Shown piece by piece: positions 1-64,000 of a DNA stretch of 64,000 nucleotides. The notes beneath the pieces were generated by a model that was not told the origin of the DNA, made no database searches, and saw only the letters and a list, made by a program, of their open reading frames with translations. How positions within the stretch are numbered: the first letter of the stretch is position 1; the number at the start of each line of letters is the position of its first letter. Position numbers and translations under genes: made by a program. The DNA is taken from positions 32,686 to 96,685 of the IMG/VR virus record IMGVR_UViG_3300038465_000158; one strand, written 5' to 3'. Source of the stretch: a virus.

Positions 1-1566
1 ACTTCTCAGTTTGGTCTTTTCCTCACTGAAGGTGCCAACCCCGGCTACAGCGCCCTCGTCGGCGAACTCAACTCCTTGCTGTCTTCCGAACTTGGAAAGA
101 ACATCACGTTGTCGAGTCCGTTGTCGTCCGGCTTTGTTCCGTTCGACCTCGTTGCGCCGTCGCGACTCATCTACCCGGTGTACTCGCCTCTCCGCAACAA
201 GGTTCCGCGTGTCGCTGGTCAGGGTACTTCGCACCGTGCGAAGCTGGTCACCGGCGTTTCCGGTTCGCAGACTGGTGTTGCGACCCAACGTATCTCGATT
301 TCTGAGATTCCGAACGGTCAAAGCATCAACGGCAACTGGCCGCTGAACCTTCCGGCTGCTGGCGCTCAGCAAGCCGTCGACATGAACATTCCTTACAAGT
401 TCTTCGGTCTGAGTGAGTCGCTGTCTTGGCTCGCGCAGTTTGCCGGTCAGGGCTTCGAGGACATCTCTGCACTCGCCAACTTGGTGTTGCTGCAGGAGTT
501 CATGCTCGGCGAGGAGTACACCTTGCTGTCGGGTACGAGCGCCGCTTTGACGGCGCCTGCCACACCGACGCTTGCCAAGCGAACTGCAACTTCGGGTGAG
601 GTCGCGCTTTCCGGCCTCGGTTCGAATGACCTGTTCGTTCTTGTCACCGCTCTCAACTACTTTGGTGAGACCACGGTGACCGGTACGGCTGCGTTGGTCG
701 CCTCTGCCAATGGTGACGTCGTTGACGTTACCATTGCTCCAGTCAACGGCGCGTACAACTACAACATCTACATCGGTCAAGCTGCTTCAGTGCAGCCCGC
801 GAACACGGCCTTCTGGCTGATGGCCGCCGGTGTCGGTGCCACGACGTTTACGCTTCAGGGTGCAGTTCCGACTTCTGGAACCAACCCTCCCGTTGCTGAC
901 ACGGGCACCTCTTCGGCCAACGACTACGAGGGCTGGCTCTCGATTGTTGACGGTCACGCAGGTGGTAAGGCTGGTGGCGCAAGCGTTTACCCAACCGGTT
1001 TCACTGGTTCGTACATCAACAAGTCCGTTGGCGCGACCCTTTCTCACACTGTTCTCTTCAACGCGTTGTCTGCGATGTGGAACGGTAAGGGAACTGGTAA
1101 CTCGTCGACGACTGGTGGATTCCGTGCGGACCCAGCGGAATTGGTCGTGGAAGGTTCGGACAGCTCACGTCTGGCTGAGGAAGTCATCGCAGCCGGTGGA
1201 GCAACGAACTACCGCTTGTTCCTGACTCAGAATGACATCGGTAGCATCACGACCGGTGGCGCAGTTTCTGAGATTCAGAACCCCATCACCCGCAGCATCG
1301 TCCGCATCGTCGTTCACCCCTGGTTGACTCAGGGCACGGCGTTCCTGAACTCCTACACGCTCCCGATGTCTTGGTCGAATGTGACCAACGTCTGGGAGAA
1401 CGTGATGGTTCAGGACTACCTGTCCATCAACTGGCCGGTGATTGACGCGTCGTTCCGTTACAGCATCTACATGTACGGAGCGCTCGTCAACTACGCCCCG
1501 CAGTACAACGGCGTTCTTCAGGGTCTTCAGCAGACTGTTGCTGGTACCACGGGGACGAACTCCTAG
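1..1566 (+). CDS. Major capsid protein, 5'-truncated, with an inserted Ig/FN3-like domain
   Basis: Frame is open from base 1 (TSQFGLFLTEGANPG...ELGKNITLSSP). HK97-like N-terminal features (FVPFDL..P..LIYP..SPLRN.VPR; EE..LL.G), IVVHPWL near the C-terminus, and a central T/A-rich beta insertion. Followed by a strong terminator and head-tail genes. Confidence 0.85.
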   Translation, partial: TSQFGLFLTEGANPGYSALVGELNSLLSSELGKNITLSSPLSSGFVPFDLVAPSRLIYPVYSPLRNKVPRVAGQGTSHRAKLVTGVSGSQTGVATQRISISEIPNGQSINGNWPLNLPAAGAQQAVDMNIPYKFFGLSESLSWLAQFAGQGFEDISALANLVLLQEFMLGEEYTLLSGTSAALTAPATPTLAKRTATSGEVALSGLGSNDLFVLVTALNYFGETTVTGTAALVASANGDVVDVTIAPVNGAYNYNIYIGQAASVQPANTAFWLMAAGVGATTFTLQGAVPTSGTNPPVADTGTSSANDYEGWLSIVDGHAGGKAGGASVYPTGFTGSYINKSVGATLSHTVLFNALSAMWNGKGTGNSSTTGGFRADPAELVVEGSDSSRLAEEVIAAGGATNYRLFLTQNDIGSITTGGAVSEIQNPITRSIVRIVVHPWLTQGTAFLNSYTLPMSWSNVTNVWENVMVQDYLSINWPVIDASFRYSIYMYGALVNYAPQYNGVLQGLQQTVAGTTGTNS

Positions 1567-1586
1567 TACCCCCTAGGAAACAATGG

Positions 1587-1620
1587 AATGGCGCTGACGA
1601 AAGTCAGCGCCATTTCCTTT
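1587..1620 (+). terminator. Intrinsic terminator after the capsid gene
   Basis: 12-bp stem AATGGCGCTGAC-GAAA-GTCAGCGCCATT followed by TCCTTT. Confidence 0.8.
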
Positions 1621-1633
1621 GTATAATTGCACT

Positions 1634-1918
1634 ATGAGTTCCATCACTGTCCCACCGGGTTGCATGGGAGTCGAACTTCCTAACGGCAAAAAGTTGGACG
1701 CGACGAGAAGCGGTACTGTCGTATTGGACAGTCCTGCAGAGGAACGAGCAGCGATGAAGTCGTCTCTAGCGACGGCAGGAGTCATCACTCGCCAAACGCT
1801 TGGCTTCAGCCACATTAAAGAAGGGACCGCAATTTGCACCAAATGTCCTTTTACTGGCTGGTCATGGCAAAAGGTCTGCCCTAAATGCGGCGGAAAAATG
1901 ACAACGGAGACACAATGA
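1634..1918 (+). CDS. Small protein with C-terminal Zn ribbon
   Basis: CTKC...CPKC motif; ATG at 1634 lies just downstream of TATAAT (possible leaderless start). Confidence 0.65.
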   Translation: MSSITVPPGCMGVELPNGKKLDATRSGTVVLDSPAEERAAMKSSLATAGVITRQTLGFSHIKEGTAICTKCPFTGWSWQKVCPKCGGKMTTETQ

Positions 1919-2238
1919 CGGTATACGGACAGAGTGACGTAAACGAAGTGACAGTTGGTGGCGCTGGCCATTCGCATGTCAGGGCGAAGAACGAAGCTCA
2001 CATGAAGGTCGATTGCGCGGTTTGTGAACCCAAACTTCGCGAGATGGGTTGGGTCGGTGACCCACGGCAAATTCCTCTCACGTACGATGAAAGACTCGAT
2101 GCTGAAAACGCGGAACGCGAGATGAATCAGTACACGCGAGAAGAAGTTGTAGCACGAGCACGCGAAGCTGCTGCGGCAGTTCGTTCACCAGGACGTCCGG
2201 CTAGGGGCAAGGGCGCGCAAGGTGGGGCAGCCGGGTAA
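1915..2238 (+). CDS. Hypothetical protein (H-x-H...CxxC)
   Basis: ATGA overlap with the upstream gene. Confidence 0.65.
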   Translation: MTVYGQSDVNEVTVGGAGHSHVRAKNEAHMKVDCAVCEPKLREMGWVGDPRQIPLTYDERLDAENAEREMNQYTREEVVARAREAAAAVRSPGRPARGKGAQGGAAG

Positions 2239-2434
2239 GAAGTGCACGGCTTGTTCCAAGCCGGGCAGATTTGTTACAGGATACTGCGGTTCCTGCAACG
2301 CTGCATGTTGTGAAAAGCATTTGAAATGGTCGACTGAAGAAGCAGAGTGGCGTTGTCCACGGTGCTTACGAGATGAGAAGACGCGAAAGAAGCAAGTGAG
2401 CACAGGGATAGGTTTATCGCCACACCTTACGTAA
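2222..2434 (+). CDS. Cys-rich zinc-finger protein
   Basis: CTAC..CGSC..CCEKH..CPRC; fills the gap in the operon. Confidence 0.55.
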   Translation: MGQPGKKCTACSKPGRFVTGYCGSCNAACCEKHLKWSTEEAEWRCPRCLRDEKTRKKQVSTGIGLSPHLT

Positions 2435-3330
2435 CTCCAGAGATTCTCATCAATGCTCCAACTGGAATCTCCTGGAGCACAATCCCTGATTTCGATTCGG
2501 ACCCTGATGCGCAACTAGCAGAACAAACAAATATGTGTTGGCGTGCATCGATGTGGATTGACGGTTATTGCAACCAACCGTTGAGGTCGACAATTGATAC
2601 TGAGGAATTTCTTGCTCCGAACTATCGAGTGACAATCGACAATAACGGTCTCGTTCGAGTACTTGTCTCGCGGTGGCCAGTCACGCAAATCATCGGAGCG
2701 CAGTACACTTCGTCACTCTCTGCTGGGCCGACTTGGTCGCCTATTCCTCTCAATGCAATGTACATAGAAGAGGGACTGACAATCTCTGGTGGCATCTCAA
2801 TCGAGTCCGCGGCTGGTTCTGCCGCAATTGACATCACTCCTGGTTACATTTCGTGGTTCAATGGGCGTCGCGGCATTCGACTTCAACTCACGTACGTCAA
2901 CGGTTGGAGTCATGCTGGTATCGTCAACTCGGTTGACATCGGAGCGACGTCGTTACTTGTCGATGACTGCACTGGCATGACGTCTGCTGACGCTGGTCGA
3001 GGCATGTGGATTTATGACGGCAACGCAACTGAATTCGTTGCTGTCACCGCAGTGAGTGAAACATCTGGGCCTGGAACTGCGACACTCGCTTCTCCAGGAA
3101 CTGTCTATCCGCACAATGGAAATGCATCTCAGCCAATTGTCATCTCTGCTCTCCCCGCTTCAATTCAGCAGGCAGCAATTCTCCATTGCTCGATGCAAGC
3201 ACTTGTTCGTGGAGCTACAGCGACGACCGTTCAGAATCAACCTGGTTCGACGCAAAACACTGGTGACCCTGGTACAGGAATTCTCAAAGACATCAAAGAC
3301 ATTTTGATGCCGTACCGTCGAGTCATCTAG
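2416..3330 (+). CDS. Head-to-tail adaptor (probable ATC start at 2416; first ATG at 2533)
   Basis: Frame open upstream of 2533 encodes ATPYVTPEILINAPTGISW; C-terminal LPASIQQAAI...ILMPYRRV is typical of adaptors. Confidence 0.7.
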   Translation: MATPYVTPEILINAPTGISWSTIPDFDSDPDAQLAEQTNMCWRASMWIDGYCNQPLRSTIDTEEFLAPNYRVTIDNNGLVRVLVSRWPVTQIIGAQYTSSLSAGPTWSPIPLNAMYIEEGLTISGGISIESAAGSAAIDITPGYISWFNGRRGIRLQLTYVNGWSHAGIVNSVDIGATSLLVDDCTGMTSADAGRGMWIYDGNATEFVAVTAVSETSGPGTATLASPGTVYPHNGNASQPIVISALPASIQQAAILHCSMQALVRGATATTVQNQPGSTQNTGDPGTGILKDIKDILMPYRRVI

Positions 3331-3809
3331 TGGGAGTCAATACTGTCCAACTGAAGGCACAAAGTCTTATTGACGGACTTGAAGCACCGTTGAACAAATC
3401 GCCGCTAGTAGTCTACATCTCTCCGCCGAATCCAGGTGAACTCAAAGGGCCAGCAGCGTACATTTGGGCGACTATCGGTGATAACCAACGGCGGACTGCT
3501 TCACGAGGCCCAGGATTCCGCAAGACGATATGGACAGTGTCCACATGGTTGATGTCACCAGGAAGCGCGACGAGTAAAGACCGCGACCAAGCATTTGCTT
3601 GTCTTATTGATGCTGTCATCGAAGCATGGGTGACCGCAGAGATGCCAGTGACTGTGATTGATCCGCAGACTGGTAGAAAAATTCAGCAAGTGGCTATCGG
3701 TGAGAAGTTCACCGTCAATCAGTCGCCTGTCCATGCGCTTCAAGACCAACGACTTTTTCTTTACGAATGTCTTCTTGAATTTCAAATCGAAGAATCGTCG
3801 ACACCATAA
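3330..3809 (+). CDS. Head-tail joining / tail terminator-like protein
   Basis: Size and position between adaptor and tail tube; coupled start/stop. Confidence 0.55.
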   Translation: MGVNTVQLKAQSLIDGLEAPLNKSPLVVYISPPNPGELKGPAAYIWATIGDNQRRTASRGPGFRKTIWTVSTWLMSPGSATSKDRDQAFACLIDAVIEAWVTAEMPVTVIDPQTGRKIQQVAIGEKFTVNQSPVHALQDQRLFLYECLLEFQIEESSTP

Positions 3810-4273
3810 TGGCGAATGTCGGCGACACGTTCAATACTCGTGTCGAGGGGGTCGAACGTATACGGTTCGAGTGGCAAGTTACTCAACGACGCGCTGCCGC
3901 AAAAATCATTCCGATTGCGCTACTCGAACTGAAGCGAGCAGCGCCAGTTAGCAGCACAAAACCTGACGCTGGACGGTTCAAGCACTCAATTGGATTTCGA
4001 GTGATGTCCCTTGGTGGATTGTTCAGTCTCAATTTCGTCTCTACAGCCCCGTACGCAAAGTATGTTCTCGAACCAACAGCAGGAGGCGCGAACATCGAAC
4101 CGCAGAATACTTTAGCATTGCGCTGGAAGAATGGAGTCGGCGATTACGTTTTTGCTAGTTCTGTCATTCGCGGCTCGACTCGAGGGAATGATTTCAATAA
4201 GCGAGTCGCGGCAAAATTGGAACCAGTGATTATGGAAGCTTTCAAAAGTTCAATCACAATCATCACAACCTAA
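3809..4273 (+). CDS. HK97 gp10-like neck protein
   Basis: APV...GRFKHSI...STAPYAKYVLE...LALRW pattern; position. Confidence 0.6.
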   Translation: MANVGDTFNTRVEGVERIRFEWQVTQRRAAAKIIPIALLELKRAAPVSSTKPDAGRFKHSIGFRVMSLGGLFSLNFVSTAPYAKYVLEPTAGGANIEPQNTLALRWKNGVGDYVFASSVIRGSTRGNDFNKRVAAKLEPVIMEAFKSSITIITT

Positions 4274-4290
4274 TGAGGTAATATCTACAC

Positions 4291-4575
4291 ATGGCTCAAC
4301 TTCGCTACATAGGGAGTGTCGATAAGACACTGATTGATGTTGCGGCACTCACGAACGGAAAAGTCTTTGAAATTGACGATGCAACAGCAGCACGTCTTCT
4401 CAATGCTTTTCCAAATGAGTACGAAACAGTTGATGGAACCTCGGTCAAAACCAAGGCGCCGCAAAAAGAAGAAGCAACTACGCCGCCTCCTGCCAACACT
4501 TCACCAGAGGACAACGCTTCAAAGTCAACCAACGAGGATTCTGCGGATGCAACCGTCGAATCTCCAACAACGTAA
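4291..4575 (+). CDS. Hypothetical virion-module protein with disordered acidic tail
   Basis: ORF with GAGGT RBS, upstream of the tail tube gene. Confidence 0.65.
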   Translation: MAQLRYIGSVDKTLIDVAALTNGKVFEIDDATAARLLNAFPNEYETVDGTSVKTKAPQKEEATTPPPANTSPEDNASKSTNEDSADATVESPTT

Positions 4576-4588
4576 CTAAGAGAGGTTT

Positions 4589-5563
4589 CTGCCCACAACC
4601 ATCGTTGAACAGTACGGTTCGCTATCTGCAGTAGGTGTAGCAACGGAGGCCACGTTTGGCACTCCAGTCGTTCCTACATCATTTGTCCCGTTCACCGATG
4701 TCACCCTGGAAAGGGATCCTGGTGTCTTCTTTCCTCAAATCATCATGGGTGTTCGAGACGTCAATGTCTTCTCCCTTCGCGGTGAGTTTAAGAACGCAGG
4801 CGACGTCAGTGCTCCGTTCTTTCCAACCAATGGTCTGGAAATCTTGGCCGCGGCTATCGGCACAGATGTTGTCACTGGAACGAGTCCGCATTACCACCAC
4901 ACGTTCAGTCCAGCGAACGTTCTCAATTCGCTGACGGTTGAGAAAAACCTCGGTGGTTACCAGTCGCTCCAGTTCACTGGAACACGAGTCGGTAAGTACA
5001 GCATCAAGGCAACGACTGGCGACACGGAAACTGAGTTCACTGCTTCGTTCATCGGCAAGGATGCCAACGTCCTCGATACTCCTTCTTCGCCAATTACAAT
5101 CGTCAACGAGAATCCATTCGTTTTTGCTGAGGCCTCGATTACGTTATTCGGCAACCTCACGGCGCAAGTCACTGCAATCAACATCGACATCGATAACGGT
5201 TTGAAGCCGACGTATACGTTCAACCAGTCGCATGACCTTGAATTTCTGTCGCCTCTCACAAGGCACATCACTGGTTCGTTGACCGTGGTCTTTGACAGTT
5301 TGGATGATACCGACTGGGGCTACTACACCAAGATGATTGACGGTACGTACGGTGCTCTTGTCGCAGATTGGACGCATGCTGATACTGGTGCTGAGTTGAC
5401 CGTCACATTGCCAAAGATTTTCCTGACGAAGTACGCCGATGACGTGAAGATGGACAGTATCATTATGTCGACACTGGACTTTGAAGCGGTGTACGACTTG
5501 ACTGCATCTCCGCCTCACTCGATTTCGGTCCTCGTCATCAACGCAATTGCAACTGCTTACTAG
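4589..5563 (+). CDS. Major tail (tube) protein (probable CTG start at 4589; first ATG at 4745)
   Basis: In-frame upstream segment encodes GSLSAVGVATEATFGTPVVPT, a typical tail-tube N-terminus; SLTVEK and RHITGSLT motifs; precedes chaperones and tape measure. Confidence 0.8.
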   Translation: MPTTIVEQYGSLSAVGVATEATFGTPVVPTSFVPFTDVTLERDPGVFFPQIIMGVRDVNVFSLRGEFKNAGDVSAPFFPTNGLEILAAAIGTDVVTGTSPHYHHTFSPANVLNSLTVEKNLGGYQSLQFTGTRVGKYSIKATTGDTETEFTASFIGKDANVLDTPSSPITIVNENPFVFAEASITLFGNLTAQVTAINIDIDNGLKPTYTFNQSHDLEFLSPLTRHITGSLTVVFDSLDDTDWGYYTKMIDGTYGALVADWTHADTGAELTVTLPKIFLTKYADDVKMDSIIMSTLDFEAVYDLTASPPHSISVLVINAIATAY

Positions 5564-5595
5564 GACGCAAACGATATAAAGACAGAGGAAGAATC

Positions 5596-6060
5596 ATGGC
5601 AGGAAAAGGTTTCTTAGCACTATTTAACACGCCTGACCGCATTGAGGTCACGGATGACGGTGCTTTTTGGATTGACATCAAAACATCACTTACCGCGGAT
5701 GACTACGAGCATGCTCAGCGAGTTCTTTTCGGCAAGATGGCAATGAAAGGCGGCGACCTTTCAGCGACGCCAGACACAATTTCATATCAGCATGAACTCG
5801 TGTTCCGTGCGGTTGTTGACTGGAACTTGACCGACGAGGACGGCGACTTGCTTCCGCTCGAACCAGAAAAGGCCAAGCATGATTCAATCCGTCGAATCCC
5901 ACAATCGATTTTCATCGACTTGTACAACCGAGTCAATAAAGCGTCTTCGGCGCGCTCAAGTGGTGATGAGCTCCAGTTTCGTGATGACGGTTCAACAGAG
6001 TCTCCGGGGGACGAAAGTTCAACTGGAGAAGTACCCGTCGCTCCAGAAGTTTCTGATTGA
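5596..6060 (+). CDS. Tail assembly chaperone (G-like)
   Basis: Between tube and tape measure; VVDWNLTDEDG..LP motif. Confidence 0.8.
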   Translation: MAGKGFLALFNTPDRIEVTDDGAFWIDIKTSLTADDYEHAQRVLFGKMAMKGGDLSATPDTISYQHELVFRAVVDWNLTDEDGDLLPLEPEKAKHDSIRRIPQSIFIDLYNRVNKASSARSSGDELQFRDDGSTESPGDESSTGEVPVAPEVSD

Positions 6061-6217
6061 GAGCGCTCTCTACGAGCACGTCGGCTTAAACTTTGAGACT
6101 CTCAAATCTAGGCCTTTCACAGAGGTTCTTGACTACGTCACAATTGCTGATCTGATCGCGAAAGAACGAATCTATCAACAGAAGAAGCATGCTGCTGAGG
6201 CGGCGCGGAAGAAATAA
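5978..6217 (+). CDS. Tail assembly chaperone extension (T-like), +1 frame relative to the upstream chaperone
   Basis: Overlapping ORF whose stop overlaps the tape-measure ATG; candidate shift site CAG TTT CGT at 5974-5982. Confidence 0.65.
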   Translation, partial: FVMTVQQSLRGTKVQLEKYPSLQKFLIESALYEHVGLNFETLKSRPFTEVLDYVTIADLIAKERIYQQKKHAAEAARKK

Positions 6218-9200
6218 TGGCACTTCAAGACCTTACTCTTCTTATGGGTATCGAAGCCCGGGAAAATGTTGTTGGCGTTTGCCAGAGAATTTCTGATGAG
6301 GTCGAACGTGTAACTGGCCTGTTTAAGGACATGGGAGGCACCGCATCTGAGGCTGGTGACCTTATGACGACAGCCATGAGCGATCCAGAGACAACCGCTG
6401 GCATTCTCCAAGCAAGAATGACTGAACTCGCTGGAGCAACTGAACGTCTAACAATCGCAGAGAAAGAGTTTAGAGACGCGACACTCGCGGCGTCGGATAT
6501 GAGTGATGTCGACGCCACTGCACTCGATCGCCAAGCAGCCGCAACAAAAGAGTACGAGGGTGCACTTGTTGTAGCGACAAAAGCGCAACATGATGCTCGA
6601 GATGCGACTGAAAAGAATATGGCGGCGCAAGATCTTGCGAACAAGTCAACTGATGAGTCCGCCGGTTTTCTTGCAGCGGCAGGAACTAAGTTAGACAAGA
6701 TCGGTCCCGCAGCCGCTGTGGCCACTGCCGGAATCATTGGAATTGCGTATGAATCAGCTAAAGCTGCTTCTAAATTCAATGATGACATCATCACGGTTGC
6801 GAATAGCGCAAACATCTCAATGAAGGCTGCAAATAACATTGGTCAAGCATTTCTTGACATGTCGACAAAATCAATATTCACGGCGAGTGACATCACGCAG
6901 TCGTTCGGAAAAGTAGCCGGCCAACTCACCCAAGTTGCTGGTCATGCTTTGACGGTAAAGCAATCAGTTGCGTTCATGAATGTCGCAATGCAAGCGGCTG
7001 CTGCATCTGGGCAACCGCTCTCGACTATCACATCAAACCTCGCAAAGATCATGCAGCAGTACCACATCAGTTTGAAGCAAGCAGCCGCTGGCGAAACCGC
7101 GCTCTACAACGAAGGTCGACTCACTGGCCAAAACATGAATATGGTAACCCAGCAAATCACTCGTTTGAAGGGTCAGTTGGGCATTCTTGCTCCGAACATT
7201 GAGCAAACTGCCTCGTTCATGCTTGACTTGACAGATCACGGTATGAATGCTCGCCGAGCATCTCAAGCCTTGAGCAGTTCGCTGAACACGCTTTTGAAGA
7301 CGAGCCACTTGACAGTGCCGACGATGAGTGAGATGGACGCAGCGCTGAAGAAGCTTCCGCCAGATTTGCAGCAGTACGGTAAAGCACTTCTTGACGGCAA
7401 AGAGAAAGTTTCCGCATTTGACCAACAAATGAAGAATTTTGGCAAAGGTGAACTTCATGGCACCGTCATGGCGAGTTATTTGAAGTCGTTCGAGGGTCTT
7501 GCTACTCAAGCAAAGTCAAGCATCGGCACAATCAACGCGCTGAAACTCTCGCCTGTTCAAGAGGAGTTGTCGCATCTCGGAGTAAGTGTCTTCAACAGTA
7601 AGGGCAACTTCATTGGTTTGGCTGGCGTGCTCGCGAAGGTTGGTCCGAAGCTTAATGATATGCATAACAAGTCGAAAGAACTGACTGCTGCTACGATTCT
7701 GTTTGGCACTCAAGCCAAAGCACTTCTCCCGACTATTCTCGCCGGTGGAGTTGGTTACGAAAAAGCAGCAAAGGCGATCAACGATCAACGAGCAATGACA
7801 GAAGCATCACGGCGAGCGCAGAATAACTATGAAGCCGACATGAAGAAAGTCGACCATGCAATCGAGATGGTCCGCATCGAACTCGGCCAAGCATTCCTGC
7901 CTATTCTCGAAAAAGTCATGAAAGAGTTCGTCAAGATCGTCACACCGATTGCTGACTGGATTCAGAAGAACAAGAAGCTTACAGCCGAAATTCTGGTTGT
8001 CGTTGGCGGAATCACTGGTCTTATTACCGTACTTTGGGCGACGCACAAAGTGATGAGCGTCGTGAGCAACACGTTCGTTAACTTTGGAAAAGATGTTCAG
8101 AAGGCATGGACTGCCGGAGGAAAACTCGTCTCTGGCATCAAGGACATAATCACGAAGATGACCGGTCTGAAGGCGGCAAACGAAGAAGCTGCCGGAACAC
8201 AGGATGCCTTGGCTGGCTCAACTGAAGGTCTTGCTGTCGCACAAGGAGAGGGCGCCGCTGCAACAGAAGCACTCGGCGATGCATCGCTTGCCGCTGCTCC
8301 AGAAATTGATGCCGCTGGCGCTCCAGTTCTCGCAATCGTTGCTGCCATCGCACTTCTTGCGATCGCCATCTATGAGCTGGTGAAGCACTGGAAGACGGTT
8401 TGGGGCGCGATTAAAGATGTCGCAACAGCAGTATGGGATGCATTGAAGACGGCATGGAATGACTTCTGGGGCTTTCTCAAAGCAGCATGGGATACGCTCC
8501 TTAGCGTCGGTAAAGACATCTTTCATACGTTGGGTATCGGCATACTCGTCGTTCTCGGACCCATTGGCCTTATCATCATTGCAGTCAAAGAACTCGTCAC
8601 TCACTGGACGACGATCTGGCATACAGTTCTTTCAGTCTTTGACACGGTCGCATCTGGCATTTCGAAAGGCGTTCACGACATCATCAGCTTCTTCACTGGT
8701 ATGCCGTCGAAGATACTCGGTTCAATTAGCAAACTTGGGAGCATGCTTCTCAACTTTGGCGAAACGTCTGTCAAGGATATGGGCAAAGGCATTGTCGCTG
8801 GCGCAAAAGCAATTTGGGACTTCTTCACAGCACTTCCTGGCAAAATTCTCTCGCTCGCTGACGGCGTGCTCGATGATATGCTTCACTTTGGTGAGAACAT
8901 CGTGAAGCGAATTATCAGCGGCATCGAGAACCTGGCGAGCGGAATTGGTAAGGCAGTCATGGATGCCATCAAACACATTCCTGGCATTGGTGGACTTCTC
9001 GCTAAGGGACTTGGTTATGCAGGTGATGTCGTGCACGGAGCGGGTGTAGTTATCGGCGGTATAGGGCACGGAATCTCTAGTTTGTTTCATCATGACGGTG
9101 GAATCATCAACGGAACTCCTGGGTCTGACGTTCCAGCGATTCTACAAGCTGGAGAAGGGGTCTTTACACGAGGGCAGATGCGAGCGCTTGGTGGCATGGT

Positions 9201-9366
9201 GAATGCACCGAGATTCGTTATGGGCACGAGCGGAGGCGGTGACACTCACGTTCATGTTCACGTTCAAGGTGCCGTTTATGGTTCACTTGACAAGTTCGCT
9301 GGAGAACTCGGTCGGCATATCACTGGAACACTGTTGCCGCAGGCCGGCGTCAAACTGGATCACTAA
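6217..9366 (+). CDS. Tape measure protein
   Basis: 1049 aa, Ala-rich and helical; LGVSVFNSKGNFIGL (TP901-type core), W-spaced repeats, C-terminal HDGGII..PAILQAGEGV. Confidence 0.93.
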   Translation: MALQDLTLLMGIEARENVVGVCQRISDEVERVTGLFKDMGGTASEAGDLMTTAMSDPETTAGILQARMTELAGATERLTIAEKEFRDATLAASDMSDVDATALDRQAAATKEYEGALVVATKAQHDARDATEKNMAAQDLANKSTDESAGFLAAAGTKLDKIGPAAAVATAGIIGIAYESAKAASKFNDDIITVANSANISMKAANNIGQAFLDMSTKSIFTASDITQSFGKVAGQLTQVAGHALTVKQSVAFMNVAMQAAAASGQPLSTITSNLAKIMQQYHISLKQAAAGETALYNEGRLTGQNMNMVTQQITRLKGQLGILAPNIEQTASFMLDLTDHGMNARRASQALSSSLNTLLKTSHLTVPTMSEMDAALKKLPPDLQQYGKALLDGKEKVSAFDQQMKNFGKGELHGTVMASYLKSFEGLATQAKSSIGTINALKLSPVQEELSHLGVSVFNSKGNFIGLAGVLAKVGPKLNDMHNKSKELTAATILFGTQAKALLPTILAGGVGYEKAAKAINDQRAMTEASRRAQNNYEADMKKVDHAIEMVRIELGQAFLPILEKVMKEFVKIVTPIADWIQKNKKLTAEILVVVGGITGLITVLWATHKVMSVVSNTFVNFGKDVQKAWTAGGKLVSGIKDIITKMTGLKAANEEAAGTQDALAGSTEGLAVAQGEGAAATEALGDASLAAAPEIDAAGAPVLAIVAAIALLAIAIYELVKHWKTVWGAIKDVATAVWDALKTAWNDFWGFLKAAWDTLLSVGKDIFHTLGIGILVVLGPIGLIIIAVKELVTHWTTIWHTVLSVFDTVASGISKGVHDIISFFTGMPSKILGSISKLGSMLLNFGETSVKDMGKGIVAGAKAIWDFFTALPGKILSLADGVLDDMLHFGENIVKRIISGIENLASGIGKAVMDAIKHIPGIGGLLAKGLGYAGDVVHGAGVVIGGIGHGISSLFHHDGGIINGTPGSDVPAILQAGEGVFTRGQMRALGGMVNAPRFVMGTSGGGDTHVHVHVQGAVYGSLDKFAGELGRHITGTLLPQAGVKLDH

Positions 9367-10871
9367 TGCCTGTTACACCAGATCTCGCCCCGCAAATAGC
9401 ATGTTACATTACGCCGCCACATAAGCCGACAGTAAACTACGGAAACAAACTCGCATACAGTGGAGGAAACAACCAGATCTCAGTGACGCAAAACTTTGGT
9501 CGGCAAGGCGATACGGCGACGTTTGACTTGATTGACGGCAATTACGCAAGTGGCGAACCGCCAAACTTGGTTGTGCACCCGACATTCGTTATCCCCGCGT
9601 TCTCTGTTGTGAAACTCATCGACACGGCAGCATTAACGTACTATGGAGACGATGACCGAGCATCCATTTTTTACGGATATGTCGCTCACCCTCAGTTGTC
9701 TTTGAACGGTGTGAGTGAGATGGACTGGTATCTGTCATGCGTTGACCCTGGCGGCTACGCGAATGCATCAGTCGTGCAAGCAGTGTATGAAGGTATTCCT
9801 ATGGGAGACGCGATTGTTGACGTTGTTCGGAAATCGAATTGCGGCGTGCAAGCCAACACGATCGTCAATGGTGGTTTCGTCGAAAAGGGACCGACACTTA
9901 ATAGAACCGTCATTCACTACACAAATCTGACAAAAGCACTTCAGAAGATTTCGAAGATGGCATCATCTCAAAGTGCATACGGTTGGTACATCGATTCGAC
10001 AATGAATCTTCATTTCTATGATCAGCAGCAAGCACCAGATTCTGGCGTAACGGTCACTGATACACCGACTGCTGCTGGACTTCTTTCGTACACGGAATGC
10101 CACATGGACCTAAACCAGAAGATTACGTACGACTTTGACGGTTCATCTCTCTACAATCGAGCACTTGTTGTTGGAGCTTCTAAGACGATCACGACGACTG
10201 TGAAAGAGAAGCCGCTAGACACTTTTGTTGGAGACGGTAGCACGACTGAGTTCAAGATGTCATACGTGCCAGATACAACGGTCCAGTCTGCTTCGACAGC
10301 AAAAGCGACAAAGACAACGCTACCAGTCGTCACTGTCAATGGCGTACAACAGACTATCACAATCTACGACGGCACGACCGCAGTTACTAACCAGTGGACA
10401 ATACAACAAAATCCGAATGGTTCATGGGTTCTTGCAGTCACTCCAAACTTTGGAGTGACCCCAGGGGCTGGAGCAAAAATCTCCTTGTGGTATAGGTACA
10501 AATTGACGATAACTGCCCAGGTGGACCTCAAGCAGTCACAGAATGCAATCGGTGGGCCAAACCGTGGTGTATTTGCGACAGTAGTGAGCGCAACATCTCT
10601 TGACTCAACGGCTGCGGCTCATCAACGCGGCGCAAGAGAACTTGCTGAGTACGGACATCCGCAAGAAAAGATCCAATTTTACACGTCGCCAGAATGGATT
10701 GGCGTTTGGCGAGCTGGTATGACGTTCATTCTTGATAGCCAATTTCTTCTTGATTCGCAACGAGGATTTGCTCCTGGTCTTCATGCAAAGTTCATGATCA
10801 CTCAACAGACGGTGACGTTCACTCAGGGTGGATTCCGTCAATGGCAAGTAACGGCGGTGCGAGTCCAATGA
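9366..10871 (+). CDS. Minor tail / hub protein
   Basis: Directly after the tape measure; WYID...LHFY and YNRALVVG hub-like motifs. Confidence 0.75.
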   Translation: MPVTPDLAPQIACYITPPHKPTVNYGNKLAYSGGNNQISVTQNFGRQGDTATFDLIDGNYASGEPPNLVVHPTFVIPAFSVVKLIDTAALTYYGDDDRASIFYGYVAHPQLSLNGVSEMDWYLSCVDPGGYANASVVQAVYEGIPMGDAIVDVVRKSNCGVQANTIVNGGFVEKGPTLNRTVIHYTNLTKALQKISKMASSQSAYGWYIDSTMNLHFYDQQQAPDSGVTVTDTPTAAGLLSYTECHMDLNQKITYDFDGSSLYNRALVVGASKTITTTVKEKPLDTFVGDGSTTEFKMSYVPDTTVQSASTAKATKTTLPVVTVNGVQQTITIYDGTTAVTNQWTIQQNPNGSWVLAVTPNFGVTPGAGAKISLWYRYKLTITAQVDLKQSQNAIGGPNRGVFATVVSATSLDSTAAAHQRGARELAEYGHPQEKIQFYTSPEWIGVWRAGMTFILDSQFLLDSQRGFAPGLHAKFMITQQTVTFTQGGFRQWQVTAVRVQ

Positions 10872-11191
10872 CCGACATCAATGCAACACTGTCAATCACA
10901 TTTTCAACCACTGGATTCAATGCAGTTCAACCGTCGTCTCCTCAACAGTACTACAGTCCAGCAACTGGGCAACGAGCGTACACCGTTCAAGATGCTCTTG
11001 GAGCGCTAAACGATGCCATATTTTCAAACACTGATCCGACGTCTACTGGTGGAGATACTCCTGACGTTCTCTATAACTTCGTCACTTCTTCCGATGGTAT
11101 GATTCTCGTAGATAATGCGTTCACTGCATTTGATTTGAATGATTTAATCTACGACGGCGGATTCATTTATGCGCAAGGTGCTTGGCAATGA
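10868..11191 (+). CDS. Minor tail protein
   Basis: ATGA overlap within the tail operon. Confidence 0.6.
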   Translation: MTDINATLSITFSTTGFNAVQPSSPQQYYSPATGQRAYTVQDALGALNDAIFSNTDPTSTGGDTPDVLYNFVTSSDGMILVDNAFTAFDLNDLIYDGGFIYAQGAWQ

Positions 11192-11721
11192 GGGTAGGAC
11201 TTGACATCAAAGGTAGGTTCACTCTTGAGACCTTCGACGGCAACAATCGTACTGCTAGATGGGAAACCGATAACACAGTTTGCATCGCTGGACTCACTGA
11301 CGTTGCTGGAGCTCTTTCGTACCTTGGAGTGCAGGATATTGCAGACGAAATTGGGACCTCTCCTTACGTCATCACACCGATTTACGGAGCTCTAGGCACA
11401 GGTGATGTCACGACAAATCCTCCTTCAGTCTCAGATATTCAATTAGTCAACGAGATCACTCGAACAACGGCAACAGCATCTGGATTCGTTCCTGCTCTTG
11501 GAGCTAATCCCGGTCAAGCAGTATGGCAATTCCAATTTCCTATCAACAATTCTGGCGCGGATTACGTTCTAACAGAAGCTGGAGTTTTCACATTAGCTGA
11601 AGACATCACGAATAACGGTGATCTGCTTGATCATGCTGCGTTCAACCCGCTAGCGACGTGGCCAGCCGGTCAAAGTCTTATTCTCTCGCTGCAACTTTCT
11701 CTTTATGCGGTGTCCTGGTAA
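11188..11721 (+). CDS. Minor tail / fibre-attachment protein
   Basis: NTVC..G, ALGTG...L.NE..R and LTEAGVF motifs typical of baseplate-fibre proteins. Confidence 0.65.
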   Translation: MRVGLDIKGRFTLETFDGNNRTARWETDNTVCIAGLTDVAGALSYLGVQDIADEIGTSPYVITPIYGALGTGDVTTNPPSVSDIQLVNEITRTTATASGFVPALGANPGQAVWQFQFPINNSGADYVLTEAGVFTLAEDITNNGDLLDHAAFNPLATWPAGQSLILSLQLSLYAVSW

Positions 11722-13061
11722 TGACGACTCCAAAATGGTCCGCGGCTACTCCAGGTCAACCGATGCTGGCTGGTCAAGTCAATCAGTTTCTTGCTCTTCA
11801 TTCTGCTGATTTTACATACCAAGGCACACAGTTCAACACAGTGACCCCGGCTGGGTCTGTAGATGGTATTGGAGATAACGGGCAATTAGCATTTCGATTT
11901 GAATCACCAAGTAGTCCAACAACTTTGGGTTGGATAGCACCTGCCGCAGGAATAGACAATGCAGGATGCGATGTTTTTCTCACGTTGCAGACTGACAGTG
12001 GAGCTGGTCCAACTGGAAATATTCTTGCTTCATGCTACATTCCAGCAGAATGGATGCCAGGAAGTTATCCTACGGATGTTTCAACATGGGGATTTCCTCT
12101 TCCATATGACATGACTGCATCAACGTTTTACAATATCGTGTTCTCTCCGCTATCTGTTATTAGTGGAGGTCCTCCAGGATCTCTTTTTCCGAGTATAAAT
12201 GATTTCAAGCTGTTGCATTCAACTGATGTGACTGGCGCGTACACATTTAATGGGACAGCATGGGTTGGGCAATCATATGGCTACGCAATTGCGCTCTACT
12301 CAGCGGCACAAACTTCGTCAGCTAGCACACAAAATCTTGTGAACGTCACTGAAGATGTCTTCAATGCAGGAAATCTTCTCGGCCCTCAGTTGCACAAAAA
12401 CTACCAGTACAATTTTGACAATCTCATTGTCTACGCGCAAGAATGGGCGCAAAAAGCAGCATCTGGACCGTTCAATATGCTTTGTCGAGACGACGCAAGT
12501 TTTGGCGCTTCACTTGGTTCATTTTCGCTTGGCCCTCCAGTGAATTGCACAGTCATTCAAGCAACTGGAATCGCTCTTGTCGGCGGCCATTCGATGCAAA
12601 TGCAAGCAACTGGCTCTGTTTCATCAATGTCAGTTTCAACACTAGCGTTGCCTGACCCTGCAGGATTGAACGAGTACATTGCAGTAAATTACAGCAGTAG
12701 TTATTCGGCTGTTATTGCGATAGCACCTGCATCATCTTTGCAAGAAATCAGTGTTGACATTTCATGGTACACAGGCACACCGACTTTTATTTCGACTACA
12801 GTTGGAGTTCCTGTTGTGCAAACCGCAATTGATGAGTTCACGTTTGCGTACAACGTGAACGCGATCGCGCCGATTAACGCCGCAATAGCTCAATTGACGA
12901 TAAATGTCACAGGAAGTCTTACTGGTGGAGACAACCATTACGTCGGTCTCGTCGGCATGTTCGCAAATTCCAACACGATTTGGTCGCCGCCTGCGCTTGG
13001 TATTTCATCTGCGAGAACACTCTCGTATAACCCAGCGGATGCGCCAGTCTATGTCTACTAG
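11721..13061 (+). CDS. Minor tail protein with carbohydrate-binding-like beta domains
   Basis: S/T/G-rich; N-terminal W...GQ...AGQVNQFL..H motif also seen in the 14145 protein. Confidence 0.7.
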   Translation: MTTPKWSAATPGQPMLAGQVNQFLALHSADFTYQGTQFNTVTPAGSVDGIGDNGQLAFRFESPSSPTTLGWIAPAAGIDNAGCDVFLTLQTDSGAGPTGNILASCYIPAEWMPGSYPTDVSTWGFPLPYDMTASTFYNIVFSPLSVISGGPPGSLFPSINDFKLLHSTDVTGAYTFNGTAWVGQSYGYAIALYSAAQTSSASTQNLVNVTEDVFNAGNLLGPQLHKNYQYNFDNLIVYAQEWAQKAASGPFNMLCRDDASFGASLGSFSLGPPVNCTVIQATGIALVGGHSMQMQATGSVSSMSVSTLALPDPAGLNEYIAVNYSSSYSAVIAIAPASSLQEISVDISWYTGTPTFISTTVGVPVVQTAIDEFTFAYNVNAIAPINAAIAQLTINVTGSLTGGDNHYVGLVGMFANSNTIWSPPALGISSARTLSYNPADAPVYVY

Positions 13062-13070
13062 GAAGGAATT

Positions 13071-14144
13071 ATGGTTGATGATTTAGCAGACTTCGCTGCC
13101 TCTACCGTCGCGGTTGCGCCATCGCCACAAATAACGGGTAGGTCACTTGTTGTGCAAAGTGGAGAAGGTGCATACTATCCTACGCCTCCGTTTGACGTGA
13201 CAATGTCGCCCCCTGGCGTCAAGTCCACATGGTCGAATTCGGAACTCGGCGTATGCACGAACGTGTCTGGTGACACATTAACGATTACTCGAGGGGCATA
13301 CGGTTCAAATCTACAAGTAATAGCAGTTGGTTGGACCGTGGAGAACAACATCACAAAGAATTTGCTTATGCAGATTCTCGCAGCTGTTGCTCCGCTTGCT
13401 ACAAGTGTTGTTGGACCAGATTCGTTTGGGGCTTCACCAGTTGTCGGCACTTCTTCATCAGTTGCTCGTGAAGACCACAACCACGGTCTTCCTGATGCAG
13501 CACTTCCACCATGGTATCAAATCGGGACTGGAAGTCCAGTCGGTGTCGTCGTTCCTTATGCGATCTATGCTCTTTATCGTGATGATGCAACTGACGGTAC
13601 TTTCATCGCAACTGGAACCACTGATGCTGATTGGCTAAGTCTCGGCGGCAATAATGGTGCCAACGGCGGTTTGTCATTTATCACTGGCGGTGCTGGATTT
13701 GCTTCAGTCATATTAGCAGCTCTTGGCGCAGGCGAACAAGCACAATTGCTTTCTGGCGTTGCTAGCGGGTTTACTGTGACAGATAACTACATCACTGTGA
13801 CTATTACTGGGATGGGTTCATTCAATCTTTTCATTTCTGCTGGTGATCCGAACACGACATCTATTTCCGCGATCGCGGCTGGTGACTGGTGTGTCGATGT
13901 GACAAACTTTGCACAGTGGGTCGCGCAATCTTCGGGGACTGGCGACTGGTCTCTTGCATCCGGTTGGAAAGGATTGAATGCGTTCTACGCAGGTAGTACT
14001 GGTGCCGCAGGAGTCTTTTTACCGATGCAGCATGCAACATCTGGCGCCCCAGCATACGTAGAGGGCGGTATGTACTACGACACCACTTTGCATAAACTTC
14101 GTATCGGTGGTCTGTCTGCCTGGGAAACTGTCACGAGCGTCTAA
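13071..14144 (+). CDS. Tail fibre / appendage protein
   Basis: N-terminal ~100 aa homologous to the 26665 protein (STVA.APSP..G..LVV..G.GA..P...DTLTI.R..YG); AREDHNH fibre knot motif. Confidence 0.7.
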   Translation: MVDDLADFAASTVAVAPSPQITGRSLVVQSGEGAYYPTPPFDVTMSPPGVKSTWSNSELGVCTNVSGDTLTITRGAYGSNLQVIAVGWTVENNITKNLLMQILAAVAPLATSVVGPDSFGASPVVGTSSSVAREDHNHGLPDAALPPWYQIGTGSPVGVVVPYAIYALYRDDATDGTFIATGTTDADWLSLGGNNGANGGLSFITGGAGFASVILAALGAGEQAQLLSGVASGFTVTDNYITVTITGMGSFNLFISAGDPNTTSISAIAAGDWCVDVTNFAQWVAQSSGTGDWSLASGWKGLNAFYAGSTGAAGVFLPMQHATSGAPAYVEGGMYYDTTLHKLRIGGLSAWETVTSV

Positions 14145-16499
14145 ATGCCATTAGGAACCGACTATCTTGGAGATTCCTATCTCGGCAGCAGCGATCCAGA
14201 TTCATTTCCTGCTCCTCCAATTCCAGACAGCGGTGCAATCGAAAATTCGACGTGGCATTCGATTTCTCAAGGGAATGAAGTAAGTTCCGCGGACATCGAT
14301 CAGCATCTTGTTGTCCATGCTTCGAGTGCGTCTTATGCTGACGGTACTCTCGCTGGATTTGATGTTGGAGCGACAAACGCACTTCCAATGACATTCGGTG
14401 GGCCATACGGTTCATCGGCATCTATGGGATGGATCGGTGTTGACGGCACGAACGTATTTGCTGTGGCTCAAGCTTTGACAGACGGCACAACTTCATTTGG
14501 CGGTGGAACTCGTCTTCGTCTTCCAATTTCGTATTCGCAACTCACGCAGAACAGTAATGTTGATATGCAACAATATTCGTCAGCATGTGATCTTGTTGTC
14601 TCATTCCAGGGTTATGAACCTCTTTTTGGTACTTCTACATATGCGCCAGACGGCAATGACTCTTTTTCAATTTTGATCCCGAAAGAGTTCATCAATTCGT
14701 TGCAATCTAGTGCGTGGCCAGACGCAAATGAATTCATGCCGAGTGACTTCTATACTCTTCCAACGTCGTTCGTTCCTGTGACAACTCTCACTACTGCTAC
14801 GACGACTGATGTCACACTTTCTTCTAGTTTTGTAGACCAACTAATTGGTGTGATGGACAACACTAGTTTTCCAGTAAGTGGTGGAACTATCGTTCTCACA
14901 TCGGGAATTTCTATCGCTACATTGTCGTATACTGGAGTTGATTTGAGCAACAACTTGCTTGGATGCAGTGTTGAGTTTGGTGATATCGCTGACCCGTCTG
15001 GAACACTGTATTCTGCCGGTGCGACCGTGGCAATCTCTGCATCGCTCCAAACTCAATACATCAGCGCTGGTATTTATGTTGTCGCGCAGAACACTCTTAC
15101 ATCAGACACAACAACGGCGATAAATGCGGCTTCAGTGAATGGTGCCGCAACAAGTCTTAACACGACGTATTACGCGACGTACTTGGCTGGAAGCATCGGT
15201 CCTTGGACGACTGGAGATTCACTTCCTGAATATAACTGTGCTCTTGTCTACGCTCCAGCCAGTGAAACTCTCTACGCAATAGGACCGTCTGGCACATTGT
15301 ATTCCGCATCGCTTCCGCAAGACGGAACAGTCATGGGCACTTGGGGGATTGTCCAACCGACTGTGCCGACTGATGTGACGTTCAATTTTCCAGCATACAA
15401 TCTACTACCGCAAGATGCGCTACCGTCGCTTGCTGTTTGCACACTTGACTCAATTGACTATGTTTTCATCATTGGTGGAATTTCAAACGGTGTTCAGCAA
15501 TTCACTTGCTATTACACATACATCGCGACAACAACAGGAGCACTTGTCGATTTCGTCCAGACAGCACCGATTCCATTTGCTACGAGCCAAGGTACCGCAA
15601 ACACATCGGCAGGGATGTACAGTTTCTGCCAGAATAGTTGCATCTATGCTCGAGACACGACAAATCTTACGTACTTGACGCTTTATAGCATTCCAGTGTG
15701 GATTGATAGCGCTGGCGATATCAATACTGGTAACTGGACATGTGTAATTTCGCAATATCACAATCCAGTTTTCTCTTCTGTCGGCAACCAATTGATTCTC
15801 GGTGTTGGCTACAACAATGTCGTGACGAATACGTCAGTTATTGGACTTACACCGGATGGATTCGGTATCAGTGACAACATCAATTCACTTCCTACGTTCT
15901 ACAGTGGTATTCTTGCGTATGATGCTCTAGTGAACGCAGCAGTATTTGAAAATGATGACGGCACGTGCTCAGTTCTCTCAAGTTATGGATTTGCAGCATG
16001 GCTCTATCCGACAACGTGGCTCGACATTCCTATGCCACCGATTGCGTCAAATACGTTTCTCGTCATCACAGCAGCGGGAACTCCACGAACGAATTTCGGT
16101 GTGAACATTGGTCTTCAAAACATCAATATGTACACGCCAGACACCGATTTAGCGCCGATTCTCAACTACCAATTTCCACCGATGGTTGTTAAAACTCCGA
16201 ACGGATGGTCAAACATATTTAAGAGTGGCGACGCAATGCTAGACTTCACATATTATGCATCGTCTCACATTGCATATCCGAGTTTCATCGGTCTATTTGA
16301 AGATGGCACCGATACTCAGTGGACAATTGCGAAGTACAGTTCACCGAATGACTTGCTTCTTTACGTTGCTGATGTCACGTATGATCCACTCGGAATCAAC
16401 AATACAGTTTCTGTCGCTGCGCTGGAATACGACGGTTTGAGCGGATTCAATAATCAACCACAAGCAATTGTCTCATCGATACAAGAGTTGGCATCATGA
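14145..16499 (+). CDS. Large minor tail protein with probable beta-propeller region
   Basis: 784 aa, S/T-rich; Kelch-like YVFIIGG and LYAIG motifs; N-terminus MPLG..YLG..YLG. Confidence 0.7.
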   Translation: MPLGTDYLGDSYLGSSDPDSFPAPPIPDSGAIENSTWHSISQGNEVSSADIDQHLVVHASSASYADGTLAGFDVGATNALPMTFGGPYGSSASMGWIGVDGTNVFAVAQALTDGTTSFGGGTRLRLPISYSQLTQNSNVDMQQYSSACDLVVSFQGYEPLFGTSTYAPDGNDSFSILIPKEFINSLQSSAWPDANEFMPSDFYTLPTSFVPVTTLTTATTTDVTLSSSFVDQLIGVMDNTSFPVSGGTIVLTSGISIATLSYTGVDLSNNLLGCSVEFGDIADPSGTLYSAGATVAISASLQTQYISAGIYVVAQNTLTSDTTTAINAASVNGAATSLNTTYYATYLAGSIGPWTTGDSLPEYNCALVYAPASETLYAIGPSGTLYSASLPQDGTVMGTWGIVQPTVPTDVTFNFPAYNLLPQDALPSLAVCTLDSIDYVFIIGGISNGVQQFTCYYTYIATTTGALVDFVQTAPIPFATSQGTANTSAGMYSFCQNSCIYARDTTNLTYLTLYSIPVWIDSAGDINTGNWTCVISQYHNPVFSSVGNQLILGVGYNNVVTNTSVIGLTPDGFGISDNINSLPTFYSGILAYDALVNAAVFENDDGTCSVLSSYGFAAWLYPTTWLDIPMPPIASNTFLVITAAGTPRTNFGVNIGLQNINMYTPDTDLAPILNYQFPPMVVKTPNGWSNIFKSGDAMLDFTYYASSHIAYPSFIGLFEDGTDTQWTIAKYSSPNDLLLYVADVTYDPLGINNTVSVAALEYDGLSGFNNQPQAIVSSIQELAS

Positions 16500-16996
16500 A
16501 TTCAAAACTTCTCTACTTAATTTCGCAGACGACTGTAGTAGGGAATCCGATTGGACGTATATCGCAGAATGTCACTAACCAACTCGTTACGACAGCATCC
16601 TCAACCGTGCCAGTCATTTGGGACACATTTGATTTCGCAATCAACAACATGGTCTCCGGACCGGCAGGTTTCACTGTGCCGTTGCAAGGGTACTACTTAG
16701 TGAATGCGACTATGACGTTTGGAAGTGCTAGTACTGGGTACACCGACCCACTTGCAAACACAATGGGAATTATTAGTGTCTTAGTCGACGGTATTTTGAC
16801 AAGTCGCGGCAGTGAAATGTACTACGTTGACACAACAAGTGCCGGCCCGTATGCTAGTGTGGTATCTGACGTTCTCTACATTGATCAAGGTGGAACTGTC
16901 AGTGCAGAGGCATTCGGTAGCATTCCATCTGGTTCACTTTATTCATATGCAAATGATCATGAGACGTTCTTCTCTTTGGCGTACATATGTGCTTAG
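16496..16996 (+). CDS. C1q/BclA-like beta-sandwich tail protein (paralog 1)
   Basis: FTVPLQGYYLVNATMTF...VSDVLYIDQGGTVS. Confidence 0.65.
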   Translation: MNSKLLYLISQTTVVGNPIGRISQNVTNQLVTTASSTVPVIWDTFDFAINNMVSGPAGFTVPLQGYYLVNATMTFGSASTGYTDPLANTMGIISVLVDGILTSRGSEMYYVDTTSAGPYASVVSDVLYIDQGGTVSAEAFGSIPSGSLYSYANDHETFFSLAYICA

Positions 16997-17008
16997 AATG
17001 GATTTCAA

Positions 17009-19234
17009 ATGGACGCTGAACTCGAATATTTTCTTGCAATAGCGAATCGAAAGAGAATTCCAGTTGCTCGTATCGGAATCAGTGGCGAGTTTCTTGTCAC
17101 TGAAAGCCAAACTAATATTGGAATAGCAAACATAGATGCAGCTCTCGGCTCTTCAACAGCGCTCGTGACAACAGTTGCTCCGCATGGAATCGCAGTTGGT
17201 GAGATTATGACTATTGAGAACAATCTCACTGAGTCTGCAATCACGACGATCACTGGTGATGGAACGACGGCAACAGTTGCATGCGCTCAACCGCATGCTC
17301 TTGTCGACCAAGGAACTGTTGTCATCGCGAACAACACTGCAGTATTCACTGATGCTGACGCAACTGGCGACGGTTCAACTGCGACAATTGTCACAACTGA
17401 ACCGCATGGATTCGCGGATAGTGCGAGTATCGACATCGGATACACTGTTGCTGGTGTGCCTTCTTCCATCACTGTTGGTATCTCGTCTGTCACTGCTGAC
17501 GGCACAACTGCGACCGTTGTGACGACTTCTCCGCATACGTTCATCGATGGTCAAAATGTAACTATCAGTGTTCCGGCTGGTGACGGTTCGATTGCTCAAA
17601 TTTACTCGAATTCGCCGACGAGCGGAAACTCTGAAGTGTACTCTCCGAACTTGCCGAACATCGGAGATTCAGTCACGATTACTGGCAATGGATTCGATGC
17701 AAGTCTTCTTTCGCCGACGTTGCATGCCGCAATAGTTACTGGTAACGGAACAACCGCGACAGCTATTACTTCATACGGAACGCTTCCTCCAGAGTTTACT
17801 TCTGGAACAAACATTGAACTCACTGGACTTCGCGCGCACGGCACGATGGTTCAAATTGCTTCGTCTGGGACAACAGTTTCAGTTCTTACATTTACAGCGC
17901 ATAGTCTTGCTGTCGGCAGCAGCGTCACACTTCATGGAATCACTGGCCCAACATCGCAGACACGATTCAACGGCACGTGGACTGTTGCTTCAGTTCCGAA
18001 TCCTGGCGAATTTACGTTCACTGCGCCATTCAGTTCATCAATCACGTTCAATCCTTCGCCAGCGACATGGAACGGGGTTTCTGGTTTTAATGGTTCGTGG
18101 GTGATTTCTAGCATTGGGTCAATCACTGTTAGTTCACACGTCTATAAAACAGTTTCATTCGCAAATAGCGTCAATGTGACTACAGCTGGAACGCCAACGT
18201 ATGGGACTGGCGGTGTTATTACCGCAGTTTCTTCCTACAATACGTCATTTACCGTTAGTGCTCTCGGTGCCGGTTACTTTGTCATTCCGTACGCGTCAGG
18301 CGCTGGAGTATCGATCTTTTATGGTGGCCAGTGGGAGACTGGGGCAGGTCTTGGAGGAGTTCAAGTCATCACTGCAATCGACGATAGTTTGACATTTGAA
18401 TATGCCACTATCGTCACGTCTTCGTCTACGAGCGGCTACGCAACAGGAACGTCAGGTTTTGACCAGACTGGTGTGACAATCACGTATCAAGATGCGAACA
18501 CGTTCACGTACTCATGTGCTTCAGATACTGCCGGTGTCGCTGTTGCTGGCTACAACGGCTCTGGTCTTTCTGGATTCAATGGCACTCAGATTCCAATTAC
18601 TTACATTGACGGTCTAACTTTCTCGTTTCTTAGCGGAACGCAAGCAGTCATCACAGGCGGAAATCTCAATGGCACAAGTGGATTCAATGCATCACCAGTA
18701 ACTGTGTTGACGGTGCCATCATCGACGACCTTCACGTACAAGAATCAACTTGCTGGAGTCGGAGGAACAGCACTTCCGTACGTCTATGGACTTACTTCTG
18801 CATCTGGTACCATCATCACATTTGACTTGTCGTACGCTGGAGTGACTAAAACGCAATTGTACTGGGACCAACCTGCAGTTTTTTCAACAAACGGCATGGT
18901 GGCAAGTTCTAGCGGAATCACTGTCCCAATTGCTGGGTACTACAGAATCATCTGTCGTGTTGAACTAAGTGGCGCCGTAAATACGGCATACGCATTCGCA
19001 GACATCCTTGTAGATGGCGTTCTTACTGCAAGAAGTACGTGCATCAACATGCAAAACCCACCGTCTGAATATTGGAGTGTTCTTGTCTCTGACCTCGTGT
19101 ACTTAACAGCAAATCAGACCATTAGCATCTTGGTTACCGCGTTCGCGCCATTGAATAGCGGTCAAATTTATGCATTCGGCTCGGGGTACAGTTTTACGTA
19201 TTTGGCCGCAATTTACATGAGCGCAGGAGCGTAG
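17009..19234 (+). CDS. Tail fibre with nested A-T-V-T-T-x-x-P-H beta repeats and C-terminal C1q-like domain (paralog 2)
   Basis: Repeated GDGTTATV.T..PH and SGFNG...IT...TF.Y motifs; C-terminal ITVPIAGYYRI...VSDLVYLTANQTISI. Confidence 0.75.
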   Translation: MDAELEYFLAIANRKRIPVARIGISGEFLVTESQTNIGIANIDAALGSSTALVTTVAPHGIAVGEIMTIENNLTESAITTITGDGTTATVACAQPHALVDQGTVVIANNTAVFTDADATGDGSTATIVTTEPHGFADSASIDIGYTVAGVPSSITVGISSVTADGTTATVVTTSPHTFIDGQNVTISVPAGDGSIAQIYSNSPTSGNSEVYSPNLPNIGDSVTITGNGFDASLLSPTLHAAIVTGNGTTATAITSYGTLPPEFTSGTNIELTGLRAHGTMVQIASSGTTVSVLTFTAHSLAVGSSVTLHGITGPTSQTRFNGTWTVASVPNPGEFTFTAPFSSSITFNPSPATWNGVSGFNGSWVISSIGSITVSSHVYKTVSFANSVNVTTAGTPTYGTGGVITAVSSYNTSFTVSALGAGYFVIPYASGAGVSIFYGGQWETGAGLGGVQVITAIDDSLTFEYATIVTSSSTSGYATGTSGFDQTGVTITYQDANTFTYSCASDTAGVAVAGYNGSGLSGFNGTQIPITYIDGLTFSFLSGTQAVITGGNLNGTSGFNASPVTVLTVPSSTTFTYKNQLAGVGGTALPYVYGLTSASGTIITFDLSYAGVTKTQLYWDQPAVFSTNGMVASSSGITVPIAGYYRIICRVELSGAVNTAYAFADILVDGVLTARSTCINMQNPPSEYWSVLVSDLVYLTANQTISILVTAFAPLNSGQIYAFGSGYSFTYLAAIYMSAGA

Positions 19235-19734
19235 TGGATAGCGAACTTCTCTATCTTTTTTCTAAAGTACCGAAGGGACCGCAAACTCTTGCACACCTTT
19301 CATGCACGACAGGTTCGACTCTAGCAAATACTTTCGTTCCATGGGACAATTTCCAAACGCAAAATGTTATCAGCGTAGGATCATATGGAGTAGCAGTAGA
19401 AGCTAGTGGCTACTATGAAATTAGTAGCATCGTAACATTCAGCGAATCGTTAACTGCCCCGTATGTAAGTCCAACACCACCGACAAATGTACGCCTTTCA
19501 ATCGCTGTCAATAGCACCGTCGTCTCATCTGGACTTGCTGTGACAGCGACTGAAGCGCAATACACTTTAGCTGCAATTGTGACAGACATCATCTATTTGA
19601 ACTCTGGTGACATCGTCACGATCAAAGCTGCATATGCAAGCCCTGGCAATGTCTATATCTGGGGAATTCAAGATCCAACAGCAATCACAGGTCTTTTCAT
19701 GACTTATATGTCAGTTGTCTATCTAGGAACGTAA
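19234..19734 (+). CDS. C1q/BclA-like tail protein (paralog 3)
   Basis: MDSELLYL N-terminus; VAVEASGYYEISSIVTF...VTDIIYLNSGDIVTI. Confidence 0.65.
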   Translation: MDSELLYLFSKVPKGPQTLAHLSCTTGSTLANTFVPWDNFQTQNVISVGSYGVAVEASGYYEISSIVTFSESLTAPYVSPTPPTNVRLSIAVNSTVVSSGLAVTATEAQYTLAAIVTDIIYLNSGDIVTIKAAYASPGNVYIWGIQDPTAITGLFMTYMSVVYLGT

Positions 19735-20222
19735 TGACCACGACATCACTCAGCAAGATTCCGAAGACCGAGCAACGCGGCTTGTTCGCTTCATCTAGCG
19801 GAAACGATGACGAGGTTGTCTGGCAACCTGCAGGAATTGGCGTTGGCGGATTCACTTTGGCTCTTCCTTTGCTGTGGGCAGACACAGGAGATCCGCCACG
19901 ATACTTACTCTCGTTGTTTGGACCAGCGCCAGTTTCCGTGCCAGTCGGGCCAGGAACTCATGTCCAACTCAGTGAAGTTGTTGCTTGGTCGAAAGATGGC
20001 GGAACGCCAGAGTACACGATTAACATCACCCAGAATGGCATCGCAGTGCCCGGTCTTACAAGTATCATTGTTGCGTCTTACAACTCACCAGTTTTCGTAC
20101 CAATTACACCTGTCAATGTCGACAATAATGATGAATTCAATATTGAAATGCTGTACAACAGCAGCGGTGGTTCTCATCATTCGATTATCGTCACTCTCTA
20201 TCTGACAGTGAGTACGGCATGA
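19734..20222 (+). CDS. Virion-module beta protein, tandem paralog A
   Basis: SKIPKTEQRG...GNDDEV...INITQNG...NNDEFNIE. Confidence 0.7.
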   Translation: MTTTSLSKIPKTEQRGLFASSSGNDDEVVWQPAGIGVGGFTLALPLLWADTGDPPRYLLSLFGPAPVSVPVGPGTHVQLSEVVAWSKDGGTPEYTINITQNGIAVPGLTSIIVASYNSPVFVPITPVNVDNNDEFNIEMLYNSSGGSHHSIIVTLYLTVSTA

Positions 20223-20725
20223 GCGAAAGCAAAATCCCGAAAACTGGCCAACGTGGCTATCTTGCGATGACGACTGGAAATGATGATGAAGTTGCGTGGG
20301 TGCCAGCAAGTCTTCCTAGCAGCGGATTCATAACCCCACTTCCTGTCATATGGGCTGAACTGGATAGTAGCGTCGGAACTGGTGGCCCAGTTTCAGCCTT
20401 TGGATACACACCAAGTTTCATGCCCGTTGGCGCGCAAACTACAGCGCAACTAGTCGAAGCAGTTTGTTGGGCAAAAGATACAGCCACTGACTACTACAAT
20501 TCGTATGAACTTAACATCACGCAGAATGGTACTGCGATTCCAGCACTGACTAATCTTTGGGTTAGTTACAGCACATCACCAGTTATTACTATTCTTTCGC
20601 CGCCAGTAGATGTAGCAAATAATGATGAATTCAATATTGAAGTGACTCGTAACTGGTTCGGTGGAGGATCGCCGTACACTCCAATTATAGCAACTCTGTA
20701 CATCAAACTATCGGCAGTGACATGA
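20219..20725 (+). CDS. Virion-module beta protein, tandem paralog B
   Basis: SKIPKTGQRG...GNDDEV...LNITQNG...NNDEFNIE. Confidence 0.7.
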   Translation: MSESKIPKTGQRGYLAMTTGNDDEVAWVPASLPSSGFITPLPVIWAELDSSVGTGGPVSAFGYTPSFMPVGAQTTAQLVEAVCWAKDTATDYYNSYELNITQNGTAIPALTNLWVSYSTSPVITILSPPVDVANNDEFNIEVTRNWFGGGSPYTPIIATLYIKLSAVT

Positions 20726-21234
20726 GCAGAAGCAATATCCCAAAAACTACTCAACGTGGTCTTTTTGTGATGTCCACTGGCAATGACAATGAGGTTGCGC
20801 TTGTCCCTGGCAGTCCAGTTGCTGGCGGAGCGACAATAGCAGTGCCAATTACGTGGGTGCATCCACCAAAATTCGGTGCAGGTCCGTATTCGAACTTTGG
20901 ACCAACACCAATTTTCATGCCAGTTGACCCAACAACGAATGTGCAACTTATTGGCGGAATGTTTTGGGCATTAGAGACACTTAGCAGCGGCATTGGAATT
21001 CTTGGAACTGAATACAATCTCAACATTGATAAAAATGGTAGCGCAATAGCAGGTATGACAAATATTTACGTCACGTATTCAACATCTCCAGTTTTTGCAT
21101 CAATCGCTCCAATTGATACTGCAAATGATGATCAATTTGATATTGAACTAATTGACATGAATGCGCCTGGCACCAACCTGTACGGTGCAACAGTTTCTTG
21201 CACTCTTTTCTTCGCTGTGACAGCATTGACGTAA
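20722..21234 (+). CDS. Virion-module beta protein, tandem paralog C
   Basis: SNIPKTTQRG...GNDNEV...LNIDKNG...NDDQFDIE. Confidence 0.7.
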   Translation: MSRSNIPKTTQRGLFVMSTGNDNEVALVPGSPVAGGATIAVPITWVHPPKFGAGPYSNFGPTPIFMPVDPTTNVQLIGGMFWALETLSSGIGILGTEYNLNIDKNGSAIAGMTNIYVTYSTSPVFASIAPIDTANDDQFDIELIDMNAPGTNLYGATVSCTLFFAVTALT

Positions 21235-21983
21235 TGGAAATTATCGACACCTTTCATTTCAACAATGAAATTGAACTTCTGGATTTGAGAGTTCACATTC
21301 TAGAAGACATCGTCGATAAATTCATTGTCAAAGAGGCAGATGAAACGTTCACGAGAAACCCTAAGAAGTGTTTGGCGGCTCTTTACGATCATCCAAAGGT
21401 ATTCACACATAAAGTCGAATTACCGGATGGCACACCGTGGGAGAGAGACACGTATCAGAAAACAGCAAAAGTCAATCTCGATGAGTTCGGCATTTCGTCT
21501 GACGCTCTCATCATGATGAGCGATGTCGATGAGATGCCGAGTGTCGAAGCAATTCATCGAATGACAACGGAACTTAAATATGGAATGCTCTGCAGATTTA
21601 TGCAGCGACCATTTCAACGGTTTCTCAATGTCGAACAAATTGGGCAACCGTGGAGTGGCACACGAGTTTGTCTCGCTTCCACATATCATTTGCTCAATGA
21701 CGGTAATTTCTCGCATCATATGCCGGCGTATTCAATCGGTAAGGGCGGTTGGCATTGGTCATTTCTCGGCGATACTGAAATGATTATTGACAAGATCAAG
21801 TCATATGGCCACACTCAATTCAATACACCAGAGACAATTCGACTTATCGACGAACGAGTAGCGAACAGTCAAGATGTTCTCGGTCGCACATTCCGATTTC
21901 GTACAGTTGACATTGATGAAACCTACCCAGTGTATATACGTGAAAACCAGGATAAATTGCGCCACTTGATCAAGTTAAAATGA
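21234..21983 (+). CDS. GT17-like glycosyltransferase (GnT-III/MGAT3-like)
   Basis: IIDTFHFNNEIELLDLR..L...VD.F...E...TF, SDVDEMP, and GGWHWSFLG....I..KIKSYGH motifs. Confidence 0.85.
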   Translation: MEIIDTFHFNNEIELLDLRVHILEDIVDKFIVKEADETFTRNPKKCLAALYDHPKVFTHKVELPDGTPWERDTYQKTAKVNLDEFGISSDALIMMSDVDEMPSVEAIHRMTTELKYGMLCRFMQRPFQRFLNVEQIGQPWSGTRVCLASTYHLLNDGNFSHHMPAYSIGKGGWHWSFLGDTEMIIDKIKSYGHTQFNTPETIRLIDERVANSQDVLGRTFRFRTVDIDETYPVYIRENQDKLRHLIKLK

Positions 21984-22004
21984 TTCCATGACCTGAGGAG
22001 GTTT

Positions 22005-23411
22005 ATAGCGACATTCGATCGGAAGACGGCAGGTGTAGGTGCATTAAATTGGGCAAAACTTCAGAACGGCAAACCGTACATCTGGGGAGGCACCGGACCA
22101 GAAGGTTTTGATTGCTCTGGTCTTACGGAAGAGGCATATCTTCATGTAAATGTCCAACTTCCTCGCACCACGTACGAACAATGCAAATTGTACGTTCTTC
22201 CGAAGGACGCAAAGCTCGAACCTGGAGATTTGCTCTTCATTGCGGGCTCTGACGGCACGGTGGCTGAACCTGGCCATGTAATGATTTTCATCGAAGACGG
22301 TTGGGTCTTCCAAGCGCCGTTTACCGGCGAAGATGTTGGTAAGTACGCGTACGACACGACTCAGTACGACGTCGCAACACGACCAGCTCTTGCGCTGCCT
22401 CTACCAGTTGTTCCACCAACGGTTGAGCAATTGGCCGCGGCAAAAATGGTGCTTCTTCCAAATCAAGCTGCCGCATTTCTCGCACGGCGAAATGGATGGA
22501 CTGTTCGCTACTGGATTCATCAACAGTTCCTTGCGGCGCCTCCAGGATTTCCAACTACTGGTCTGGCGGAATATGCGAACATTCACTATGAGAGTCCTCG
22601 TCCGGCACGGCAAGCTGGGAAGCGCGGAGTTCGCATCAATGAACTTCATCTTCCGGACCTCGAACTTCACAAATTCAAATCGACTGCACCACTCCCGCCA
22701 TTACCAACAAGCGGCGATGTCCGTTGCAGTCTCGAAAACATCGGGATGCTCGGCAATGATGAGTTTGGCGACTGTGGTCCAGCCGCTACCGAGCACATTC
22801 GCATGATGCAAGCAGCAATTTCGACTATTAACGGTCAAACGACGTGGGTTCCTGGGTTCCGAATTCCTCACACCGCGTACACTGAAGGCCTCTATTTTGC
22901 GTACGGTCGAGCGATGGGAGAAGGCGGTCTTCATCCCGACCAGGGAGTTGCAAATGCAACTTGGTTGCTTTGGCTGTACCAGCACAAAATCATCGAAGGA
23001 TTTGCTGAAGTCAACGTCAATGCATCGTCTGGTCTCATCAATGGCGACAATGCTGCTGCTCGAGCTCATCGTGCGATGATTGAGTTCCAAGGATGTCTCG
23101 TTGCCGTCAGTCTCACCGATGACGCTGAACAACTGTTCCAGGAAGGTCTTCCTTGGACGACGGCAAACGGCGAAACTCCAGATCCGCAAGAAGGTCATGA
23201 CATTGCTCTCGGTGCGTACAGTCCGACAGGAGATACGTTCGGGACTTGGGGCGCATGGGAAGAGTCAACTATTGACTGGGACAACGAATGCATCGGCGAA
23301 TGCTGGGTCATCGTCACCAAGGAACTTGCTGAGCGAAGTGGTTACAATTTCGCTGCTATGACTGCTGTGCTGGATACTCTCGTGGACGCGCATCTTCCGG
23401 CTGCGGCGTAA
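22005..23411 (+). CDS. Endolysin-like protein: N-terminal NlpC/P60 plus C-terminal papain-like cysteine peptidase (probable ATA start at 22005)
   Basis: GKPYIWGGTGPEGFDCSGL lies in frame upstream of the TTG at 22188, then PGDLLF...GHV; second domain MLGNDEFGDC...GHDI...TWG; GAGGAGGT RBS at 21995-22002. Confidence 0.8.
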   Translation: MATFDRKTAGVGALNWAKLQNGKPYIWGGTGPEGFDCSGLTEEAYLHVNVQLPRTTYEQCKLYVLPKDAKLEPGDLLFIAGSDGTVAEPGHVMIFIEDGWVFQAPFTGEDVGKYAYDTTQYDVATRPALALPLPVVPPTVEQLAAAKMVLLPNQAAAFLARRNGWTVRYWIHQQFLAAPPGFPTTGLAEYANIHYESPRPARQAGKRGVRINELHLPDLELHKFKSTAPLPPLPTSGDVRCSLENIGMLGNDEFGDCGPAATEHIRMMQAAISTINGQTTWVPGFRIPHTAYTEGLYFAYGRAMGEGGLHPDQGVANATWLLWLYQHKIIEGFAEVNVNASSGLINGDNAAARAHRAMIEFQGCLVAVSLTDDAEQLFQEGLPWTTANGETPDPQEGHDIALGAYSPTGDTFGTWGAWEESTIDWDNECIGECWVIVTKELAERSGYNFAAMTAVLDTLVDAHLPAAA

Positions 23412-23420
23412 GGCGCATCC

Positions 23421-23735
23421 ATGCTCTCAGTTGTCGGACATAATCCTTTCACCAATTGGATTACGTATCTTTCAGCCGTCGTCGGTCTCCTTCTCGGCGT
23501 CGGTACACTTTACATTCGTGTCATTTACCCAAGAGCTCTAGCGCACAAAGAGCACGAGGCTGAACGTGAAGGCATGCGGAAAGAACTTGATGCGAAGGAC
23601 GAATTTCATAACGGATTTCTAGATGGTGTAGACGAAGTGCCGGGTATGACACTTGCTGTGCCGCCTGCCGCAGTACGAATCAAAGCGCTTGAAGACATGA
23701 TGCAAACCCTACTCAAACCCGGACAGGAGATTTAG
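23421..23735 (+). CDS. Single-TM membrane protein (holin/lysis-associated)
   Basis: N-terminal TM helix; FLDG..V.G....PPA..R shared with the next gene. Confidence 0.6.
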   Translation: MLSVVGHNPFTNWITYLSAVVGLLLGVGTLYIRVIYPRALAHKEHEAEREGMRKELDAKDEFHNGFLDGVDEVPGMTLAVPPAAVRIKALEDMMQTLLKPGQEI

Positions 23736-24229
23736 TGCTTTTGCATTTAGCGCTTCAAAACAGCAAGATACCAGTTTTCAACTCGGTCCATTTCTGGCAA
23801 GGTGTAGTCGGAACAGTCGCTGTGTTAACTTTCATTGCAGCGTTCCTCGCCAAGCCAATTAAAAGGTGGTACGATAAGAGAAGTCTCGAACGGCAAAGAC
23901 ATGAACTGTTCCTAGACGGCATGCCTGGTGTAGAAGGATTCACAAAGCCTATTCCACCGGCGTATGAGCGAATGGGGAATCTCGAAACTGGAATGACAAA
24001 AGCGAATTCAACACTCGAGAATCACGGTGAAATTCTCGAGACTATCGTCAACACACTCATTGGTGTCGCAAGAGCTATTGAAGATGTTGACAGCAAAGTC
24101 ACGCCGAACGGTGGAGATACGAACAATCCTGGCGACGTGTTGCAGCGACTCGCAAAAGCAACTGGCGTCTGGGTTGAAGAAAAGAAGATCCCAATAACAC
24201 GTATCAAAAATGAAAACAAAAAATCGTGA
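23735..24229 (+). CDS. Single-TM membrane protein with coiled coil (lysis-associated)
   Basis: TM helix, FLDGMPGVEG, and the TPNGG motif common after actinophage lysins. Confidence 0.6.
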   Translation: MLLHLALQNSKIPVFNSVHFWQGVVGTVAVLTFIAAFLAKPIKRWYDKRSLERQRHELFLDGMPGVEGFTKPIPPAYERMGNLETGMTKANSTLENHGEILETIVNTLIGVARAIEDVDSKVTPNGGDTNNPGDVLQRLAKATGVWVEEKKIPITRIKNENKKS

Positions 24230-24822
24230 GAAAGCAAGCTGTAGTCCCTGAAGCGACCGTTGCAATTTATGACTTTGGCGAGCATTGTGAAACAACTGAA
24301 GCCGGGGACATGATTCTTGTCAAGCATGCGCATATCTCCGCGAAATTGATTCGCTTCGGACAACGAATCAAATATTGGATGCTTCGTGTCATCATGCGGC
24401 GAAAGGAGTACGACAAAGCGTACTGCGAAACGAATCATGCGATGATTGTCGTCGTTGGCGGGAAGGACGCTCTCGTCTCCCAGATGCAACCGTCTGGCGG
24501 CGGAGTCATCGTTGGTCTTCGTCGCTATGCTGATTTGCGATACGCCGTCGTACACCCGACAAAAGCGAATGTTGAACAGCGAGCAAATGCGGCAGCATTC
24601 GGTAGATGGGCAGTTGGTAACAAATATGGCTGGCTCTCAATCGCAACTATGATTGTCGGTGTGTTCATCCCATTTTTCGAAGTCGCGATGAGTATCGGCA
24701 ACAGCATGGTTTGTTCGACTGCGTCAACCCTCGCGCACCGCTGCATGGGGTTGATTCCTGACGAGGCAGACACTGGAGTGTTTCCTGCAGATGATGCTCG
24801 CTACTACGATGTAAGGTTGTAA
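24226..24822 (+). CDS. Permuted papain-like (YiiX/YaeF-type NlpC/P60) enzyme
   Basis: AGDMILV...NHAMIV...GNKYGW...MVCST: His precedes Cys. Confidence 0.7.
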   Translation: MRKQAVVPEATVAIYDFGEHCETTEAGDMILVKHAHISAKLIRFGQRIKYWMLRVIMRRKEYDKAYCETNHAMIVVVGGKDALVSQMQPSGGGVIVGLRRYADLRYAVVHPTKANVEQRANAAAFGRWAVGNKYGWLSIATMIVGVFIPFFEVAMSIGNSMVCSTASTLAHRCMGLIPDEADTGVFPADDARYYDVRL

Positions 24823-24825
24823 TCG

Positions 24826-25467
24826 ATGTCACCACTCACTTACGAAGGCGAGACTGCAGTCGCCTATCCAGCAGTATTCGGTGGAGTCGCTGCTCCAGCA
24901 ATATACTACGTCGGGCTGCAGACAAGTGAGATCTATCCTGGAGCAAGTCAAAGCATCGCGAATGGCGCAGTAATTATCCCAACAGCATTTGACACATTTA
25001 GCGAACCAGGAACTGGCACTAATAGAATTTTTGTCTGTTCAACAGCAGGGACAACCGATGTAGCTGAGCCAAATTGGGACGCTGTCGTATCTGGTGGAAC
25101 GATACTTGACGGCAGTGTCATCTGGCAAGATGTTGCGTCAACAACATCACCGTTTTGGCTGAGTTCTACGCCAGTCTTTAACGAAGTTTCTGCATCAGAA
25201 TATGCACGAGTTGAGTATGACAACAATCAAACAAATTTTCCTTCGCCAAGCGGTTCAAACCCGACCGTAGGCACAAATGCGAATATCATCGGGTTTGCGA
25301 CATCATATGTTGCATGGGGTACTCTTGCCGCAGTCACATTTCATGACGCGTACAGCGGCGGCAATGTAATCTCATTTGCGTACCTTTCAAAGCATTTGAC
25401 AATTAGCGGCGCTGGAATCACACCAAGTATCCCAGCGCTAACGGGACTTACGCTTACTGTCTCATAA
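24826..25467 (+). CDS. Virion structural / fibre-associated protein
   Basis: YYVGL...EVS..EYARV...N...I.F..A..WGT...HDA.SGGN pattern, with an inserted CSTAGTT..EP.W..DGSVIW module. Confidence 0.65.
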   Translation: MSPLTYEGETAVAYPAVFGGVAAPAIYYVGLQTSEIYPGASQSIANGAVIIPTAFDTFSEPGTGTNRIFVCSTAGTTDVAEPNWDAVVSGGTILDGSVIWQDVASTTSPFWLSSTPVFNEVSASEYARVEYDNNQTNFPSPSGSNPTVGTNANIIGFATSYVAWGTLAAVTFHDAYSGGNVISFAYLSKHLTISGAGITPSIPALTGLTLTVS

Positions 25468-25530
25468 AAATACAGTGCTTCGGATGTTAATATTCAAAGT
25501 AATGGTTGTTGTCCACCGCATAGGAGATTT

Positions 25531-26661
25531 ATTTTCGTAGAACTCGGTAACAAGTCCGCAGCCTTCCGGGATGAGAAGACTGGAGAAATGGTTTCGCATC
25601 TTGACCGGCTTGGTGGAGCACCTACGGTCACGTATGCCACTGTTGGCCATGTGAATGCTGGACTCCATGACAGTGGCATTGAAATTCCGAAGTTCAAGAC
25701 ACACTTGTACGAATCTGTCATTATGAACAAGGGCGTCACGAACTTTGACGGTGCTGGCGTTACTGAAGGAGCTGGCGCTGCCGCCCTTTGCGACTTGGTG
25801 CACCCAGACGGTTCGTGGATGGCGAACTCAACGGACGCACGTCCGACGTGGGTATGGTCCGACGATCCAGACTTCGGTAAGTTGCTTTCTGCTTACTACG
25901 AAGTTCCTTACGGTCGACCAGATGACTTGTTCTTAACGCATCACACGCAGTTTGGCCCTCCTGGGTCGACTCCTCCTTCAGTTTCGCCAGCAGTCGCTCT
26001 TATCAAGGACATCACGAATCTCTTGGTCAACACTGGCCGAGACATGTGGGCCCAGGGCCAGGGTCGTTCGCAAGTAGTTCTTGCGCAGCAAACAGCAACT
26101 GCGGCTGGTACAACGTCGATTACTGGAACGGGCACACCGTTCACCGCATCTGCGTACATCGGAATGATCGTGGTGGACAACTCGACTGGAGTTTGGGGAA
26201 ACATCCAGTCGAACACAACTTCAGTCTTGACTGTCGACCGTTGGTACAACCCCGCCACTCCTGGTGGTGCTGCTGCCACCACACCTGGCGCAACTGACAA
26301 GTTTACGATTGTTCAGGCTGTCTCACCGGCGCAGTTCATGGGAATCACCGCGAACGCGACAGCGGCAGGAGCCACAGACACTCAGTTGCCATCAGAAATC
26401 GTTACTGGTGGCGGTGGACTTGTTCGAGCCGTCACCACGTACGCGCACTCGGCCGGCACGAACACGTACACGTCGGCCAACACATTTACTGCGAACGGTT
26501 CTGACTCACTTCCAGTCACCATTGCGAAGATGGGTCTGTTCAACTCAATGGTGGTCGCTTCGACGATCAATATGTGGTTTGAGACGTTGCTGAATGCAAC
26601 AGCGACTCTTACCATTTCCGGCGACGCACTCACGATCACGGACACCGTCACAGGGTCTTAG
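25531..26661 (+). CDS. Virion structural protein (probable ATT start at 25531; first ATG at 25588)
   Basis: AGGAGA-TTT-ATT then FVELGNK in frame; T/A-rich C-terminal half with capsid-like codon usage. Confidence 0.65.
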   Translation: MFVELGNKSAAFRDEKTGEMVSHLDRLGGAPTVTYATVGHVNAGLHDSGIEIPKFKTHLYESVIMNKGVTNFDGAGVTEGAGAAALCDLVHPDGSWMANSTDARPTWVWSDDPDFGKLLSAYYEVPYGRPDDLFLTHHTQFGPPGSTPPSVSPAVALIKDITNLLVNTGRDMWAQGQGRSQVVLAQQTATAAGTTSITGTGTPFTASAYIGMIVVDNSTGVWGNIQSNTTSVLTVDRWYNPATPGGAAATTPGATDKFTIVQAVSPAQFMGITANATAAGATDTQLPSEIVTGGGGLVRAVTTYAHSAGTNTYTSANTFTANGSDSLPVTIAKMGLFNSMVVASTINMWFETLLNATATLTISGDALTITDTVTGS

Positions 26662-26664
26662 TCG

Positions 26665-27981
26665 ATGGACACCCTCGTCAATGGGGGCTATTCGACGGTA
26701 GCCACGGCACCTTCACCAGCGACGTCAGGACTTACGTTGGTAGTTGCAGCGGGTGACGGCGCGAAGTTCCCGGCGACTGGTTCATTCGACGTCGTACTCT
26801 GCCCGGTCGGTCAATTGCCGTTATTCTTCGGTACGAATAAGAATGCGGAGATTGCTCGTTGTACGCTCGTCTCGACTGACACGCTAACGATTGTTCGCGC
26901 GCAGTACGGGACGACCGCGCAGACAGTTGCTGTCGGTTGGGCAGTGGACAATGCGGTCACGGCGAACCTACTATCCCAACTAGTCGCTGTCTCCAACGCC
27001 TCCTACGCGGGCAAGAACGCCATCATCAATGGCGGGATGGAGATAGCCCAGCGCGGGACTTCGTTCTCGGGTTCAGGTTCAACGACCTACGGACTCGACC
27101 GCTGGTGCTTCCAGTCCTCGGGGAGCAACACGACATTCGCTCAATCGTCGTCGTCACCGCCTGCGCAATTCCGTTACTTTCAGTCGGTGACAGAAACGAG
27201 TGCCACCAGTTCGACGTGGTATCTCGCCCAGTCGATTGAGACCAATAACGTCATTCCATTTCAGAATCAGGTCGTCACGCTCTCATTCCTGTATAAGATG
27301 CCAGTGAACTTCACGAATGCCGTCACGGTGTCACTTCGCTACTCCACTGGGACCGACGCAAATCTCTTGAACGCCGGGACTGCCATCACGATCACCGCAG
27401 GGTTGAACGTCAATACTTCGACTGGTGCCATAACGAACGAATCCGCCTGGACGCAAGGAACCGCTACCTTCACCGTCCCCTCCACCGCGACGTCGTTGGC
27501 CGTTCAATTCTCATCGGCAACGGACATAGTCAGCACCGGACAGTTCAACGTGACCGGAGTACAACTCGAACTCGGTTCCGTCATGACACCGTTTTCCAGG
27601 TCCGGGGGAAGCATCGAGGGAGAGTTGGCGTTGTGCCAACGTTACTATTATGAAGCCAATAGTGCGCAGGCCAGTGACGTTTATAACGTCTATGGAGCGG
27701 GTCAGTGCATAGCCGTTACAAATGCAGTCTGTTATATCAATTTCCCGGTGACTATGAGAGCCGCACCAGCGACGTTCACCTCATCAACTGCATCGGGGTT
27801 TGCGATTGATTCAGCGAACGGAACTGGTACGTCGGTGACTGCTATTGCTATGAATAGAAGTACACCCGCTAATGCAGACATTGCAATCACCGTTGCTTCC
27901 GGAATGGTTGCAGGTAACGCAACTACTTTGCATTCAAATGCAAACCAAACTTCATGGCTTGGGCTTAGCGCGGAGTTGTAA
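26665..27981 (+). CDS. Tail fibre / receptor-binding protein
   Basis: N-terminus homologous to the 13071 protein; KNAIINGGMEIAQRG...DRW and VQLELGS..TPF....ELALCQRYY fibre motifs. Confidence 0.8.
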   Translation: MDTLVNGGYSTVATAPSPATSGLTLVVAAGDGAKFPATGSFDVVLCPVGQLPLFFGTNKNAEIARCTLVSTDTLTIVRAQYGTTAQTVAVGWAVDNAVTANLLSQLVAVSNASYAGKNAIINGGMEIAQRGTSFSGSGSTTYGLDRWCFQSSGSNTTFAQSSSSPPAQFRYFQSVTETSATSSTWYLAQSIETNNVIPFQNQVVTLSFLYKMPVNFTNAVTVSLRYSTGTDANLLNAGTAITITAGLNVNTSTGAITNESAWTQGTATFTVPSTATSLAVQFSSATDIVSTGQFNVTGVQLELGSVMTPFSRSGGSIEGELALCQRYYYEANSAQASDVYNVYGAGQCIAVTNAVCYINFPVTMRAAPATFTSSTASGFAIDSANGTGTSVTAIAMNRSTPANADIAITVASGMVAGNATTLHSNANQTSWLGLSAEL

Positions 27982-27984
27982 TAC

Positions 27985-30900
27985 ATGCCCCTCGGCTCCA
28001 ATTACCTAGGGCAGGCGTATCTCGGGCAAGGTCGCGCGCCGCAGCGATTCACTAGGACCGCGACCGATTCGAGTGTCAACACTGATGCGGTAGTCCGCAC
28101 CTACGGTCCGACAAGATTTGCTACTGATTTTTCACTTAACACTGATGCTGCAACTCGTACATTTGCTCAAATTCGTACAACTACGGACAGTTCCGTCAAT
28201 ACTGATGCTACTACTCGAACTACTCAAACACTTATTCGTACGACCACGGACAATTCCGTCAACACCGATGCCATTATTCGCGCAATTCAAGTCTTCACTA
28301 GAACAGCAACGGATTCTAGCATCAATACTGATGCAGTAACTCGCATCCAAGGACGAACACGTTCGGCAACTGATGCTTCAGTGAATACAGATGCAATCAT
28401 TAGATCAGTTCAAACATTAGTCAGAGCCGCGTCAGATTCGAGTGCCAATACTGATGTCGTAACGGCTACCAAAGTCTTTATTCGTGCTGCTAGTGATTCA
28501 AGTATCAACACGGATGCAGTCGTACGAGCAGTTCAAATTTTCATCCGCGTAGCGACAGATAGTTCCGTCAATACAGATGTAGCTGCAAGAACGATTTCGC
28601 GTGTCAGAACTACTACTGATTCGTCAATAAACACGGATTCTGTATCGCGCAACGTTCAAATATTTAGTCGCGCCACAACGGATACCTCAACTAACACGGA
28701 TTCTGTCACTAGAGGGCCTCTGATATTTACTAGAACGGCTACAGACACTTCTCTCAACGCAGATGCTGCAGTTCGAATTGTCGCGATTACTCAAACGGCA
28801 ACTGATTCATCAATCAACACTGATGCAGCCGTTAGAAGTGTTCAAATCTTCATCCGCACCGCAACAGACGCAAGTTTGAATACTGATTCCGTAGTTCGTT
28901 CGTTCGTCAAACTTCGAACTACTACTGATTCATCAATCAATACGGATGTCGTTACTCGAGCAACAATTATCTTCATTCGCACAACAGCCGATTCATCAGT
29001 GAACACGGACAATGCTGCACATTCGTTCATAATAGCAAGGACTGCAACTGATTCATCGGTCAATACCGATGTAGTCGTCCGTTCGGTCTTAGCACTTGCC
29101 AGAAGCGCAAGCGATTCGAGTATCAACACAGACATCGTTATTCGTACGATGCAGATATTTGTACGCACAGTAACGGATGCAAGCATCAATACCGATGCTG
29201 TTGCACGTACTTTCATTTTTGCTCGGTCTGTAGCAGATTCTTCAGTCAACGCAGATGTTGCAACAACACCGCTGGTAAACCGAACAGCATCAGACGCATC
29301 TGTCAATACGGATACTGTGCTTCGTACGTTCATCTGGATTCGAGTTGCTAGTGACAGTTCTGTCAATACGGATGCAGCTATACGAGCGGCGCAAACGCTC
29401 GTTCGTACGGCGACGGACAACTCAATCAACACAGATTCTGCTGCGCGGTCGAGTCAAATCTTTGCAAGAAGTGCAACTGACGCATCTGTCAACACTGACA
29501 ATGCTATACGATCTTTGACCGTAATCCGCGTCGCAACCGATACATCAATCAATACGGATGCAGTTATTAGAAGTGTTCAAACGTTCATCAGAACGATAAG
29601 TGATTCTAGCACCAACACTGATGTAGCAGTAAGAATTCGTTCCGCTGTCCGTGCAGCGATTGATTCGAGCATCAACACGGACGCGATAGTTCGTGCCGTG
29701 CAAACGTTCATTCGAAGTGCCACAGATGCAGCACTGAACACTGATGCTGTGGTTCGATCGTTCGTTGAGATTCGAACGATAACTGATACGTCTCTTACTG
29801 CCGACACGGTTATTCGAACTCAAACGTTCGTCAGAACAGTAACTGACGCGTCAGTCAATACAGATAGTGTCATTCGGCAACTGACGTTTGCACGAACATG
29901 CTCTGATGTATCTATCAATACTGATTCTGCTTCTCGCACAAGATTGATCATTCGGACTACTGCTGATGCATCAATCAACACGGATGCTGTTGTTCGATCA
30001 ATTCAAGTTTTCGTACGATCAACGAATGATTCTTCTGTTAACACAGATTCAGTAGTCAGTACATTGACAATTGTTCGAAGTAGTGCAGATTCATCGCTCA
30101 ATACGGATATGATATCCAGAGCGATTCAAGCATTTATTCGTTCCGCGGTAGACGCAAGTATCAACACTGACAGCGCATCACAAAGTCAAATAGCAATTCG
30201 AATAGCGGCAGACTCATCAGTCAATACTGATGTTACGACTCGCGGGACCCAAGTTTTTGCTAGAACTGCTGGCGATAACTCAATCAATACAGACACTGCT
30301 ATTCGAGCAAGAACAATAAGTAGAACTGCTGCTGATGCTTCAGTAAACACCGATGCTGTAGCACGAACTATTCAAATATTCATTCGAAGTAACACAGATT
30401 CGTCACTTAATACTGATGCGACGGTAAGGTCGACGCATATATTCGTCAGAAGCGCCGCGGAATCAAGTCTCAATACAGATGCAGTCACTCGGTCAATCAT
30501 CATCTTTATTCGCAACGCAGTTGACTCATCAGTGAACGCAGATGCTATTACTCGAACTCAAGCAATTTCTCGTTCAACTTCTGACACGAGCCTCAACACT
30601 GATACGGTCGTACGAACGTTCATACGAATTCGAACGACGAATGATTCTAGTCTCAACACAGATTCTGTTCAACGGTCATTCATGCAAATTCGAACAAGCA
30701 CGGATGCTTCTGTCAATACTGATATCGCAACTCAATCAGAATCTCTACACAGAGTTGTCACTGATTCATCGCTTAACACTGATGTGACAATTCGAGCGGC
30801 GCAGTTGTTTATTCGAGGCATAACGGATTCGAGTCTCAATACTGATAATGCTGGCATCTCCAACGCAATTCTTCGTTTTGCTTCAGACACCTCAATTGAC

Positions 30901-31971
30901 ACAGATGCAGTAGCAAGAACGCAAGCAGTATTTATTCGTTCTACTACTGATTCTTCTACAAACGTAGATGCAGTTACACGAGTAGAGACTGAAAATCGAA
31001 ATGCAATAGACAACAGCAATAACGCTGACACAACAACTCGTTCTGCCGCGTTCGTTCGCTCTGTTTCAGACACTTCACTCAACTCTGACATTGCTACTAG
31101 ATCAACAACCGCGGTTCGTGCAGCGGCAGATTCTTCAATCAACAATGACAATGCTACAAAATCAACAATGTACTTCAGAATTTGCGCGGATGCAAGTACA
31201 AATGCAGATTCTGCTTCACGGTCGGCGACGTTCGCTAGCCGAAATGCGATTGACTCATCGCTCAATGTAGACGCTACCATTCGCAGTCAAGTCTTCGTAC
31301 GATCTATTGCTGATGCGTCAACAAATACTGATGTTGCTGTCAATTCCAGCGGTCTTCCAACTAGATTTGCGAATGATTCTTCAGTCGACAATGACAACGC
31401 CACGAGAACGCATTCTGCAACACGGTCAACATCCGATTCGAGCATCAATACGGATAATGCTTCTGGCTCGCGGTCAACAAGCCATTCCGCAACAGATTCT
31501 TCTCTCAATACAGATACTGTCGCTGCGTTGACAATAATGACTCGAACGATAACCGATGCAAGTCATAATGCGGATTCCATCAACCAGTACATTACGTTCA
31601 CTCGAACTACTACAGATCTTTCGATAAATGTAGATGTCGCTACACGCGCAACTGGACTTTACCGAGGAATTGCTGACCAGTCATTCAATACTGACATCAC
31701 AACTCGCCGATTCATTGTTACCCGAAGCACCGTCGATACTTCTCTTAACACAGACGTTGCAGTCGGTACCTCCACGTCAAAGAGCAACATTGTCATCACA
31801 TCTGCGACTGTAGGCATTCTCACTAGCGTCACAAATGCACTCGGAATCTCAACTTCAACAAGTAATTCAACAACAATAGAAGCTTCGGTAGACGTTTCAA
31901 TCGATGTTGCGACTACTGTTGATAGTGATATTCAAGATGCAGACACAGTCTCAACGAATGTACGAGTGTAA
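27985..31971 (+). CDS. 1328-aa tandem-repeat protein, probably a virion fibre
   Basis: Roughly 60 repeats of 20-21 aa, consensus R-T-A-T-D-S-S-[IVL]-N-T-D-A-x-x-R; N-terminus MPLG..YLG..YLG. Confidence 0.8.
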   Translation: MPLGSNYLGQAYLGQGRAPQRFTRTATDSSVNTDAVVRTYGPTRFATDFSLNTDAATRTFAQIRTTTDSSVNTDATTRTTQTLIRTTTDNSVNTDAIIRAIQVFTRTATDSSINTDAVTRIQGRTRSATDASVNTDAIIRSVQTLVRAASDSSANTDVVTATKVFIRAASDSSINTDAVVRAVQIFIRVATDSSVNTDVAARTISRVRTTTDSSINTDSVSRNVQIFSRATTDTSTNTDSVTRGPLIFTRTATDTSLNADAAVRIVAITQTATDSSINTDAAVRSVQIFIRTATDASLNTDSVVRSFVKLRTTTDSSINTDVVTRATIIFIRTTADSSVNTDNAAHSFIIARTATDSSVNTDVVVRSVLALARSASDSSINTDIVIRTMQIFVRTVTDASINTDAVARTFIFARSVADSSVNADVATTPLVNRTASDASVNTDTVLRTFIWIRVASDSSVNTDAAIRAAQTLVRTATDNSINTDSAARSSQIFARSATDASVNTDNAIRSLTVIRVATDTSINTDAVIRSVQTFIRTISDSSTNTDVAVRIRSAVRAAIDSSINTDAIVRAVQTFIRSATDAALNTDAVVRSFVEIRTITDTSLTADTVIRTQTFVRTVTDASVNTDSVIRQLTFARTCSDVSINTDSASRTRLIIRTTADASINTDAVVRSIQVFVRSTNDSSVNTDSVVSTLTIVRSSADSSLNTDMISRAIQAFIRSAVDASINTDSASQSQIAIRIAADSSVNTDVTTRGTQVFARTAGDNSINTDTAIRARTISRTAADASVNTDAVARTIQIFIRSNTDSSLNTDATVRSTHIFVRSAAESSLNTDAVTRSIIIFIRNAVDSSVNADAITRTQAISRSTSDTSLNTDTVVRTFIRIRTTNDSSLNTDSVQRSFMQIRTSTDASVNTDIATQSESLHRVVTDSSLNTDVTIRAAQLFIRGITDSSLNTDNAGISNAILRFASDTSIDTDAVARTQAVFIRSTTDSSTNVDAVTRVETENRNAIDNSNNADTTTRSAAFVRSVSDTSLNSDIATRSTTAVRAAADSSINNDNATKSTMYFRICADASTNADSASRSATFASRNAIDSSLNVDATIRSQVFVRSIADASTNTDVAVNSSGLPTRFANDSSVDNDNATRTHSATRSTSDSSINTDNASGSRSTSHSATDSSLNTDTVAALTIMTRTITDASHNADSINQYITFTRTTTDLSINVDVATRATGLYRGIADQSFNTDITTRRFIVTRSTVDTSLNTDVAVGTSTSKSNIVITSATVGILTSVTNALGISTSTSNSTTIEASVDVSIDVATTVDSDIQDADTVSTNVRV
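28050..31765 (+). repeat. Coding tandem repeat of 60/63-nt units, degenerate at DNA level
   Basis: Recurrent GATTC...TCAAYACNGAY with heavy synonymous divergence. Confidence 0.85.
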
Positions 31972-32001
31972 TTAAATAGAATTGAATCGAGCAAGGAGTT
32001 G

Positions 32002-32325
32002 ATGGCAGCGACGTTAACGCAACCAGATACATTTGATGAAGGTAATGTACTCGTCTTCACATCAACATGGGTTGATGAATTAACGCAAGAACCCACGAAT
32101 CCAGGAGCAGTTGCGTTCGGCTATCGAGTGAACGGTGGCATAGTACAACCGTTTATTTTTGGCTCAAGTAGCATGACAAATCCAATTACTGGCACGTTCA
32201 CAATTAGTATTCCTTCGCGCGGATTTCCTGGAGTGTGGAAATGGCAATGGGAATCTACTGGTAGCGGTGAAGGCCAGAAGAACGGCGCAATCACGGTTGT
32301 GCCGATGCCGATGTCACTATTATGA
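32002..32325 (+). CDS. Small Ig-like virion-module protein
   Basis: AAGGAG RBS; TGTFTISI...PGVWKWQW.STG. Confidence 0.6.
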   Translation: MAATLTQPDTFDEGNVLVFTSTWVDELTQEPTNPGAVAFGYRVNGGIVQPFIFGSSSMTNPITGTFTISIPSRGFPGVWKWQWESTGSGEGQKNGAITVVPMPMSLL

Positions 32326-32960
32326 CCGACGATTCTCGTCTCGAATCACTTGGACAATTCACGCCAGAAGGAGTTCTCACTCCTGGCTACGGCGACCATT
32401 ACTTATTCCTGGTCGGTCGAGATGATTGCCACGGTATTCTTCACTACCTCATCCCGAAAGAGCGGTTATTCTTCAAATTCAACATGTTCGGATTTGACGA
32501 TGACATCTTGAATGCCGACATCATGGCGCTTTTCCAAGACCCTGGAGTTCGAGTCCAGGCATCGCTTGACCGTTCTCAAGCTGGCGGAGTTCACGAAAAG
32601 AAAATCATCGCCTTGGATGAGCAGAATGACGCGACGGACTTCAGCAACAGTTTTGTAATCTTGGAATCAGCAACTCATCAAATCAGTCATACGAAGGGCG
32701 GTGTGCTGGTCGGCCAAGGTCTCGGCTTTGAAGGGTCGATGAACTGGAGCAACTCTGGAGAAGGAACTGGCATCAGCCTCAAAGCAGATGTAAAGAATCC
32801 TTCAGGTTTCAAAGCACAGAACAATACTCTTCTTGTCTCGGTGAATCCAATTTTCCTGGCGCGATTCTCTGCCCAACTCGATGCTGAACATCAGATTGGA
32901 ATTGCTCAAAATGCAGCGAAGAGTACGGCGGTGAAAGACAATTTCACGCCAGGAACGTAG
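32322..32960 (+). CDS. Phospholipase D-superfamily protein (single HxK motif)
   Basis: MFGFDD, LDRSQ, and SHTKGGVLVG...EGSMNWS...QNN; the Asp of HKD is absent. Confidence 0.7.
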   Translation: MTDDSRLESLGQFTPEGVLTPGYGDHYLFLVGRDDCHGILHYLIPKERLFFKFNMFGFDDDILNADIMALFQDPGVRVQASLDRSQAGGVHEKKIIALDEQNDATDFSNSFVILESATHQISHTKGGVLVGQGLGFEGSMNWSNSGEGTGISLKADVKNPSGFKAQNNTLLVSVNPIFLARFSAQLDAEHQIGIAQNAAKSTAVKDNFTPGT

Positions 32961-32988
32961 TGTAAGATTTACCTAGCGCGGTACGAGG

Positions 32989-33483
32989 ATGCAAGATGAG
33001 CCAACTATGATGGACCCCCAGTTTTACAGCCTCTTTGACAAAGGGCGTCAACTTGACTTCGAAGGCTACCTTCTTGCGAGCGCGACCTCGTACACGAATA
33101 AAAAGCCTCGATGGTTCGTTGTCAGCATCTACAAGACTCTCGGCGGAAAGTACATCGTTTCTGGAATGGGTCGAAGTGACATTGTTCACCGCCCGGACTG
33201 CTCCCAAATGAAGGACAATAATCCCCTTCTTCGACTACCGGAGACTCGGTCGGTGCAATGCGACACGTGTAGACCGAATCTTCATGAGAAAGTCGTCCAT
33301 GAAGTCAACCGTGAATGGGCTCAAGTCTCTGATGACCCGAAAGCAATTATTGAACGTCTTCGACTCAAAGACAGCGACGGCGTCTGGTACATACCGACAA
33401 CATCTTTGACGGCGCTTCTTGAGGCAGCCGAAAAAGATGAAGGAATTAAGTTCGCGTTCTACACACCGCAACACATTGAATGA
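32989..33483 (+). CDS. Hypothetical protein (His/Cys motif)
   Basis: RWF..SIYKT..G.Y, H..DC...C.TC.P; GAGG RBS. Confidence 0.6.
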   Translation: MQDEPTMMDPQFYSLFDKGRQLDFEGYLLASATSYTNKKPRWFVVSIYKTLGGKYIVSGMGRSDIVHRPDCSQMKDNNPLLRLPETRSVQCDTCRPNLHEKVVHEVNREWAQVSDDPKAIIERLRLKDSDGVWYIPTTSLTALLEAAEKDEGIKFAFYTPQHIE

Positions 33484-33512
33484 TATAGTTATAACACGAG
33501 TAGTCAAGGACG
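33481..33512 (+). promoter_or_regulatory. Extended -10 promoter plus AAGGACG start-associated motif
   Basis: TGATATAGT at 33481-33489; AAGGACG at 33506-33512. Confidence 0.55.
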
Positions 33513-33519
33513 GTAAGAT

Positions 33520-34356
33520 GTGCTGATATTTTTGGAAGGCGCTGACGGAACGGGGAAGACCACCCTCGCAAATGAGTTGCTAGAATTTTTGGGTGGACCG
33601 GAACATGCTGAAATCCTTCATCGAGGCGTGCCAGTCAGTCACATTCTTGACGAGTACGAACTTCCTCTTTATAACTACCACACGTTCGAGACAAAGTCAA
33701 TCATCTGCGACCGCTGGCATATCGGTGCTGATGTGTACGGACCACTCAAACGAAATGACGGTGGCATCGACCCAGTCATTGGCTGGCACATGGACTCGTT
33801 TTTCAAAGCCAAAGGCGCGTATCTTGTCTACACCGAGATGCCGTTGACCGAACTCGCTGCTCGAGTCATTGAACGCGGTGATGACTACATTGACCCAATT
33901 GAGATTCCAGCCATTATCGCTCGATATCGAGAAGCAATTTCGATGACGACACTTCCTCTCTATGGTTCGACAACTGGATTTCATAATGCTGAAGCCGTGG
34001 CAATTCTTGCTAGTTCCATGGAAATTGGAGCAGCTCAAATCGGCATGTTCAAATCGTACGTCGGTCCACGTCGACCAGTGAAGTTATATGTCGGCAAATC
34101 TCCGACTCCTATCGCGTTCATGCCGTATGAGAATACACCGTCGTATGACATCATCAAGACTCTCGGTGCTCTAAATCCAGTTCATGCCGGATTTATTGAT
34201 TGCCGAGAAGATTTAGCGAGAGCATGGGACGCTCTCTACAACCCGTTCGTCATTGCACTCGATGAAGATGCAGACGCCGCATGTCACAGTGCCCAGATAC
34301 CATTTAACAAGTCAAAGGACGAAGACCCATGGAAATTCACAACAACCATCTCCTAA
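33520..34356 (+). CDS. Thymidylate/dNMP kinase with C-terminal extension
   Basis: LIFLEGADGTGKTT P-loop, ICDRW, RGDDY. Confidence 0.85.
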   Translation: MLIFLEGADGTGKTTLANELLEFLGGPEHAEILHRGVPVSHILDEYELPLYNYHTFETKSIICDRWHIGADVYGPLKRNDGGIDPVIGWHMDSFFKAKGAYLVYTEMPLTELAARVIERGDDYIDPIEIPAIIARYREAISMTTLPLYGSTTGFHNAEAVAILASSMEIGAAQIGMFKSYVGPRRPVKLYVGKSPTPIAFMPYENTPSYDIIKTLGALNPVHAGFIDCREDLARAWDALYNPFVIALDEDADAACHSAQIPFNKSKDEDPWKFTTTIS

Positions 34357-35204
34357 TTGAAGATGTTCGCTGGGACTATCCTGAGCTATTGAAGATGCTT
34401 CGGGACCACGGAGAGGAGACAAGTCCTCGCGGCCAACCGACTCGAGAAATCATCGACGTAGTCATGAAACTTGACCCTCACTCTGCTATCGTCCATGGAA
34501 TCAATCGTCGACTGAGCATGAAACTCATCAGCATGGAATCACTCACTCTTATCACTGGCACCTCATATCCACAACGGCTCATCAAAGCTGCTCCTAACAT
34601 GGCACGATACTTGGACGGTGAAGTGTTTCACGGACATTATGGAGTACGAATTGGCGCTCAACTTGCTGGAGTCATCAATCGTCTAAAGGCGGACAAAGAT
34701 ACTCGCCAAGCACTCATCACAATTTGGGACCCAATTCTTGACTTGTTCAACGGAGTCCAACCAAAGGACGTTCCATGCACCACAATTCTTCAGTTCTTGA
34801 TTCGCAAAGACCAACTCGTACTTCATGTCACGATGCGAAGCAATGACGTATGGTGGGGCACTCCCCATGACTGGGGTCAATTCTCGCAACTCCAACTCGC
34901 AATCGCCAATGTTCTCGGTATCGAGGCTGGACCGTACTACCACCACGCTGTCTCGTTTCATCTCTACGAAAAAGACTTCGACAAAATTGATTTACTCACG
35001 CAACCGATTCAAGTACTTGAACGACATGACGGTCTTGGTTGGGAGAACATCAGTCTCGAAGATTTGAAGACGGTTGCAGAGACACTCATTGAATGTCCGA
35101 TAGTCGTATCCCCCAATGGATTCACAGAAGAGTGGCATAAAAAGCAACAAATAGCAATCGATGTAATGGATGAGAGGTCTGATGCAACGCATATCTTGGG
35201 ATGA
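34329..35204 (+). CDS. Thymidylate synthase-family enzyme with cytosine-type Asp (dCMP methylase/hydroxymethylase-like)
   Basis: SPRG..TRE, YG.RI, DTRQA, KDVPCT, MRSNDVWWGTPHD, SFHLY. Confidence 0.85.
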   Translation: MEIHNNHLLIEDVRWDYPELLKMLRDHGEETSPRGQPTREIIDVVMKLDPHSAIVHGINRRLSMKLISMESLTLITGTSYPQRLIKAAPNMARYLDGEVFHGHYGVRIGAQLAGVINRLKADKDTRQALITIWDPILDLFNGVQPKDVPCTTILQFLIRKDQLVLHVTMRSNDVWWGTPHDWGQFSQLQLAIANVLGIEAGPYYHHAVSFHLYEKDFDKIDLLTQPIQVLERHDGLGWENISLEDLKTVAETLIECPIVVSPNGFTEEWHKKQQIAIDVMDERSDATHILG

Positions 35205-35670
35205 GCTCTGGATGGGAACGGCGAAGTTGGTCGGTCAACGAAGTCTTTGCTCTCGTGCTCAATACGGCGCCGTCATCGTTTCCGAAGACAACAGGATTCT
35301 GTCAGTCGGCTACAACGGTCCACCAGCAAATGCTGGTTACATCTCTGGATGCGAGAATTGGTGCGTTCGAGCAATGAATGCAAGAGAACTTGGTGAAGAC
35401 CATGTCGATCCACATCACGGTGATTGTCATGCTATTCACGCTGAGATGAACTCAGTTCTTCGAGCAGGAAATCTTTGGCTTGAAAAGGCACCGACACTCT
35501 ACGTCAATGCAGTCACGTGCCTTCGCTGCGCTCTCATGACATCGAATTCTGGCGTTCGTCGCATCGTCATGCTTGTCACGCCGTATGAGGAAAAGCGTGA
35601 CCCGATAGCAACGGAAGCGCTGTTCAAGCAGTACGACATCAAGGTCACCGTCATCAAGGAGCAAGATTGA
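35182..35670 (+). CDS. dCMP deaminase
   Basis: RSLCSRAQYGAVIV, GYNGPP, HAEMN, TCLRC. Confidence 0.9.
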   Translation: MQRISWDELWMGTAKLVGQRSLCSRAQYGAVIVSEDNRILSVGYNGPPANAGYISGCENWCVRAMNARELGEDHVDPHHGDCHAIHAEMNSVLRAGNLWLEKAPTLYVNAVTCLRCALMTSNSGVRRIVMLVTPYEEKRDPIATEALFKQYDIKVTVIKEQD

Positions 35671-37451
35671 GTCTCGGAAACCCCAACCTAGAAATTGTCA
35701 ACTCAGTAGAGTCCGCCGGTAAATTCATGACATGGTTAGGAGAACGGCGAGACGTTCTAGGATTTGACACAGAAACCACCGGACTTGACCCTAACATTGA
35801 CAAACTTCGTCTTGTGCAATTCGGCGACCTCGGCACCGGCTGGGCGATTCCTTGGAGCCAATGGGGCGGAGTTTCATTAGAAGCAATTTCTAAGTACCGA
35901 GACAAGCCTATGGTCGGTCACAACGCGAAATTCGATGTGAGATTCCTCGAGTTCCACGGTAATATTCGTATGCCCCGTGAGAACATCCATGACACTCGAT
36001 TGATGTGCCATATTCTTAATCCCGCTGGTTCGACGGCATTGAAGAGCAACGCGGCACGATTGGTCGACCCGACGGCGGCATACGCCAGCAAGCAACTTGA
36101 TGAGGTCATGAGTCAGCAGCACTGGACGTGGGCGACTGTCCCGGTCGACTTCCAGCTTTACTGGTGCTACGGTGCGCTTGATACTGTGTTGACGGCGCAT
36201 CTTTACGACAAACTCAAGCCGCAAATTGACCAAGGTTACAAGGACGTCTACGACCTCGAACAGGCAGTCCAATGGGTTCTTGCCGATATGGAGGCCAGGG
36301 GCTCTAGAATCGATCTGGAGTACACTCGTGACAAATCAGCACAACTCGCCGCATATGCAGATTCAATTGAAGATTGGTGCAAAACTACGTACGGCTTTGG
36401 GCCTGGTCAAAACACGAAAGTCGCGCAGCAACTCAATGCTCTCGGCGCGGACCTCGGCCGTCGTACGACGACTGGTGCATTCAAGTTAGACGAGTCAGTT
36501 CTTGAAGAAGTTCTCGGTTGCGAGTTCGAAGACGCAAAAACGAGGACCGACTTCACAGAAGCGCAGGAATTGGCGTATCGAGTACTCGGTCGACGAAAAG
36601 CTGAGAAGATTCGGTCGACGTATCTCGACCCATTCCTCGATTTTGTCGATGCAGACGGCTTTGTCCATCCTCGTATGAATCAAGTCGGGGCGCGTACGGG
36701 CCGCATGTCAATGGAACGACCAGCACTTCAAACTCTTCCGCGAGGACGAGTCGTTCGTGACTGCTTCATTCCTCGAGATGGGAACGGTCTTCTCAGCGCA
36801 GACTTCGACGGCATTGAGATGCGATGCCTTGCTCATTACGCTCAAGACCCCGCTCTCATTGACGCTATCAACTCCGGTGATATTCACCTTGCCACCGCTC
36901 GTCAAGTCTACAAAGACAACACGATTGAAAAGAAAGACATTCGACGGCAAATCGCAAAGAGCGTCGGGTTCGCCAAGATTTACGGCGCAGGCCCTGAGAA
37001 AATTGCGTGGACGGCTGGAATCTCACTTGACGATGCAAAACGCTTTCTTGCTCAGTACGACGTAATGTTTCCTGGAGTCAAGACGTTCCAGAATACCGTC
37101 GCTCAAGTTGTCAAGCAGCGCAAACAAGAGACAGGAATCGCGTCGGTCCATACACCGATTGGTCGACTTGAACTCGCGCCAGATGACCGTGACTATGCTC
37201 TCGTCAACGCTCTCATTCAGGGTATGGCAGCAGACGTCTTCAAGGAAGCGCTTGTCCGACTTGACAATTCAGAGGCTGGGCAATTTCTCATGCTGCCGGT
37301 CCATGACGAAATCATTGCTGATGTACCATTGGAACTAATGGATGACGTTAAAGTCACAATTCAACGAACCATGTCGGACGACAGATGGGCAGTGCCATTG
37401 ACAGTTGGCATTGATGGTCCGCTCGAACGCTGGGGTGCAAAATATCATTAA
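35667..37451 (+). CDS. polA: DNA polymerase family A with 3'-5' exonuclease
   Basis: DTETTG, HNAKFD, YGALD exonuclease motifs; RTGRMS, ADFDGIEMR, R..AK...F..IYG and VHDE polymerase motifs. Confidence 0.95.
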   Translation: MSLGNPNLEIVNSVESAGKFMTWLGERRDVLGFDTETTGLDPNIDKLRLVQFGDLGTGWAIPWSQWGGVSLEAISKYRDKPMVGHNAKFDVRFLEFHGNIRMPRENIHDTRLMCHILNPAGSTALKSNAARLVDPTAAYASKQLDEVMSQQHWTWATVPVDFQLYWCYGALDTVLTAHLYDKLKPQIDQGYKDVYDLEQAVQWVLADMEARGSRIDLEYTRDKSAQLAAYADSIEDWCKTTYGFGPGQNTKVAQQLNALGADLGRRTTTGAFKLDESVLEEVLGCEFEDAKTRTDFTEAQELAYRVLGRRKAEKIRSTYLDPFLDFVDADGFVHPRMNQVGARTGRMSMERPALQTLPRGRVVRDCFIPRDGNGLLSADFDGIEMRCLAHYAQDPALIDAINSGDIHLATARQVYKDNTIEKKDIRRQIAKSVGFAKIYGAGPEKIAWTAGISLDDAKRFLAQYDVMFPGVKTFQNTVAQVVKQRKQETGIASVHTPIGRLELAPDDRDYALVNALIQGMAADVFKEALVRLDNSEAGQFLMLPVHDEIIADVPLELMDDVKVTIQRTMSDDRWAVPLTVGIDGPLERWGAKYH

Positions 37452-38004
37452 GAAATACGTTGTTTACGGTCTAGTTGACCCAAGGACAAACGAAATTCGC
37501 TACGTCGGCAAAACTCGACAGTTGCTTAAAAATCGGCTTAAGAAGCATTATGAAGACGCAAGTAATCCTCAAAATATTCGTCATAAGGCACAATGGTTTA
37601 GAGTTTTAAAGCAAAATGGGTTAAGACCCTCTGTAAAAATTCTACAAAAATGCGCAGATAACGAAAAAGCATGCGCTGCAGAAATTTGGTGGATTAGTCA
37701 CTTAAAATCAACTGGTGTGGATTTAACTAATCTCACGTCTGGCGGAGACGCAGGCGACGGTTGGCATCACACAGAAGAAGTAAAAAAGAAAATGAGTTTG
37801 CTAAGCACTGGTAGAAAACGTTCTCAAAAGTCTATTGAAGCAACTGCCGCAGCACATCGCGGTAGAAAACGTTCTGAAGAAACGCGGCAAAAAATTAGTG
37901 TAGCACTTCGTGGCAAAAATTTATCGCAACAAACTCGGCAAAAAATGAGCGAAACACATCTAGCAAGAAATCAAAAACTTCGTGAAAATGGTTTATCAAA
38001 GTAG
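37435..38004 (+). mobile_element. Free-standing GIY-YIG homing endonuclease with NUMOD3-like repeats
   Basis: VYGLVDPRTNEIRYVGKT, E..WI, LTN..SGGD, HTEEVKKKMS and GRKRSEETRQKIS repeats; AT-rich; exact start uncertain (37405-37435). Confidence 0.85.
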
Positions 38005-38417
38005 TGGCTGTTGACCCTGGTGGCATCACTGGTTATGTTATTTGGACAGACGGTGAACGCGTAGAAAATGAGCTTAAAGCGAATGAGTTTGTGCAATTTA
38101 TCGCTGATTTAGTTGAGCAAAATAAAATTGATTGCATTGTATGCGAACGTTTTATAGTAACTTCTCAAACTGGCAAGTTTTCACAAGCAAATTGGTCACT
38201 CGAACAAATTGGTGTTCTTAAATTTTTAAGTGCACGATTTCATATTTCGTTTGTTCTTCAAAATGTAAGTGATGCGAAACGGTTTGCGTCAGACGAACGA
38301 TTGAATAGTGTCGGATGGACAAAACCAAAAGGAGCAGGGCACGCAAGAGATGCGCAACGGCATTTACTTTTATATCTAGTCAATCAAAAACTTTTGGATT
38401 TGAAATTACTCATATGA
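37995..38417 (+). CDS. RuvC-like Holliday junction resolvase (probable ATC start at 37995; GTG at 38004)
   Basis: KVVAVDPGGITG, IVCERF, HARDAQRH. Confidence 0.8.
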   Translation: MKVVAVDPGGITGYVIWTDGERVENELKANEFVQFIADLVEQNKIDCIVCERFIVTSQTGKFSQANWSLEQIGVLKFLSARFHISFVLQNVSDAKRFASDERLNSVGWTKPKGAGHARDAQRHLLLYLVNQKLLDLKLLI

Positions 38418-38428
38418 ATGCATAAATA

Positions 38429-38457
38429 TGTTATAATGTCTGTAGAGCACAAGGACG
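38429..38457 (+). promoter_or_regulatory. Extended -10 promoter plus AAGGACG motif
   Basis: TGTTATAAT at 38429-38437; AAGGACG at 38451-38457. Confidence 0.65.
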
Positions 38458-38463
38458 GAGAAG

Positions 38464-40245
38464 ATGCCACTCGCAGAAGTTATTGATGGTGTGATTGATG
38501 TTCACACTGAGTATCGCGACCGATATGCAATCAAAAGTATTCCTGGCTCTCGCTATGACACTCCTGGTCATGCAGAACACTGGACACTTCCGCTAAGTTG
38601 GGCAAGTTGCGTTGCGCTTCGTGGCATTTTCCAGGAACGACTTGAAATCGGAATGCAACTCTGGGAATGGGCTGCGAAAGAAAAAGCAGAGCGCGTTGAC
38701 CTCTCAATGAAACTTCGAGATGCAATTACACCAATTGAAGGCGGATTTGCCGCTAACGACGATAGGTTGTTTCCTCCGCAGCGCGCTGGAGTCCAGTGGC
38801 TTCAAACCACGAAACGAGGTCTTCTCGGTGACCCGATGGGAACTGGTAAGACTCGCCAACTTCTTCTTGCTATTCCTGATGACGGATGGCCGGCTTTGGT
38901 AGTCACACCCAACGGAGTTCGTTCTGCTTGGCGAGACGAAGCCGCGGCGTTGAATCTGCATTGCGACGTTGTCATTCTAGACGGCGGGACAGCGAACCGC
39001 AAGAAACAACTCGAAGGAATCGAAGACGGTCAACGAGTACTCGTTGTCGTCAACTGGGAAGGTCTTCGCTCACTTTCTCGTCTAGCGCCGTACGGCTCAG
39101 TCGCGCTGACGAAATGTGTCGAGCACGGCGGAGAAAATCCAGGTGTCTCAGATACTCGTTGTGAAGTTCATATTAAGCCGCTCAACATGATTACGTGGCG
39201 AACAGTTATTCGTGACGAAGCTCACCGTGGCAAAGACCCGATGAGCAAACAAACTCGAGCGTCGTGGTATCTTCAACATGCTGACGGCGTCCGCTACTGC
39301 TGGGACGCCTCTGGTACTCCAGTTGCTACTCACCTCGGTGACCTTTGGGCTATCATGCACGGCAACTCACCAGATGAGTTTCCTCGCAAAGGTCAGTTCA
39401 TTGAACGCTATGCTCTGTCTCAATGGAACACGTGGGGCGGACTCGACATCGGTGGAGTGAATCCACTCACGTCTGCTGAACTTTTCTCATTCCTGGACCC
39501 AAGATTCCGTCGTGTACCCAAGGAAATTTTGCTTCCATTCTTGCCAGCCAAGGTCTTCGAAGAACGAGTCTGCACGATGTCGAAGAAGCAGAAGGACGCG
39601 TACAACGACATGGCGATGACGATGATTGCCGAATTGGAAACTGGCGTCGTCGTCACAACGAATCCTCTAGCACAGTACACTAGAATGCTTCAGTTCGCTG
39701 GCGCGTACGCTGAAGTTCGTGACGACGGTGAAGTCGGTCTTCTCATGCCGTCATGCAAAGTCGACGCAATGTCAGAAGTTCTCGGAGACATTGGCGGAGA
39801 CCCATGTGCTGTAAGTATGATTTCACGTCAACTTCTTAGCCTCTGTGAAGAGCGACTCACCAAGGACGGTATTTCGTTCACAAGCATTCACGGTGGTCAA
39901 ACTCTTGACCAGCGAGCAGCCATCGTTCGAGACTTTCAAGAACGACGAGTTCAAGTCATCTTGTTGATGGCTCAATCTGGTGGAATTGGAATTACGCTCA
40001 CAACCAGTCCGTACCTCGTTCGTCTTCAACGGTCGTGGTCAATCATCGACAATCAGCAGACAGAAGACCGAGTCCACCGTATCGGCTCCGAACAGCACAA
40101 GCAAGTCACAATCATTGACATTTTCACTGAAGGCACGCTTGAAATGGCGCGCCAGAATGAAAGACTCCGCGAAAAAGAAGGTAATCTTGCCGACATTCTT
40201 CGAGACAAAGAAGCTCTAAAAAAGTTCCTCTTCGGCAAGGTCTAG
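38464..40245 (+). CDS. SNF2-family helicase
   Basis: DPMGTGKT, DEAH, SGTP, GIGITLT, QTEDRVHRIG. Confidence 0.92.
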   Translation: MPLAEVIDGVIDVHTEYRDRYAIKSIPGSRYDTPGHAEHWTLPLSWASCVALRGIFQERLEIGMQLWEWAAKEKAERVDLSMKLRDAITPIEGGFAANDDRLFPPQRAGVQWLQTTKRGLLGDPMGTGKTRQLLLAIPDDGWPALVVTPNGVRSAWRDEAAALNLHCDVVILDGGTANRKKQLEGIEDGQRVLVVVNWEGLRSLSRLAPYGSVALTKCVEHGGENPGVSDTRCEVHIKPLNMITWRTVIRDEAHRGKDPMSKQTRASWYLQHADGVRYCWDASGTPVATHLGDLWAIMHGNSPDEFPRKGQFIERYALSQWNTWGGLDIGGVNPLTSAELFSFLDPRFRRVPKEILLPFLPAKVFEERVCTMSKKQKDAYNDMAMTMIAELETGVVVTTNPLAQYTRMLQFAGAYAEVRDDGEVGLLMPSCKVDAMSEVLGDIGGDPCAVSMISRQLLSLCEERLTKDGISFTSIHGGQTLDQRAAIVRDFQERRVQVILLMAQSGGIGITLTTSPYLVRLQRSWSIIDNQQTEDRVHRIGSEQHKQVTIIDIFTEGTLEMARQNERLREKEGNLADILRDKEALKKFLFGKV

Positions 40246-40288
40246 TCTGCTAAACGTGTTATTATCGTCTTTATGACGAAGGGACGAA

Positions 40289-41212
40289 ATGCACATTAGC
40301 AACTCTGAAATTTCAACTTTCAGACGCTGTCGCCGCAAATGGTGGCTGGGCAACTATCGCAAACTTCGTAAGAAGGAAGAGCGGATAACAGGTCCGCTTA
40401 AGCTCGGTACTAGGATTCACAAAGCCCTTGAAGTTAAATACTCTCTTACGCCAGGAGACCCGGTTGCAGCAATTCGAGCAGAGTATGAGAAGGCTCGAAA
40501 TGAGGTCGGTCAAGACGACGCGACAACTCGAGATGAACTCAACAAAGAAGCAGACTTAGCTCTCATCATGATTGAAGGCTACGTCGAATGGGTCTACGAT
40601 ACTGGAATTGACGACGATATTGAAGTCATCGCCGTCGAGCAAGAACTTGCGGCGGATTTTGAGGGTCTTCGCGTTCCAGTCCAAATCATCGGCAAACTCG
40701 ACACTCGCGTTCGCAGGAAGACTGACGGACGATTGTTCTCGATGGACCACAAAACGTGCGCTTCATTTGACGGTCTCACGAAGACGTTAGAAATCAATGA
40801 GCAGCCAAAGATGTACCAATTGCTCGAACGTTTGACTCTTCCGGAAGACCAGTATGTGACTGGCGGCATGCTCAACATGCTTCGCAAAGTCAAGCGAACT
40901 GCTTCTGCCAAGCCTCCGTTCTACTCACGAGAAGCAATTCACCATACCGATGTCGGACTCCGCAACTACTGGTACCGTCTTCTCGGTATTCTTTCTGACA
41001 TGATTGATGTTGTTGAAGCGCTCGACAACGGCACCGACCCAAACATCGTTGCATATCCGAATCCGACTCGAGACTGCGCATGGGATTGCGAGTTCCGCGC
41101 CGTGTGCCCGATGTTTGATGACGGTTCGCACGCTGAAGGAGTTTTGGAATCAGCGTACGTGATTCACAATCCACTCGCGCGATACTCATCGGAAGCAGAG
41201 GTCTCCCTCTAA
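40289..41212 (+). CDS. PD-(D/E)XK RecB/Cas4-like exonuclease
   Basis: SNSE...F.RCRRKW, GTRIH, GKLD...DHKT, Q..MY, C.WDC.F..VC. Confidence 0.85.
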   Translation: MHISNSEISTFRRCRRKWWLGNYRKLRKKEERITGPLKLGTRIHKALEVKYSLTPGDPVAAIRAEYEKARNEVGQDDATTRDELNKEADLALIMIEGYVEWVYDTGIDDDIEVIAVEQELAADFEGLRVPVQIIGKLDTRVRRKTDGRLFSMDHKTCASFDGLTKTLEINEQPKMYQLLERLTLPEDQYVTGGMLNMLRKVKRTASAKPPFYSREAIHHTDVGLRNYWYRLLGILSDMIDVVEALDNGTDPNIVAYPNPTRDCAWDCEFRAVCPMFDDGSHAEGVLESAYVIHNPLARYSSEAEVSL

Positions 41213-41916
41213 TGCAGCAAGGTGTAAGTTTTCTCATTCACGGCCACAGTAAGACAGGAAAGTCAACTCTTTCCGACACGAGTCCAGCACCACGACTCGT
41301 TCTCGATGCTGAAGGCGGCGCAAGCACCAGATTCACTAAATCTCGCAAGGTGCAATGGAATCCTATGATGGAAGCGCCTCCTGTCCCAGACGGGACCTGG
41401 GAGACCGCTGTTGTCCATGTGAGGTCCTTCCAAGACGTTCAACGAGCGTATGACTGGCTGAACTCCGGCCAGCATCACTTCAAGTCTGTCTCCGTTGACT
41501 CGCTTTCAGAGACGCAGCAACGATGCGTTGACGCCATCGCCGGAACAGAGGCAATGCGAACGCAAGACTGGGGTGAACTTCTCCGCAAGATGTCGTCACT
41601 CGTTCGTCAATACCGCGACCTCATCATTCACCCAACGAACCCTCTTGAAGTAGTCACGTTCATCGCCATGACACGTGACTACGAAGGCACGAAGCGACCG
41701 TATGTTCAAGGCGCTCTTGCCAGCACTCTCCCGTATTACGTCGACGTCTGTGGCTACATGTGGACAGAAGCTGATGCGACATCGGGAGAAATTCGGCACC
41801 GCCTCTTGTGTGGTCAGGTTGGACCATTTGAAGCAGGTGACCGAACCGGAAAACTCGGCACGGTAGTAGAGAACCCGAACATCATGGAGATGCTCGCGAA
41901 AATCTACGCCGACTGA
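41212..41916 (+). CDS. AAA ATPase (Sak4/AAA_24-like)
   Basis: HGHSKTGKST, LDAEGG, VDSLSE, QDWG. Confidence 0.8.
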   Translation: MQQGVSFLIHGHSKTGKSTLSDTSPAPRLVLDAEGGASTRFTKSRKVQWNPMMEAPPVPDGTWETAVVHVRSFQDVQRAYDWLNSGQHHFKSVSVDSLSETQQRCVDAIAGTEAMRTQDWGELLRKMSSLVRQYRDLIIHPTNPLEVVTFIAMTRDYEGTKRPYVQGALASTLPYYVDVCGYMWTEADATSGEIRHRLLCGQVGPFEAGDRTGKLGTVVENPNIMEMLAKIYAD

Positions 41917-41936
41917 GTCTAGAGAAAAGAGAAGAA

Positions 41937-42650
41937 GTGGCTCCATCCTGGAATGACTTAATCGAAGAAGCAAAGAATTCTGGTACTGGTTTTGACCCGT
42001 TGCCAGTTGGAAGGTACGACGTCAAGATTGCGAAGTCGGCTCACAAGACGTCGCAAACTGGCAAGTCGATGTACGAAGTTGAGATGACCATCATCAACGG
42101 TCCGCATGCGAACCGGAAGTGCTGGGACCGATACGTCGTTACTCCCGACAACGGAAAGGCTCTTGCATTCTTCTTTCAGAAGATGAAGATTCTCGGCCTT
42201 GGACCAGAATACTTTGCTGGAAATCCTTCAGACGATGCAGTAGCAGCCGCTCTCGTCGACCGGATATGCACCGTCGAACTTGGACAAACCGAATACAACG
42301 GTGCCACACGCAATGAAGTACGGAAGCTTCTGCCTTTGACAGGAGCAGCAACTGGTGCTCCTCCAGTTCCGGCAGCAACTGCAGCAGGCGCTCCGCCTGT
42401 TCCAGCTGCTCCACCTGTGGCAGCAGCAGTCGTTCCACCAGTGACAACACCTCCGGTTGCAGCAGCGCCAGTCGTACCAGCGCCCGCAGTAGCGGCAGAA
42501 GTCCCTGTCGTTCCTGTAGTTCCTGCGCCAGTCGTGGCAACTCCGGAAGTCGTTGTCGTCGAAGTTGTGCCAGTCGCTGTCGAGACAGCGGTAGTCGCAG
42601 AAGTTGCAGCGGTTCCTGCCGCTCCAGTCCCTCCGGCACCACCGTTCTAA
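41937..42650 (+). CDS. DUF669-like ssDNA-binding protein with Pro/Ala/Val-rich tail
   Basis: FDPLPVGRYDVKI, S.TGK.M, G..ANRK.W, YNG..RNEV; ends in PPF; follows the exonuclease-ATPase pair. Confidence 0.75.
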   Translation: MAPSWNDLIEEAKNSGTGFDPLPVGRYDVKIAKSAHKTSQTGKSMYEVEMTIINGPHANRKCWDRYVVTPDNGKALAFFFQKMKILGLGPEYFAGNPSDDAVAAALVDRICTVELGQTEYNGATRNEVRKLLPLTGAATGAPPVPAATAAGAPPVPAAPPVAAAVVPPVTTPPVAAAPVVPAPAVAAEVPVVPVVPAPVVATPEVVVVEVVPVAVETAVVAEVAAVPAAPVPPAPPF

Positions 42651-43259
42651 ATGCGAATCGTCTTCGACTTTGATGGCGGAGTGGCGAACACCATGCCTCT
42701 TATTGCCGATGCTGCTTCTGGCATCGTCAATAAGAGGTTTGGCACGCCAATAGAAATCGCTGAAGAGTGGTACTGGCGGACTGCTGGTCTTCCATTCGCG
42801 GAACAACTCGCCGTGCTCGATAATCAAATGAATTACGACATGACGACAAAGCAACTCATGGAGAGCACAATTGAACTTCATGGATTCGTGAACATGATTT
42901 ATGACGTCGCTGAACCATGGCCCGACGCACATCCAGCGTTTGAAGCACTCGATTACGGCATGCATCTTGTGAGTGCGACTAGTTCACAACTCGTGAGCAG
43001 ATTCGTCTATAAATGGTTTCCAGAAGCTTTAGAGTCTGTCGAACCAGAAAGCAAACTCTACGCGCTGCAGCGGATTGTCTCGACATCAAAAAGCACAAAG
43101 AAGGTGTTGTACATCGGGGACATGCCGAATGACAAGAAGGTTGCTGACATTGTCGGCGCTGATTTCATCGGAATCGACAGAGGCAGAGATTTGCCTTGGA
43201 CGGAATCGACGAAAGTCGCCGCAGGATTGATGGAAGCATTGGAGATGGCAAGTGTCTAA
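42651..43259 (+). CDS. HAD-family phosphatase
   Basis: VFDFDG motif I; YIGDMPND motif IV. Confidence 0.8.
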   Translation: MRIVFDFDGGVANTMPLIADAASGIVNKRFGTPIEIAEEWYWRTAGLPFAEQLAVLDNQMNYDMTTKQLMESTIELHGFVNMIYDVAEPWPDAHPAFEALDYGMHLVSATSSQLVSRFVYKWFPEALESVEPESKLYALQRIVSTSKSTKKVLYIGDMPNDKKVADIVGADFIGIDRGRDLPWTESTKVAAGLMEALEMASV

Positions 43260-44172
43260 ACCTCGCTACACACTCGCTAAAGATGAAGACCAAGCACGAG
43301 AATATCGTCGTCAATTCATCGAATTTTCAAAGGCTGAACTTCTTACAGGTGGACCAGACCAGTCAATCACTGTCATAGGAGAACTTGCTCGACGGTACGT
43401 CACTCGTCCTGACTGGCTCGTTGGATGCTTTATGGCACCGTACACGACGCCAGGAGCTCTCGCAATCTACGATGCATGGTCAGACGCTGAGCACGCTCTC
43501 GATATTGCCGATGAACAGGATATTGCAGTCTGGTTCCAAGACAATTGGGAAGGACTGCCTGTCCGCAAAGAACGTCGTCCCTGCCGAAGTCCGAAGAAGA
43601 TGGCAGAGTATCTTGCATCATATGCTCGATGGTCAACGAACTTCTTGCCAAAAGCGAAGGACGCAGACTATGAAACGCTCTGGCGCTCGTTGGATGGCAT
43701 CAAGTACATCGGACGATATGCTGGCATGAAGTTGCTTGAGTCTCTTCGACGTGGTGGAATCATCACCGCTGAGATGCCAGACATTCGTGCTGGTAAAGGC
43801 GGTGACTGGTCACCTCGACTTGCGTTCTCCTATCTCTATCCTGAATTCGACTTGATGCTGAACCGAGATTCGTCACAAGCGACAGCCGCATCTATCAATC
43901 GTATTGCAGGTGACATCTACCCAATGTACAAGACAGCCGCTGGAATCCCAGACATGTACACATTTGAAGTTCTGCTTTGCGATTTTGCTCAGCATCTTAA
44001 AGGAACGTATCCGCCTGGAAAACCATTGAATTCAGAATGGAATCACTTGCAAAAAGTTGAATCCTGGTTAGGATTTTCATTAGTTGATACCGACCCAATT
44101 TGGCGCCTACGTAGTGAACTTTTTCCTCACGAATATCTTCGTGAGATTAGCGGATGGGTACCACCAGAATGA
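43252..44172 (+). CDS. Amino acid:DNA transferase-like protein (aGPT-Pplase2 / HhH fold)
   Basis: RKERR, IKYIGRYAGMKLLESL helix-hairpin-helix, FEVLLCDF...G.YPPG, W.LR.E.FP..YL.E; modification-gene context. Confidence 0.65.
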   Translation: MSKPRYTLAKDEDQAREYRRQFIEFSKAELLTGGPDQSITVIGELARRYVTRPDWLVGCFMAPYTTPGALAIYDAWSDAEHALDIADEQDIAVWFQDNWEGLPVRKERRPCRSPKKMAEYLASYARWSTNFLPKAKDADYETLWRSLDGIKYIGRYAGMKLLESLRRGGIITAEMPDIRAGKGGDWSPRLAFSYLYPEFDLMLNRDSSQATAASINRIAGDIYPMYKTAAGIPDMYTFEVLLCDFAQHLKGTYPPGKPLNSEWNHLQKVESWLGFSLVDTDPIWRLRSELFPHEYLREISGWVPPE

Positions 44173-44606
44173 TTGAAGTTTCACCGGGACTCTGGATTCG
44201 TGGGCAATTGAATGAAAAACGAGGCCAAGGGGAAGCAATTGCATATTTGCAACAACTCGGTATTCATTCAGTTATGTCAGTTCATCCGCGAGGAGAACCG
44301 ATGCTAATTGGCCAAAGTGCGATTGCGTATCGTCATGAGTCATTGTCGGACGGTAAAAAGATTTCATCTCGAGTGCAAGACATTGCGGACTGGGTATGGG
44401 AGCACGTTCTCGGCGGAGTACTTGTGACGTGTCATGCTGGAAGAAATCGAAGTGGTCTCATCGTTGCTCTTACGCTAATGCGTCTCTACACTCTTAGCGG
44501 CGAAGAAGCATTACTAATGCTTCGAAGCCAACGACCTCGAGCAGTAGCAAATCCTGCATTTGAAGAGTACTTGAAAGGACTCCCAAAGTATGACTATCGA
44601 AGTTGA
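44169..44606 (+). CDS. Dual-specificity (PTP-fold) phosphatase
   Basis: VLVTCHAGRNRSG CX5R motif; R..RP.A..NPAF. Confidence 0.88.
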   Translation: MIEVSPGLWIRGQLNEKRGQGEAIAYLQQLGIHSVMSVHPRGEPMLIGQSAIAYRHESLSDGKKISSRVQDIADWVWEHVLGGVLVTCHAGRNRSGLIVALTLMRLYTLSGEEALLMLRSQRPRAVANPAFEEYLKGLPKYDYRS

Positions 44607-45249
44607 CGAAAAGACAGGATTGTTCTACCGTACTCATGCGGACGATTCCATGATTATCGGAGAACGTCGGCTCTATAAGAAGTTGCTTGAAGTTGCGCGA
44701 CCAACTGACAGATTTCTTGACCTCGGTGCGCACATCGGAGTCGTTGCGACGATGTTCGGACCGCACGTTGCGCAAGTTATCGCACTTGAGCCAGACGAAG
44801 ACAATCTCACTCTTCTTCGCAAAAACGTCGAAAAATTCAATCTTCAGGGTAAGGTATCTATCATCCCCGAAGCAGTCGCTGACGAGACGGGCACCAGAAG
44901 TTTCTACTTGAACACCAAAAGGGGCATGTGCTCGCATACACTTGTCAAGAAGCGTGGACGAGTTGAAGTGCAAGTTCCAGTGGTTGCGTTCCACGAACTT
45001 CTCGACACATACAATCCTGACCTCATCAAGATGGACATTGAAGGCGGCGAGTACGAACTCATTGGTGACCTTCGCTATCTCCCGCTCAGCGTGAGAGGAA
45101 TCTCCATCGAACTTCACATGAATCGGAAGGAATGGCGAGAGGATTTGGCGCCGAAGATTCATCGAATTCTGAGCGAGCAATTCACTGTAGTTCTTCCACC
45201 AAAATTTGGACCAGGAGGTTGGGGAACTACTCCTCTTTATCTACGATGA
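44590..45249 (+). CDS. FkbM-family SAM methyltransferase
   Basis: FLDLGAHIG, ALEP...N..LL..N, IKMDIEGGE. Confidence 0.88.
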   Translation: MTIEVDEKTGLFYRTHADDSMIIGERRLYKKLLEVARPTDRFLDLGAHIGVVATMFGPHVAQVIALEPDEDNLTLLRKNVEKFNLQGKVSIIPEAVADETGTRSFYLNTKRGMCSHTLVKKRGRVEVQVPVVAFHELLDTYNPDLIKMDIEGGEYELIGDLRYLPLSVRGISIELHMNRKEWREDLAPKIHRILSEQFTVVLPPKFGPGGWGTTPLYLR

Positions 45250-45812
45250 CAGTACTCAATCTTCGAGGGGGCAACGGAAGTGGAAAGACCTTCGTTCACC
45301 ATTGGCTCATCGACAATCATGAGTCGGTGCCGCTTTTCACACCCAATTTCTTCTCTGACACGGAGAAGAAACCAAATGCATGGATGCTCCCTGGTGGTCT
45401 CTTCATCATCGGCAAATACACTGGTGGAGCAGACAGCATTTTGTTCCAAGACCTTTATGCTCAAGTACAAGCGTTTGCTCAAGAAGGCCACGTGTTCTTT
45501 GAGAACATTCTCGTCTCTGGGTCGAAGCAAGCTTGGTTGAGTAAACGACGGACGATTTCCAGTGATTGGATTTGGGCGACACTTGACACTCCGCCTGAGC
45601 TTTGTCTTGAACGAATCTACGAGCGCAACGGTGGTAAGCCAATCCAAGAGAACACGATTCGAGATTTTAACCAACGGATTCGTACTCTCGCAACGTGGCT
45701 TTACAATCAAGGCGAGACATCAGTCCGCGTTGACCACACAGATTCGGTACGGATAGTTCATCAACTTCTAACGGACGGGGGGTGGGAGTGTGGAACTACA
45801 CATGAGTACTGA
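45246..45812 (+). CDS. P-loop nucleotide kinase of the type linked to phage base hypermodification
   Basis: LNLRGGNGSGKT, IGKY.GGAD.I, VFFE.ILVS, LDTP.E.CL.RI..RNGGK. Confidence 0.75.
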   Translation: MTVLNLRGGNGSGKTFVHHWLIDNHESVPLFTPNFFSDTEKKPNAWMLPGGLFIIGKYTGGADSILFQDLYAQVQAFAQEGHVFFENILVSGSKQAWLSKRRTISSDWIWATLDTPPELCLERIYERNGGKPIQENTIRDFNQRIRTLATWLYNQGETSVRVDHTDSVRIVHQLLTDGGWECGTTHEY

Positions 45813-46227
45813 GCTTCGCTACCGCGCTGAGGATTTTGCTATTCGTACCGACCTTATGCGATGTGCGCATCTGAAAAAAGCAAAACAGCAGTTTTGGGCT
45901 ACGTTGCATGGACCGGCTGAAATCACATGTCGAGACTGCGCAGTACCGAAGCTGCAATTCTGCACTCAATGTGGTGAACCAGCGACGTTCTTCTACGTGC
46001 TTGACTATCTTCGTGGCGAAAGTGGAAATGACCCGAATTACTTCATTGCTGCATCATGCGGTAAATGCAATTATGACACAGGTTTTATGAACTTCGGTGT
46101 AAAGTTGCTCAAGATGAAGGATGCGGACAACAAGAAGTACTTCATGGCAGTGCGATTGAGCACATGCAATGACATTCCAGTCGCAGGAATACCGAAGGTC
46201 AAAAAGACGAAGGAGACGGATGAGTAA
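45802..46227 (+). CDS. Cys-rich hypothetical protein
   Basis: C.H, CRDC, CTQC and CGKC motifs. Confidence 0.6.
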   Translation: MSTELRYRAEDFAIRTDLMRCAHLKKAKQQFWATLHGPAEITCRDCAVPKLQFCTQCGEPATFFYVLDYLRGESGNDPNYFIAASCGKCNYDTGFMNFGVKLLKMKDADNKKYFMAVRLSTCNDIPVAGIPKVKKTKETDE

Positions 46228-46645
46228 TTGGAACTGGCTTGAAGAAACGCTCGACCTTCAACGGACAGCATTTAAGATTGACCCTCCAGCGTTGGAAGGC
46301 GATGAGTTCGCTGACTACGTCATTTGGAATCACACTGCTGCTGTCGCTGAACTCACTGAGTTTCTCGAAGAAAATAATTGGAAACCATGGAGTTCGATTC
46401 GTGGTCGAGGCGACCGAGATGCTGCAATTGGTGAACTCATCGATGTGCAGCATTTCATCGCGAATCTTCTCGTTGCTCTCGATTGCACTGATGAAGAGTA
46501 CGAGGTCCGCTACCAGATGAAAATGCAAGTGAATCGCAACCGACAAAAAGACGGATATGACGGCCAAAATAAGTGTCCACGATGCCGAAGAGCATTAGAC
46601 GATGCTGGTGTGCTTTGCACACCGACAAATTGCTATGGAGGTTAA
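46220..46645 (+). CDS. All-alpha dimeric dUTPase/dCTPase (MazG-like)
   Basis: EL.E..E...WKPW, ELIDV.HF, Y..K..VN..RQ..GY. Confidence 0.85.
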   Translation: MSNWNWLEETLDLQRTAFKIDPPALEGDEFADYVIWNHTAAVAELTEFLEENNWKPWSSIRGRGDRDAAIGELIDVQHFIANLLVALDCTDEEYEVRYQMKMQVNRNRQKDGYDGQNKCPRCRRALDDAGVLCTPTNCYGG

Positions 46646-47865
46646 TGTCAATCCGTTTCGTTGATGCTCATTGTTTTGCGGGAGGACTCGCTTTAGGAAT
46701 CAAGCAAAGCGGTGATTTCGAGTTGGTTGGCAAGAAAGAATCTCAAGGCGGCTTCGGTTCACTGAACATGGAAGCAAATCGTCATATCATGGGCGAAAAT
46801 TGGGAGACGCAAAGCGCAGCATACCAAGATTGGGAACCAATTGATGCTCAACTCGTAGCGGCAAATCCTCCTTGCTCTGCATTCTCACTTCTCTCGTCGC
46901 GTTCAGTTCGCGGTATGGACTCGAAAATCAATGCATGCATGTGGGGAGTCGCCGAATACGCCGCTCGCGTGAAGCCAGACATTTTCATGATGGAGTCTGT
47001 TCAAGGCGCGTACACTCAAGGCAAAGATTTAATGGTGCGATTACGCGCTCGTCTTGAAGAACTGAGCGGCGAGCAATACGAGCTCACTCACGTTCTTCAC
47101 TCTGCTCGCTCGATGGGCTCTCCTCAACTACGCCGTCGCTATATGATGGTCTGCCATAAAATTCCGTTCGGCGTCGAACCTCCAGACCCGCAGGAATTGC
47201 CAACTGTGCGAGACTGTATTGATGACCTTCGTGATTTGAAGATTCAATGGGGACCACAGCCGTACAAGCGGATGCCTCTCTCGATGTGGGCAGCGACCAA
47301 GAGGAGTTTTGACGGCCTTATAGATGGTCATGTCTACATGCAGAATCTCAGTCAGAAGCGCATGGAGTTCCTGATGAAGACTGGCAAGTGGACACCGGGC
47401 AAGCAATACAGCGATTTGATGAGGGAGCTCTATGAGAGCAATATCGAATTGGACAGAGACATGTTCAAGCCATATTCATCGATGGTCGAACAAGATTTCC
47501 AATTTGGATGGCGTAGTCCGTACGTCATTCGTCCTGATTGGACTTGTCCTGTTATTACTGGCAACGGTGGCGGTGGAATTGGTCATTATGCTGAACATCG
47601 CATCTTGACCCAGCGAGAAGTTGCTCGTCTCATGGGTTTTCCTGACAACTGGCTAATTGAGCCAAACCAGCGCTACAAGTACCTCAACTCTGGTTGGGGA
47701 AAGGGAGTCACTGTCGATGTTGGCCGTTATTTTGGCACTTGGGCTGGCCGTTCAATCAATGGAGAACCAGGGTCAGTAACTGGTGAGCTCATTGGTGAGC
47801 GCGAACGTCTCATCAACTACACCCAGCACTTCCGAAACTTCGCTGGAGCGCAAAAAGCCGCATAA
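46645..47865 (+). CDS. C5-cytosine DNA methyltransferase-like protein with atypical motifs
   Basis: PPC, PQ.R.R and R.LT.RE.ARLMGFPD present; motif I DAHCFAGG, motif VI MESV and motif X GKGV are non-canonical. Confidence 0.8.
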   Translation: MSIRFVDAHCFAGGLALGIKQSGDFELVGKKESQGGFGSLNMEANRHIMGENWETQSAAYQDWEPIDAQLVAANPPCSAFSLLSSRSVRGMDSKINACMWGVAEYAARVKPDIFMMESVQGAYTQGKDLMVRLRARLEELSGEQYELTHVLHSARSMGSPQLRRRYMMVCHKIPFGVEPPDPQELPTVRDCIDDLRDLKIQWGPQPYKRMPLSMWAATKRSFDGLIDGHVYMQNLSQKRMEFLMKTGKWTPGKQYSDLMRELYESNIELDRDMFKPYSSMVEQDFQFGWRSPYVIRPDWTCPVITGNGGGGIGHYAEHRILTQREVARLMGFPDNWLIEPNQRYKYLNSGWGKGVTVDVGRYFGTWAGRSINGEPGSVTGELIGERERLINYTQHFRNFAGAQKAA

Positions 47866-47895
47866 AGTTTTTCAAGTATTGTACTCATCTTGTAA

Positions 47896-47948
47896 AAAGA
47901 TGATATAATCTATATGTGGAAGTTTTCCAAGGACAAAGGACAGAGGAG
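47896..47948 (+). promoter_or_regulatory. Extended -10 promoter, tandem AAGGACA and RBS
   Basis: TGATATAAT at 47901-47909; AAGGACA twice at 47929-47942; GAGGAG. Confidence 0.7.
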
Positions 47949-47953
47949 TTAAA

Positions 47954-48781
47954 GTGACCATATTCTATGGTGGCCGGACCTCGTATGCTGCGTCTCCACG
48001 GCAACTGAACTACGCGAGAAAATTGGCATTTGCCAAGACACTTGACGGAGTTGAGTGGGTGGAAGAAGTGCGCTTGAAGTTCAACACGAACTGCGCTCAC
48101 TTCGATGCAGACATCGTCGACCGCTTGCTTCAAGCGCAAAGAGACGGAGCTCGCGCTCGTCGTCTTGCCGAACCTGCAACAGACAACCAAGTCGACTACG
48201 CTACCAAGCTTCTTGCAGAGCGAGTCGAGGCTGGCATGCTGCCTCAGGAGATGGTCGTCTCGGCCGGAATCACCAAGGGTGAAGTTTCCGAGCTCATAGA
48301 CGGCTTGCTCAAGATGAAGGTTCCTTACAAGGTCGTGGACAAGGACACAGGTGAGGTCACTCGCACTGTCTCCATACCTCTTGGGACGTACACTGTGGTC
48401 CTTGGTGATGAGAGTGATTACGTCACTCTTCGCGTGGAGAACGCCTCGTTCATAAAGGACGCAAAGAAAGTCATGGTCTCGTACCTCTGTGGCTCGGACA
48501 ATGACTACTCGTACAAGGGATTCGCGTTCGTCAATCCTTCTGGCTTGGCGGTCTGGAAGAAGTTCAAGGAGAATTCTCGGGTGACCAAGGCCGCTCAAGT
48601 TCTCTGGGCACTGGCTCAGACGGACGCCGGACTTGGTGAGGCTCATGAGGAGTTTCTCAAGCAAGCAGAAGCGTACGCTCTTCGAAGCGGAAACTGCATG
48701 CGGTGTCACAAGACACTCACAGTTCCTGCTTCACTTCACCGCGGACTCGGGCCTGTTTGCGCCGGTTTGGAGGCATGGTGA
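47954..48781 (+). CDS. DUF6011-like Zn-binding protein
   Basis: C-terminal CMRCHKTLTVPASLHRGLGPVC; N-terminal ASPRQ/ATDNQ helical repeats. Confidence 0.75.
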   Translation: MTIFYGGRTSYAASPRQLNYARKLAFAKTLDGVEWVEEVRLKFNTNCAHFDADIVDRLLQAQRDGARARRLAEPATDNQVDYATKLLAERVEAGMLPQEMVVSAGITKGEVSELIDGLLKMKVPYKVVDKDTGEVTRTVSIPLGTYTVVLGDESDYVTLRVENASFIKDAKKVMVSYLCGSDNDYSYKGFAFVNPSGLAVWKKFKENSRVTKAAQVLWALAQTDAGLGEAHEEFLKQAEAYALRSGNCMRCHKTLTVPASLHRGLGPVCAGLEAW

Positions 48782-48873
48782 TTGAATTCGTCATTGGAAT
48801 GGTTGGAGGTTCGTTGTTTGTACTATTCGCGCTGATTCCTTGGCTTGAACGACACGGATGGTGGCCAAAGTGA
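48775..48873 (+). CDS. 32-aa membrane peptide
   Basis: MVIEFVIGMVGGSLFVLFALIPWLERHGWWPK; coupled to neighbours; below the ORF-track cutoff. Confidence 0.5.
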   Translation: MVIEFVIGMVGGSLFVLFALIPWLERHGWWPK

Positions 48874-49037
48874 TGGTTCACGTCGCGTCTGTGCTTATTG
48901 GAGACGTCACTCCGTTCGGAGTTGTTGAGTCTGTAGTGAGTACACGTAACAACATCAAGACAACGATCACGTTCGTCGGAGGCAAGAAAAAGCGATTTCC
49001 TCGCTTTGCAGAAATAGAAGTTGAAGTTTCAGAGTAA
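48873..49037 (+). CDS. 54-aa hypothetical protein
   Basis: TGATG coupling; MVHVASVLIGDVTPFGVVESV... Confidence 0.5.
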   Translation: MVHVASVLIGDVTPFGVVESVVSTRNNIKTTITFVGGKKKRFPRFAEIEVEVSE

Positions 49038-49073
49038 TGCACATTTGTGTTATTATTGACTTATGAGGACGGA

Positions 49074-49340
49074 ATGATGATTGAAGTTTGGAAGTGCTGG
49101 AAGGGTCTCCAACCGGGAGATGTTTTCAAAGTCCAAGAGACTCGTGGAGATTTCGAGTTTATTGAAGCTAAAGTGGAGGACCACAAAGTTACTGGAATTC
49201 TTGCTCGTGGCGGTCGTAAAGGTTATGAGAAGATGCGAATCCTCTGGCCAGATCGGGTGATTATTCCGACGGAAAAAGAACTGCAAAAGCAGCGAAAAGC
49301 AAAAAAGATAAAGGACAAGGAAAATGCTAGCAACGCTTGA
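49074..49340 (+). CDS. Hypothetical protein (SH3/KOW-like beta)
   Basis: Preceded by TGTTATTAT (49048-49056) and GAGGACG. Confidence 0.6.
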   Translation: MMIEVWKCWKGLQPGDVFKVQETRGDFEFIEAKVEDHKVTGILARGGRKGYEKMRILWPDRVIIPTEKELQKQRKAKKIKDKENASNA

Positions 49341-50223
49341 AAAGCTTGGCAATGATGCCAAGAACATCAATTCTGTCGAGGATGCACTTCGACAGTTCAA
49401 CATGGACTGGGCTGTTGAAGTCCGTCCGACGTACTTCACTCGAAACGACGGAAGCAAGGCCGAAATGCCTCGCTGCTTCGCCACGGTGCGGTCCGACAAC
49501 GAGACAATGCTTGGTCGAGTCGGCGCAGACTATGTACCGATGAGCAACGCCAAGTCATTGAGTCACGTCGACAGCTTGATTCAGTCAGGCGCGGCGACCT
49601 TGGACTCTGTCTTCGAATTGAAGAACGGACGCCAAGTCGGAGCATCACTTCGGCTCAACGACAAAATCTCAATCGCGGGTGAAGACCCCATTGAGATGTA
49701 CATCGTTGTCGCGACCAGTCACGACGGTACTCGGGCGGACAAGACGGCAATTGTTCCAATTCGAATGTGGTGCTTGAACCAGATGGCACTCATCAGTCGA
49801 AAAGCTGTCCAGTCGTGGTCTGTTCGCCACTTGTCAACCATGGAAGCGAACTTGAAGTTCGTCGAAGAGGAGCTCAAGATGGTGGCCAATTACAGCGAGT
49901 GGTTTCAGAAGACTTGCGACGACTTGGTTGCTCAAGCTCTTAACGAGATTGAGTTGAGTGCCATGGTCCTCGACGCGCTGAAGGACTTCCGTGCTGAAGA
50001 CAAGGCGAAGAAGATGACGGAGGAAATCGTCGACTTGTTCAAGTACAGTAACCTCATTGGAGACGACTTCCACGGCACTGCTTGGGGCGGACTCAACGCA
50101 GTCACGGAGTACTTCGACCACCACAAGACGTACCGCACGCCGCAGGCACGGTACAACTCAATCACCAACGGATTCGGCGCTCATATGCGGAATTCGGTGG
50201 CAAGCCGGCTCATTAACGCGTGA
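49324..50223 (+). CDS. DUF932/DUF945-family protein
   Basis: DW.V, RSD....LG.VG..Y.P..N, SHDG, R.WC.N, RH, GTAWG.LNAVTEY.DH. Confidence 0.88.
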   Translation: MLATLEKLGNDAKNINSVEDALRQFNMDWAVEVRPTYFTRNDGSKAEMPRCFATVRSDNETMLGRVGADYVPMSNAKSLSHVDSLIQSGAATLDSVFELKNGRQVGASLRLNDKISIAGEDPIEMYIVVATSHDGTRADKTAIVPIRMWCLNQMALISRKAVQSWSVRHLSTMEANLKFVEEELKMVANYSEWFQKTCDDLVAQALNEIELSAMVLDALKDFRAEDKAKKMTEEIVDLFKYSNLIGDDFHGTAWGGLNAVTEYFDHHKTYRTPQARYNSITNGFGAHMRNSVASRLINA

Positions 50224-50657
50224 GCACACCGCTTGACTTTTTGTTTGAGGGCTCTCCAGAGGGCCCTCAAACATTAGTTGAAATCAAACGAGCGTACGAC
50301 GACACGGGAAAACCGTTTGGGGAATTCGTCAAATGGAGACAACTTCGTGCTGGCATTTGGGCGATGACCGTCGAGGCTCTTGCGCACAATCGTCCAAAAA
50401 TCGTCTTCATTCTTGCGACGCAACAAACTGGAGACAATGACGTACTTGACACAATTAAAGACGTCTCAATAAACTCGCTACCGTTGTATATTGACCATCG
50501 CTCACCAGATGCGCGACAAGCGCAGATGCAACGCAGTTGCGTTGACGTTTGCGACAGAGTATTCGTCATCAACATCGGCGAAATTGACAATCAAACACAA
50601 CTCATCATCGATTATGCAGAACAAATTGGGAGACAAGTCGTCTACCTTCGCTATTAG
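50220..50657 (+). CDS. Hypothetical protein (Rossmann-like C-terminus); start uncertain
   Basis: VD.CDRVFVIN.G.ID..T...I.YA...G..V.Y resembles deoxyribosyltransferase-like folds. Confidence 0.5.
   Translation: MSTPLDFLFEGSPEGPQTLVEIKRAYDDTGKPFGEFVKWRQLRAGIWAMTVEALAHNRPKIVFILATQQTGDNDVLDTIKDVSINSLPLYIDHRSPDARQAQMQRSCVDVCDRVFVINIGEIDNQTQLIIDYAEQIGRQVVYLRY
50242..50273 (+). terminator. Long hairpin just after the DUF932 gene
   Basis: TGTTTGAGGGCTCTC-CA-GAGGGCCCTCAAACA, one G-U pair. Confidence 0.55.
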
Positions 50658-50665
50658 GGAGAGAA

Positions 50666-51019
50666 ATGCCAGCCGCAAAGAAGCCAGTAAAGAAAGCAGC
50701 AGTCAAAAAAGAAGCAAGTCCGCAAGTGAAGAGTGCATTGGAAAAAGCACTTGAACGAGCGAACGAAAATCCTGCTGTCAAGCAAGACGAAACATCGATT
50801 CCTGAAGAACATCAGATGACGTGGCCTCTCCCGGTGTATCCACTTGTCGCAAAATTCGATGTTCAAGTTGTAGAATTAGAGGATACTCAAGCAATTGTCC
50901 TCGCGATTTACACTGGAGCAGGAGCGACGTTCGGGCTTCTGTCTCGAGAAGGAACCATTGCTCTTGCGCAAAAGCTCAAGAAAGCTGGCAATACGATGAC
51001 ACCTGGTCCGGTGAAATGA
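50666..51019 (+). CDS. Hypothetical protein with Lys/Ala-rich N-terminus
   Basis: GGGAGAG RBS; MPAAKKPVKKAAVKK. Confidence 0.65.
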   Translation: MPAAKKPVKKAAVKKEASPQVKSALEKALERANENPAVKQDETSIPEEHQMTWPLPVYPLVAKFDVQVVELEDTQAIVLAIYTGAGATFGLLSREGTIALAQKLKKAGNTMTPGPVK

Positions 51020-51204
51020 GCGGCGAGAACGAGCCAGAGAATCCTCTTAGTGAACAAACCGCAGGTGCAATCTATTTGCACGAGCTCTATCGAAGTTACA
51101 TTCAAGTCGGATTCACAAATGAGCAAGCATTTGCTCTCGTTACGACGACATTGACGACAATGCTTCAACTAGGGATTGCTAGAGGAGGTGGTGCTGATGA
51201 ATAA
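51016..51204 (+). CDS. Small hypothetical protein
   Basis: ATGA overlap; LHELYRSY..VGFT.EQAF.L motif familiar from actinophage small proteins. Confidence 0.6.
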   Translation: MSGENEPENPLSEQTAGAIYLHELYRSYIQVGFTNEQAFALVTTTLTTMLQLGIARGGGADE

Positions 51205-51246
51205 CACGCAGTGCAATGCGTAACATCCCTCGAAAATCGGAGTCTC

Positions 51247-51744
51247 ATGAAAAGAAGTTTCCTCGTTCTTACCATATGTTTGTCGGTGGTGTTTGGTGCT
51301 GTAGCAGCGACTGCGACCAACGCAACCACAACAACGACCTCAACGTCAGTAGTGCGTATCACAACGACTACGTTCAAACTCATTCCGCCACCGAGGGTGA
51401 AAGCACCTCCCTGGTATAAACCGCTTCTGGCGCTTCCGTCGTCGTGGCAAACTCCAATTCAGTGCATGATGCGAGTCGAGTCACGTTCGACTGAAACGCA
51501 GCCGAATTTAGGTGACGACAACGGCAATGGTGTCAACACAAATCATGGTGAAGGTGAACAGTCTGGTCTGTTTCAAATGAGCAATGGACCGCGTGGCATC
51601 TGGGACATTTACGTATTACCGCGTCTTCATGTTGTCATATGGAAAGCGACTGCGTTTCAGCAAGCTGAGGGACTCGTTTTAGTGCTTAAACTTGATGGTG
51701 GTTTTCACCCTTGGCATGGTGATGGCTGCATCTATCCAAACTAA
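51247..51744 (+). CDS. Secreted lysozyme-like (Rpf/SLT-type) transglycosylase
   Basis: Signal peptide, Thr-rich linker, C.MRVES (catalytic Glu), SGLFQM, W...Q, PW..DGC. Confidence 0.7.
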   Translation: MKRSFLVLTICLSVVFGAVAATATNATTTTTSTSVVRITTTTFKLIPPPRVKAPPWYKPLLALPSSWQTPIQCMMRVESRSTETQPNLGDDNGNGVNTNHGEGEQSGLFQMSNGPRGIWDIYVLPRLHVVIWKATAFQQAEGLVLVLKLDGGFHPWHGDGCIYPN

Positions 51745-51778
51745 AACGTAGTTAGAATGAAACCGACAATAGGAGTTA

Positions 51779-52159
51779 ATGACCGACGAATTCGAAGAAG
51801 TTGAAAAGAAATACGGTCATCTTCTTGTTGTTGGAACATGCTTTCTTCTCATAGTTGCTACTGTCATCGGTGGTCTCTTTTCGCACTGGTTTGCGATTCG
51901 ATTGCAGCAAGATTTCTGGCCGATTGACGCATCTCGCATCTCTCCTAACATCGTTGCCAGTCTCATCCAAGCAGTGTTCGTCGTTCTCATCATGGCGTTG
52001 TTCTACCCGCCATTTAAGAAAGCACTCGATAAAGCAGCGGCGAAACGAGCACTTGAGATTAAGCAACACGTTACTGCTGGCCTCAATGAACTGCACGGCA
52101 AACTCGATCACATCATCTATCACAGTAAAGACATTCCTGAGTACGAGGAGCCAAAATGA
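51779..52159 (+). CDS. Two-TM membrane protein
   Basis: AGGAG RBS; two hydrophobic helices. Confidence 0.65.
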   Translation: MTDEFEEVEKKYGHLLVVGTCFLLIVATVIGGLFSHWFAIRLQQDFWPIDASRISPNIVASLIQAVFVVLIMALFYPPFKKALDKAAAKRALEIKQHVTAGLNELHGKLDHIIYHSKDIPEYEEPK

Positions 52160-52473
52160 CCGACAAAGAATACATACAACATCTTCGACATCACTCAATG
52201 ATGGGAGGTTCACAAGGAGTTGCTGCGCAACAAGAATTGCGAAAATATTCTGACAATGAAGAACGCGATGACCAAGGCAAATGGACCGGTGGAGGTGATG
52301 TCGGTCCGACTGTAACAAATGTTTCAACAGGGCAGCAAATCGGCCGCGCAGACGCCGCAGCTAGAATGTTTGGTGCTGGTAGTAAACAGCATCTTCAAAT
52401 GATTAAAGAATATGGCGTTGGAGAAATCCATCCAGACGGTACACTTGCACCTGGAAGTCAATTTGCTCGATGA
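52156..52473 (+). CDS. KYS..RDDxGRF-motif family protein 1
   Basis: ELRKYSDNEERDDQGKWTGG. Confidence 0.7.
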   Translation: MTDKEYIQHLRHHSMMGGSQGVAAQQELRKYSDNEERDDQGKWTGGGDVGPTVTNVSTGQQIGRADAAARMFGAGSKQHLQMIKEYGVGEIHPDGTLAPGSQFAR

Positions 52474-52865
52474 CAAAGATTGAAGAGTTACCTAAAGATT
52501 TGCTAGGTCGTCCGAACATGTCGTACCTGGGTCACACCAGCGACATCGTCCCAACTCCCTGGCCGTATGAAGGTCGCCGTACCGCTCCAGGAATGCCTCG
52601 CCGTTTCACACGACGCAAAGATGGTCGGACAAAAGCGGAAGACAATGAGCTCAAGCGACTCGCGAAAATCGAGAACCCAGGGAAATGCCAAGGGAGACGC
52701 AATCAATTTGACGGTTGGTGCACATGGCCTTGCTATCCCGGACTCACTGTTTGTTGGCGTCACGGCGGTCGCATTAAGCATATTCGTGCTGTGGGCGACA
52801 AGCGTATGGCTGAGAAGCGAATGATGGAGAAAGCGGGCAAAATCGCTGCCAGAGCGAAGAAGTGA
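52470..52865 (+). CDS. HGG-type Zn-binding protein (terminase small subunit-like domain)
   Basis: CQGRR...C...C.PG.TVCWRHGG. Confidence 0.55.
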   Translation: MTKIEELPKDLLGRPNMSYLGHTSDIVPTPWPYEGRRTAPGMPRRFTRRKDGRTKAEDNELKRLAKIENPGKCQGRRNQFDGWCTWPCYPGLTVCWRHGGRIKHIRAVGDKRMAEKRMMEKAGKIAARAKK

Positions 52866-53083
52866 GAACTCGCGAGAATTCTGTCGTTGTGTCCATTCGC
52901 ATTGCAAAAGAGTTGAACAAAGAGTTTCATGCTTTGTGCGCAGAACTAGGAGTACAATCATCTCGTATGCTTCTTTCTGCAATGACCTCTCAAGTCCAGC
53001 GAATGCGTGAAGATGCGAACAAACGACGACAACTTCGAGATTACTCGACATGGGAAGACCACTGGCGTGCTAACAAAGATTAA
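52862..53083 (+). CDS. Ribbon-helix-helix DNA-binding protein
   Basis: VVVSIRIAKELNKEFHALCAELGVQSSRML. Confidence 0.65.
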   Translation: MRTRENSVVVSIRIAKELNKEFHALCAELGVQSSRMLLSAMTSQVQRMREDANKRRQLRDYSTWEDHWRANKD

Positions 53084-54584
53084 GTCACTCTCCTCATTCG
53101 CCAAGATTGGTGTCGTCAAATACTCTGCTGATGAGGCGCGAGATGACGATGGTCGATTCGCGTCTGGTGATGCGCCAAAGGCAGACGATTCAACATACGT
53201 CAAAGCGAATTCGAAAGACGATCCTGAGAAATGGTCAAAGCAAATCCTCAAGCAATTGGCAAACGGCGAACATCCATACGTAAAACCGAGTGAAGTCGCG
53301 ACATTGCTCAAGCAAGTCTCGAAATCTGGAGACAAGCGAGCAGCAACTGCCGATATTACGAATCTTCGAGTGAATGGGACTCGACTTATGGGACATGACG
53401 GACTTGGCTACAAACGAAGTGAAATGCCACAAATCAGTGGAGATATGAGACATCAGTATTTCGCTGATTTGCGCGCTCAAGGAATCACTGTAACTCCTTC
53501 AACAGCAAATCCTCTCTTACTTCAGCCATCGCAAAGCGAAATTGGAGTCGGCCGCGCAGCAGAAGTGTACAAAGAACTCAACGGCAAAATTGACGACCAA
53601 AAGCAAATTCTCGTTTCGCGAGACAACTACATCATCGATGGTCATCATCACTGGGCGAGTGCTGTCGCAACTGCACTAAGAGCGAACGGTCCGCAAGAAA
53701 TACCGATTGTTCGACTTGGTGCTTCAGGTGAAGATATGGTACGAATCTCAAAGCAATGGGCAGACGACCATGGATTGAAGTCACGAGCTCTCGGTAAATT
53801 TTTCGCGCCGCGACGATACGAGTACCAAGTCGCAAATCCGCTTGCAAAGTACAACGAAGACCAAGCACGAGATGATGATGGGCGATTTGCTTCTGGAAGC
53901 AATTTGCACGGATATGCTCTTAATGTCGCGCAACGAGTTGTTGCTGAAGCGCAAATGCACGTGGCGAAAATCACAGCAGATGTCACCGCTGCAATCAAAG
54001 CAGGCGACGGAGAACGTGCACGAATGACGTCACCACAAGGCAAAGACACGACAGTGAAGAGTCCAGAACGTCTCGCGCAGAAGCTCGTAGAGCCACTCAA
54101 TTCAACGAATAGATTGAGTAAAGCGGGGATTGCGATGCAAACTCTCCATGCTGGTGATGTAGTTCGTTACACTGGAGTCTACAATCCCTCAACGATGACT
54201 GAGGGCATAGGCAGAACCATCTCGTCTCTTCAAGCAACAGGGTACGAGCCTGTCAAAATCAAGAACTATTTCAACTCTGACCCGCAAAACGGATTCCGTG
54301 GCATCAATTCCGTGTGGGAAGACAAGACAAGTGGTGTCAAGTTTGAATTTCAGTTCCACACTCAAGACAGCATCGATGCTGCTGATAAGTGGCACGGAAT
54401 CTATGAAGAGATTCGCCAACTTCCAATGACATCTGAAGCGTACCAGTCAACGAGAACAGCGATGCTCGCTGGATTCGCTCAAGTGCCGATGCCTCCAGGA
54501 ATTGAAAGCGTTGGAACTCGTTCAGTGAAGAAGCGAATAAAGATTGGACGGCTTGCGCACAAAGATGATATAATCAATATATGA
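53007..54584 (+). CDS. Polyvalent protein: motif + ParB/Srx-like domain + motif + RelA/SpoT-like synthetase
   Basis: R.EMPQI, L.PSQSEI, ILVS.DNYIIDGHHHW (ParB-like); KSPERL..K, DVVRYT, KNYF, FRGIN, FEFQFHT (small alarmone synthetase-like); two KY..D.ARDDDGRFASG motifs. Confidence 0.8.
   Translation: MKMRTNDDNFEITRHGKTTGVLTKIKSLSSFAKIGVVKYSADEARDDDGRFASGDAPKADDSTYVKANSKDDPEKWSKQILKQLANGEHPYVKPSEVATLLKQVSKSGDKRAATADITNLRVNGTRLMGHDGLGYKRSEMPQISGDMRHQYFADLRAQGITVTPSTANPLLLQPSQSEIGVGRAAEVYKELNGKIDDQKQILVSRDNYIIDGHHHWASAVATALRANGPQEIPIVRLGASGEDMVRISKQWADDHGLKSRALGKFFAPRRYEYQVANPLAKYNEDQARDDDGRFASGSNLHGYALNVAQRVVAEAQMHVAKITADVTAAIKAGDGERARMTSPQGKDTTVKSPERLAQKLVEPLNSTNRLSKAGIAMQTLHAGDVVRYTGVYNPSTMTEGIGRTISSLQATGYEPVKIKNYFNSDPQNGFRGINSVWEDKTSGVKFEFQFHTQDSIDAADKWHGIYEEIRQLPMTSEAYQSTRTAMLAGFAQVPMPPGIESVGTRSVKKRIKIGRLAHKDDIINI
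54561..54580 (+). promoter_or_regulatory. Extended -10 promoter for a probable leaderless transcript
   Basis: TGATATAAT at 54566-54574, 6 nt before ATG 54581; AAAGATGATATAATC is identical to 47896-47910. Confidence 0.65.
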
Positions 54585-54796
54585 CAGCGTACAAGTACTA
54601 CCAACTAGTGACGCTCGACGGAAAAGAAACACCTCGTTTCTACTATCGACAGGGAGATTCAGGTGACGACATCTGGAATCCGACATCGAATCAATGGGTG
54701 CCTACTCACGATCTTTTGGGAATGATCACAAAGAACGAGACTGCATTAGATAGGATTGATTACGATCCGACAAGTGATCAACAGGAGGTATCATGA
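54581..54796 (+). CDS. Candidate immunity protein for the upstream RelA/SpoT-like domain
   Basis: Small, acidic and aromatic (KYY...YR...W....W); overlaps the toxin stop; has its own promoter. Confidence 0.5.
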   Translation: MTAYKYYQLVTLDGKETPRFYYRQGDSGDDIWNPTSNQWVPTHDLLGMITKNETALDRIDYDPTSDQQEVS

Positions 54797-54972
54797 AGAT
54801 TCCATGGGCATTTATTCTCGCAGTTGTCTTCATCGTTTTTGCCGCAATCGCAGCAGGAGTTCCGCGTCTCATTTTCACAATGAACTGGAATTTCTGGGTA
54901 TGCGTCGCGCTTCTCGCATACTGGATTAGTAAGACGCGCTTCGGCACCGTTGATCTAGCGCAAAAGGAGTAA
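54793..54972 (+). CDS. 59-aa two-TM membrane protein
   Basis: AGGAGGT RBS; MKIPWAFILAVVFIVFAAIAAGVPRLIFTMNWNFWVCVALLAYWISK... Confidence 0.65.
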   Translation: MKIPWAFILAVVFIVFAAIAAGVPRLIFTMNWNFWVCVALLAYWISKTRFGTVDLAQKE

Positions 54973-54974
54973 CC

Positions 54975-55181
54975 TTGAGCAAAGTACGTGAAAAGGATAC
55001 TGGTCGTTTTGCGGCGCAATCGCGAATAGAAGCGCATCCGAATCTTGACAAATTGGATTTGTCAAAAGAACCGAAGAAACAAATCACTCAGAATTTTCAG
55101 CGAGGCGCACTCGGCGCTGATAAAGGCCGCGCTCGCACTAACGCTCAAATTCGTGATTCAGGACCGACGATACCTCAATGA
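54975..55181 (+). CDS. Small basic protein with partial R..TGRF motif
   Basis: AAGGAG RBS; MSKVREKDTGRFAAQ. Confidence 0.55.
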   Translation: MSKVREKDTGRFAAQSRIEAHPNLDKLDLSKEPKKQITQNFQRGALGADKGRARTNAQIRDSGPTIPQ

Positions 55182-55657
55182 GCGAAACAATTGCTGACGA
55201 ACTTTCGTACTTGAATCGACGAGCAGAAGAAGGCGGATACGTTGGAGAATCTGCTCGGCAAGCGTTGTTGAAGTACAGCGAAGATGAAGAACGCGATGAC
55301 CATGGAAGATTTGCTGGAGGCGGTGGAACAGCAAATTCATCACGCGAAGATGTGAGTAGCAGACTTGAAGGAACTGCGCGTCTTTTTGCAACACGACAGA
55401 GCGGCAACGGCGCGCAACGTATTGCAATGAGCGGCAAGGCTGATGGTCTTCGCCAAGCTGCGGATATGATTCGCGGAGGTGCACAACAAAGTCATCTTGA
55501 AGAAGAGCGACAAGCGTCGCTTAGTGAAATGACTCGTATCGGAAGCAAACGAAGTGGTGACCTCACAGATGAATGGGCATATCACAACGGTCGTCAATCT
55601 GGTTTTCAAGATGCGCAAACGGCAATGAGTGAAGCTGGACTTTCAGAATATGCCTAA
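55178..55657 (+). CDS. KYS..RDDxGRF-motif family protein
   Basis: ALLKYSEDEERDDHGRFAGG. Confidence 0.7.
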   Translation: MSETIADELSYLNRRAEEGGYVGESARQALLKYSEDEERDDHGRFAGGGGTANSSREDVSSRLEGTARLFATRQSGNGAQRIAMSGKADGLRQAADMIRGGAQQSHLEEERQASLSEMTRIGSKRSGDLTDEWAYHNGRQSGFQDAQTAMSEAGLSEYA

Positions 55658-56282
55658 AATAATTGACCCAGAATTTCGTGCATATCTTCAAGCGCAAATT
55701 GCTAAAGGTGGACAAATAGGAGCATCTGCGCAATCTGAACTCTTGAAATATTCAGAAGACCAAGCACGCGACGACAATGGTCGATTTGCTTCTGGTGGAG
55801 GCGGAGGTTCAAGCGGTGGAAGTAAAGACGGAGGAAACGTGAGTGACGAAGGTCGTGGAGGCGACGGCGCGAGAGTGCGTGCTGCTTGTCTCGAAGCAGA
55901 AGCAAAGACAAAAGGCGGAAGTACTGCCGCGTATGCTGCTCTGAAAGATGGAGTGAAAGAGACACTGAGCGACTACATATACCGCGGCAAGCAGTACGGC
56001 GAAGAAGACCCCAAAGGACCTGACAATCCAGGACGTTGGGGTGCTTCTATTCAAGCAGTCACTTCAGGTTCAGGCGCTGGAACTGACTGGCTGAATATTA
56101 CGCAACGGGACAATGCTGAAGACAACGTCGGGGACAAAGGCGTCGTGAGTGACATGATTGACACACTGAAAGAGTCTGGTTACGGTTCGTTCACGGACAT
56201 CATTCCGAACAACAGTGGCACGAGTTTCAGCATGAAGTTCAATGATGCGATGAACACGGACCGATACGCGACGCATTCATGA
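55650..56282 (+). CDS. KYS..RDDxGRF-motif family protein
   Basis: ELLKYSEDQARDDNGRFASGG followed by a Gly linker. Confidence 0.7.
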   Translation: MPKIIDPEFRAYLQAQIAKGGQIGASAQSELLKYSEDQARDDNGRFASGGGGGSSGGSKDGGNVSDEGRGGDGARVRAACLEAEAKTKGGSTAAYAALKDGVKETLSDYIYRGKQYGEEDPKGPDNPGRWGASIQAVTSGSGAGTDWLNITQRDNAEDNVGDKGVVSDMIDTLKESGYGSFTDIIPNNSGTSFSMKFNDAMNTDRYATHS

Positions 56283-56422
56283 AGAAAATCGACCCAGAAT
56301 TTCGTGCGTATCTTCAAGCGCAAGTTGCTAAAGGTGGGCAGTCTGGCGCATCTGCGCAATCTGAACTCTTGAAATTTTCAGAAGACCAAGCGCGAGATTC
56401 AAATGGTGAATTTGCTTCTGGC
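55665..56422 (+). repeat. ~130-bp direct repeat encoding the shared leader (55665-55796 and 56291-56422)
   Basis: GACCCAGAATTTCGTGCRTATCTTCAAGCGCAARTTGCTAAAGGTGG...GCATCTGCGCAATCTGAACTCTTGAAATWTTCAGAAGACCAAGC in both copies. Confidence 0.9.
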
Positions 56423-56734
56423 GCCGAGAACTCTGCGTACGCTTCTGCTGCAACCGAAGCGCGAAGTGCGTCCGATGCTGCATCTCGAGAAGTCCAAGGA
56501 TACGGTGAAGGCGCTGACCACGAGCATCTTGCTCAAGCGCACGCAGACGCCGCGAATGCTCACGACATCATAGGACGACTTTACACAGGTTCTGGCAAAA
56601 CTGAATCAGCAACTGCGCATTTCGATGCGGCAGGAGCGCATCGAGACGCTGCCGCTGCTCATCTCTCTGGAAGCGAAGATTCGTACGACAAAACGTACGC
56701 CGCGGCAGACATGACGGATGCGCTGCTAAACTAA
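56279..56734 (+). CDS. KYS..RDDxGRF-motif family protein with His/Ala helical repeats
   Basis: ELLKFSEDQARDSNGEFASG; AH.DAA.AH repeats. Confidence 0.7.
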   Translation: MKKIDPEFRAYLQAQVAKGGQSGASAQSELLKFSEDQARDSNGEFASGAENSAYASAATEARSASDAASREVQGYGEGADHEHLAQAHADAANAHDIIGRLYTGSGKTESATAHFDAAGAHRDAAAAHLSGSEDSYDKTYAAADMTDALLN

Positions 56735-57184
56735 ATGGAATGTGCTGCTGGATGTGGCTCTAGGTCGGAGAGCGATCCTCTGGATGGCAATCTAGCACTT
56801 ATACCGCCAGTTCAATGGATTACTGTTGGTGTCGACATTGCGCTTCAAGAACCGCCTTTCCAGCAACGTGATGAACGCTACAGCGGCGTTTGCTGTTCGA
56901 TGGATTGTGTGATCACTTTTCTTCGTCGCAAAAAGCAAAGTATGGAGCTCTCGAAGATTCCAGTCATCGTTGAACATTCGTGGGATTGGACGCCAGAGAC
57001 ACGAAGCGATGTCGCAAAGCGAATCGGATTTCTCGTTCTTGAAGCGGTCACTGATATGGACGACACTGGCAAGATTGTCGTGCTTCCACTCTCTGAAGAT
57101 GTAGAACTTCTCGGTCGAGAAGTCTGCGTAGCGTTATTTCCTGGAATCCCAGAGCTCGAGCCAACGTCGAATCCACTCGATTAG
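56735..57184 (+). CDS. Hypothetical protein (Cys motifs)
   Basis: CAAGC...CCSMDC; last gene before strand convergence. Confidence 0.5.
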   Translation: MECAAGCGSRSESDPLDGNLALIPPVQWITVGVDIALQEPPFQQRDERYSGVCCSMDCVITFLRRKKQSMELSKIPVIVEHSWDWTPETRSDVAKRIGFLVLEAVTDMDDTGKIVVLPLSEDVELLGREVCVALFPGIPELEPTSNPLD

Positions 57185-57631
57185 GAATGGGTCTCGTCGC
57201 CGCGGCGTAGGGTTGGGAATCGCTTTGATTCCTTCATATTGCACATCAGGTTCTGGACCGAACATCTCGCGAATGTGCTCGTAGCTCACGATTTCGGCTT
57301 CGAGCGCTGGCTTGTCAACCATGTCAACAGCGATGGCTGGTACGATTGACGTCTCTGCTCCAATTGGAGTGTACTGTCCTTGGCGATAGATTGTGAAAAT
57401 CGCGCCAAGAGCAAATGCCTTGAGCTGGTTCACATTGCGAGGATCGCACTCAACTCCAGCCAAGTGGTCACGAATCGATGAGCGCATCTGCTCGACAGTT
57501 GCTACCGCGATGATGGGCGGATAGTCGTTGAGGGCAGCAGTGAACATCTCTTTCGCAATTGTCGAGATGTGGTCAAAATCCGGAAACGGATACTCTTCGC
57601 CGTGCTCATCATTCATGATTTCATCATACAC
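57134..57631 (-). CDS. Hypothetical protein
   Basis: End of the minus-strand operon. Confidence 0.6.
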   Translation of the reverse strand: MYDEIMNDEHGEEYPFPDFDHISTIAKEMFTAALNDYPPIIAVATVEQMRSSIRDHLAGVECDPRNVNQLKAFALGAIFTIYRQGQYTPIGAETSIVPAIAVDMVDKPALEAEIVSYEHIREMFGPEPDVQYEGIKAIPNPTPRRRDPFLIEWIRRWLELWDSRK

Positions 57632-57837
57632 CCTTCTTTTAGCATATCCATCATGTGATTATAGCGAGGATAAGGAAGCCCATGATTTCCGTACATAAGA
57701 AGATTCCATTCAAACTCTGCGAGTCCCTGCATCATTTGCTTGTGCGCGTACTCACGAATGTTGAAGAAGCCGAGCGAATACCAGTCAAATGGAAGTGGAA
57801 CGTCAGGCGTCATAGACATATCGAAGAATATTGCCAT
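57613..57837 (-). CDS. Hypothetical protein
   Basis: Fills the gap between primase and the 57134 gene. Confidence 0.4.
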   Translation of the reverse strand: MAIFFDMSMTPDVPLPFDWYSLGFFNIREYAHKQMMQGLAEFEWNLLMYGNHGLPYPRYNHMMDMLKEGCMMKS

Positions 57838-59965
57838 CGGCGTCAGTCACTGTCGTGAATTTTCCGTTGTTGACGAGACGTTCAAGACCTTCATCAATCT
57901 CTCTAGCAGAAAGTCCTTTGGCCTCAACCTTGAGTTCTTTCCGCGTGAATCCTTCTGCTCCACCTCGACTGAGCGCAACGATGAGTTTGTCATCAATGAC
58001 TTTGTGTCGATTCTCGTTGACGTGAGTGAGCATCGAATAGTCAACAGAGTCTGGCGTGTCAATGACGATGTCGAGTTTCTCACCAGCCATTGACGGGTAG
58101 AACTTCACAATCGATGCGGTTTCACCTTCACGCCCGATTTCTCCTGCCCTGTCTTTTGCTACGGTGAGTTTGATGAACCCAGGTGTTTGTCGGTCGAATG
58201 GAGCACTTGACTCGACGCCATATGCTGCGTGTAGTCGACCAAGTTTGTCTCCCGCTCCTCTTGCCCATCTACCTCGTCCTTCGCCAGATTTTACGACGTG
58301 GTCGATGATGACCAGAGCTGCTTGTGGTCTCAACCCACGTAATAACCATCGTGCGTGAGCATACCAGGCACCCACTTCCGAGTTGTCCTTCTCGTTCAAT
58401 CCCAACTCCACTAACGCTGGCGCCATTGTATCGACAACAACGAGTGTCGGCTTCCACTGCTTGAGTTGTTGCTTTAGTTTTGCCCATTGTTCTTGGTTCC
58501 TCCCCATGCCTTGCGGGTTGAGATAGCGAAGTCCATGTCGAACCAGAGGAGGAGCGATACCAAGCGAACGTAGACGAAGTGCAATAGACTTGCCCGCGTC
58601 GTCTTCGTCGTAGTCGAGGTACGCGACTGTGTGGCCGAGTTGCAGTTGTTCTCGTACCAAGTGCAACGCGACCCACGTCTTGCCGTGTCCTGGCTCTCCG
58701 TAGATCGAGTGGAATCTTCCGGGGTAGATGAGGAACTTGCCGTCCGTCCTTTCCAGCATCGTTGGTGACTCGCGCTCAAGAATGACGCCCTCCATGAGGT
58801 CGGCAATGTCGAATGGGTCTGTGGGGTCTCTATCGGGTTCATCATCTTCCTCATTTTCTTCTTCGTCTTGAGAGGGTTCGTTCGTTGCCCTCTCAGGCCC
58901 CGAAATACCAGTAATGATAGGATTTACACCACGAGAGGGTACGTTTTTGACTGTTAGAGGTCCAGCGACAGCATTTCGTTCTGCAGTGATTGATGCTCGC
59001 GCGTCAGAACGAAGTGCCCATTGCAACTCGGCTTGAGACAATTCGTCGGGTGCTTCCCACGTCTTGTAGCCTCGTTCAACTTTCTCGTATGCTGTCTCTA
59101 GACGATAGAAGTCTTTGTCAGTCTGGTCAGTTTTCTCCCAGACTGCTTTGGTAATTGCCTTTGCGGTTTCGAGTGAGTCGCCTCTTCCGCGCAGAATTCC
59201 AGCCAGTCTGATGAATCCGTCGTCACGTTCGCCAAAACGAAATCCCTCCTCCATAAGCTGTTGAACTGAGCCTATGGAGGAGGGACCGAGTGAACTTCCT
59301 GGTGTATTTCTCTTCTCTGACAGAACTGCGAGAATGTCATTTGAGACTACACTTAAAACATGTCCGCTTTGCCAATGGTAGAATTTACCTGAGACGTGCT
59401 GTGACGGAGCAGCAACGATGTAGCCTCCGTCTGCTCGAATGTCTACGCCAGGTAGCCAATTTGCTCGAGATGCGATGACTGGCCTTGGGCCAGAAATTGC
59501 TGGAAACGAAAGTAAGATGTGACTTCCGCCTCCACCTGTTTCTTGAACAAGTGAGTCTGGAAAGTCAATTCCTTTTCCAGCGAGCCAATTCTTAAGCTCA
59601 TATTCTCCGTCGATGATGTCATCATCTGTCTCCTTCACATCGAGGTCGAGCACAATCAAGTTTGAGACAGCACCAGTGGCGATTGCCAGATTCATCTTCG
59701 GTGCTTGCGAATACCATTGTGTAATTACGTCTGGGTCATTTGATGCGGATTTCAATCCGTGCGGCGCGAGGTGACCGGCAGGATGCTTGCCTTGACTACG
59801 ACATTCAGCATCTCCGCATGCGCATCGTCCGTTTTCTATCCACCAGATTGGGAGAACTGACCATCCTTTTGAAACGTAGAACAATGCCCAATCTAGGGTA
59901 GTTTCCAACATCGCATTAACCGACTCTCGAGGTGTTTCGTCGGAATGCAAAGGCATCATGCTCAT
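57803..59965 (-). CDS. Bifunctional primase-polymerase (AEP) fused to AAA/RepA-like helicase
   Basis: GWSVLP, CAC...C...GKHP, NLAIATG...VLDLD, TGGGG.H, DIRADGGY.VAAPS.H.SG..Y.W; YGEPGHGKTW, YLDYDE, VVVDT. Confidence 0.9.
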   Translation of the reverse strand: MSMMPLHSDETPRESVNAMLETTLDWALFYVSKGWSVLPIWWIENGRCACGDAECRSQGKHPAGHLAPHGLKSASNDPDVITQWYSQAPKMNLAIATGAVSNLIVLDLDVKETDDDIIDGEYELKNWLAGKGIDFPDSLVQETGGGGSHILLSFPAISGPRPVIASRANWLPGVDIRADGGYIVAAPSQHVSGKFYHWQSGHVLSVVSNDILAVLSEKRNTPGSSLGPSSIGSVQQLMEEGFRFGERDDGFIRLAGILRGRGDSLETAKAITKAVWEKTDQTDKDFYRLETAYEKVERGYKTWEAPDELSQAELQWALRSDARASITAERNAVAGPLTVKNVPSRGVNPIITGISGPERATNEPSQDEEENEEDDEPDRDPTDPFDIADLMEGVILERESPTMLERTDGKFLIYPGRFHSIYGEPGHGKTWVALHLVREQLQLGHTVAYLDYDEDDAGKSIALRLRSLGIAPPLVRHGLRYLNPQGMGRNQEQWAKLKQQLKQWKPTLVVVDTMAPALVELGLNEKDNSEVGAWYAHARWLLRGLRPQAALVIIDHVVKSGEGRGRWARGAGDKLGRLHAAYGVESSAPFDRQTPGFIKLTVAKDRAGEIGREGETASIVKFYPSMAGEKLDIVIDTPDSVDYSMLTHVNENRHKVIDDKLIVALSRGGAEGFTRKELKVEAKGLSAREIDEGLERLVNNGKFTTVTDADGNILRYVYDA

Positions 59966-59990
59966 CTTTCTTCATGATGGTTGGGGTATC

Positions 59991-59999
59991 ATTTTATCA
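59991..59999 (-). promoter_or_regulatory. Extended -10 promoter for the primase gene
   Basis: TGATAAAAT on the minus strand, ~25 nt upstream of the start. Confidence 0.5.
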
Positions 60000-60320
60000 C
60001 CTGTCAATACCCTTCAGGCGGTTGCGAACTGTTCGAGCGATGCGTCGTTTCAGCATGATGCGATCGTGAATCATCTTGGCTCGTTGTCGCTCGTTAACTC
60101 CTCCAAAAATTCCGTCAGTGCTTTGAATGCTGAGAGCGTAGTCGAGGCATTCTCGTCGAACGACGCAATTGAAGCAGTAATGTCCTGGATTCCCTGGTTC
60201 ATCCTTGACGAGAAATCCTGGGCTGCCTTCAGGAAAGAACACATCGCGATTGACATCTCGACACTTGGCTTGCTCTCGCCAACTTTGGTCAAGTTCGTCA
60301 TCCTCTCCTTGGTAGCTCAC
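59997..60320 (-). CDS. whiB: WhiB-family transcription factor
   Basis: W..QAKC....DVFFP...C..C.VR.ECLDYAL...GIFGG. Confidence 0.9.
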   Translation of the reverse strand: MSYQGEDDELDQSWREQAKCRDVNRDVFFPEGSPGFLVKDEPGNPGHYCFNCVVRRECLDYALSIQSTDGIFGGVNERQRAKMIHDRIMLKRRIARTVRNRLKGIDR

Positions 60321-60466
60321 GAATCCTTGTTGGGTACTTTGAGTAATTCACCACAGAATCGACACACCATCCATCGACTGTTGCGTCCCATTCCGATGTT
60401 CATGTCGTGTCCGACAATCATGCACCAGAGTTTCTTGATTCTAGAGTGTAATACTCTTTTCATCGT
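60317..60466 (-). CDS. Small Cys/His protein
   Basis: WCMIVGH...CRFCG; coupled to WhiB. Confidence 0.5.
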   Translation of the reverse strand, partial: TMKRVLHSRIKKLWCMIVGHDMNIGMGRNSRWMVCRFCGELLKVPNKDS

Positions 60467-60726
60467 TGACCCTCTCGATTTGCCACATATTCGATACACT
60501 CACGTGTGACATCAAGATAGTGTTGAGTCGGGTCTTTGCGAATTTCTTGCCCTGGAGTGTACGCGTTCCACACAGCATCACGCATCTTCTTCGGAAGCAT
60601 ATACCAGTGAGGACGACACATGAACATCTTTTCAGGAACGACGGTCTTGCATTGCTCTGCGTGGCAATGATGCACTTCAAAAAGCAAAGTATGCAATTTG
60701 TCGATTTCTTCTTCAGTGAATTTCAT
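60460..60726 (-). CDS. Zn-binding hypothetical protein
   Basis: H.CHA..C...VP..MFMC..HW..LP...R..VW. Confidence 0.7.
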   Translation of the reverse strand: MKFTEEEIDKLHTLLFEVHHCHAEQCKTVVPEKMFMCRPHWYMLPKKMRDAVWNAYTPGQEIRKDPTQHYLDVTRECIEYVANREGQR

Positions 60727-60949
60727 CTAGCCCTCTATCATCCACACCATGCAAAGCATACATGCCGCTCATTTCAATTGGCACAAGCGGAAGAGCAAAC
60801 AACCACCATCCATGCCACGCGATGATGAATGCGAGCATCACGACACCAAATCCCACACCGCCGAGACAGACGAGAAAAAGTGGCATCCCAAGGATTGTGA
60901 GAAGCAAGTCGACAAACAGCGAATGTTTGCTAGGCGCTTGGTATGACAC
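60713..60949 (-). CDS. Membrane protein
   Basis: Hydrophobic helices. Confidence 0.55.
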   Translation of the reverse strand: MSYQAPSKHSLFVDLLLTILGMPLFLVCLGGVGFGVVMLAFIIAWHGWWLFALPLVPIEMSGMYALHGVDDRGLDEIH

Positions 60950-61121
60950 TAGTGTGCTCTTTCTCGTGTTTTAGTGCGTATCTATTGGCAATTTGTGCAC
61001 TTTTATGCGCAGAAGTGTAATGAATTGCACCTCCGTGCAATCCGCACGTCACGACGTATTTGTGTCTACCCTCACCAGCACGGACACGTTTGATGTTGAG
61101 AAATCCCCACGGCTTCCTCAT
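60930..61121 (-). CDS. Hypothetical protein
   Basis: Coupled small ORF. Confidence 0.5.
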   Translation of the reverse strand: MRKPWGFLNIKRVRAGEGRHKYVVTCGLHGGAIHYTSAHKSAQIANRYALKHEKEHTSVIPSA

Positions 61122-61324
61122 GCTTGCATCACATCTAACTTGTCAAATGTGACTTCATATTCAGGGTCGATATTTCCGTACGCAGCGCGAGCAGAGTGCA
61201 TGTTGGCGAACACACCGAAGATGAATCCCTTGTCGTGATGAGAGCCCTTTTTACGTTCTCGTACGACGACGACTGTATTGACTTTTTTCAACTTCACTTC
61301 GCCGAGTATCAAATCCATCACCAT
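61118..61324 (-). CDS. Hypothetical protein
   Basis: AAGGA RBS; coupled to the next gene. Confidence 0.55.
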   Translation of the reverse strand: MVMDLILGEVKLKKVNTVVVVRERKKGSHHDKGFIFGVFANMHSARAAYGNIDPEYEVTFDKLDVMQA

Positions 61325-61337
61325 TGTTGAGTTCCTT

Positions 61338-61655
61338 TCATCGGAGGTTCACTGAGTAGACATTGAGAAGCGGAATTCGTCGTTTGCGTCGTTCTTTGAC
61401 GCGTTCACGTTCTGTCATCCCACCCCAGATGCCGTAACTTTCATATCTCAACGCGTAGTCAAGACACTCTTGTTCGAGCGGACAGGAATGACAGAATTGC
61501 TTGCAGAGGTGAACGTCACCCATCGAGGGAGAGTAGAAATTAAGACCAGAGTTGAAGCAGAGTCCGACAAGTTTGATTTTGTGGAGCATCGCGATTGCGT
61601 GAGAGACTGCTGCTCGCTTTTTGACTGGGAACAATACTTCTAGCGCGTCAGACAC
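61338..61655 (-). CDS. whiB: Second WhiB-family protein (start approximate)
   Basis: GLC...CKQFCHSCPLEQECLDYAL..E.YGIWGGMTERER. Confidence 0.8.
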   Translation of the reverse strand: MSDALEVLFPVKKRAAVSHAIAMLHKIKLVGLCFNSGLNFYSPSMGDVHLCKQFCHSCPLEQECLDYALRYESYGIWGGMTERERVKERRKRRIPLLNVYSVNLR

Positions 61656-61791
61656 TGTTCTCCCATTCTTCTTTGAGCATGAACTCAAGTTCGAACATGT
61701 GTTGCGCATGTTTAATGGCGATAACGGCCTCGTCTACTTGATTGATTGCGGATTCGTACATCTGCTCGAAGAACGGGTCATTCGCGTTCAT
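61648..61791 (-). CDS. Small acidic helical protein
   Basis: MNANDPFFEQMYESAINQVDEA... fits between neighbours. Confidence 0.45.
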   Translation of the reverse strand: MNANDPFFEQMYESAINQVDEAVIAIKHAQHMFELEFMLKEEWENSV

Positions 61792-62278
61792 ATTGCATCG
61801 CCATCCATGTTGATATTCGACTGCAATAGTCAAAAGCGTCCTTCGTCCAACGAGCATCGTAGAGAGCATGGTGCTCAGTCGTTGTTTGCTCTGGAAGTGC
61901 AAGGTTGCCAAGTGAGAAAGCATATTGCTTCACGTCAAGACAGAATTTTGGCCAGCCAAGTGGTAAATCCATCATCGTCCCAAACAACTGGCACATGACC
62001 ACCCAGCCATAGTCTGAGTAGTACGCCCAGAATTCTGGATACTCACCAACGAATTCACGAATGTCTCGCGCAATCATCTGTTTGTGCATAAGATCTTCGT
62101 CAGTTGCTTTCATCAGTTCAGGGAACACGTTCTCGATGACCCAGTCGTTTGCTTTGTCTAAATCAGCGTCAGCGTTCACTCGATAGAATTCACGACCGTC
62201 TTCCGCAACAATTGCGATAGACAAGAGTTCAATAGTGACACCGTCTTCCATGAATTCTGTATCGAAGAAATACCTCAT
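61778..62278 (-). CDS. DEDDh 3'-5' exoribonuclease (Rv2179c/RNase AS-like)
   Basis: MRYFFDTEF.EDG.TI.L.SI.IV.EDGRE.Y, WAYY, LFG.M.DLP, HHAL.DARW. Confidence 0.88.
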   Translation of the reverse strand: MRYFFDTEFMEDGVTIELLSIAIVAEDGREFYRVNADADLDKANDWVIENVFPELMKATDEDLMHKQMIARDIREFVGEYPEFWAYYSDYGWVVMCQLFGTMMDLPLGWPKFCLDVKQYAFSLGNLALPEQTTTEHHALYDARWTKDAFDYCSRISTWMAMQYERE

Positions 62279-62433
62279 GCTGTGACTACAAGAGCAACGA
62301 GTAGAAGATTGACAATGATTGTCACAATTGCGACCCCATGTGTGAGTGGCTCTCGCTTCTTGCCTATCATGCTGATTGTCGCAAATGTTGAAAATGTGCA
62401 AAATGCAACGAATACCCACTTGTGCCAGTTCAT
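62275..62433 (-). CDS. 52-aa two-TM membrane protein
   Basis: MNWHKWVFVAFCTFSTFATISMIGKKREPLTHGVAIVTIIVNLLLVALVVTA; ATGA overlaps on both sides. Confidence 0.6.
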   Translation of the reverse strand: MNWHKWVFVAFCTFSTFATISMIGKKREPLTHGVAIVTIIVNLLLVALVVTA

Positions 62434-62708
62434 ACTTCGTCCTCTTTCTTGATGTCATTGAGCATGCCGAGAGCTTCGGCAACTTCCTCTGTTGTGATTC
62501 CGCAATTCGTTGTGTCAACCTTGAGAGTAGGGTCAAAACGACCTGGCCGGTACTCCGCTATTACGTTGAATTTCGTGTTGTTGACATTTTTGAACGCTTT
62601 GACAAGACGACGTTCAAGTCTACGAAGTTTGAAATTCCACCAATGTGACTTCCTGTAGTTGAAGTAGAAATGCGGGTCTTCGTTGATGTTGAATTTGAGT
62701 TCAGCCAT
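62430..62708 (-). CDS. Hypothetical protein
   Basis: Coupled ORF. Confidence 0.55.
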   Translation of the reverse strand: MAELKFNINEDPHFYFNYRKSHWWNFKLRRLERRLVKAFKNVNNTKFNVIAEYRPGRFDPTLKVDTTNCGITTEEVAEALGMLNDIKKEDEV

Positions 62709-63243
62709 ATTTCACTGTCCCGACAGGAATGTGAGCATTGCACAAGACACGTATTTCATGATTGACGATTGCTTCGTCACCGTTACGCCCGCAAATCTCA
62801 CACACGCAGCGACTCCGGCCAGCAGTGACGCGGATAAGCCCGACCATGTGAGGGAGTCGATTCTCGTCTTTCAGCGGAACACGAATCGAGTAGTGGAGAG
62901 CGCCGTTCTCACGTTTGATGTTGAGGATGCGGTAGTCGTAACAGTGTTCACGGAGTTCTTGGTTGAGAAGGGCAATCAGGCCGTACCAGCCTCTCCCTAT
63001 ATTTGTCGCTGGCCAGTACCCGCAGTCCATTCGCGAGAGGATGTCGAGGAAGTCCTCACGGAATTCATTTGCATCTGCGGGGATGAATTGATGCAAGTCA
63101 GTAGCGGAGCGGACGTCGAGTATTTTGCGGTTCGTGATTGTGCGGTCGAAAGCAACAGGAGCATCGGCGGAATTCGTCGGTGTGGGTGTTGATGGAATAG
63201 ACTTCGGGCGATTCTTGCTACCCTTTGGGCGGCCTCGAGGCAT
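62701..63243 (-). CDS. AT-hook-containing protein with C-terminal Zn motif
   Basis: MPRGRPKGSKNRPK; GW..LI, CEICG...LC..H. Confidence 0.7.
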   Translation of the reverse strand: MPRGRPKGSKNRPKSIPSTPTPTNSADAPVAFDRTITNRKILDVRSATDLHQFIPADANEFREDFLDILSRMDCGYWPATNIGRGWYGLIALLNQELREHCYDYRILNIKRENGALHYSIRVPLKDENRLPHMVGLIRVTAGRSRCVCEICGRNGDEAIVNHEIRVLCNAHIPVGTVKYG

Positions 63244-63321
63244 CTTTCACTACTCTTTTCGTCGTCGGGGTCTAGAACGGCATGTCACCACATGTTTCAT
63301 CTTTTTTGTGCAACGGATTCA

Positions 63322-63330
63322 AGTATATCA
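63322..63330 (-). promoter_or_regulatory. Extended -10 promoter for the minus-strand operon
   Basis: TGATATACT on the minus strand. Confidence 0.5.
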
Positions 63331-63401
63331 TCTCAGGTATAGGAAAGACGGTATTGCCTGTTCATTTCATTGTTCAAAACATGTTCATCTAGTCAGGAGT
63401 A

Positions 63402-63540
63402 CAAGGAGAGCCTCCCCATTGGGCTCTCCTTGCGCTTGCGAGGCATTGAATCTCTATAACAAGTTGGTGACACATGACTTCGTTTGTTAAGATTTTGCTG
63501 CGCGCAAGCGACTGGCGAAATCTTAACAAACGAAAAGTCA
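63402..63540. repeat. Two inverted repeats in the non-coding region
   Basis: CAAGGAGAGCC/GGCTCTCCTTG (63402-63432); TTCGTTTGTTAAGATTT/AAATCTTAACAAACGAA (63479-63534). Confidence 0.85.
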
Positions 63541-64000
63541 CGTTTGTGTTTGCTGTTAAAAATAAAGCTTTATTTCTCCAGAAATAAATATCCTGATGAG
63601 GTCTTTTAAAGTTTTTGAAGTTTTTGAAGATGTGAAAAGTGAATAATTTGAGAGTTAATTTCTAAGAAGTGATGAGAAATAAAGGTTTTTCTAATGTAGC
63701 AAAGGGTTTCAGGCTTTATTTCTTGCTTTATTTCTAAGCAAATGATGAAAAATAAAGGCTCTAAGAGAAACAAAGTAGGTCATCATGAAAGAAATAAAGC
63801 CTAGAGTGATATAGTGATTTCCATGATTGATGACGCGCTCTTTCATCGGCAATTGCTCATTCTTGATGTTGTGAGGAGTGCTGAAGAGCCTGTTCGCAAG
63901 AGTGATGTCTTGAAAAGTGTGAATGGAAGCACTCAAAGTCTCGTCTCTGCAATGTCTGAGTGTGTTGCCGAAGGCTGGCTTATTTGCGAGCAAATGAAAG

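What the first reader, a model, noticed from the sequence alone, without database searches (positions are those of the whole stretch)
2405..38010. Five genes appear to initiate at near-cognate codons, each directly after a purine tract plus TTT
Seen: adaptor GATAGG-TTT-ATC(2416) GCC ACA; tail tube AGAGAGG-TTT-CTG(4589) CCC ACA; endolysin GAGGAGG-TTT-ATA(22005) GCG ACA; structural gene AGGAGA-TTT-ATT(25531); RuvC ATGG-TTT-ATC(37995) giving KVVAVDPG. In four cases an in-frame stop lies just upstream (2374, 4577, 21981, 37983) and family-typical N-terminal sequence precedes the first ATG/GTG/TTG. The clearest case is the endolysin, whose catalytic DCSG (22110-22121) lies upstream of the first canonical start at 22188. 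Three sites share AGGTTT-nTn-SCS-ACA. Inference: systematic non-AUG initiation, perhaps for dosage control or as a gate that needs relaxed IF3 discrimination during infection.
Basis: partly seen in the sequence, partly recalled or inferred. Interest (0 to 1): 0.78.

Follow-up and report, generated by a model that had tools for sequence, protein, structure and literature searches.

The report
Phage virion genes start at CTG/ATA
In this uncultured 97-kb phage of actinobacteria, eight genes (probable capsid, portal, tail tube, endolysin and others) begin at the weak start codons CTG, ATA, ATC or ATT, always directly after a ribosome-binding site plus TTT; related phages keep this design, so it is inherited rather than an error, and gene finders cut these proteins short.

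Summary
All five sites are as described. The whole 96.7-kb phage genome holds three more just upstream of the window: portal, a 747-aa head-module protein and the probable capsid gene.

At four of the eight sites no canonical start precedes the codon in any frame after the nearest stop, so translation must begin there. In related uncultured phages the same aligned position carries ATG, GTG or TTG, or another weak codon.

Across the mid/low-GC relatives, all 23 distinct CTG/ATH start contexts have TTT at -3..-1, against none of about 60 ATG/GTG starts. TTT appears together with the weak codon in at least two gene families. Actinobacterial infC genes start at ATC, ATA or GTC without TTT, so TTT is not the general host rule.

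Best reading: real near-cognate initiation (about 0.8). The inferred mechanism is that UUU strengthens initiator-tRNA binding by pairing with A37/A38.

Earlier scan notes report weak starts in other phages, including this capsid family. None of those I read mentions the TTT rule.

The parts
1..1566 (+). Body of the probable major capsid gene. Its start, AGGAGG-TTT-CTG, lies 248 nt before the window at genome position 32437.
   Evidence: CTG+TTT is kept in 5 further distinct contexts; L078 has ATC+TTT, L081 has TTG+TTT, and L092 plus about 40 high-GC relatives have ATG/GTG. phrog_13692. Top Foldseek hits are SPO1 capsid chains, but the model is weak.
2405..2418 (+).
   Evidence: Relatives have GTG (G006, G007, G009) or ATG (G002, L058) at exactly this codon, followed by the same A-T-P-Y.
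2416..3330 (+). Gene finders would start it at ATG 2533, losing 39 residues.
4579..4591 (+). SD AGAGAGG (4579-4585), TTT (4586-4588) and start codon CTG (4589-4591) of the tail tube gene.
   Evidence: No canonical start precedes the site in any frame after the nearest stop. Relatives: TTT-CTG (G006, G009), TTT-TTG (G007/8), TTT-ATA (G002), TTG/GTG (L014, L016, L017).
4589..5563 (+). Tail tube gene (Phage_tube_2). The first canonical start, ATG 4745, would remove 52 residues.
21995..22007 (+). SD GAGGAGG (21995-22001), TTT (22002-22004) and start codon ATA (22005-22007) of the endolysin gene.
   Evidence: Stops lie in all three frames within 24 nt upstream, with no canonical start. Relative G001 keeps GAGGAGG-TTT-ATA.
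22005..23411 (+). NlpC/P60 endolysin gene. The catalytic DCSG (22110-22121) lies upstream of the first canonical start, TTG 22188.
25522..25533 (+). SD AGGAGA (25522-25527), TTT (25528-25530) and start codon ATT (25531-25533) of a 376-aa gene of unknown family.
   Evidence: G001 has AGGAGA-TTT-ATA, and the 19 codons before the first ATG differ mostly at third positions. This site is less secure: GGAGAA-ATG at 25588 is a possible canonical start, and only one relative was found.
25531..26661 (+).
37989..37997 (+). TGG (weak SD), TTT (37992-37994) and start codon ATC (37995-37997) of the RuvC-like resolvase gene.
   Evidence: G001 has GGAGG-TTT-ATA and G006 has GGGAGTTA-ATG at the aligned place. 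This is the least secure site, because GTG 38004 lies three codons downstream.
37995..38417 (+). RuvC-like Holliday junction resolvase gene.
   Evidence: phrog_1770, phrog_1981.

Best explanation
These genes are translated from true near-cognate start codons (CUG, AUA, AUC, AUU), presumably read by the host initiator tRNA. Each codon sits 3-4 nt behind a strong Shine-Dalgarno core (GGAG/GGAGG/GGAGA) and directly behind UUU. The design is inherited within a clade of uncultured phages of actinobacteria with 40-58% GC. In these phages TTG, CTG and ATH replace one another at the same start position as long as UUU precedes them, whereas ATG and GTG starts lack UUU. What is shown here: the position of the start codons, their conservation, and the co-variation with TTT. 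What is inferred: U(-1) and U(-2) pair with A37 and A38 of the initiator tRNA anticodon loop, the 'extended codon-anticodon' interaction. Together with the strong, close SD, this would offset the mismatch in the codon, so that proteins needed in large amounts can still be made from a weak codon.
For: Sequence: at portal, capsid, tube and endolysin, no canonical start lies between the nearest upstream stop and the site in any frame. For portal the stops are within 9-17 nt, leaving only GAG, TTT and CTG as possible codons. Homology: family profiles begin upstream of the first canonical start. Orthologue comparison: adaptor ATC matches GTG/ATG; portal CTG matches TTG/ATG/GTG; tube CTG matches CTG/TTG/ATA/GTG; RuvC ATC matches ATA/ATG; the capsid gene has CTG in 6 distinct contexts and ATC, TTG or ATG in others; the 747-aa gene has ATGGAGA-TTT-CTG-GC invariant in all 4 distinct contexts at 58-62% protein identity. 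TTT precedes 23 of 23 distinct weak-codon contexts, 5 of 10 TTG and 0 of about 60 ATG/GTG (Fisher p about 5e-21, not phylogenetically independent). TTT co-varies with the codon: adaptor GGAGTAAGA-GTG versus GATAGG-TTT-ATC, and RuvC GGGAGTTA-ATG versus GGAGG-TTT-ATA. Two high-GC relatives have YAT-ATA capsid starts, so U(-1) holds in 25 of 25 contexts, against 2 of 15 actinobacterial infC weak starts (p about 9e-9). Independent assemblies from several metagenomes carry the same codons. Literature: U(-1):A37 pairing raises initiation in E. coli, and with a weak start codon in a chloroplast (PMC10018350, which also describes Esposito et al. 2003).
Against: There is no direct evidence of initiation: no proteomics, ribosome profiling or reads were available. 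Three sites have a nearby canonical alternative: RuvC GTG 38004, the unknown-family gene's ATG 25588, and a GTG 19 codons into the 747-aa gene. A37/A38 pairing explains U at -1 and -2 but not the equally invariant U at -3. The host and its initiator tRNA are unknown. Near-cognate codons are very weak in E. coli, so high output from them is an assumption.
Confidence: 0.8

Rival explanations
1. A dedicated factor, rather than simple tRNA-mRNA pairing, reads the SD-UUU-NUN signal. It could be a phage protein that activates late translation, a change to host IF3 or the ribosome during infection, or E-site effects of the UUU triplet. The weak starts would then act as a temporal gate.
For: All three U are invariant, which is more than A37/A38 pairing needs. 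TTT is absent from host-type infC weak starts, so the rule is specific to the phage clade. All eight genes are virion, lysis or late-type genes.
Against: No IF3, IF1 or deformylase homologue and no initiator-like tRNA is present in the genome, and no candidate factor was identified. TTT also precedes some canonical TTG starts at the same positions, which fits a general boost for weak codons.
Confidence: 0.12
2. The proteins start at the downstream canonical codons, and the upstream open stretches are untranslated.
For: Canonical codons exist downstream. For RuvC (GTG 38004) and the unknown-family gene (GGAGAA-ATG 25588) they are close and plausible.
Against: This would delete the endolysin catalytic Cys and 52 residues of the tail-tube fold. 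The extensions align with relatives from residue 1-7 at 58-87% identity. Relatives place their own canonical start at the weak codon's position.
Confidence: 0.03
3. The proteins arise by frameshift or stop-codon readthrough from upstream genes or mini-ORFs.
For: SD-like elements 3 nt before a P-site codon stimulate +1 shifting in prfB (own knowledge). An out-of-frame ATG lies 7-10 nt upstream at RuvC and at the 747-aa gene. The endolysin and its upstream gene share a frame, separated by one TGA.
Against: At four sites no canonical start precedes the motif in any frame. Upstream frames differ from site to site. G001 has TAA, not TGA, before its endolysin.
Confidence: 0.02
4. Sequencing or assembly error, or a private start codon such as AGG or UUU read by a phage tRNA.
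For: AGG lies in frame two codons before the start at four sites. Earlier scan notes describe phages with AGG starts and a CCU initiator tRNA.
Against: The same codons occur in independent assemblies from many metagenomes. The portal frame opens only at GAG-TTT-CTG. The only phage tRNA is tRNA-Asp (GTC). Alignment puts relatives' ATG/GTG on the CTG/ATH codon, not on AGG or TTT.
Confidence: 0.02

Closest known systems
AUU/AUC/AUA start of bacterial infC (IF3) and AUU of E. coli pcnB
   Same: A near-cognate codon behind a Shine-Dalgarno site, read by the normal initiation machinery. The actinobacterial infC genes sampled here also start at ATC, ATA, GTC or GTT.
   Different: infC is a single autoregulated gene kept weak, with SD spacing of 4-9 nt, no TTT, and U at -1 in only 2 of 15 genes. 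Here about 6% of a phage's genes are affected, including those for the probable capsid, portal and tail-tube proteins, and they share an invariant UUU and a tight SD.
Extended codon-anticodon (quadruplet) pairing of U(-1) with A37 of tRNAfMet (PMC10018350; Esposito et al. 2003, EMBO J 22:651, read only as cited there)
   Same: U directly 5' of the start codon favours initiation. In the chloroplast petA case it mattered with a weak start codon.
   Different: That effect was measured on reporters and is modest on AUG. Here it would be a natural, clade-wide rule tied to weak codons and involving three U. The pairing itself is not shown here.
Weak start codons in other uncultured phages noted earlier in this scan (e1-5934425, e1-5934426, e1-5974323)
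   Same: Capsid, portal and adaptor genes start at ATA, ATC or CTG behind strong SD sites. One note concerns the same capsid family. I confirmed ATA capsid starts in two high-GC relatives.
   Different: Those notes, as I read them, describe a long SD and no TTT rule. In the high-GC relatives the context is CAT or TAT, not TTT.

Membership tests
SD-led near-cognate initiation (infC/pcnB type) | No ATG/GTG/TTG available between the upstream in-frame stop and conserved N-terminal coding sequence | tested here: met
   Met for all eight sites. RuvC has a GTG only 3 codons downstream.
SD-led near-cognate initiation (infC/pcnB type) | The weak codon lies where homologues have their canonical start | tested here: met
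   (adaptor, portal, tube, RuvC, capsid).
SD-led near-cognate initiation (infC/pcnB type) | Shine-Dalgarno sequence upstream at a workable distance | tested here: met
   duplex energies of -4.7 to -10.5 kcal/mol at seven sites and -2.2 at RuvC. Spacing is 1-3 nt after the duplex, and such short spacing is also seen at some ATG genes of this phage.
SD-led near-cognate initiation (infC/pcnB type) | Direct proof of initiation, and sensitivity to IF3 | not testable with these tools
Extended codon-anticodon pairing with tRNAfMet A37/A38 | U at -1 (and -2) of the start codon | tested here: met
   25 of 25 weak-start contexts have U at -1, and 23 of 25 have UUU.
Extended codon-anticodon pairing with tRNAfMet A37/A38 | [quoted passage not shown] | not testable with these tools
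   This needs tRNA mutants or reporters, and the host is unknown.
Programmed frameshift or readthrough | An upstream ORF with a start codon that runs into the site in another frame or through a stop | tested here: not met
   at four sites no canonical start lies between the nearest stop and the motif in any frame.
Private start codon with a phage-encoded initiator tRNA | A phage tRNA of initiator type with a matching anticodon | tested here: not met
   only tRNA-Asp (GTC) in G000 and none in six relatives.

The most novel reading that the evidence does not exclude
UUU at -3..-1 is a natural 'licence' that makes CUG, AUA, AUC, AUU and UUG work as efficient and interchangeable start codons. It could act through extra pairing with the initiator tRNA loop or through a phage-specific factor. 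This phage clade would then use it to drive, and perhaps time, synthesis of its most abundant virion proteins.
Probability: 0.35. Interest if true: 0.75.

Novelty: new variant of a known kind. Interest (0 to 1): 0.6.

Why it matters
The proteins in public gene calls for this phage clade are probably truncated: the endolysin would lose its catalytic cysteine and the tail tube 52 residues. The strict coupling of UUU with weak codons, and its absence from ATG/GTG starts and from the infC genes sampled from actinobacteria, gives a simple, testable rule for start-codon strength. It would also be rare natural support for initiator-tRNA pairing beyond the codon. If weak codons in this context are efficient, that changes how start codons should be scored in phage and actinobacterial gene finding. 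It also offers a compact part for tuning translation.

Tried and rejected
- Megablast of 5 kb against GenBank phages found no match, and tblastn found only distant relatives.
- The 100 nt before the eight sites share no motif beyond the SD.
- Predicted RNA accessibility of the SD-start region is 0.43 at weak starts and 0.50 at canonical starts, p = 0.3, so there is no difference.
- Searches for IF3_C, IF1 and peptide deformylase in the genome found nothing.
- The idea of an AGG or UUU start with a private tRNA is rejected.
- A viral-contig scan for relatives of the unknown-family gene found only G001.
- The capsid fold model is poor (pLDDT 56). Foldseek gives SPO1 capsid chains only at E about 1e-3, so the capsid label stays 'probable'. 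PDB sequence searches were empty.
- Four literature searches on weak start codons in phages found no description of such starts in phage virion genes.
- The two phage WhiB proteins looked too divergent to use for finding the host, so no search was run with them. The genome-contig scan with the endolysin gave only Streptomyces NlpC/P60 hits.
Full report
**What the window is.** The window is the last 64,000 bases of a single 96,685-bp virus record, G000, with 49.8% GC. It carries two WhiB genes, so the host is almost certainly an actinobacterium. The only tRNA is tRNA-Asp. GenBank phages contain no close relative.

**The observation.** All five sites are exactly as written.
- The in-frame stops at 2374, 4577, 21981 and 37983 exist. 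For the fourth site the in-frame stop is TAA at 25465.
- The catalytic DCSG of the endolysin lies at 22110-22121, upstream of the first in-frame ATG/GTG/TTG at 22188.
- Pfam aligns Phage_tube_2 from residue 13 and NlpC/P60 from residue 29 of the open frames. Real coding sequence therefore precedes the first canonical start.

**Extension to the whole genome.** I scanned for TTT followed by CTG or ATH, with a long downstream frame and no canonical start after the upstream stop. This returns eight sites, not five.
- The three extra sites lie just before the window, at genome positions 23798, 30168 and 32437.
- They are AGGAG-TTT-CTG for the portal, GGAGA-TTT-CTG for a 747-aa head-module protein, and AGGAGG-TTT-CTG for the probable capsid gene, whose body fills window 1-1566.
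- Five other ORFs with long start-less leaders turned out to have ordinary SD-ATG starts.

**Excluding recoding and error.**
- At portal, capsid, tube and endolysin there is no ATG/GTG/TTG between the nearest upstream stop and the motif in any of the three frames. For portal and endolysin all three stops lie within 24 nt. No ribosome can arrive by frameshift there.
- Upstream genes lie in different frames at different sites.
- The same codons occur in independently assembled contigs from many metagenomes, so assembly error is not credible.
- Read-level checks were not available.

**Comparative evidence.** I fetched relatives at 45-93% protein identity: G001, G002, G006 (a complete 88-kb genome), G007-G009, and about 80 loci of the capsid family. 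I then compared the aligned start positions.

| Gene | G000 | Relatives at the aligned codon |
|---|---|---|
| Portal | CTG | TTG, ATG or GTG |
| Tail tube | CTG | CTG (G006, G009), TTG (G007/8), ATA (G002), TTG/GTG (high-GC relatives) |
| RuvC | ATC | ATA (G001), ATG (G006) |
| Probable capsid | CTG | CTG in five more distinct contexts; ATC in L078, TTG in L081; ATG/GTG in L092 and about 40 high-GC relatives |
| 747-aa protein | CTG | ATGGAGA-TTT-CTG-GC invariant in all four distinct contexts, although the proteins are only 58-62% identical |
| Endolysin | ATA | ATA (G001) |
| Unknown-family gene | ATT | ATA (G001) |

G006 has one further case, AGGAG-TTT-CTG before a 1498-codon gene. In every family the weak codon sits at the position of the family's start codon.

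**The TTT rule.**
- In the mid/low-GC relatives, all 23 distinct CTG/ATH start contexts have TTT at -3..-1. So do 5 of 10 TTG starts. None of about 60 ATG/GTG starts of the same gene families do (Fisher p about 5e-21; the lineages are not independent).
- Within G000, TTT precedes 8 of 8 weak starts but 1 of 70 unambiguous canonical starts, and T at -1 occurs in only 6 of those 70.
- TTT appears together with the weak codon. For the adaptor, compare GGAGTAAGA-GTG with GATAGG-TTT-ATC. For RuvC, compare GGGAGTTA-ATG with GGAGG-TTT-ATA.
- Two high-GC relatives start the capsid gene at ATA behind CAT or TAT. U at -1 therefore holds in 25 of 25 contexts, while the full UUU is a trait of the lower-GC clade.

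**Host-side control.** I took infC (IF3) loci from about 60 Actinomycetota genomes and analysed 27 of them.
- Many start at ATC or ATA, and some apparently at GTC or GTT. The SD is of the GGAGGTGA type and lies 4-9 nt upstream.
- None has TTT, and only 2 of 15 weak starts have U at -1.
- TTT is therefore not the general actinobacterial context for weak codons. It belongs to these phages.
- Three genomes of that sample (G012, G029, G059) are unpublished.

**Mechanism.**
- Shown: the start positions, the strong SD abutting TTT, and the conservation and co-variation of TTT with weak codons.
- Inferred: the initiator tRNA reads these codons, and U(-1) and U(-2) pair with A37 and A38 of its anticodon loop (loop sequence CUCAUAA, from my own knowledge). 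AUH would then give four contiguous pairs, and CUG a five-position helix with one internal mismatch.
- The literature supports U(-1):A37 pairing. A study of about 45,000 mRNA variants with A37 tRNA mutants showed it in E. coli, and earlier work showed it on a weak start codon in a chloroplast (PMC10018350).
- This does not explain the invariant U at -3, so a further factor remains possible.
- I found no phage IF3, IF1 or deformylase homologue, no shared upstream motif and no difference in predicted RNA accessibility.

Non-AUG initiation is supported. 'Dosage control' is unlikely as a simple reduction, because the affected genes include those for the probable capsid, portal and tube proteins. 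The IF3-gate idea is untested.

**Weakest points.**
- RuvC has a GTG three codons downstream.
- The unknown-family gene has GGAGAA-ATG at 25588 and only one relative.
- The capsid label rests on gene position, a PHROG of unknown function, and weak fold hits to SPO1 capsid chains from a low-confidence model.

**Novelty.** Near-cognate starts are known, for example infC and pcnB and the alternative starts of genetic-code table 11. Earlier notes of this scan report weak starts in other phages, including this capsid family. Four literature searches on weak starts in phages found no description of such starts in phage virion genes, and none of the papers or earlier notes I read mentions a UUU rule. 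I rate this a new variant of a known kind.

Noticed in passing
L157-L186 and L156 (infC loci of Actinomycetota): Many actinobacterial infC genes have no canonical start before the IF3_N domain. They appear to begin at ATC or ATA, and in three genomes at GTC or GTT, 4-9 nt behind a GGAGGTGA-type SD. U at -1 is rare (2 of 15).
   Followed up: partly
window 21980-21996: The endolysin and the gene before it share a frame and are separated by a single TGA (21981). Two tiny ORFs, ATG-ATT-CCA-TGA and ATG-ACC-TGA, sit between them, so all three frames are closed just before the SD.
   Followed up: partly
window 37988-38014; genome 30158-30184: An out-of-frame ATG lies inside the SD (ATGG...) 7-10 nt before the weak start of RuvC and of the 747-aa gene. 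It opens an 8-codon mini-ORF and is conserved in relatives (ATGGAGATTTCTG in all distinct contexts found). It may be only part of the SD, or a competing or coupled start.
   Followed up: partly
genome 23798-27529 (before the window; L021:3798-7526): The portal gene encodes 1243 aa, with a ParB-like nuclease or partition domain near residues 1099-1157 fused to its C-terminal part.
   Followed up: no
window 59997-60320 (-) and 61338-61709 (-): Two divergent WhiB-family genes, which point to an actinobacterial host.
   Followed up: partly
G006:C1:14979-16241 (-) and L018: The tail tube genes of relatives G006 (424 codons from the CTG) and G002 (448 codons) are about 100-120 residues longer than in G000 (324). 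In G006 the match is split into two pieces, which suggests an inserted domain.
   Followed up: no
genome 21131 (before the window): The terminase large-subunit frame is open for 26 codons before its first ATG and contains GAGGGCCC-TTA-ATC. I accepted the GACAGG-ATG start but did not check it against homologues.
   Followed up: no
G006 (-) around 49238: A 200-codon ORF in relative G006 has 36 codons before its first canonical start and a 456-nt gap to the previous gene. There is no TTT motif, and its start is unresolved.
   Followed up: no

Follow-up and report, generated by a model that had tools for sequence, protein, structure and literature searches.

The DNA analysed here, a stretch of 64,000 nucleotides that we call the window, belongs to an uncultured phage with a genome of 96,685 bp (~97 kb) and a siphovirus-like backbone with PolA. 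The genes of interest (Table 1) begin with a dNMP kinase, a homologue of thymidylate synthase (TS), a dCMP-deaminase-family enzyme and PolA, with an overlap of 35 nt between the TS and deaminase genes. Six genes of the replication/recombination type (GIY-YIG endonuclease, RuvC-like, SNF2 helicase, PD-(D/E)XK nuclease, AAA_24 and DUF669) lie between PolA and the HAD phosphatase. From there onward (42651-47865, + strand) each gene overlaps or abuts its successor, and the start codon of the C5 methyltransferase overlaps the preceding stop codon (TAATG). The shorter start of the pyrophosphatase, at 46220, was inferred since the homologue in the related contig L007 has 140 aa. Profile searches recovered every gene that a first-pass annotation had named, while family profile scans found no tailoring enzymes of the PLP, radical-SAM, FAD-oxidase or acetyltransferase kinds, the accessory genes being those of the HAD and FkbM proteins.

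Table 1. Genes of the cluster, with their positions in the window and the matches that identify them
Gene product	Position	Strand	Evidence
dNMP kinase, P-loop, thymidylate-kinase-like	33520..34356	+	AAA_18, Thymidylate_kin weak (Pfam); phrog_761 "thymidylate kinase" E 2e-13
TS homologue	34329..35204	+	PF00303 Thymidylat_synt, 64.5 bits
dCMP-deaminase-family enzyme	35170..35670	+	PF00383 dCMP_cyt_deam_1, 58 bits; HAE and TCxxC motifs
Family A DNA polymerase (PolA) with 3'-5' exonuclease domain	35667..37451	+	PF00476, 213.8 bits; PF01612
HAD phosphatase	42651..43259	+	HAD_2, 30.8 bits; DxD at D6/D8; GDxxxD
Putative PUGT/ADDT-fold DNA transferase (aGPT-Pplase2 clade, DSP-linked subfamily)	43252..44172	+	PF18724 ADDT, 22.6 bits
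Cys-based dual-specificity phosphatase (DSP)	44154..44606	+	DSPc, 38.6 bits, exceeds cut-off; CX5R C93-R99
FkbM-family SAM methyltransferase	44590..45249	+	PF05050, 51 bits; TIGR01444, 81.5 bits
Putative P-loop DNA kinase, 5-hmdU DNA kinase family	45246..45812	+	PF18748, 25.6 bits; Walker A GNGSGKT
Cys-rich protein, CxxC repeats	45790..46227	+	no family match in profile searches
All-alpha NTP pyrophosphatase (dUTPase_2/MazG-like)	46220..46645, open from 46169	+	PF08761, 32.6 bits; phrog_18650 E 7e-28
C5-cytosine DNA methyltransferase	46645..47865, alternative start 46573	+	PF00145, 91.7 bits

The TS homologue is the only one in the entire genome, in which ThyX also gave no match anywhere, and its best solved relative is MilA, a CMP hydroxymethylase. 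The Asp read by the first-pass annotation at the base-specificity position is indeed there: alignment to T4 gp42 and ThyA places D181, within the stretch RSNDVWWGT-PHD, at the position of ThyA N177 and opposite gp42 D179, where the M6-like dUMP hydroxymethylase has Asn. The enzyme also bears an acidic residue, D147, at the L143 position, retains D169 as D173, and has C150. By the published residue criteria for the product types of TS homologues (PMC13326640), D181, D147 and D173 therefore predict that the enzyme is a dCMP hydroxymethylase, and set it apart from the TS, dUMP hydroxymethylase and 5hoC synthase types. By analogy with the T4 gp1 paradigm, the dNMP kinase is predicted to phosphorylate 5hm-dCMP; its homologues adjoin cytosine-type (D-type) TS genes in L007, L017, L036, L038, L051 and L052 and in phage DSL-LC01. 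The all-alpha NTP pyrophosphatase may act as a dCTPase or a dUTPase.

The P-loop kinase can be assigned by its sequence to the 5-hmdU DNA kinase family PF18748. Its own score lies under the cut-off of 27 bits, the profile is matched by 17/17 of its homologues (best E 1.5e-19), and the M6-type kinase MP1412_13 is 32% identical to it (E 1.5e-16). On this membership the cluster therefore does have an activating kinase, and the reading that it is missing was overturned. The first-pass annotation had seen no helical 5-hmdU kinase, and that much stands, as PF18723 (HMUDK_hel) found no match in the whole genome; the activating kinase is nonetheless there as the PF18748 member. In the kinase tree, all ten D-linked members (10/10) fall into one clade with a support of 88/88, which we grade as moderate, and 17 alignment columns are disjoint between kinases linked to D-type and to uracil-type (N-type) TS genes. 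The clade could have arisen through physical linkage of the kinase gene to the TS/methyltransferase module and need not indicate substrate specificity.

The neighbouring transferase likewise scores under the cut-off (26.2 bits) of its family, amino acid:DNA transferase (ADDT), which is matched by 8/9 of its homologues (best E 4.8e-8). Foldseek with an AF2 model of the protein (pLDDT 89) ranked 8z2n first, and VIA gave Z 15.9 against 8z2m, the next match having Z 10.2. PUGT was aligned over 246/287 of its residues, clearly above the HhH glycosylases, which form the second tier of fold matches. The residues D36, E107, K160, E239 and C243 are conserved, the catalytic Cys, Glu and Asp among them, and the E-x-x-x-C catalytic motif is invariant; a Cys-based transferase mechanism has been described (PMC8989533). 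Judged from this model, the protein is a divergent member of the ADDT family that adopts the PUGT fold and has kept the catalytic Cys. The search results and the ADDT matches bear out its earlier assignment as aGPT-Pplase2-like, and an ordinary glycosylase, the counter-case entertained at that stage, is disfavoured by the rank of the PUGT fold far above the glycosylases. Two positions depart from PUGT, Y156 standing in place of W146 and V240 in place of T244. In PUGT, W146 holds the glycine carboxylate, whereas the clade of the window transferase has Tyr.

We find the transferase-DSP-kinase core again in ~20 distinct phage contigs from metagenomes, with identities of 30-66%, so the arrangement is not due to chance. 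A myo-inositol-1-phosphate synthase (MIPS; E ~1e-37) was found in 14 of the ~20-21 DSP-bearing contigs or groups, against none of ~68 classical kinase loci without DSP, and our literature search found no publication describing such inositol-linked trio clusters. In the nearest relatives, L007 (transferase 66% identical) and G010, MIPS lies directly upstream of the transferase. Because of this placement and the Tyr at the W146 position, the "amino-acylated" product proposed in the first-pass annotation is doubtful. The present phage carries the full cluster, MIPS-HAD-transferase-DSP-FkbM-kinase, minus MIPS, which gave no match anywhere in its genome, and the nucleophile used by this phage is thus a guess. 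The transferase-DSP pair resembles that of L007 (66% and 59% identity), whereas the FkbM protein, kinase and C5 methyltransferase resemble those of L044 (52%, 83% and 87%), which makes the cluster a mosaic formed by recombination. Trio clusters occur with both N-type and D-type TS homologues, ~6 relatives being N-type; the D-linked transferases do not form one clade (AU p 0.02), and none of the transferase and phosphatase columns separates D-linked from N-linked members cleanly.

As for the remaining genes, DSP adjoins the transferase in every well-covered relative; by gene order it is a constant partner of the transferase clade, not the occasional tailoring enzyme for which it had been taken. 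The HAD protein is a candidate inositol-phosphate (small-molecule) phosphatase, because its slot corresponds to the MIPS-then-HAD order of relatives, with homologues directly after MIPS in L040, L045 and L051. The FkbM protein, with homologues in the same cluster of L014, L015, L036, L038, L044 and L045, is a predicted tailoring enzyme, and the Cys-rich protein is conserved in the corresponding slot of L007, L044 and L045. The C5 methyltransferase has the variant motifs PCS and ESV and is present in 9/9 D-type trio records, as opposed to 0/6 N-type ones; its presence goes strictly with a cytosine-type cluster. This tie had been overlooked in the earlier reading.

The annotation of this locus as a set of genes for DNA hypermodification by a kinase and an aGPT-Pplase2/ADDT protein, paired with a cytosine-type TS, is supported, and we regard kinase/transferase hypermodification of a 5-hydroxymethylpyrimidine as highly probable. 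As to the base, a modified hmC and an hmU reached via hm-dC deamination had both been proposed, and we retain both, with a modest preference for 5hmC as the DNA substrate. This preference is favoured by G011, a complete genome (DTR, 95 kb) with the trio, a D-type TS and the C5 methyltransferase and with no deaminase match; G006 (83% complete) repeats this pattern, again without a deaminase match. The single clade of the D-linked kinases and their 17 disjoint columns point the same way. The present phage and its sister genomes G001 and G010 do have the deaminase.

On the chief competing reading, which we consider rather unlikely, the deaminase would make 5hm-dU from 5hm-dCMP or 5hm-dCTP, 5hmU would replace some of the T and become the target of the kinase, transferase and phosphatase, on the model of ViI, M6 and PaMx11, and C would stay canonical or 5hmC, the C5 methyltransferase protecting the remaining C. 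This would provide the methyltransferase with a substrate, which it would lack if hmC replaced every C. Further points that favour 5hmU and count against 5hmC are the deaminase itself, which G011 and G006 lack and which is translationally coupled to the TS here, the same trio in the N-type relatives, and the characterisation of both enzyme families only on 5hmU; the transferase, too, lacks clean specificity positions. Phage deaminases beside D-type TS genes can indeed turn 5hmdC nucleotides into 5hmdU (preprint, bioRxiv 10.1101/2024.12.05.627091). However, the seven 5hmdU-yielding deaminases of that study adjoined TS homologues predicted to make 5m-dCMP, their proposed biological role was the supply of dTTP from 5m-dCTP, and neither the yield nor the role was tied to hydroxymethylases. 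Moreover, the deaminase-free G011 and G006 speak against the route, a dUMP hydroxymethylase, as used by the N-type relatives, would be a simpler way to hmU, and the kinase clade tracks the TS type.

We find it improbable that both bases are modified, with partial deamination giving 5hmC and 5hmU and a base-tolerant transferase decorating the two. The movement of transferases between D-type and N-type clusters, the lack of a transferase column that cleanly separates them, and the deaminase of this phage would fit, but this would be without precedent, the kinases of the clade look specialised, and two unproven activities would be required together. It is very improbable that the TS homologue is an Xp12-like dCMP methylase, the DNA containing 5mC, the deaminase making dTTP from 5m-dCTP, and the kinase and transferase being inactive or acting off phage DNA. 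Asp at the N177 position is common to dCMP methylases, and a neighbourhood of deaminase, D-type TS and PolA is typical of 5mC phages (10.1101/2024.12.05.627091), but the L143 position is occupied by Asp, which marks hydroxymethylases, instead of by a bulky hydrophobic residue, the C5 methyltransferase would be redundant, and a packed block of nine genes kept across many contigs argues for a pathway in use. In addition, Tet_JBP, which could make the hydroxymethyl group later, had no match in the genome in a scan whose sensitivity is not established; nor was there a match in G011, where the scan controls did not match either. Equally remote is the absence of any hypermodification, the HhH-fold protein working as a DNA glycosylase or in repair, with the kinase, phosphatases and methyltransferase devoted to nucleotide or small-molecule metabolism: the window scores for ADDT and PF18748 just under their curated cut-offs and the glycosylases in the second tier count in its favour, but the far better PUGT match, the invariant E-x-x-x-C motif, the family matches of the homologues and the constant linkage of the trio to hydroxymethylase-type TS genes contradict it.

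Among known systems, the thymidine pathways of PaMx11, M6/YuA and ViI comprise a dUMP hydroxymethylase, 5-HMUDK, aGPT-Pplase2/ADDT (PUGT) and tailoring enzymes. The present cluster shares with them a hydroxymethylpyrimidine in DNA, PF18748 phosphorylation and a subsequent HhH-fold transferase with an active-site Cys, as reflected in the identity of the kinase to the M6-type enzyme and the PUGT fold and catalytic motif of the transferase. It differs in the cytosine-type Asp181 where those TS homologues have Asn, in the Tyr and Val that replace Trp146 and Thr244, in a separate transferase clade always followed by DSP, which is not mentioned in the publications compared, in HAD and FkbM proteins instead of PLP, radical-SAM, FAD-oxidase or acetyltransferase tailoring, in the lack of HMUDK_hel, and in the C5 methyltransferase embedded in the cluster. 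The pre-replicative set is that of T4-type 5hmC synthesis (gp42 dCMP hydroxymethylase, gp1 dNMP kinase, gp56 dCTPase and cd deaminase), down to the diagnostic TS residues of gp42. In T4 glucosylation follows, whereas this cluster has no glycosyltransferase, phosphorylation and group transfer on DNA being predicted in its place, and the backbone is not T4-like. In the related cultured phage DSL-LC01, the same slot holds a glycosyltransferase and a UDP-galactopyranose mutase. The MIPS-linked clusters (L007, L045/G010, L036, L038, L014 and others) have the same transferase, DSP and kinase clades in the same gene order, and G010 and L007 also have the replication backbone in common, with ~70% amino-acid identity; this phage, without MIPS, keeps the HAD and FkbM genes. 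The Xp12-like 5mC-deaminase/dCMP methylase modules (10.1101/2024.12.05.627091) also have a deaminase beside a D-type TS, with PolA and a MazG-like gene near, but here the L143-equivalent Asp predicts a hydroxymethyl, not a methyl, product, and the kinase/transferase machinery is attached to the module.

With 5hmC as the preferred substrate, a pathway of two stages can be proposed from the sequences, most likely on cytosine, to which as a whole we give even chances. In the first, T4-like stage before replication, deduced from family membership and diagnostic residues, the supply of dC nucleotides would be adjusted by the NTP pyrophosphatase and deaminase, the TS homologue would hydroxymethylate dCMP, the adjacent dNMP kinase would phosphorylate 5hm-dCMP, and PolA would incorporate 5hmC into DNA. 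In the second, on DNA, the PF18748-family kinase would phosphorylate the 5-hydroxymethyl group, and Cys243 of the transferase would attack C6, expel the phosphate and add a nucleophile to the exocyclic methylene. DSP would then act at the DNA level, removing a nucleophile-borne phosphate or leftover 5-phosphomethyl groups, while the HAD protein may supply or trim the small-molecule nucleophile and FkbM may methylate the appended group. Rather than an amino acid, this group would probably be an O-linked, inositol-type polyol drawn from the pool of the host; by analogy with the relatives, an O-linked, methylated inositol-type group is the better guess of the two, and an inositol-derived group in this phage remains a tentative proposal, held at somewhat less than even confidence. 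The hypermodified product is very likely undescribed, and the cluster may be read, from its genes, as encoding a decorated base new to the literature, probably a cytosine and possibly one that carries an inositol-type group.

The 96,685-bp record IMGVR_UViG_3300038465_000158, of which the window covers bases 32686-96685, was found to be complete by CheckV, and a megablast search of 50,697 phage records, cultured phages included, returned no DNA-level match to the region. The hypermodification genes all lie on the plus strand, within a long co-directional block of replication and nucleotide-metabolism genes. Scans with Pfam, PHROGs, and NCBIfam recovered each gene of the set named in the first-pass annotation. 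From the HAD phosphatase gene through the C5 methyltransferase gene, all of the neighbouring genes overlap or abut, and the methyltransferase probably starts at the ATG at 46645, which overlaps the preceding stop codon as TAATG. GIY-YIG (NUMOD3) homing-endonuclease genes occur at varying insertion points: that of the window lies between PolA and a RuvC-like gene, and those of the relatives lie between or beside modification genes. The features discussed here are collected in the table, in which L and G numbers denote loci and genomes of relatives, mostly uncultured phage contigs (a pair such as G010/L045 is one record).

Coordinates of the modification genes and of other features in the window phage and its relatives
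Feature	Record	Position	Strand	Remark
TS homologue	window	34329-35204	+	
Deaminase	window	35170-35670	+	
GIY-YIG gene	window	37405-38004		
HAD phosphatase	window	42651-43259	+	
PUGT/ADDT-fold transferase	window	43252-44172	+	
Dual-specificity phosphatase (DSP)	window	44154-44606	+	
FkbM methyltransferase	window	44590-45249	+	
P-loop kinase	window	45246-45812	+	
C5 methyltransferase	window	46645-47865	+	
Prim-Pol + AAA_25 primase-helicase	window	57803-59965	-	downstream
Rv2179c-like 3'-5' exoribonuclease	window	61778-62536	-	downstream
Serine recombinase (Resolvase domain, E 1e-38)	L002 (same phage, genome bases)	17068-17760		early region, upstream of the window
GIY-YIG gene	L044	2671-3174		
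GIY-YIG gene	L050	9612-9977		
GIY-YIG gene	L017	9417-9971		
HMUDK_hel (PF18723)	L013	7603-8463		uracil-type trio cluster
HMUDK_hel (PF18723)	L019	7237-8250		uracil-type trio cluster
HMUDK_hel (PF18723)	L040	5413-6330		uracil-type trio cluster
TS homologue with insert	L018	1523-3517		
Nucleoside 2-deoxyribosyltransferase-family protein	L017	15561-16136		G006 lineage
Slot in place of the trio	DSL-LC01 (L004)	19897-23518		

The thymidylate synthase (TS) homologue has the TS fold (PF00303, 64.5 bits) with its catalytic C150 within KDVPC, and among solved structures it comes closest to the CMP hydroxymethylase MilA and to small phage TS homologues. An alignment was made with T4 gp42, with the dUMP hydroxymethylase that the M6-like phage MP1412 encodes, and with the TS homologue of the nearest cultured relative. 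As the first-pass annotation had read it, the base-specificity position is occupied by Asp, since D181 corresponds to D179 of T4 gp42; MilA also has Asp and MP1412 has Asn. The position of ThyA L143 is the acidic D147, three residues before C150, and the Asp of ThyA D169 is kept as D173 in an RSND motif. dCMP is selected by N177D, hydroxymethyl rather than methyl products go with an acidic residue at L143, and D169N is the mark of 5-hydroxy-dCMP synthases (PMC13326640, 2026). Judged by these residues, the combination of D181, D147, and D173 is the signature of a predicted dCMP hydroxymethylase. A 5-hydroxy-dCMP synthase of the RB69 gp48 type was ruled out, since Asp rather than Asn stands at the D169 position. 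The Asn-bearing dUMP hydroxymethylase of the classical M6/ViI/PaMx11 thymidine clusters was not found, the sole TS homologue of the genome being the one with D181. Since the genome gave no match to a second TS homologue, to ThyX, or to Tet_JBP (the latter in a scan of unestablished sensitivity), no source of a hydroxymethylpyrimidine other than the window TS is evident.

Some TS genes of the relatives are unusual. In L018 the ORF spans 664-674 aa, ~300 residues of which form an insert right behind the catalytic Cys that includes an HNH-like stretch and is intein-like in appearance, and the 490-aa TS ORF (L126) of the genome G011 may carry an insert too. In the G006 lineage, the gene directly after the cytosine-type TS homologue encodes a nucleoside 2-deoxyribosyltransferase-family protein, whose relatives include MilB and DNPH1-type N-glycosidases.

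The window transferase scored 22.6 bits against the ADDT family PF18724, below the cut-off of 26.2, and 8 of the 9 clade members among the database homologues matched this family at E<=0.01 (best 4.8e-8). It has no PHROGs family and no NCBIfam match, and PDB sequence searches with the protein and its family profile gave no usable match, so that PUGT, the transferase gp46 of PaMx11, was found by fold search only. An AlphaFold (AF2) model built from the homologue alignment (pLDDT 89) placed the PUGT crystal structure at Foldseek ranks 1-3, with 8z2n and 8z2m first. VIA-align superposed the model on PUGT with Z 15.9 and rmsd 3.5 over 246 of PUGT's 287 residues, and the next matches were HhH glycosylases at Z of about 10 (10.2). 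The model thus has the two-helical-bundle, HhH-glycosylase-like fold of PUGT, and the difference in Z argues that the protein is not the ordinary glycosylase that the first-pass annotation had kept as an alternative; the fold search likewise put PUGT/ADDT best.

We also aligned the transferase clade with the M6-type orthologue MP1412_10, which is numbered like PUGT at D24 and E243/T244/C247. As a result, D36, E239, and C243 of the window protein were invariant in the clade and equivalent to PUGT D24, E243, and C247, with Glu239 four residues upstream of Cys243, as in the case of Glu243 and C247 of PUGT. The characterised clade 2 aGPT-Pplases use a thiolate of the active site for the attack on C6 (PMC8989533), and C243 is a candidate for this residue on the alignment. 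In PUGT, Trp146 binds the glycine carboxylate and Thr244 is a metal ligand (PMC11472151). Throughout the DSP-linked clade, Trp146 is replaced by Tyr156 and Thr244 by Val240, with Lys150 kept as K160, which argues for a nucleophile different from that of PUGT. The earlier description as an amino acid:DNA transferase-like protein thus held for the fold and the catalytic Cys, Glu, and Asp, and did not for the residues equivalent to Trp146 and Thr244; the appended group is predicted to be, likely, a non-amino-acid one. The transferases of the window and L007 lack the ~40-residue C-terminal extension that most clade members have.

The P-loop kinase scored 25.6 bits against PF18748 (HMUDK_HMUD1; cut-off 27), and all 17 of its 17 homologues matched this family (best E 1.5e-19). 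Over 186 aa it shares 32% identity with the M6-like kinase MP1412_13 (E 1.5e-16), with the Walker A motif GNGSGKT at residues 9-15, in which G11, G13, and K14 are invariant. The homologues' family match and the identity to this M6-type 5-HMUDK orthologue therefore indicate that an activating kinase is present. PDB sequence search gave no usable match and NCBIfam no match, and its PHROGs match is a family mislabelled 'terminase small subunit'. The absence of a helical 5-hmdU DNA kinase (PF18723), previously reported for the window, extended to the whole 96,685-bp genome. HMUDK_hel also occurs in some uracil-type trio clusters, and it had no match at any cytosine-type locus examined.

Relatives were collected by three scans, namely of IMG/VR and of JGI metagenomes with the transferase profile and of IMG/VR with the kinase profile, and the window's genes were placed on their loci by tblastn. 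About 21 distinct contig groups share transferase, DSP, and kinase as a conserved trio. A further ~68 classical-kinase loci had no DSP; these had N-type (uracil) TS genes with a GAYGANAVHF motif, usually together with HMUDK_hel. In 14 of the ~21 DSP-bearing groups, the gene immediately before the transferase, or before a HAD-transferase pair, is that of a myo-inositol-1-phosphate synthase (MIPS; PF01658, E about 1e-37), and none was found in the ~68 DSP-less kinase loci. Relatives with MIPS include L007, G010, L012, L014, L015, L017, L036, L038, L040, L051, and L052. The whole 96,685-bp genome of the window phage had no match to PF01658 at E<=1. Loci and trees showed that its cluster belongs to the same trio clades as the MIPS-linked clusters, with HAD and FkbM as accessories. 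We found no paper linking inositol synthesis with DNA modification.

The gene orders vary around this core. The complete 88-kb DTR genome G010/L045 reads MIPS-HAD-transferase-DSP-FkbM-kinase-Zn protein-dUTPase_2-C5 methyltransferase, the L007 lineage begins MIPS-transferase-DSP-kinase, the locus L044 has HAD-transferase-DSP-FkbM-GIY-YIG-kinase, and the window HAD-transferase-DSP-FkbM-kinase. In the window lineage, PolA, the helicase, and adjacent genes are ~70% identical. The window transferase and DSP are nearest to those of L007 (66% and 59% identity) and only 36% and 30-38% identical to their L044/L045 counterparts, and the FkbM, kinase, and methyltransferase are nearest to those of L044 (52%, 83%, and 87%). 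This pattern makes the cluster a mosaic produced by recombination.

The DSP (PF00782, 38.6 bits, cut-off 33.5; no NCBIfam match) has an intact CX5R loop, C93-HAGRN-R99. Since it accompanies the transferase with or without MIPS or HAD, we place it at the DNA level, where it may strip the phosphate that a nucleophile such as inositol-1-phosphate brings with it, or unreacted 5-phosphomethyl groups. We found no mention in the literature of a phosphatase partner of these kinase and transferase enzymes. The HAD protein, with its DxD motif intact (D6/D8), had no PHROGs family, no NCBIfam match, and no usable PDB sequence match. MIPS is directly followed by HAD in three separate loci (L040, L045, and L051), a position that fits a candidate inositol-phosphate phosphatase, so that the substrate of HAD in the window phage may be inositol phosphate made by the host. 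Most enzymes of the FkbM family are O-methyltransferases, and the FkbM protein would methylate a hydroxyl of the appended group.

As to the base that is modified, the trio records fall into two types by their TS homologues: D-type (cytosine) in the window, G001/L007, G010/L045, G006/L017, G011/L050, L036, L038, L051, and L052, and N-type (uracil) in G003, G004, G005, G007, G008, and L040. 5hmU as the DNA substrate is a real rival to 5hmC. The window lineage has a deaminase coupled to the TS, with its catalytic motifs HAE and TCxxC intact, and such deaminases can turn 5hm-dC nucleotides into 5hm-dU according to a preprint (bioRxiv 10.1101/2024.12.05.627091). The kinase and transferase families, moreover, have been proven on 5hmU only. 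On the side of 5hmC, the complete DTR genome G011 has the trio and a D-type TS, with no match to a deaminase and no MIPS, and the D-type G006 (83% complete) has no deaminase either. In both, 5hmC is the sole phage-made hydroxymethyl base; Tet_JBP had no match in G010, G011, or G006, an absence that is weakly supported, as the controls at E<=0.01 matched no genome.

The trees of the two DNA-acting enzymes differed. All ten D-linked kinases, i.e. the neighbours of D-type TS genes, fell into one clade (UFboot/SH-aLRT 88/88), which the 5hmU reading may explain by physical linkage alone. D-linked transferases are not one clade: that of L017 pairs with the N-type L019, those of L044/L045 share a clade (94/95) with the N-type L018/L040, and a tree with the D-linked members forced together was rejected (AU p 0.02). 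Likewise, in neither the transferase nor the DSP alignment did any column part D-linked from N-linked proteins with two or fewer residue types, and a relaxed column test gave 3 disjoint columns for the transferase, 1 for the DSP, and 17 for the kinase (e.g. window E135, G50, G51, and F36). A visible O4/N4 recognition switch in the transferase was thus dropped, since no column separates the two groups cleanly and the Thr244 equivalent is Val in both. The D-type TS, the kinase clade that tracks it, and the deaminase-less G011 point to 5hmC as the predicted substrate of the window kinase.

The C5 methyltransferase (PF00145, 91.7 bits) has the motifs FAGG (motif I), NPPC (IV), the E of ESV (VI), and QLRRR plus REVARLMGFPD (VIII and IX region). 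Ser or Ala takes the place of the Gln of PCQ, and Ser that of the Asn of ENV, in each of the five homologues compared. All 9 of the D-type trio records have this variant, PC-S/A with ESV, and none of the 6 N-type records does; its loci are those of the window, L007, L017, L036, L038, L044, L045, L051, L052, and G011. This tie has no good explanation if all C is replaced by hmC, and the enzyme is hard to account for without unmodified C remaining, a point on the side of 5hmU. Taken together, the deaminase distribution, the kinase tree, the transferase tree, and the C5-methyltransferase distribution suggest that TS, dNMP kinase, DNA kinase, and methyltransferase form a cytosine-specific module to which transferase-DSP pairs are attached in exchangeable fashion, and this four-part comparison favours 5hmC as the predicted DNA substrate. 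The gene content reported by the first-pass annotation stood, and its interpretation is supported for the cytosine-type precursor and doubtful for the amino-acid group.

The nearest cultured relative, Actinomycetia phage DSL-LC01 (OQ999401), shares with the window the kinase-TS(D)-deaminase-PolA-...-DUF669 backbone. However, the slot of the trio is occupied by a glycosyltransferase, a UDP-galactopyranose mutase, a hypothetical protein, and a MazG-like gene instead, which suggests a galactofuranosylated hydroxymethylpyrimidine. The differing contents on the same backbone indicate that the post-replicative module is swappable on a common precursor module.

To our knowledge, the characterised kinase/transferase hypermodifications are all on thymine and all attach amines or amino acids. 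By its gene content, the window system is predicted to be a variant with a cytosine-type precursor and a phosphatase as third core enzyme, for which both the base and the group are predictions. Comparative data single out one kinase clade whose members all lie beside cytosine-type TS genes, the transferase seems to be exchanged between systems of the uracil and the cytosine type, and we regard the DSP as an obligatory third core partner, so far undescribed. A full reconstruction, to which we give only a minor chance, would have virion DNA carry, on 5-hydroxymethylcytosine, a cyclitol of the inositol type that is O-linked and possibly O-methylated, made by a 5hmC-specific kinase clade, a base-tolerant PUGT-fold transferase, and the DNA-level Cys phosphatase, with the co-inherited variant C5 methyltransferase also in the pathway. 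If true, thymidine hypermodification would gain its first counterpart on cytosine, and DNA its first base bearing a cyclitol. Epigenetic sequencing would also profit from enzymes able to phosphorylate or derivatise 5hmC in DNA. A version starting from 5hmC would carry the kinase/transferase chemistry to a second base, one attaching polyols would add a new class of appended groups, and in both cases new profiles of resistance to restriction, CRISPR, and glycosylase defences would be expected.

Follow-up and report, generated by a model that had tools for sequence, protein, structure and literature searches.

A portable sequence tag that travels with phage head genes also heads an array of free-standing genes, probable capsid cargo, far from the portal

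Introduction

Proteins injected with phage DNA act before phage gene expression, and they are a main weapon of phages against host defences. How injected proteins are chosen and loaded has been worked out mainly in T4 and the giant phages. We analysed a 64,000-nucleotide window of DNA that forms part of the 97-kb genome of an uncultured phage. Five neighbouring genes in this window share a short motif, followed in each by an unrelated sequence; the initial annotation took their products for proteins that are packaged, cut by a maturation protease and injected. The question raised by this locus is whether the motif marks capsid cargo, and by what means it might do so.

Results

Five neighbouring genes share a tag

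A six-frame scan of the window with the strict pattern K-[YF]-[SN]-x-[DN]-x-x-R-D-x-x-G-x-[FW] gave exactly six matches, in five neighbouring genes; all are on the plus strand and within long open reading frames. The number expected by chance from residue frequencies is 0.0014, and 200 shuffles of the sequence gave no match. The Lys codons are at 52243, 53118, 53847, 55271, 55746 and 56372, in agreement with the initial annotation. A "partial copy" that had been placed at 54975 is not a copy: the K-D-T-G-R-F found there is out of register with R-D-x-x-G-R-F, and the orthologous gene of a related phage, L006, has K-D-T-G-K-Y at the same site. Two further copies, outside the window and overlooked at first, are in a 718-aa gene that lies immediately 3' of the portal gene and 5 kb ahead of the window. 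Unlike the array, this tagged gene is encoded among head genes. The array consists of the following genes:

52156..52473, plus strand: 105-aa gene; leader (residues 1-29), tag from K30 (52243-52284), Gly linker, 60-aa cargo.
52470..53083, plus strand: two untagged anchor genes (131-aa, Cys-rich; 73-aa, ribbon-helix-helix-like), conserved in L006.
53007..54584, plus strand: 525-aa two-module gene; first tag (53118-53159), ParB/sulfiredoxin-like domain, second tag (53847-53888), small alarmone synthetase.
54581..54796, plus strand: 71-aa gene overlapping the stop of the synthetase gene; candidate immunity protein or antitoxin.
54975..55181, plus strand: 68-aa untagged, conserved anchor gene; site of the supposed partial copy.
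55178..55657, plus strand: 159-aa gene; leader, tag (55271-55312), Gly linker, cargo without known family.
55629..56282, plus strand: 217-aa open reading frame; leader, tag (55746-55787), long Gly/Ser linker, cargo without known family.
56279..56734, plus strand: 151-aa gene; leader, F variant of the tag (56372-56413), His/Ala-rich helical cargo.
56735..57184, plus strand: 149-aa gene, Cys-rich and conserved, the last anchor of the array; a minus-strand primase gene is next.

The 217-aa open reading frame probably starts at ATG 55650, giving 210 aa. The array lies ~57 kb from the portal gene, within a compact operon that follows genes for replication and nucleotide metabolism. A scan of the array for promoters and terminators was near background, with no shared late promoter seen; a promoter-like site is present at 54545-54574, just ahead of the 71-aa gene. 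The leader, the tag and the four small cargos had no match in Pfam, PHROGs or NCBIfam, the 71-aa product matched no known family, and a query of a protein atlas with one small cargo returned chance-level rows only.

The two-module protein carries two recognisable folds

The cargo assignments of the initial annotation mostly hold; apart from the two modules of the 525-aa protein, the cargos match nothing. The RelA/SpoT-like module (residues 308-502) is a small alarmone synthetase (PDB 8vx3, E=1.3e-14; Foldseek probability 1.0; VIA Z 9.0, rmsd 7.7 over 174 residues) with the motifs VKSPERLAQK, GDVVRY and FEFQFHT, and is of the kind found in the Tas1 and CapRel toxins. Residues ~146-263 have a ParB/sulfiredoxin-type fold, with superfamily matches of Z 6.2-7.0 (sulfiredoxin 7.0, PadC 6.8, ParB-N 6.5, KorB 6.2), middling values that limit the ParB-like assignment to the level of fold. 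A DGHH motif beginning at D211 is invariant among homologues of this module.

Cargo is exchanged between relatives directly after the tag

L006 has a syntenic array in which the flanking genes, the anchor genes and the tag are kept and the cargo is different: an ADP-ribosyltransferase (PF03496, E=2e-20) is found in L006 at the place of our synthetase. Hence, cargo is swapped between relatives, with the difference beginning exactly after the tag, and tagged cassettes vary between the untagged anchor genes of the array. The leader and tag DNA of two neighbouring genes (55629/55650-56282 and 56279-56734) is 86% identical (114/132 bases), and this identity stops right after the tag.

The tag heads modules and travels with head genes in other phages

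A profile of the tag matched 787 protein clusters at E<=1e-3, and 211 at E<=1e-10, among 1.84 billion representatives, with up to nine tag copies in one protein. The consensus of the portable tag is [LVI]-x-K-Y-S-[PE]-D-Q-x-R-D-x-x-G-R-[WF]-x-S-G-G, conserved over 14-20 residues that are mostly downstream of the Lys. We located 678 copies in 216 proteins, with a median spacing of ~240 aa. The first copy is at most 80 residues from the N-terminus in 147 of the 216, indicating that each tag goes with the module that follows it. Domains on tag carriers include ADP-ribosyltransferase (15 proteins), MuF (8), zeta toxin (7), portal (6) and Peptidase_S78 (1), together with 2H, InPase, ParB and GNAT. 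Homologues of the array's own cargo modules are fused to portals or MuF in other phages. For example, the C-terminal parts of two portal open reading frames, L009:1361-4252 and L014:2794-5790, share homology with the ParB-like module of the 525-aa protein; another homologue of this module, P0114, bears MuF.

The tag thus exists, heads modules and travels with head genes. From this locus alone, the motif had been proposed to be a head-linked, portable tag on unrelated cargo, and its position ahead of modules fused to portal, MuF or HK97-type protease bears this out. Because the same tag heads enzyme modules fused to portal, MuF or head protease in hundreds of phages and prophages, the five genes of the array probably encode proteins that enter the capsid, are released by cleavage and are injected along with the DNA.

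Among 78 loci fetched by means of the tag alone, a same-superfamily portal is found in 36 and an HK97-type protease in 25. Such a protease is found at 20 of the 21 loci with a capsid gene in reach; this co-occurrence is weak evidence of a link, because HK97-type proteases are common and the loci are not independent. Tags lie inside a protease-scaffold polyprotein in two loci (L038 and L064), and in three others (L059, L081 and L062) the protease and capsid genes flank a tagged gene. The capsid genes belong to two families, both alongside HK97-type proteases, which excludes the earlier idea that the tag goes with the capsid type of this phage. Several proteins with a constant part and a variable C-terminus built around the tag are present in Nitrospirillum genomes. 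Cultivable carriers of tagged prophage genes include Nitrospirillum amazonense, Caulobacter sp. S45 and Methylocapsa palsarum. Searches of GenBank phages (50,697 records) by tblastn with leader plus tag, the consensus tag and an H-P-R-D variant gave nothing significant, and blastn of the array DNA against GenBank phages gave no match. A full-text literature search with tag strings returned no relevant paper, and we found no publication that describes the tag.

Where tag copies have the same residue, the codons differ in about half of the cases, indicating that selection acts on the peptide. The tag is under protein-level purifying selection, array copies included. These data bear on the possibility that the tag is mainly a recombination junction for module exchange, with no protein role of its own, as might be suggested by the divergence of cargo exactly after the tag in relatives and by the abrupt end of identity in the neighbouring gene pair. 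Apart from that one pair, however, about half of the synonymous positions vary between copies, and the near-constancy of the peptide across 787 clusters from distant hosts requires selection on the protein. We therefore consider a mere junction highly improbable; the shuffling is better read as a consequence of a shared functional tag.

The distance of the array from the head genes, and its position in a non-structural operon, would suit a second alternative: that its products are ordinary intracellular proteins that are never packaged, with the tag linked to a common partner, degradation or localisation, or persisting as the remnant of a head cassette. No effector domain is recognisable in four of the five cargos, and His/Ala-rich helical segments like that of one cargo are also found inside scaffold regions, as this alternative would allow. 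By contrast, the tag is under purifying selection in the array copies and is kept in the syntenic array of L006; alarmone synthetase, ADP-ribosyltransferase and ParB are cargo types of head-borne effectors; and the tag accompanies head genes in all other contexts seen. On balance, a purely intracellular role is unlikely.

The leader is specific to a lineage

A leader of ~30 aa in four of the genes (52156-52473, 55178-55657, 55629/55650-56282 and 56279-56734) had been recognised correctly, and we found it also in the relatives L006 and L007/L008 and in nine metagenomic proteins. It had been taken for the packaging signal; it cannot be a general one, because leaders before the tag range in length from 1 to 70 residues and have nothing in common from one lineage to another. 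By eye, the leader resembled the C-terminal capsid-binding helices of the scaffold; we rejected mimicry of these helices, since a leader profile misses the scaffold even at E<=10.

Head genes and the predicted cut after the tag Lys

The capsid gene of this phage has a predicted cleavage site that has L-x-K in common with the tag (a slash marks the cut):

1..1566 (begins before the window), plus strand: major capsid gene of the phrog_13692 type; predicted maturation site L-G-K/N at 88-102, just before the conserved core.

The sequence ELGKN is present at this position as first reported, with the Lys being residue 96 from the ATG start, and the capsid cores of four relatives begin after L-G-K, I-Q-K or V-V-K. 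A 728-aa protease-scaffold protein has the layout of HK97 gp4, with invariant His55 and Ser100 and an E-x-S-x-V-D-x-P block; its N-terminal 165 aa align with HK97-type proteases, with a Pfam score of 12 bits that is below the cut-off. After the protease domain comes an invariant Lys flanked by hydrophobic residues. The initial annotation had also described the system as lacking any MuF domain. This is correct for the array genes, which have no Pfam match to MuF; elsewhere in the genome, the 1211-aa portal protein has a ParB-like domain and a weak MuF hallmark, C..C...NCRC. The MuF signal, in the C-terminal extension of the portal, is the only one in the genome (E=0.02; BLASTP E=0.007 to a portal-MuF protein).

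Lys precedes the aromatic residue of the tag in 79% of copies, and the position at -3 is hydrophobic in 65%, compared to 21% in the background. Hydrophobic-x-K, a pattern of low information, is common to the tag, the capsid site (L-G-K/N) and the tail of the protease. The Lys is not invariant: some tag copies lack it, and in others it lies one or two positions away. No conserved L/I-x-E, the site type of T4 gp21, was found before the tag. In HK97, gp4 cuts gp5 after K103, at F-N-K103/S104 (PMC10275583). Given the presence of an HK97-type protease, the F-N-K/S site of HK97 and the enrichment of hydrophobic-x-K before the tag, a cut after the tag Lys by the HK97-type protease is plausible.

Thirteen residues are conserved after the Lys, far beyond the usual requirement of a protease. 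The capsid site shares only L-x-K with the tag, suggesting that the main role of the tag may be binding rather than cutting. Accordingly, we considered a tag that is left uncut and kept by every module as a docking or ejection peptide, binding the capsid interior, the scaffold, the portal or the tail channel, much as the cargo-loading peptide of encapsulins binds its shell. A conserved stretch of 14-20 residues, mostly past the Lys, suits a binding motif better than a cleavage site, and free-standing carriers need a route into the head. Both tags of the 525-aa protein lie in stretches of the structure model with pLDDT below 50, so the tag is predicted to be disordered on its own, as expected of a linear motif read in trans. 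R-D-x-x-G-R-[WF] presumably resembles the hairpin core of YD repeats, which would also fit docking. On the other hand, modules already fused to portal, MuF or protease would need no docking peptide, yet each has the tag, and a conserved Lys preceded at -3 by a hydrophobic residue is what an HK97-type cut site looks like. We regard docking without cutting as rather unlikely; docking and cutting are compatible with each other.

The tag might instead be cut by a cargo-borne zinc metallopeptidase. The candidate in this phage is the C-terminal region of the 718-aa post-portal protein, in which HExxHxxE is conserved in three portal-adjacent orthologues. A tag carrier, P0064, has zincin Pfam domains, and zincin-like peptidase processing of polyvalent proteins is predicted in passages of Iyer et al. 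2017 (PMC5512222). The 718-aa protein, however, has no PDB, family or fold match and only three homologues were found; with an AlphaFold model that is unusable (pLDDT 37), the idea that it is a zincin comes from the HExxH sequence only. Moreover, most tag loci show no such domain, whereas nearly all those with a capsid gene in reach have an HK97-type protease. A cargo-borne peptidase is therefore improbable as the cutter.

Discussion

The overall reading of the initial annotation stands in part: there is a portable, head-linked tag, but not a leader acting as a general signal, a single capsid type or a genome-wide absence of MuF. In our preferred explanation, which we judge about equally likely to be right or wrong, the tag is a header for phage-head cargo that is predicted to be cut after Lys by the HK97-type protease before injection. 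In most carriers, the tag punctuates large multi-enzyme (polyvalent) proteins adjacent or fused to portal, MuF or HK97-type prohead protease. The protease would cut after the conserved Lys within the prohead, and each module would be freed with the remaining tag as its new N-terminus, able to exit with the DNA. In this lineage, the tag is also found on free-standing genes at a second locus, which encode a putative ParB-like and alarmone-synthetase effector and four small proteins; the lineage-specific ~30-aa leader may give the docking that is supplied elsewhere by a fused portal, MuF or protease domain. From the sequences we infer packaging, injection, the cut site after Lys and the HK97-type protease as the cutter.

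Several known systems resemble parts of this arrangement. MuF polymorphic toxins of temperate phages, reportedly described by Jamet et al. in 2017, have a variable, toxin-like C-terminal domain, a small immunity gene downstream and delivery by the phage particle, for which the array has candidate counterparts. Unlike them, the array genes have no MuF (PF04233), and what stays constant in them is a tag of 14-20 residues preceded by a short leader. The pre-toxin motifs VENN in CdiA and DPxGL in Rhs are also short conserved motifs between a constant N-terminal part and a variable C-terminus, and mark an exchange point. The tag differs from these in sequence, in its phage head context and in often being present in many copies per protein.

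In T4, the internal proteins IPI-III and Alt reach the prohead by means of a short N-terminal leader, which the prohead protease takes off (PMC9026906). That protease, gp21, cuts after L/I-x-E and leaves nothing conserved on the mature protein (PMC9026906). The likeness to our array is a short N-terminal leader on unrelated proteins; by contrast, the conserved part here follows the proposed cut, and the protease is like HK97 gp4 rather than gp21. In the giant phages SPN3US and phiKZ, the prohead protease recognises one short motif in many proteins inside the head, removes their propeptides there, and the proteins are then ejected into the host (PMC7411985, PMC10052503). Those phages have another protease family and motif, without a tag repeated between modules, and there the processing was shown by mass spectrometry, whereas here it is predicted from sequence. 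The closest parallel for the predicted cut is HK97 gp4/gp5, with a protease of the same family, conserved His and Ser, and cleavage after Lys with a hydrophobic residue at -3; the known substrates of gp4 are the capsid protein and the protease itself, with no cargo substrates known (PMC10275583).

The phage polyvalent and portal- or MuF-fused effectors treated in Iyer, Burroughs, Anand, de Souza and Aravind 2017 (PMC5512222) are the nearest relatives of the tagged proteins. In passages of that paper, polyvalent proteins carry ParB, RelA/SpoT, ADP-ribosyltransferase, zeta toxin, 2H and InPase domains, as do the tag carriers, most of which share their head-gene context; injection with DNA and processing by a peptidase are also proposed there, as we propose here from gene sequence. 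Unlike the zincin of those passages, our candidate protease is the HK97-type prohead protease. We found nothing in the paper on a linker or conserved motif, and no description of the tag in its passages on cleavage, processing and peptides. Polyvalent proteins have at least two unrelated domains per polypeptide, which is true here solely of the 525-aa protein; the four small genes have one cargo each, and as a set are split, single-module relatives of polyvalent proteins. Polyvalent proteins are also encoded among, or fused to, head genes. What is new in this phage is that tagged modules, mostly single, are free-standing genes ~57 kb from the portal.

A broader generalisation, possible but doubtful, is a two-part portable cargo code in phages with HK97-type proteases, in which a lineage-specific leader or fused head domain brings the protein in and a universal tag is cut after Lys. 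If this were true, ~45 added codons would turn any gene, wherever in the genome, into injected cargo. As pure speculation, the Tyr or Phe exposed by the cut, together with the remaining tag residues, might be an exit signal or might shorten the life of injected toxins by way of the bacterial N-end rule.

If the tag does mark cargo, loading and release would become directly testable in cultivable Alphaproteobacteria with tagged prophage genes. The tag would then also be a simple handle with which to load foreign proteins into HK97-type capsids, and injected effectors could be listed from sequence alone, including those encoded far from head genes that context searches miss.

A peptide tag recurs in an array of five clustered genes

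The source record, from an uncultured virus, is 96,685 bp long and complete by CheckV rating; the window forms its right-hand 64 kb. The virus is a tailed phage, and the genes relevant to the array are as follows (L004 is the locus of the same genome lying 5' of the window).

Immediately 5' of the window: genes for terminase, homing endonuclease, 1211-aa portal, 718-aa protein, 136-aa protein and 728-aa protease-scaffold protein
L004:3646-4206 (genome 22645-23205): GIY-YIG/NUMOD3 homing endonuclease gene, between the terminase and portal genes
L004:4895-8530 (genome 23894-27529): 1211-aa portal; portal domain at aa 51-540
L004:8530-10686 (genome 27529-29685): 718-aa protein, after the portal; two tags
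Window start: falls inside the major capsid gene
Next in window: tape-measure gene
Downstream of the tape-measure gene: DNA polymerase, helicase and recombination genes
Window 52156-56734, + strand: array of five tagged genes
Window 53007-54584: 525-aa array protein (tag 1, ParB-like domain, tag 2, small alarmone synthetase domain)

A six-frame scan of the window with the strict motif gave exactly six matches, all on the + strand in five tightly packed ORFs, far above the 0.0014 copies expected from residue frequencies (0 in 200 shuffles). This confirms the array described in the initial annotation, with Lys codons at 52243, 53118, 53847, 55271, 55746 and 56372. The ~30-aa leader common to four array genes (E..YL....GG..G.SA...L.K) was also borne out, as was ELGKN in the capsid, encoded at window 88-102; the "partial copy" at 54975 differs in register from the tag and was not counted. 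Beyond the window, the 718-aa protein encoded directly 3' of the portal gene contains two additional copies (residues 26 and 65).

About half of the codons for identical tag residues differ among the copies in this genome, indicating that the peptide is conserved rather than the DNA. Only the genes at 55650 and 56279 depart from this: they form a recent pair whose leader-plus-tag DNA is 114/132 identical, with identity ending directly past the tag. AlphaFold predicted the ParB-like core of the 525-aa protein with confidence (pLDDT 80-90), and both tags fall in stretches with pLDDT <50, as expected for a linear motif that would be recognised by another protein.

The tag heads diverse modules

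Searching 1.84 billion representative proteins with a leader-plus-tag profile, we obtained 787 matches at E<=1e-3 and 211 at E<=1e-10, with as many as nine matched stretches in one protein and lengths of up to 3849 aa. The carriers bear many different domains. The 216 readable proteins hold 678 tag copies, with the consensus [LVI]-x-K-Y-S-[PE]-D-Q-[PAE]-R-D-[DE]-[HR]-G-R-[WF]-[TA]-S-G-G-G. The median tag-to-tag distance is 240 residues, about one domain, and the first tag lies within 80 residues of the N-terminus in 147 of the 216 proteins, indicating that the tag heads the module downstream of it. The stretches preceding the first tag (1 to 70 residues) are of unrelated types; the leader of this phage is confined to its own lineage's small proteins and nine metagenomic proteins.

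Precomputed Pfam domains of 104 carriers include MuF (8), portal (6), Peptidase_S78 (1), ADP-ribosyltransferase exoenzyme (15) and zeta toxin (7), together with 2H phosphoesterase, InPase, ART-PolyVal, ParB and GNAT, the same repertoire as that of the polyvalent proteins described by Iyer et al., 2017 (PMC5512222). We found no family model, published paper or GenBank phage with this tag.

A variant tag with an insertion in its turn (K-Y-N-Q-D-Q-P-R-V-P-A-G-N-G-R-E-S-G-R-W; L081:12577-13545) suggests a broader family of related junction peptides. In Nitrospirillum and Azospirillum, the tag joins a conserved ~130-aa N-terminal domain to a variable C-terminus in several genes per genome, a polymorphic-toxin-like layout (loci L046, L047, L049, L052, L055, L061, L063, L069, L072, L073, L077, L085 and L086). 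For some of these genes, a portal of this phage's type follows 5-9 kb downstream.

Tagged genes accompany head genes

Retrieval via the tag alone yielded 78 loci, comprising 35 viral contigs and 43 bacterial genome loci, the latter mostly prophages of Alphaproteobacteria. In iterated searches, 36 of the 78 proved to have a portal of this phage's superfamily and 25 an HK97-type protease. In 21 loci a capsid of this phage's type or HK97 type was in reach, and 20 of these also have the protease; the tag had been expected to co-occur with this phage's capsid type, but these 21 loci hold two types. In the viral contigs, the usual place of tagged genes is between portal and protease. The tags of L038 and L064 lie within a protease-module-scaffold polyprotein, and in L059, L081 and L062 the order is protease gene, tagged gene, capsid gene. 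The insert in these last three loci (L059:9342-12770, L081:9351-12475, L062:9923-13080), found in Afipia and Bradyrhizobiaceae-type prophages, comprises an 80-aa gene and a tagged, toxin-like gene whose leader is an Arg/Trp-rich repeat (RPDA.RW.RPD).

The ParB-like module of the 525-aa protein is homologous to C-terminal portions of portal ORFs in L009 and L014, and one homologue bears MuF. The portal of this phage appears to be a portal-MuF-ParB fusion: its C-terminal extension bears a weak MuF hallmark (C..C...NCRC) near aa 880-930 and a ParB-like domain at aa 1067-1125. The proposed capsid-loaded effector system is partly supported: the tag heads modules and accompanies head genes, but the absence of MuF, true of the array, probably does not extend to the genome, given this portal extension.

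The 718-aa protein matched no known family. It has a small confident beta-barrel (aa 86-150), long helices and a C-terminal HExxHxxE kept in its L029 and L039 orthologues; it could be a cargo peptidase.

The array is distal and its cargo is exchanged

The array genes are free-standing and interspersed with untagged genes; they close a long operon, ~57 kb away from the portal. A relative with a syntenic array, L006 (flanking proteins 50-70% identical), retains these untagged genes as anchors but has other tagged cassettes: four small leader-bearing proteins upstream and, behind the same ribbon-helix-helix gene, a 575-aa protein with a C-terminal ADP-ribosyltransferase (PF03496, E=2e-20), at the position of the small alarmone synthetase in this phage. 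The XopAD/skwp type III effector family (NF041399) gives a local match, through its C-terminal ~190 residues, to the synthetase domain (window 53922-54512); this match (E=9e-22) is far below the cut-off of that family. The enzyme domain seems to be delivered as cargo in unrelated systems.

Just 5' of a 71-aa gene overlapping the synthetase gene end is a promoter-like site, TGGACG-18-TATAAT with TG (window 54545-54796 for site and gene together); the 71-aa gene is a candidate for separately expressed immunity. The product of L006:8049-8474 combines a signal peptide with an Rpf-type transglycosylase-like domain (PF06737, E=1e-10); in this phage the position is taken by an unrelated 177-aa protein (window 51211-51744) that looks secreted.

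His/Ala-rich helical segments (H..AA.AH repeats) occur both in tagged cargo and in the scaffold part of protease-scaffold polyproteins, and may be internal head or scaffold-like proteins instead of effectors. They are found at:

window 56414-56734
L006:8521-10219
L008:10001-10666
L064:2-3295
L038:3-2774

Possible release by the prohead protease

The 728-aa protein has an N-terminal HK97 gp4-like protease domain in which the catalytic His, the catalytic Ser and the E-x-S-x-V-D-x-P block do not vary among relatives. HK97 gp4 cleaves the capsid protein at K103|S104 (PMC10275583), which in sequence is F-N-K|S. Lys immediately precedes the tag's aromatic residue in 79% of copies, with a hydrophobic residue two places before that Lys in 65%, versus 21% background. 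In this phage and three relatives, L-G-K, I-Q-K or V-V-K precedes the conserved capsid core, and downstream of the protease domain, spaced as in HK97 gp4, is an invariant Lys flanked by hydrophobic residues. From the presence of an HK97-type protease and the likeness of these Lys contexts, we infer that the prohead protease cuts after the tag's Lys, as the initial annotation had proposed. The upstream part, whether portal, MuF, protease or lineage-specific leader, would deliver the chain to the prohead interior; the modules would depart, each with the tag at its own N-terminus. Alternatively, the tag may be chiefly a binding peptide, since most of its conserved residues lie downstream of the Lys and the cut pattern is low in information.

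Head-borne injected effectors are already a known kind of system. The tag itself appears to be undescribed, and what is new here is the split, distal array variant.
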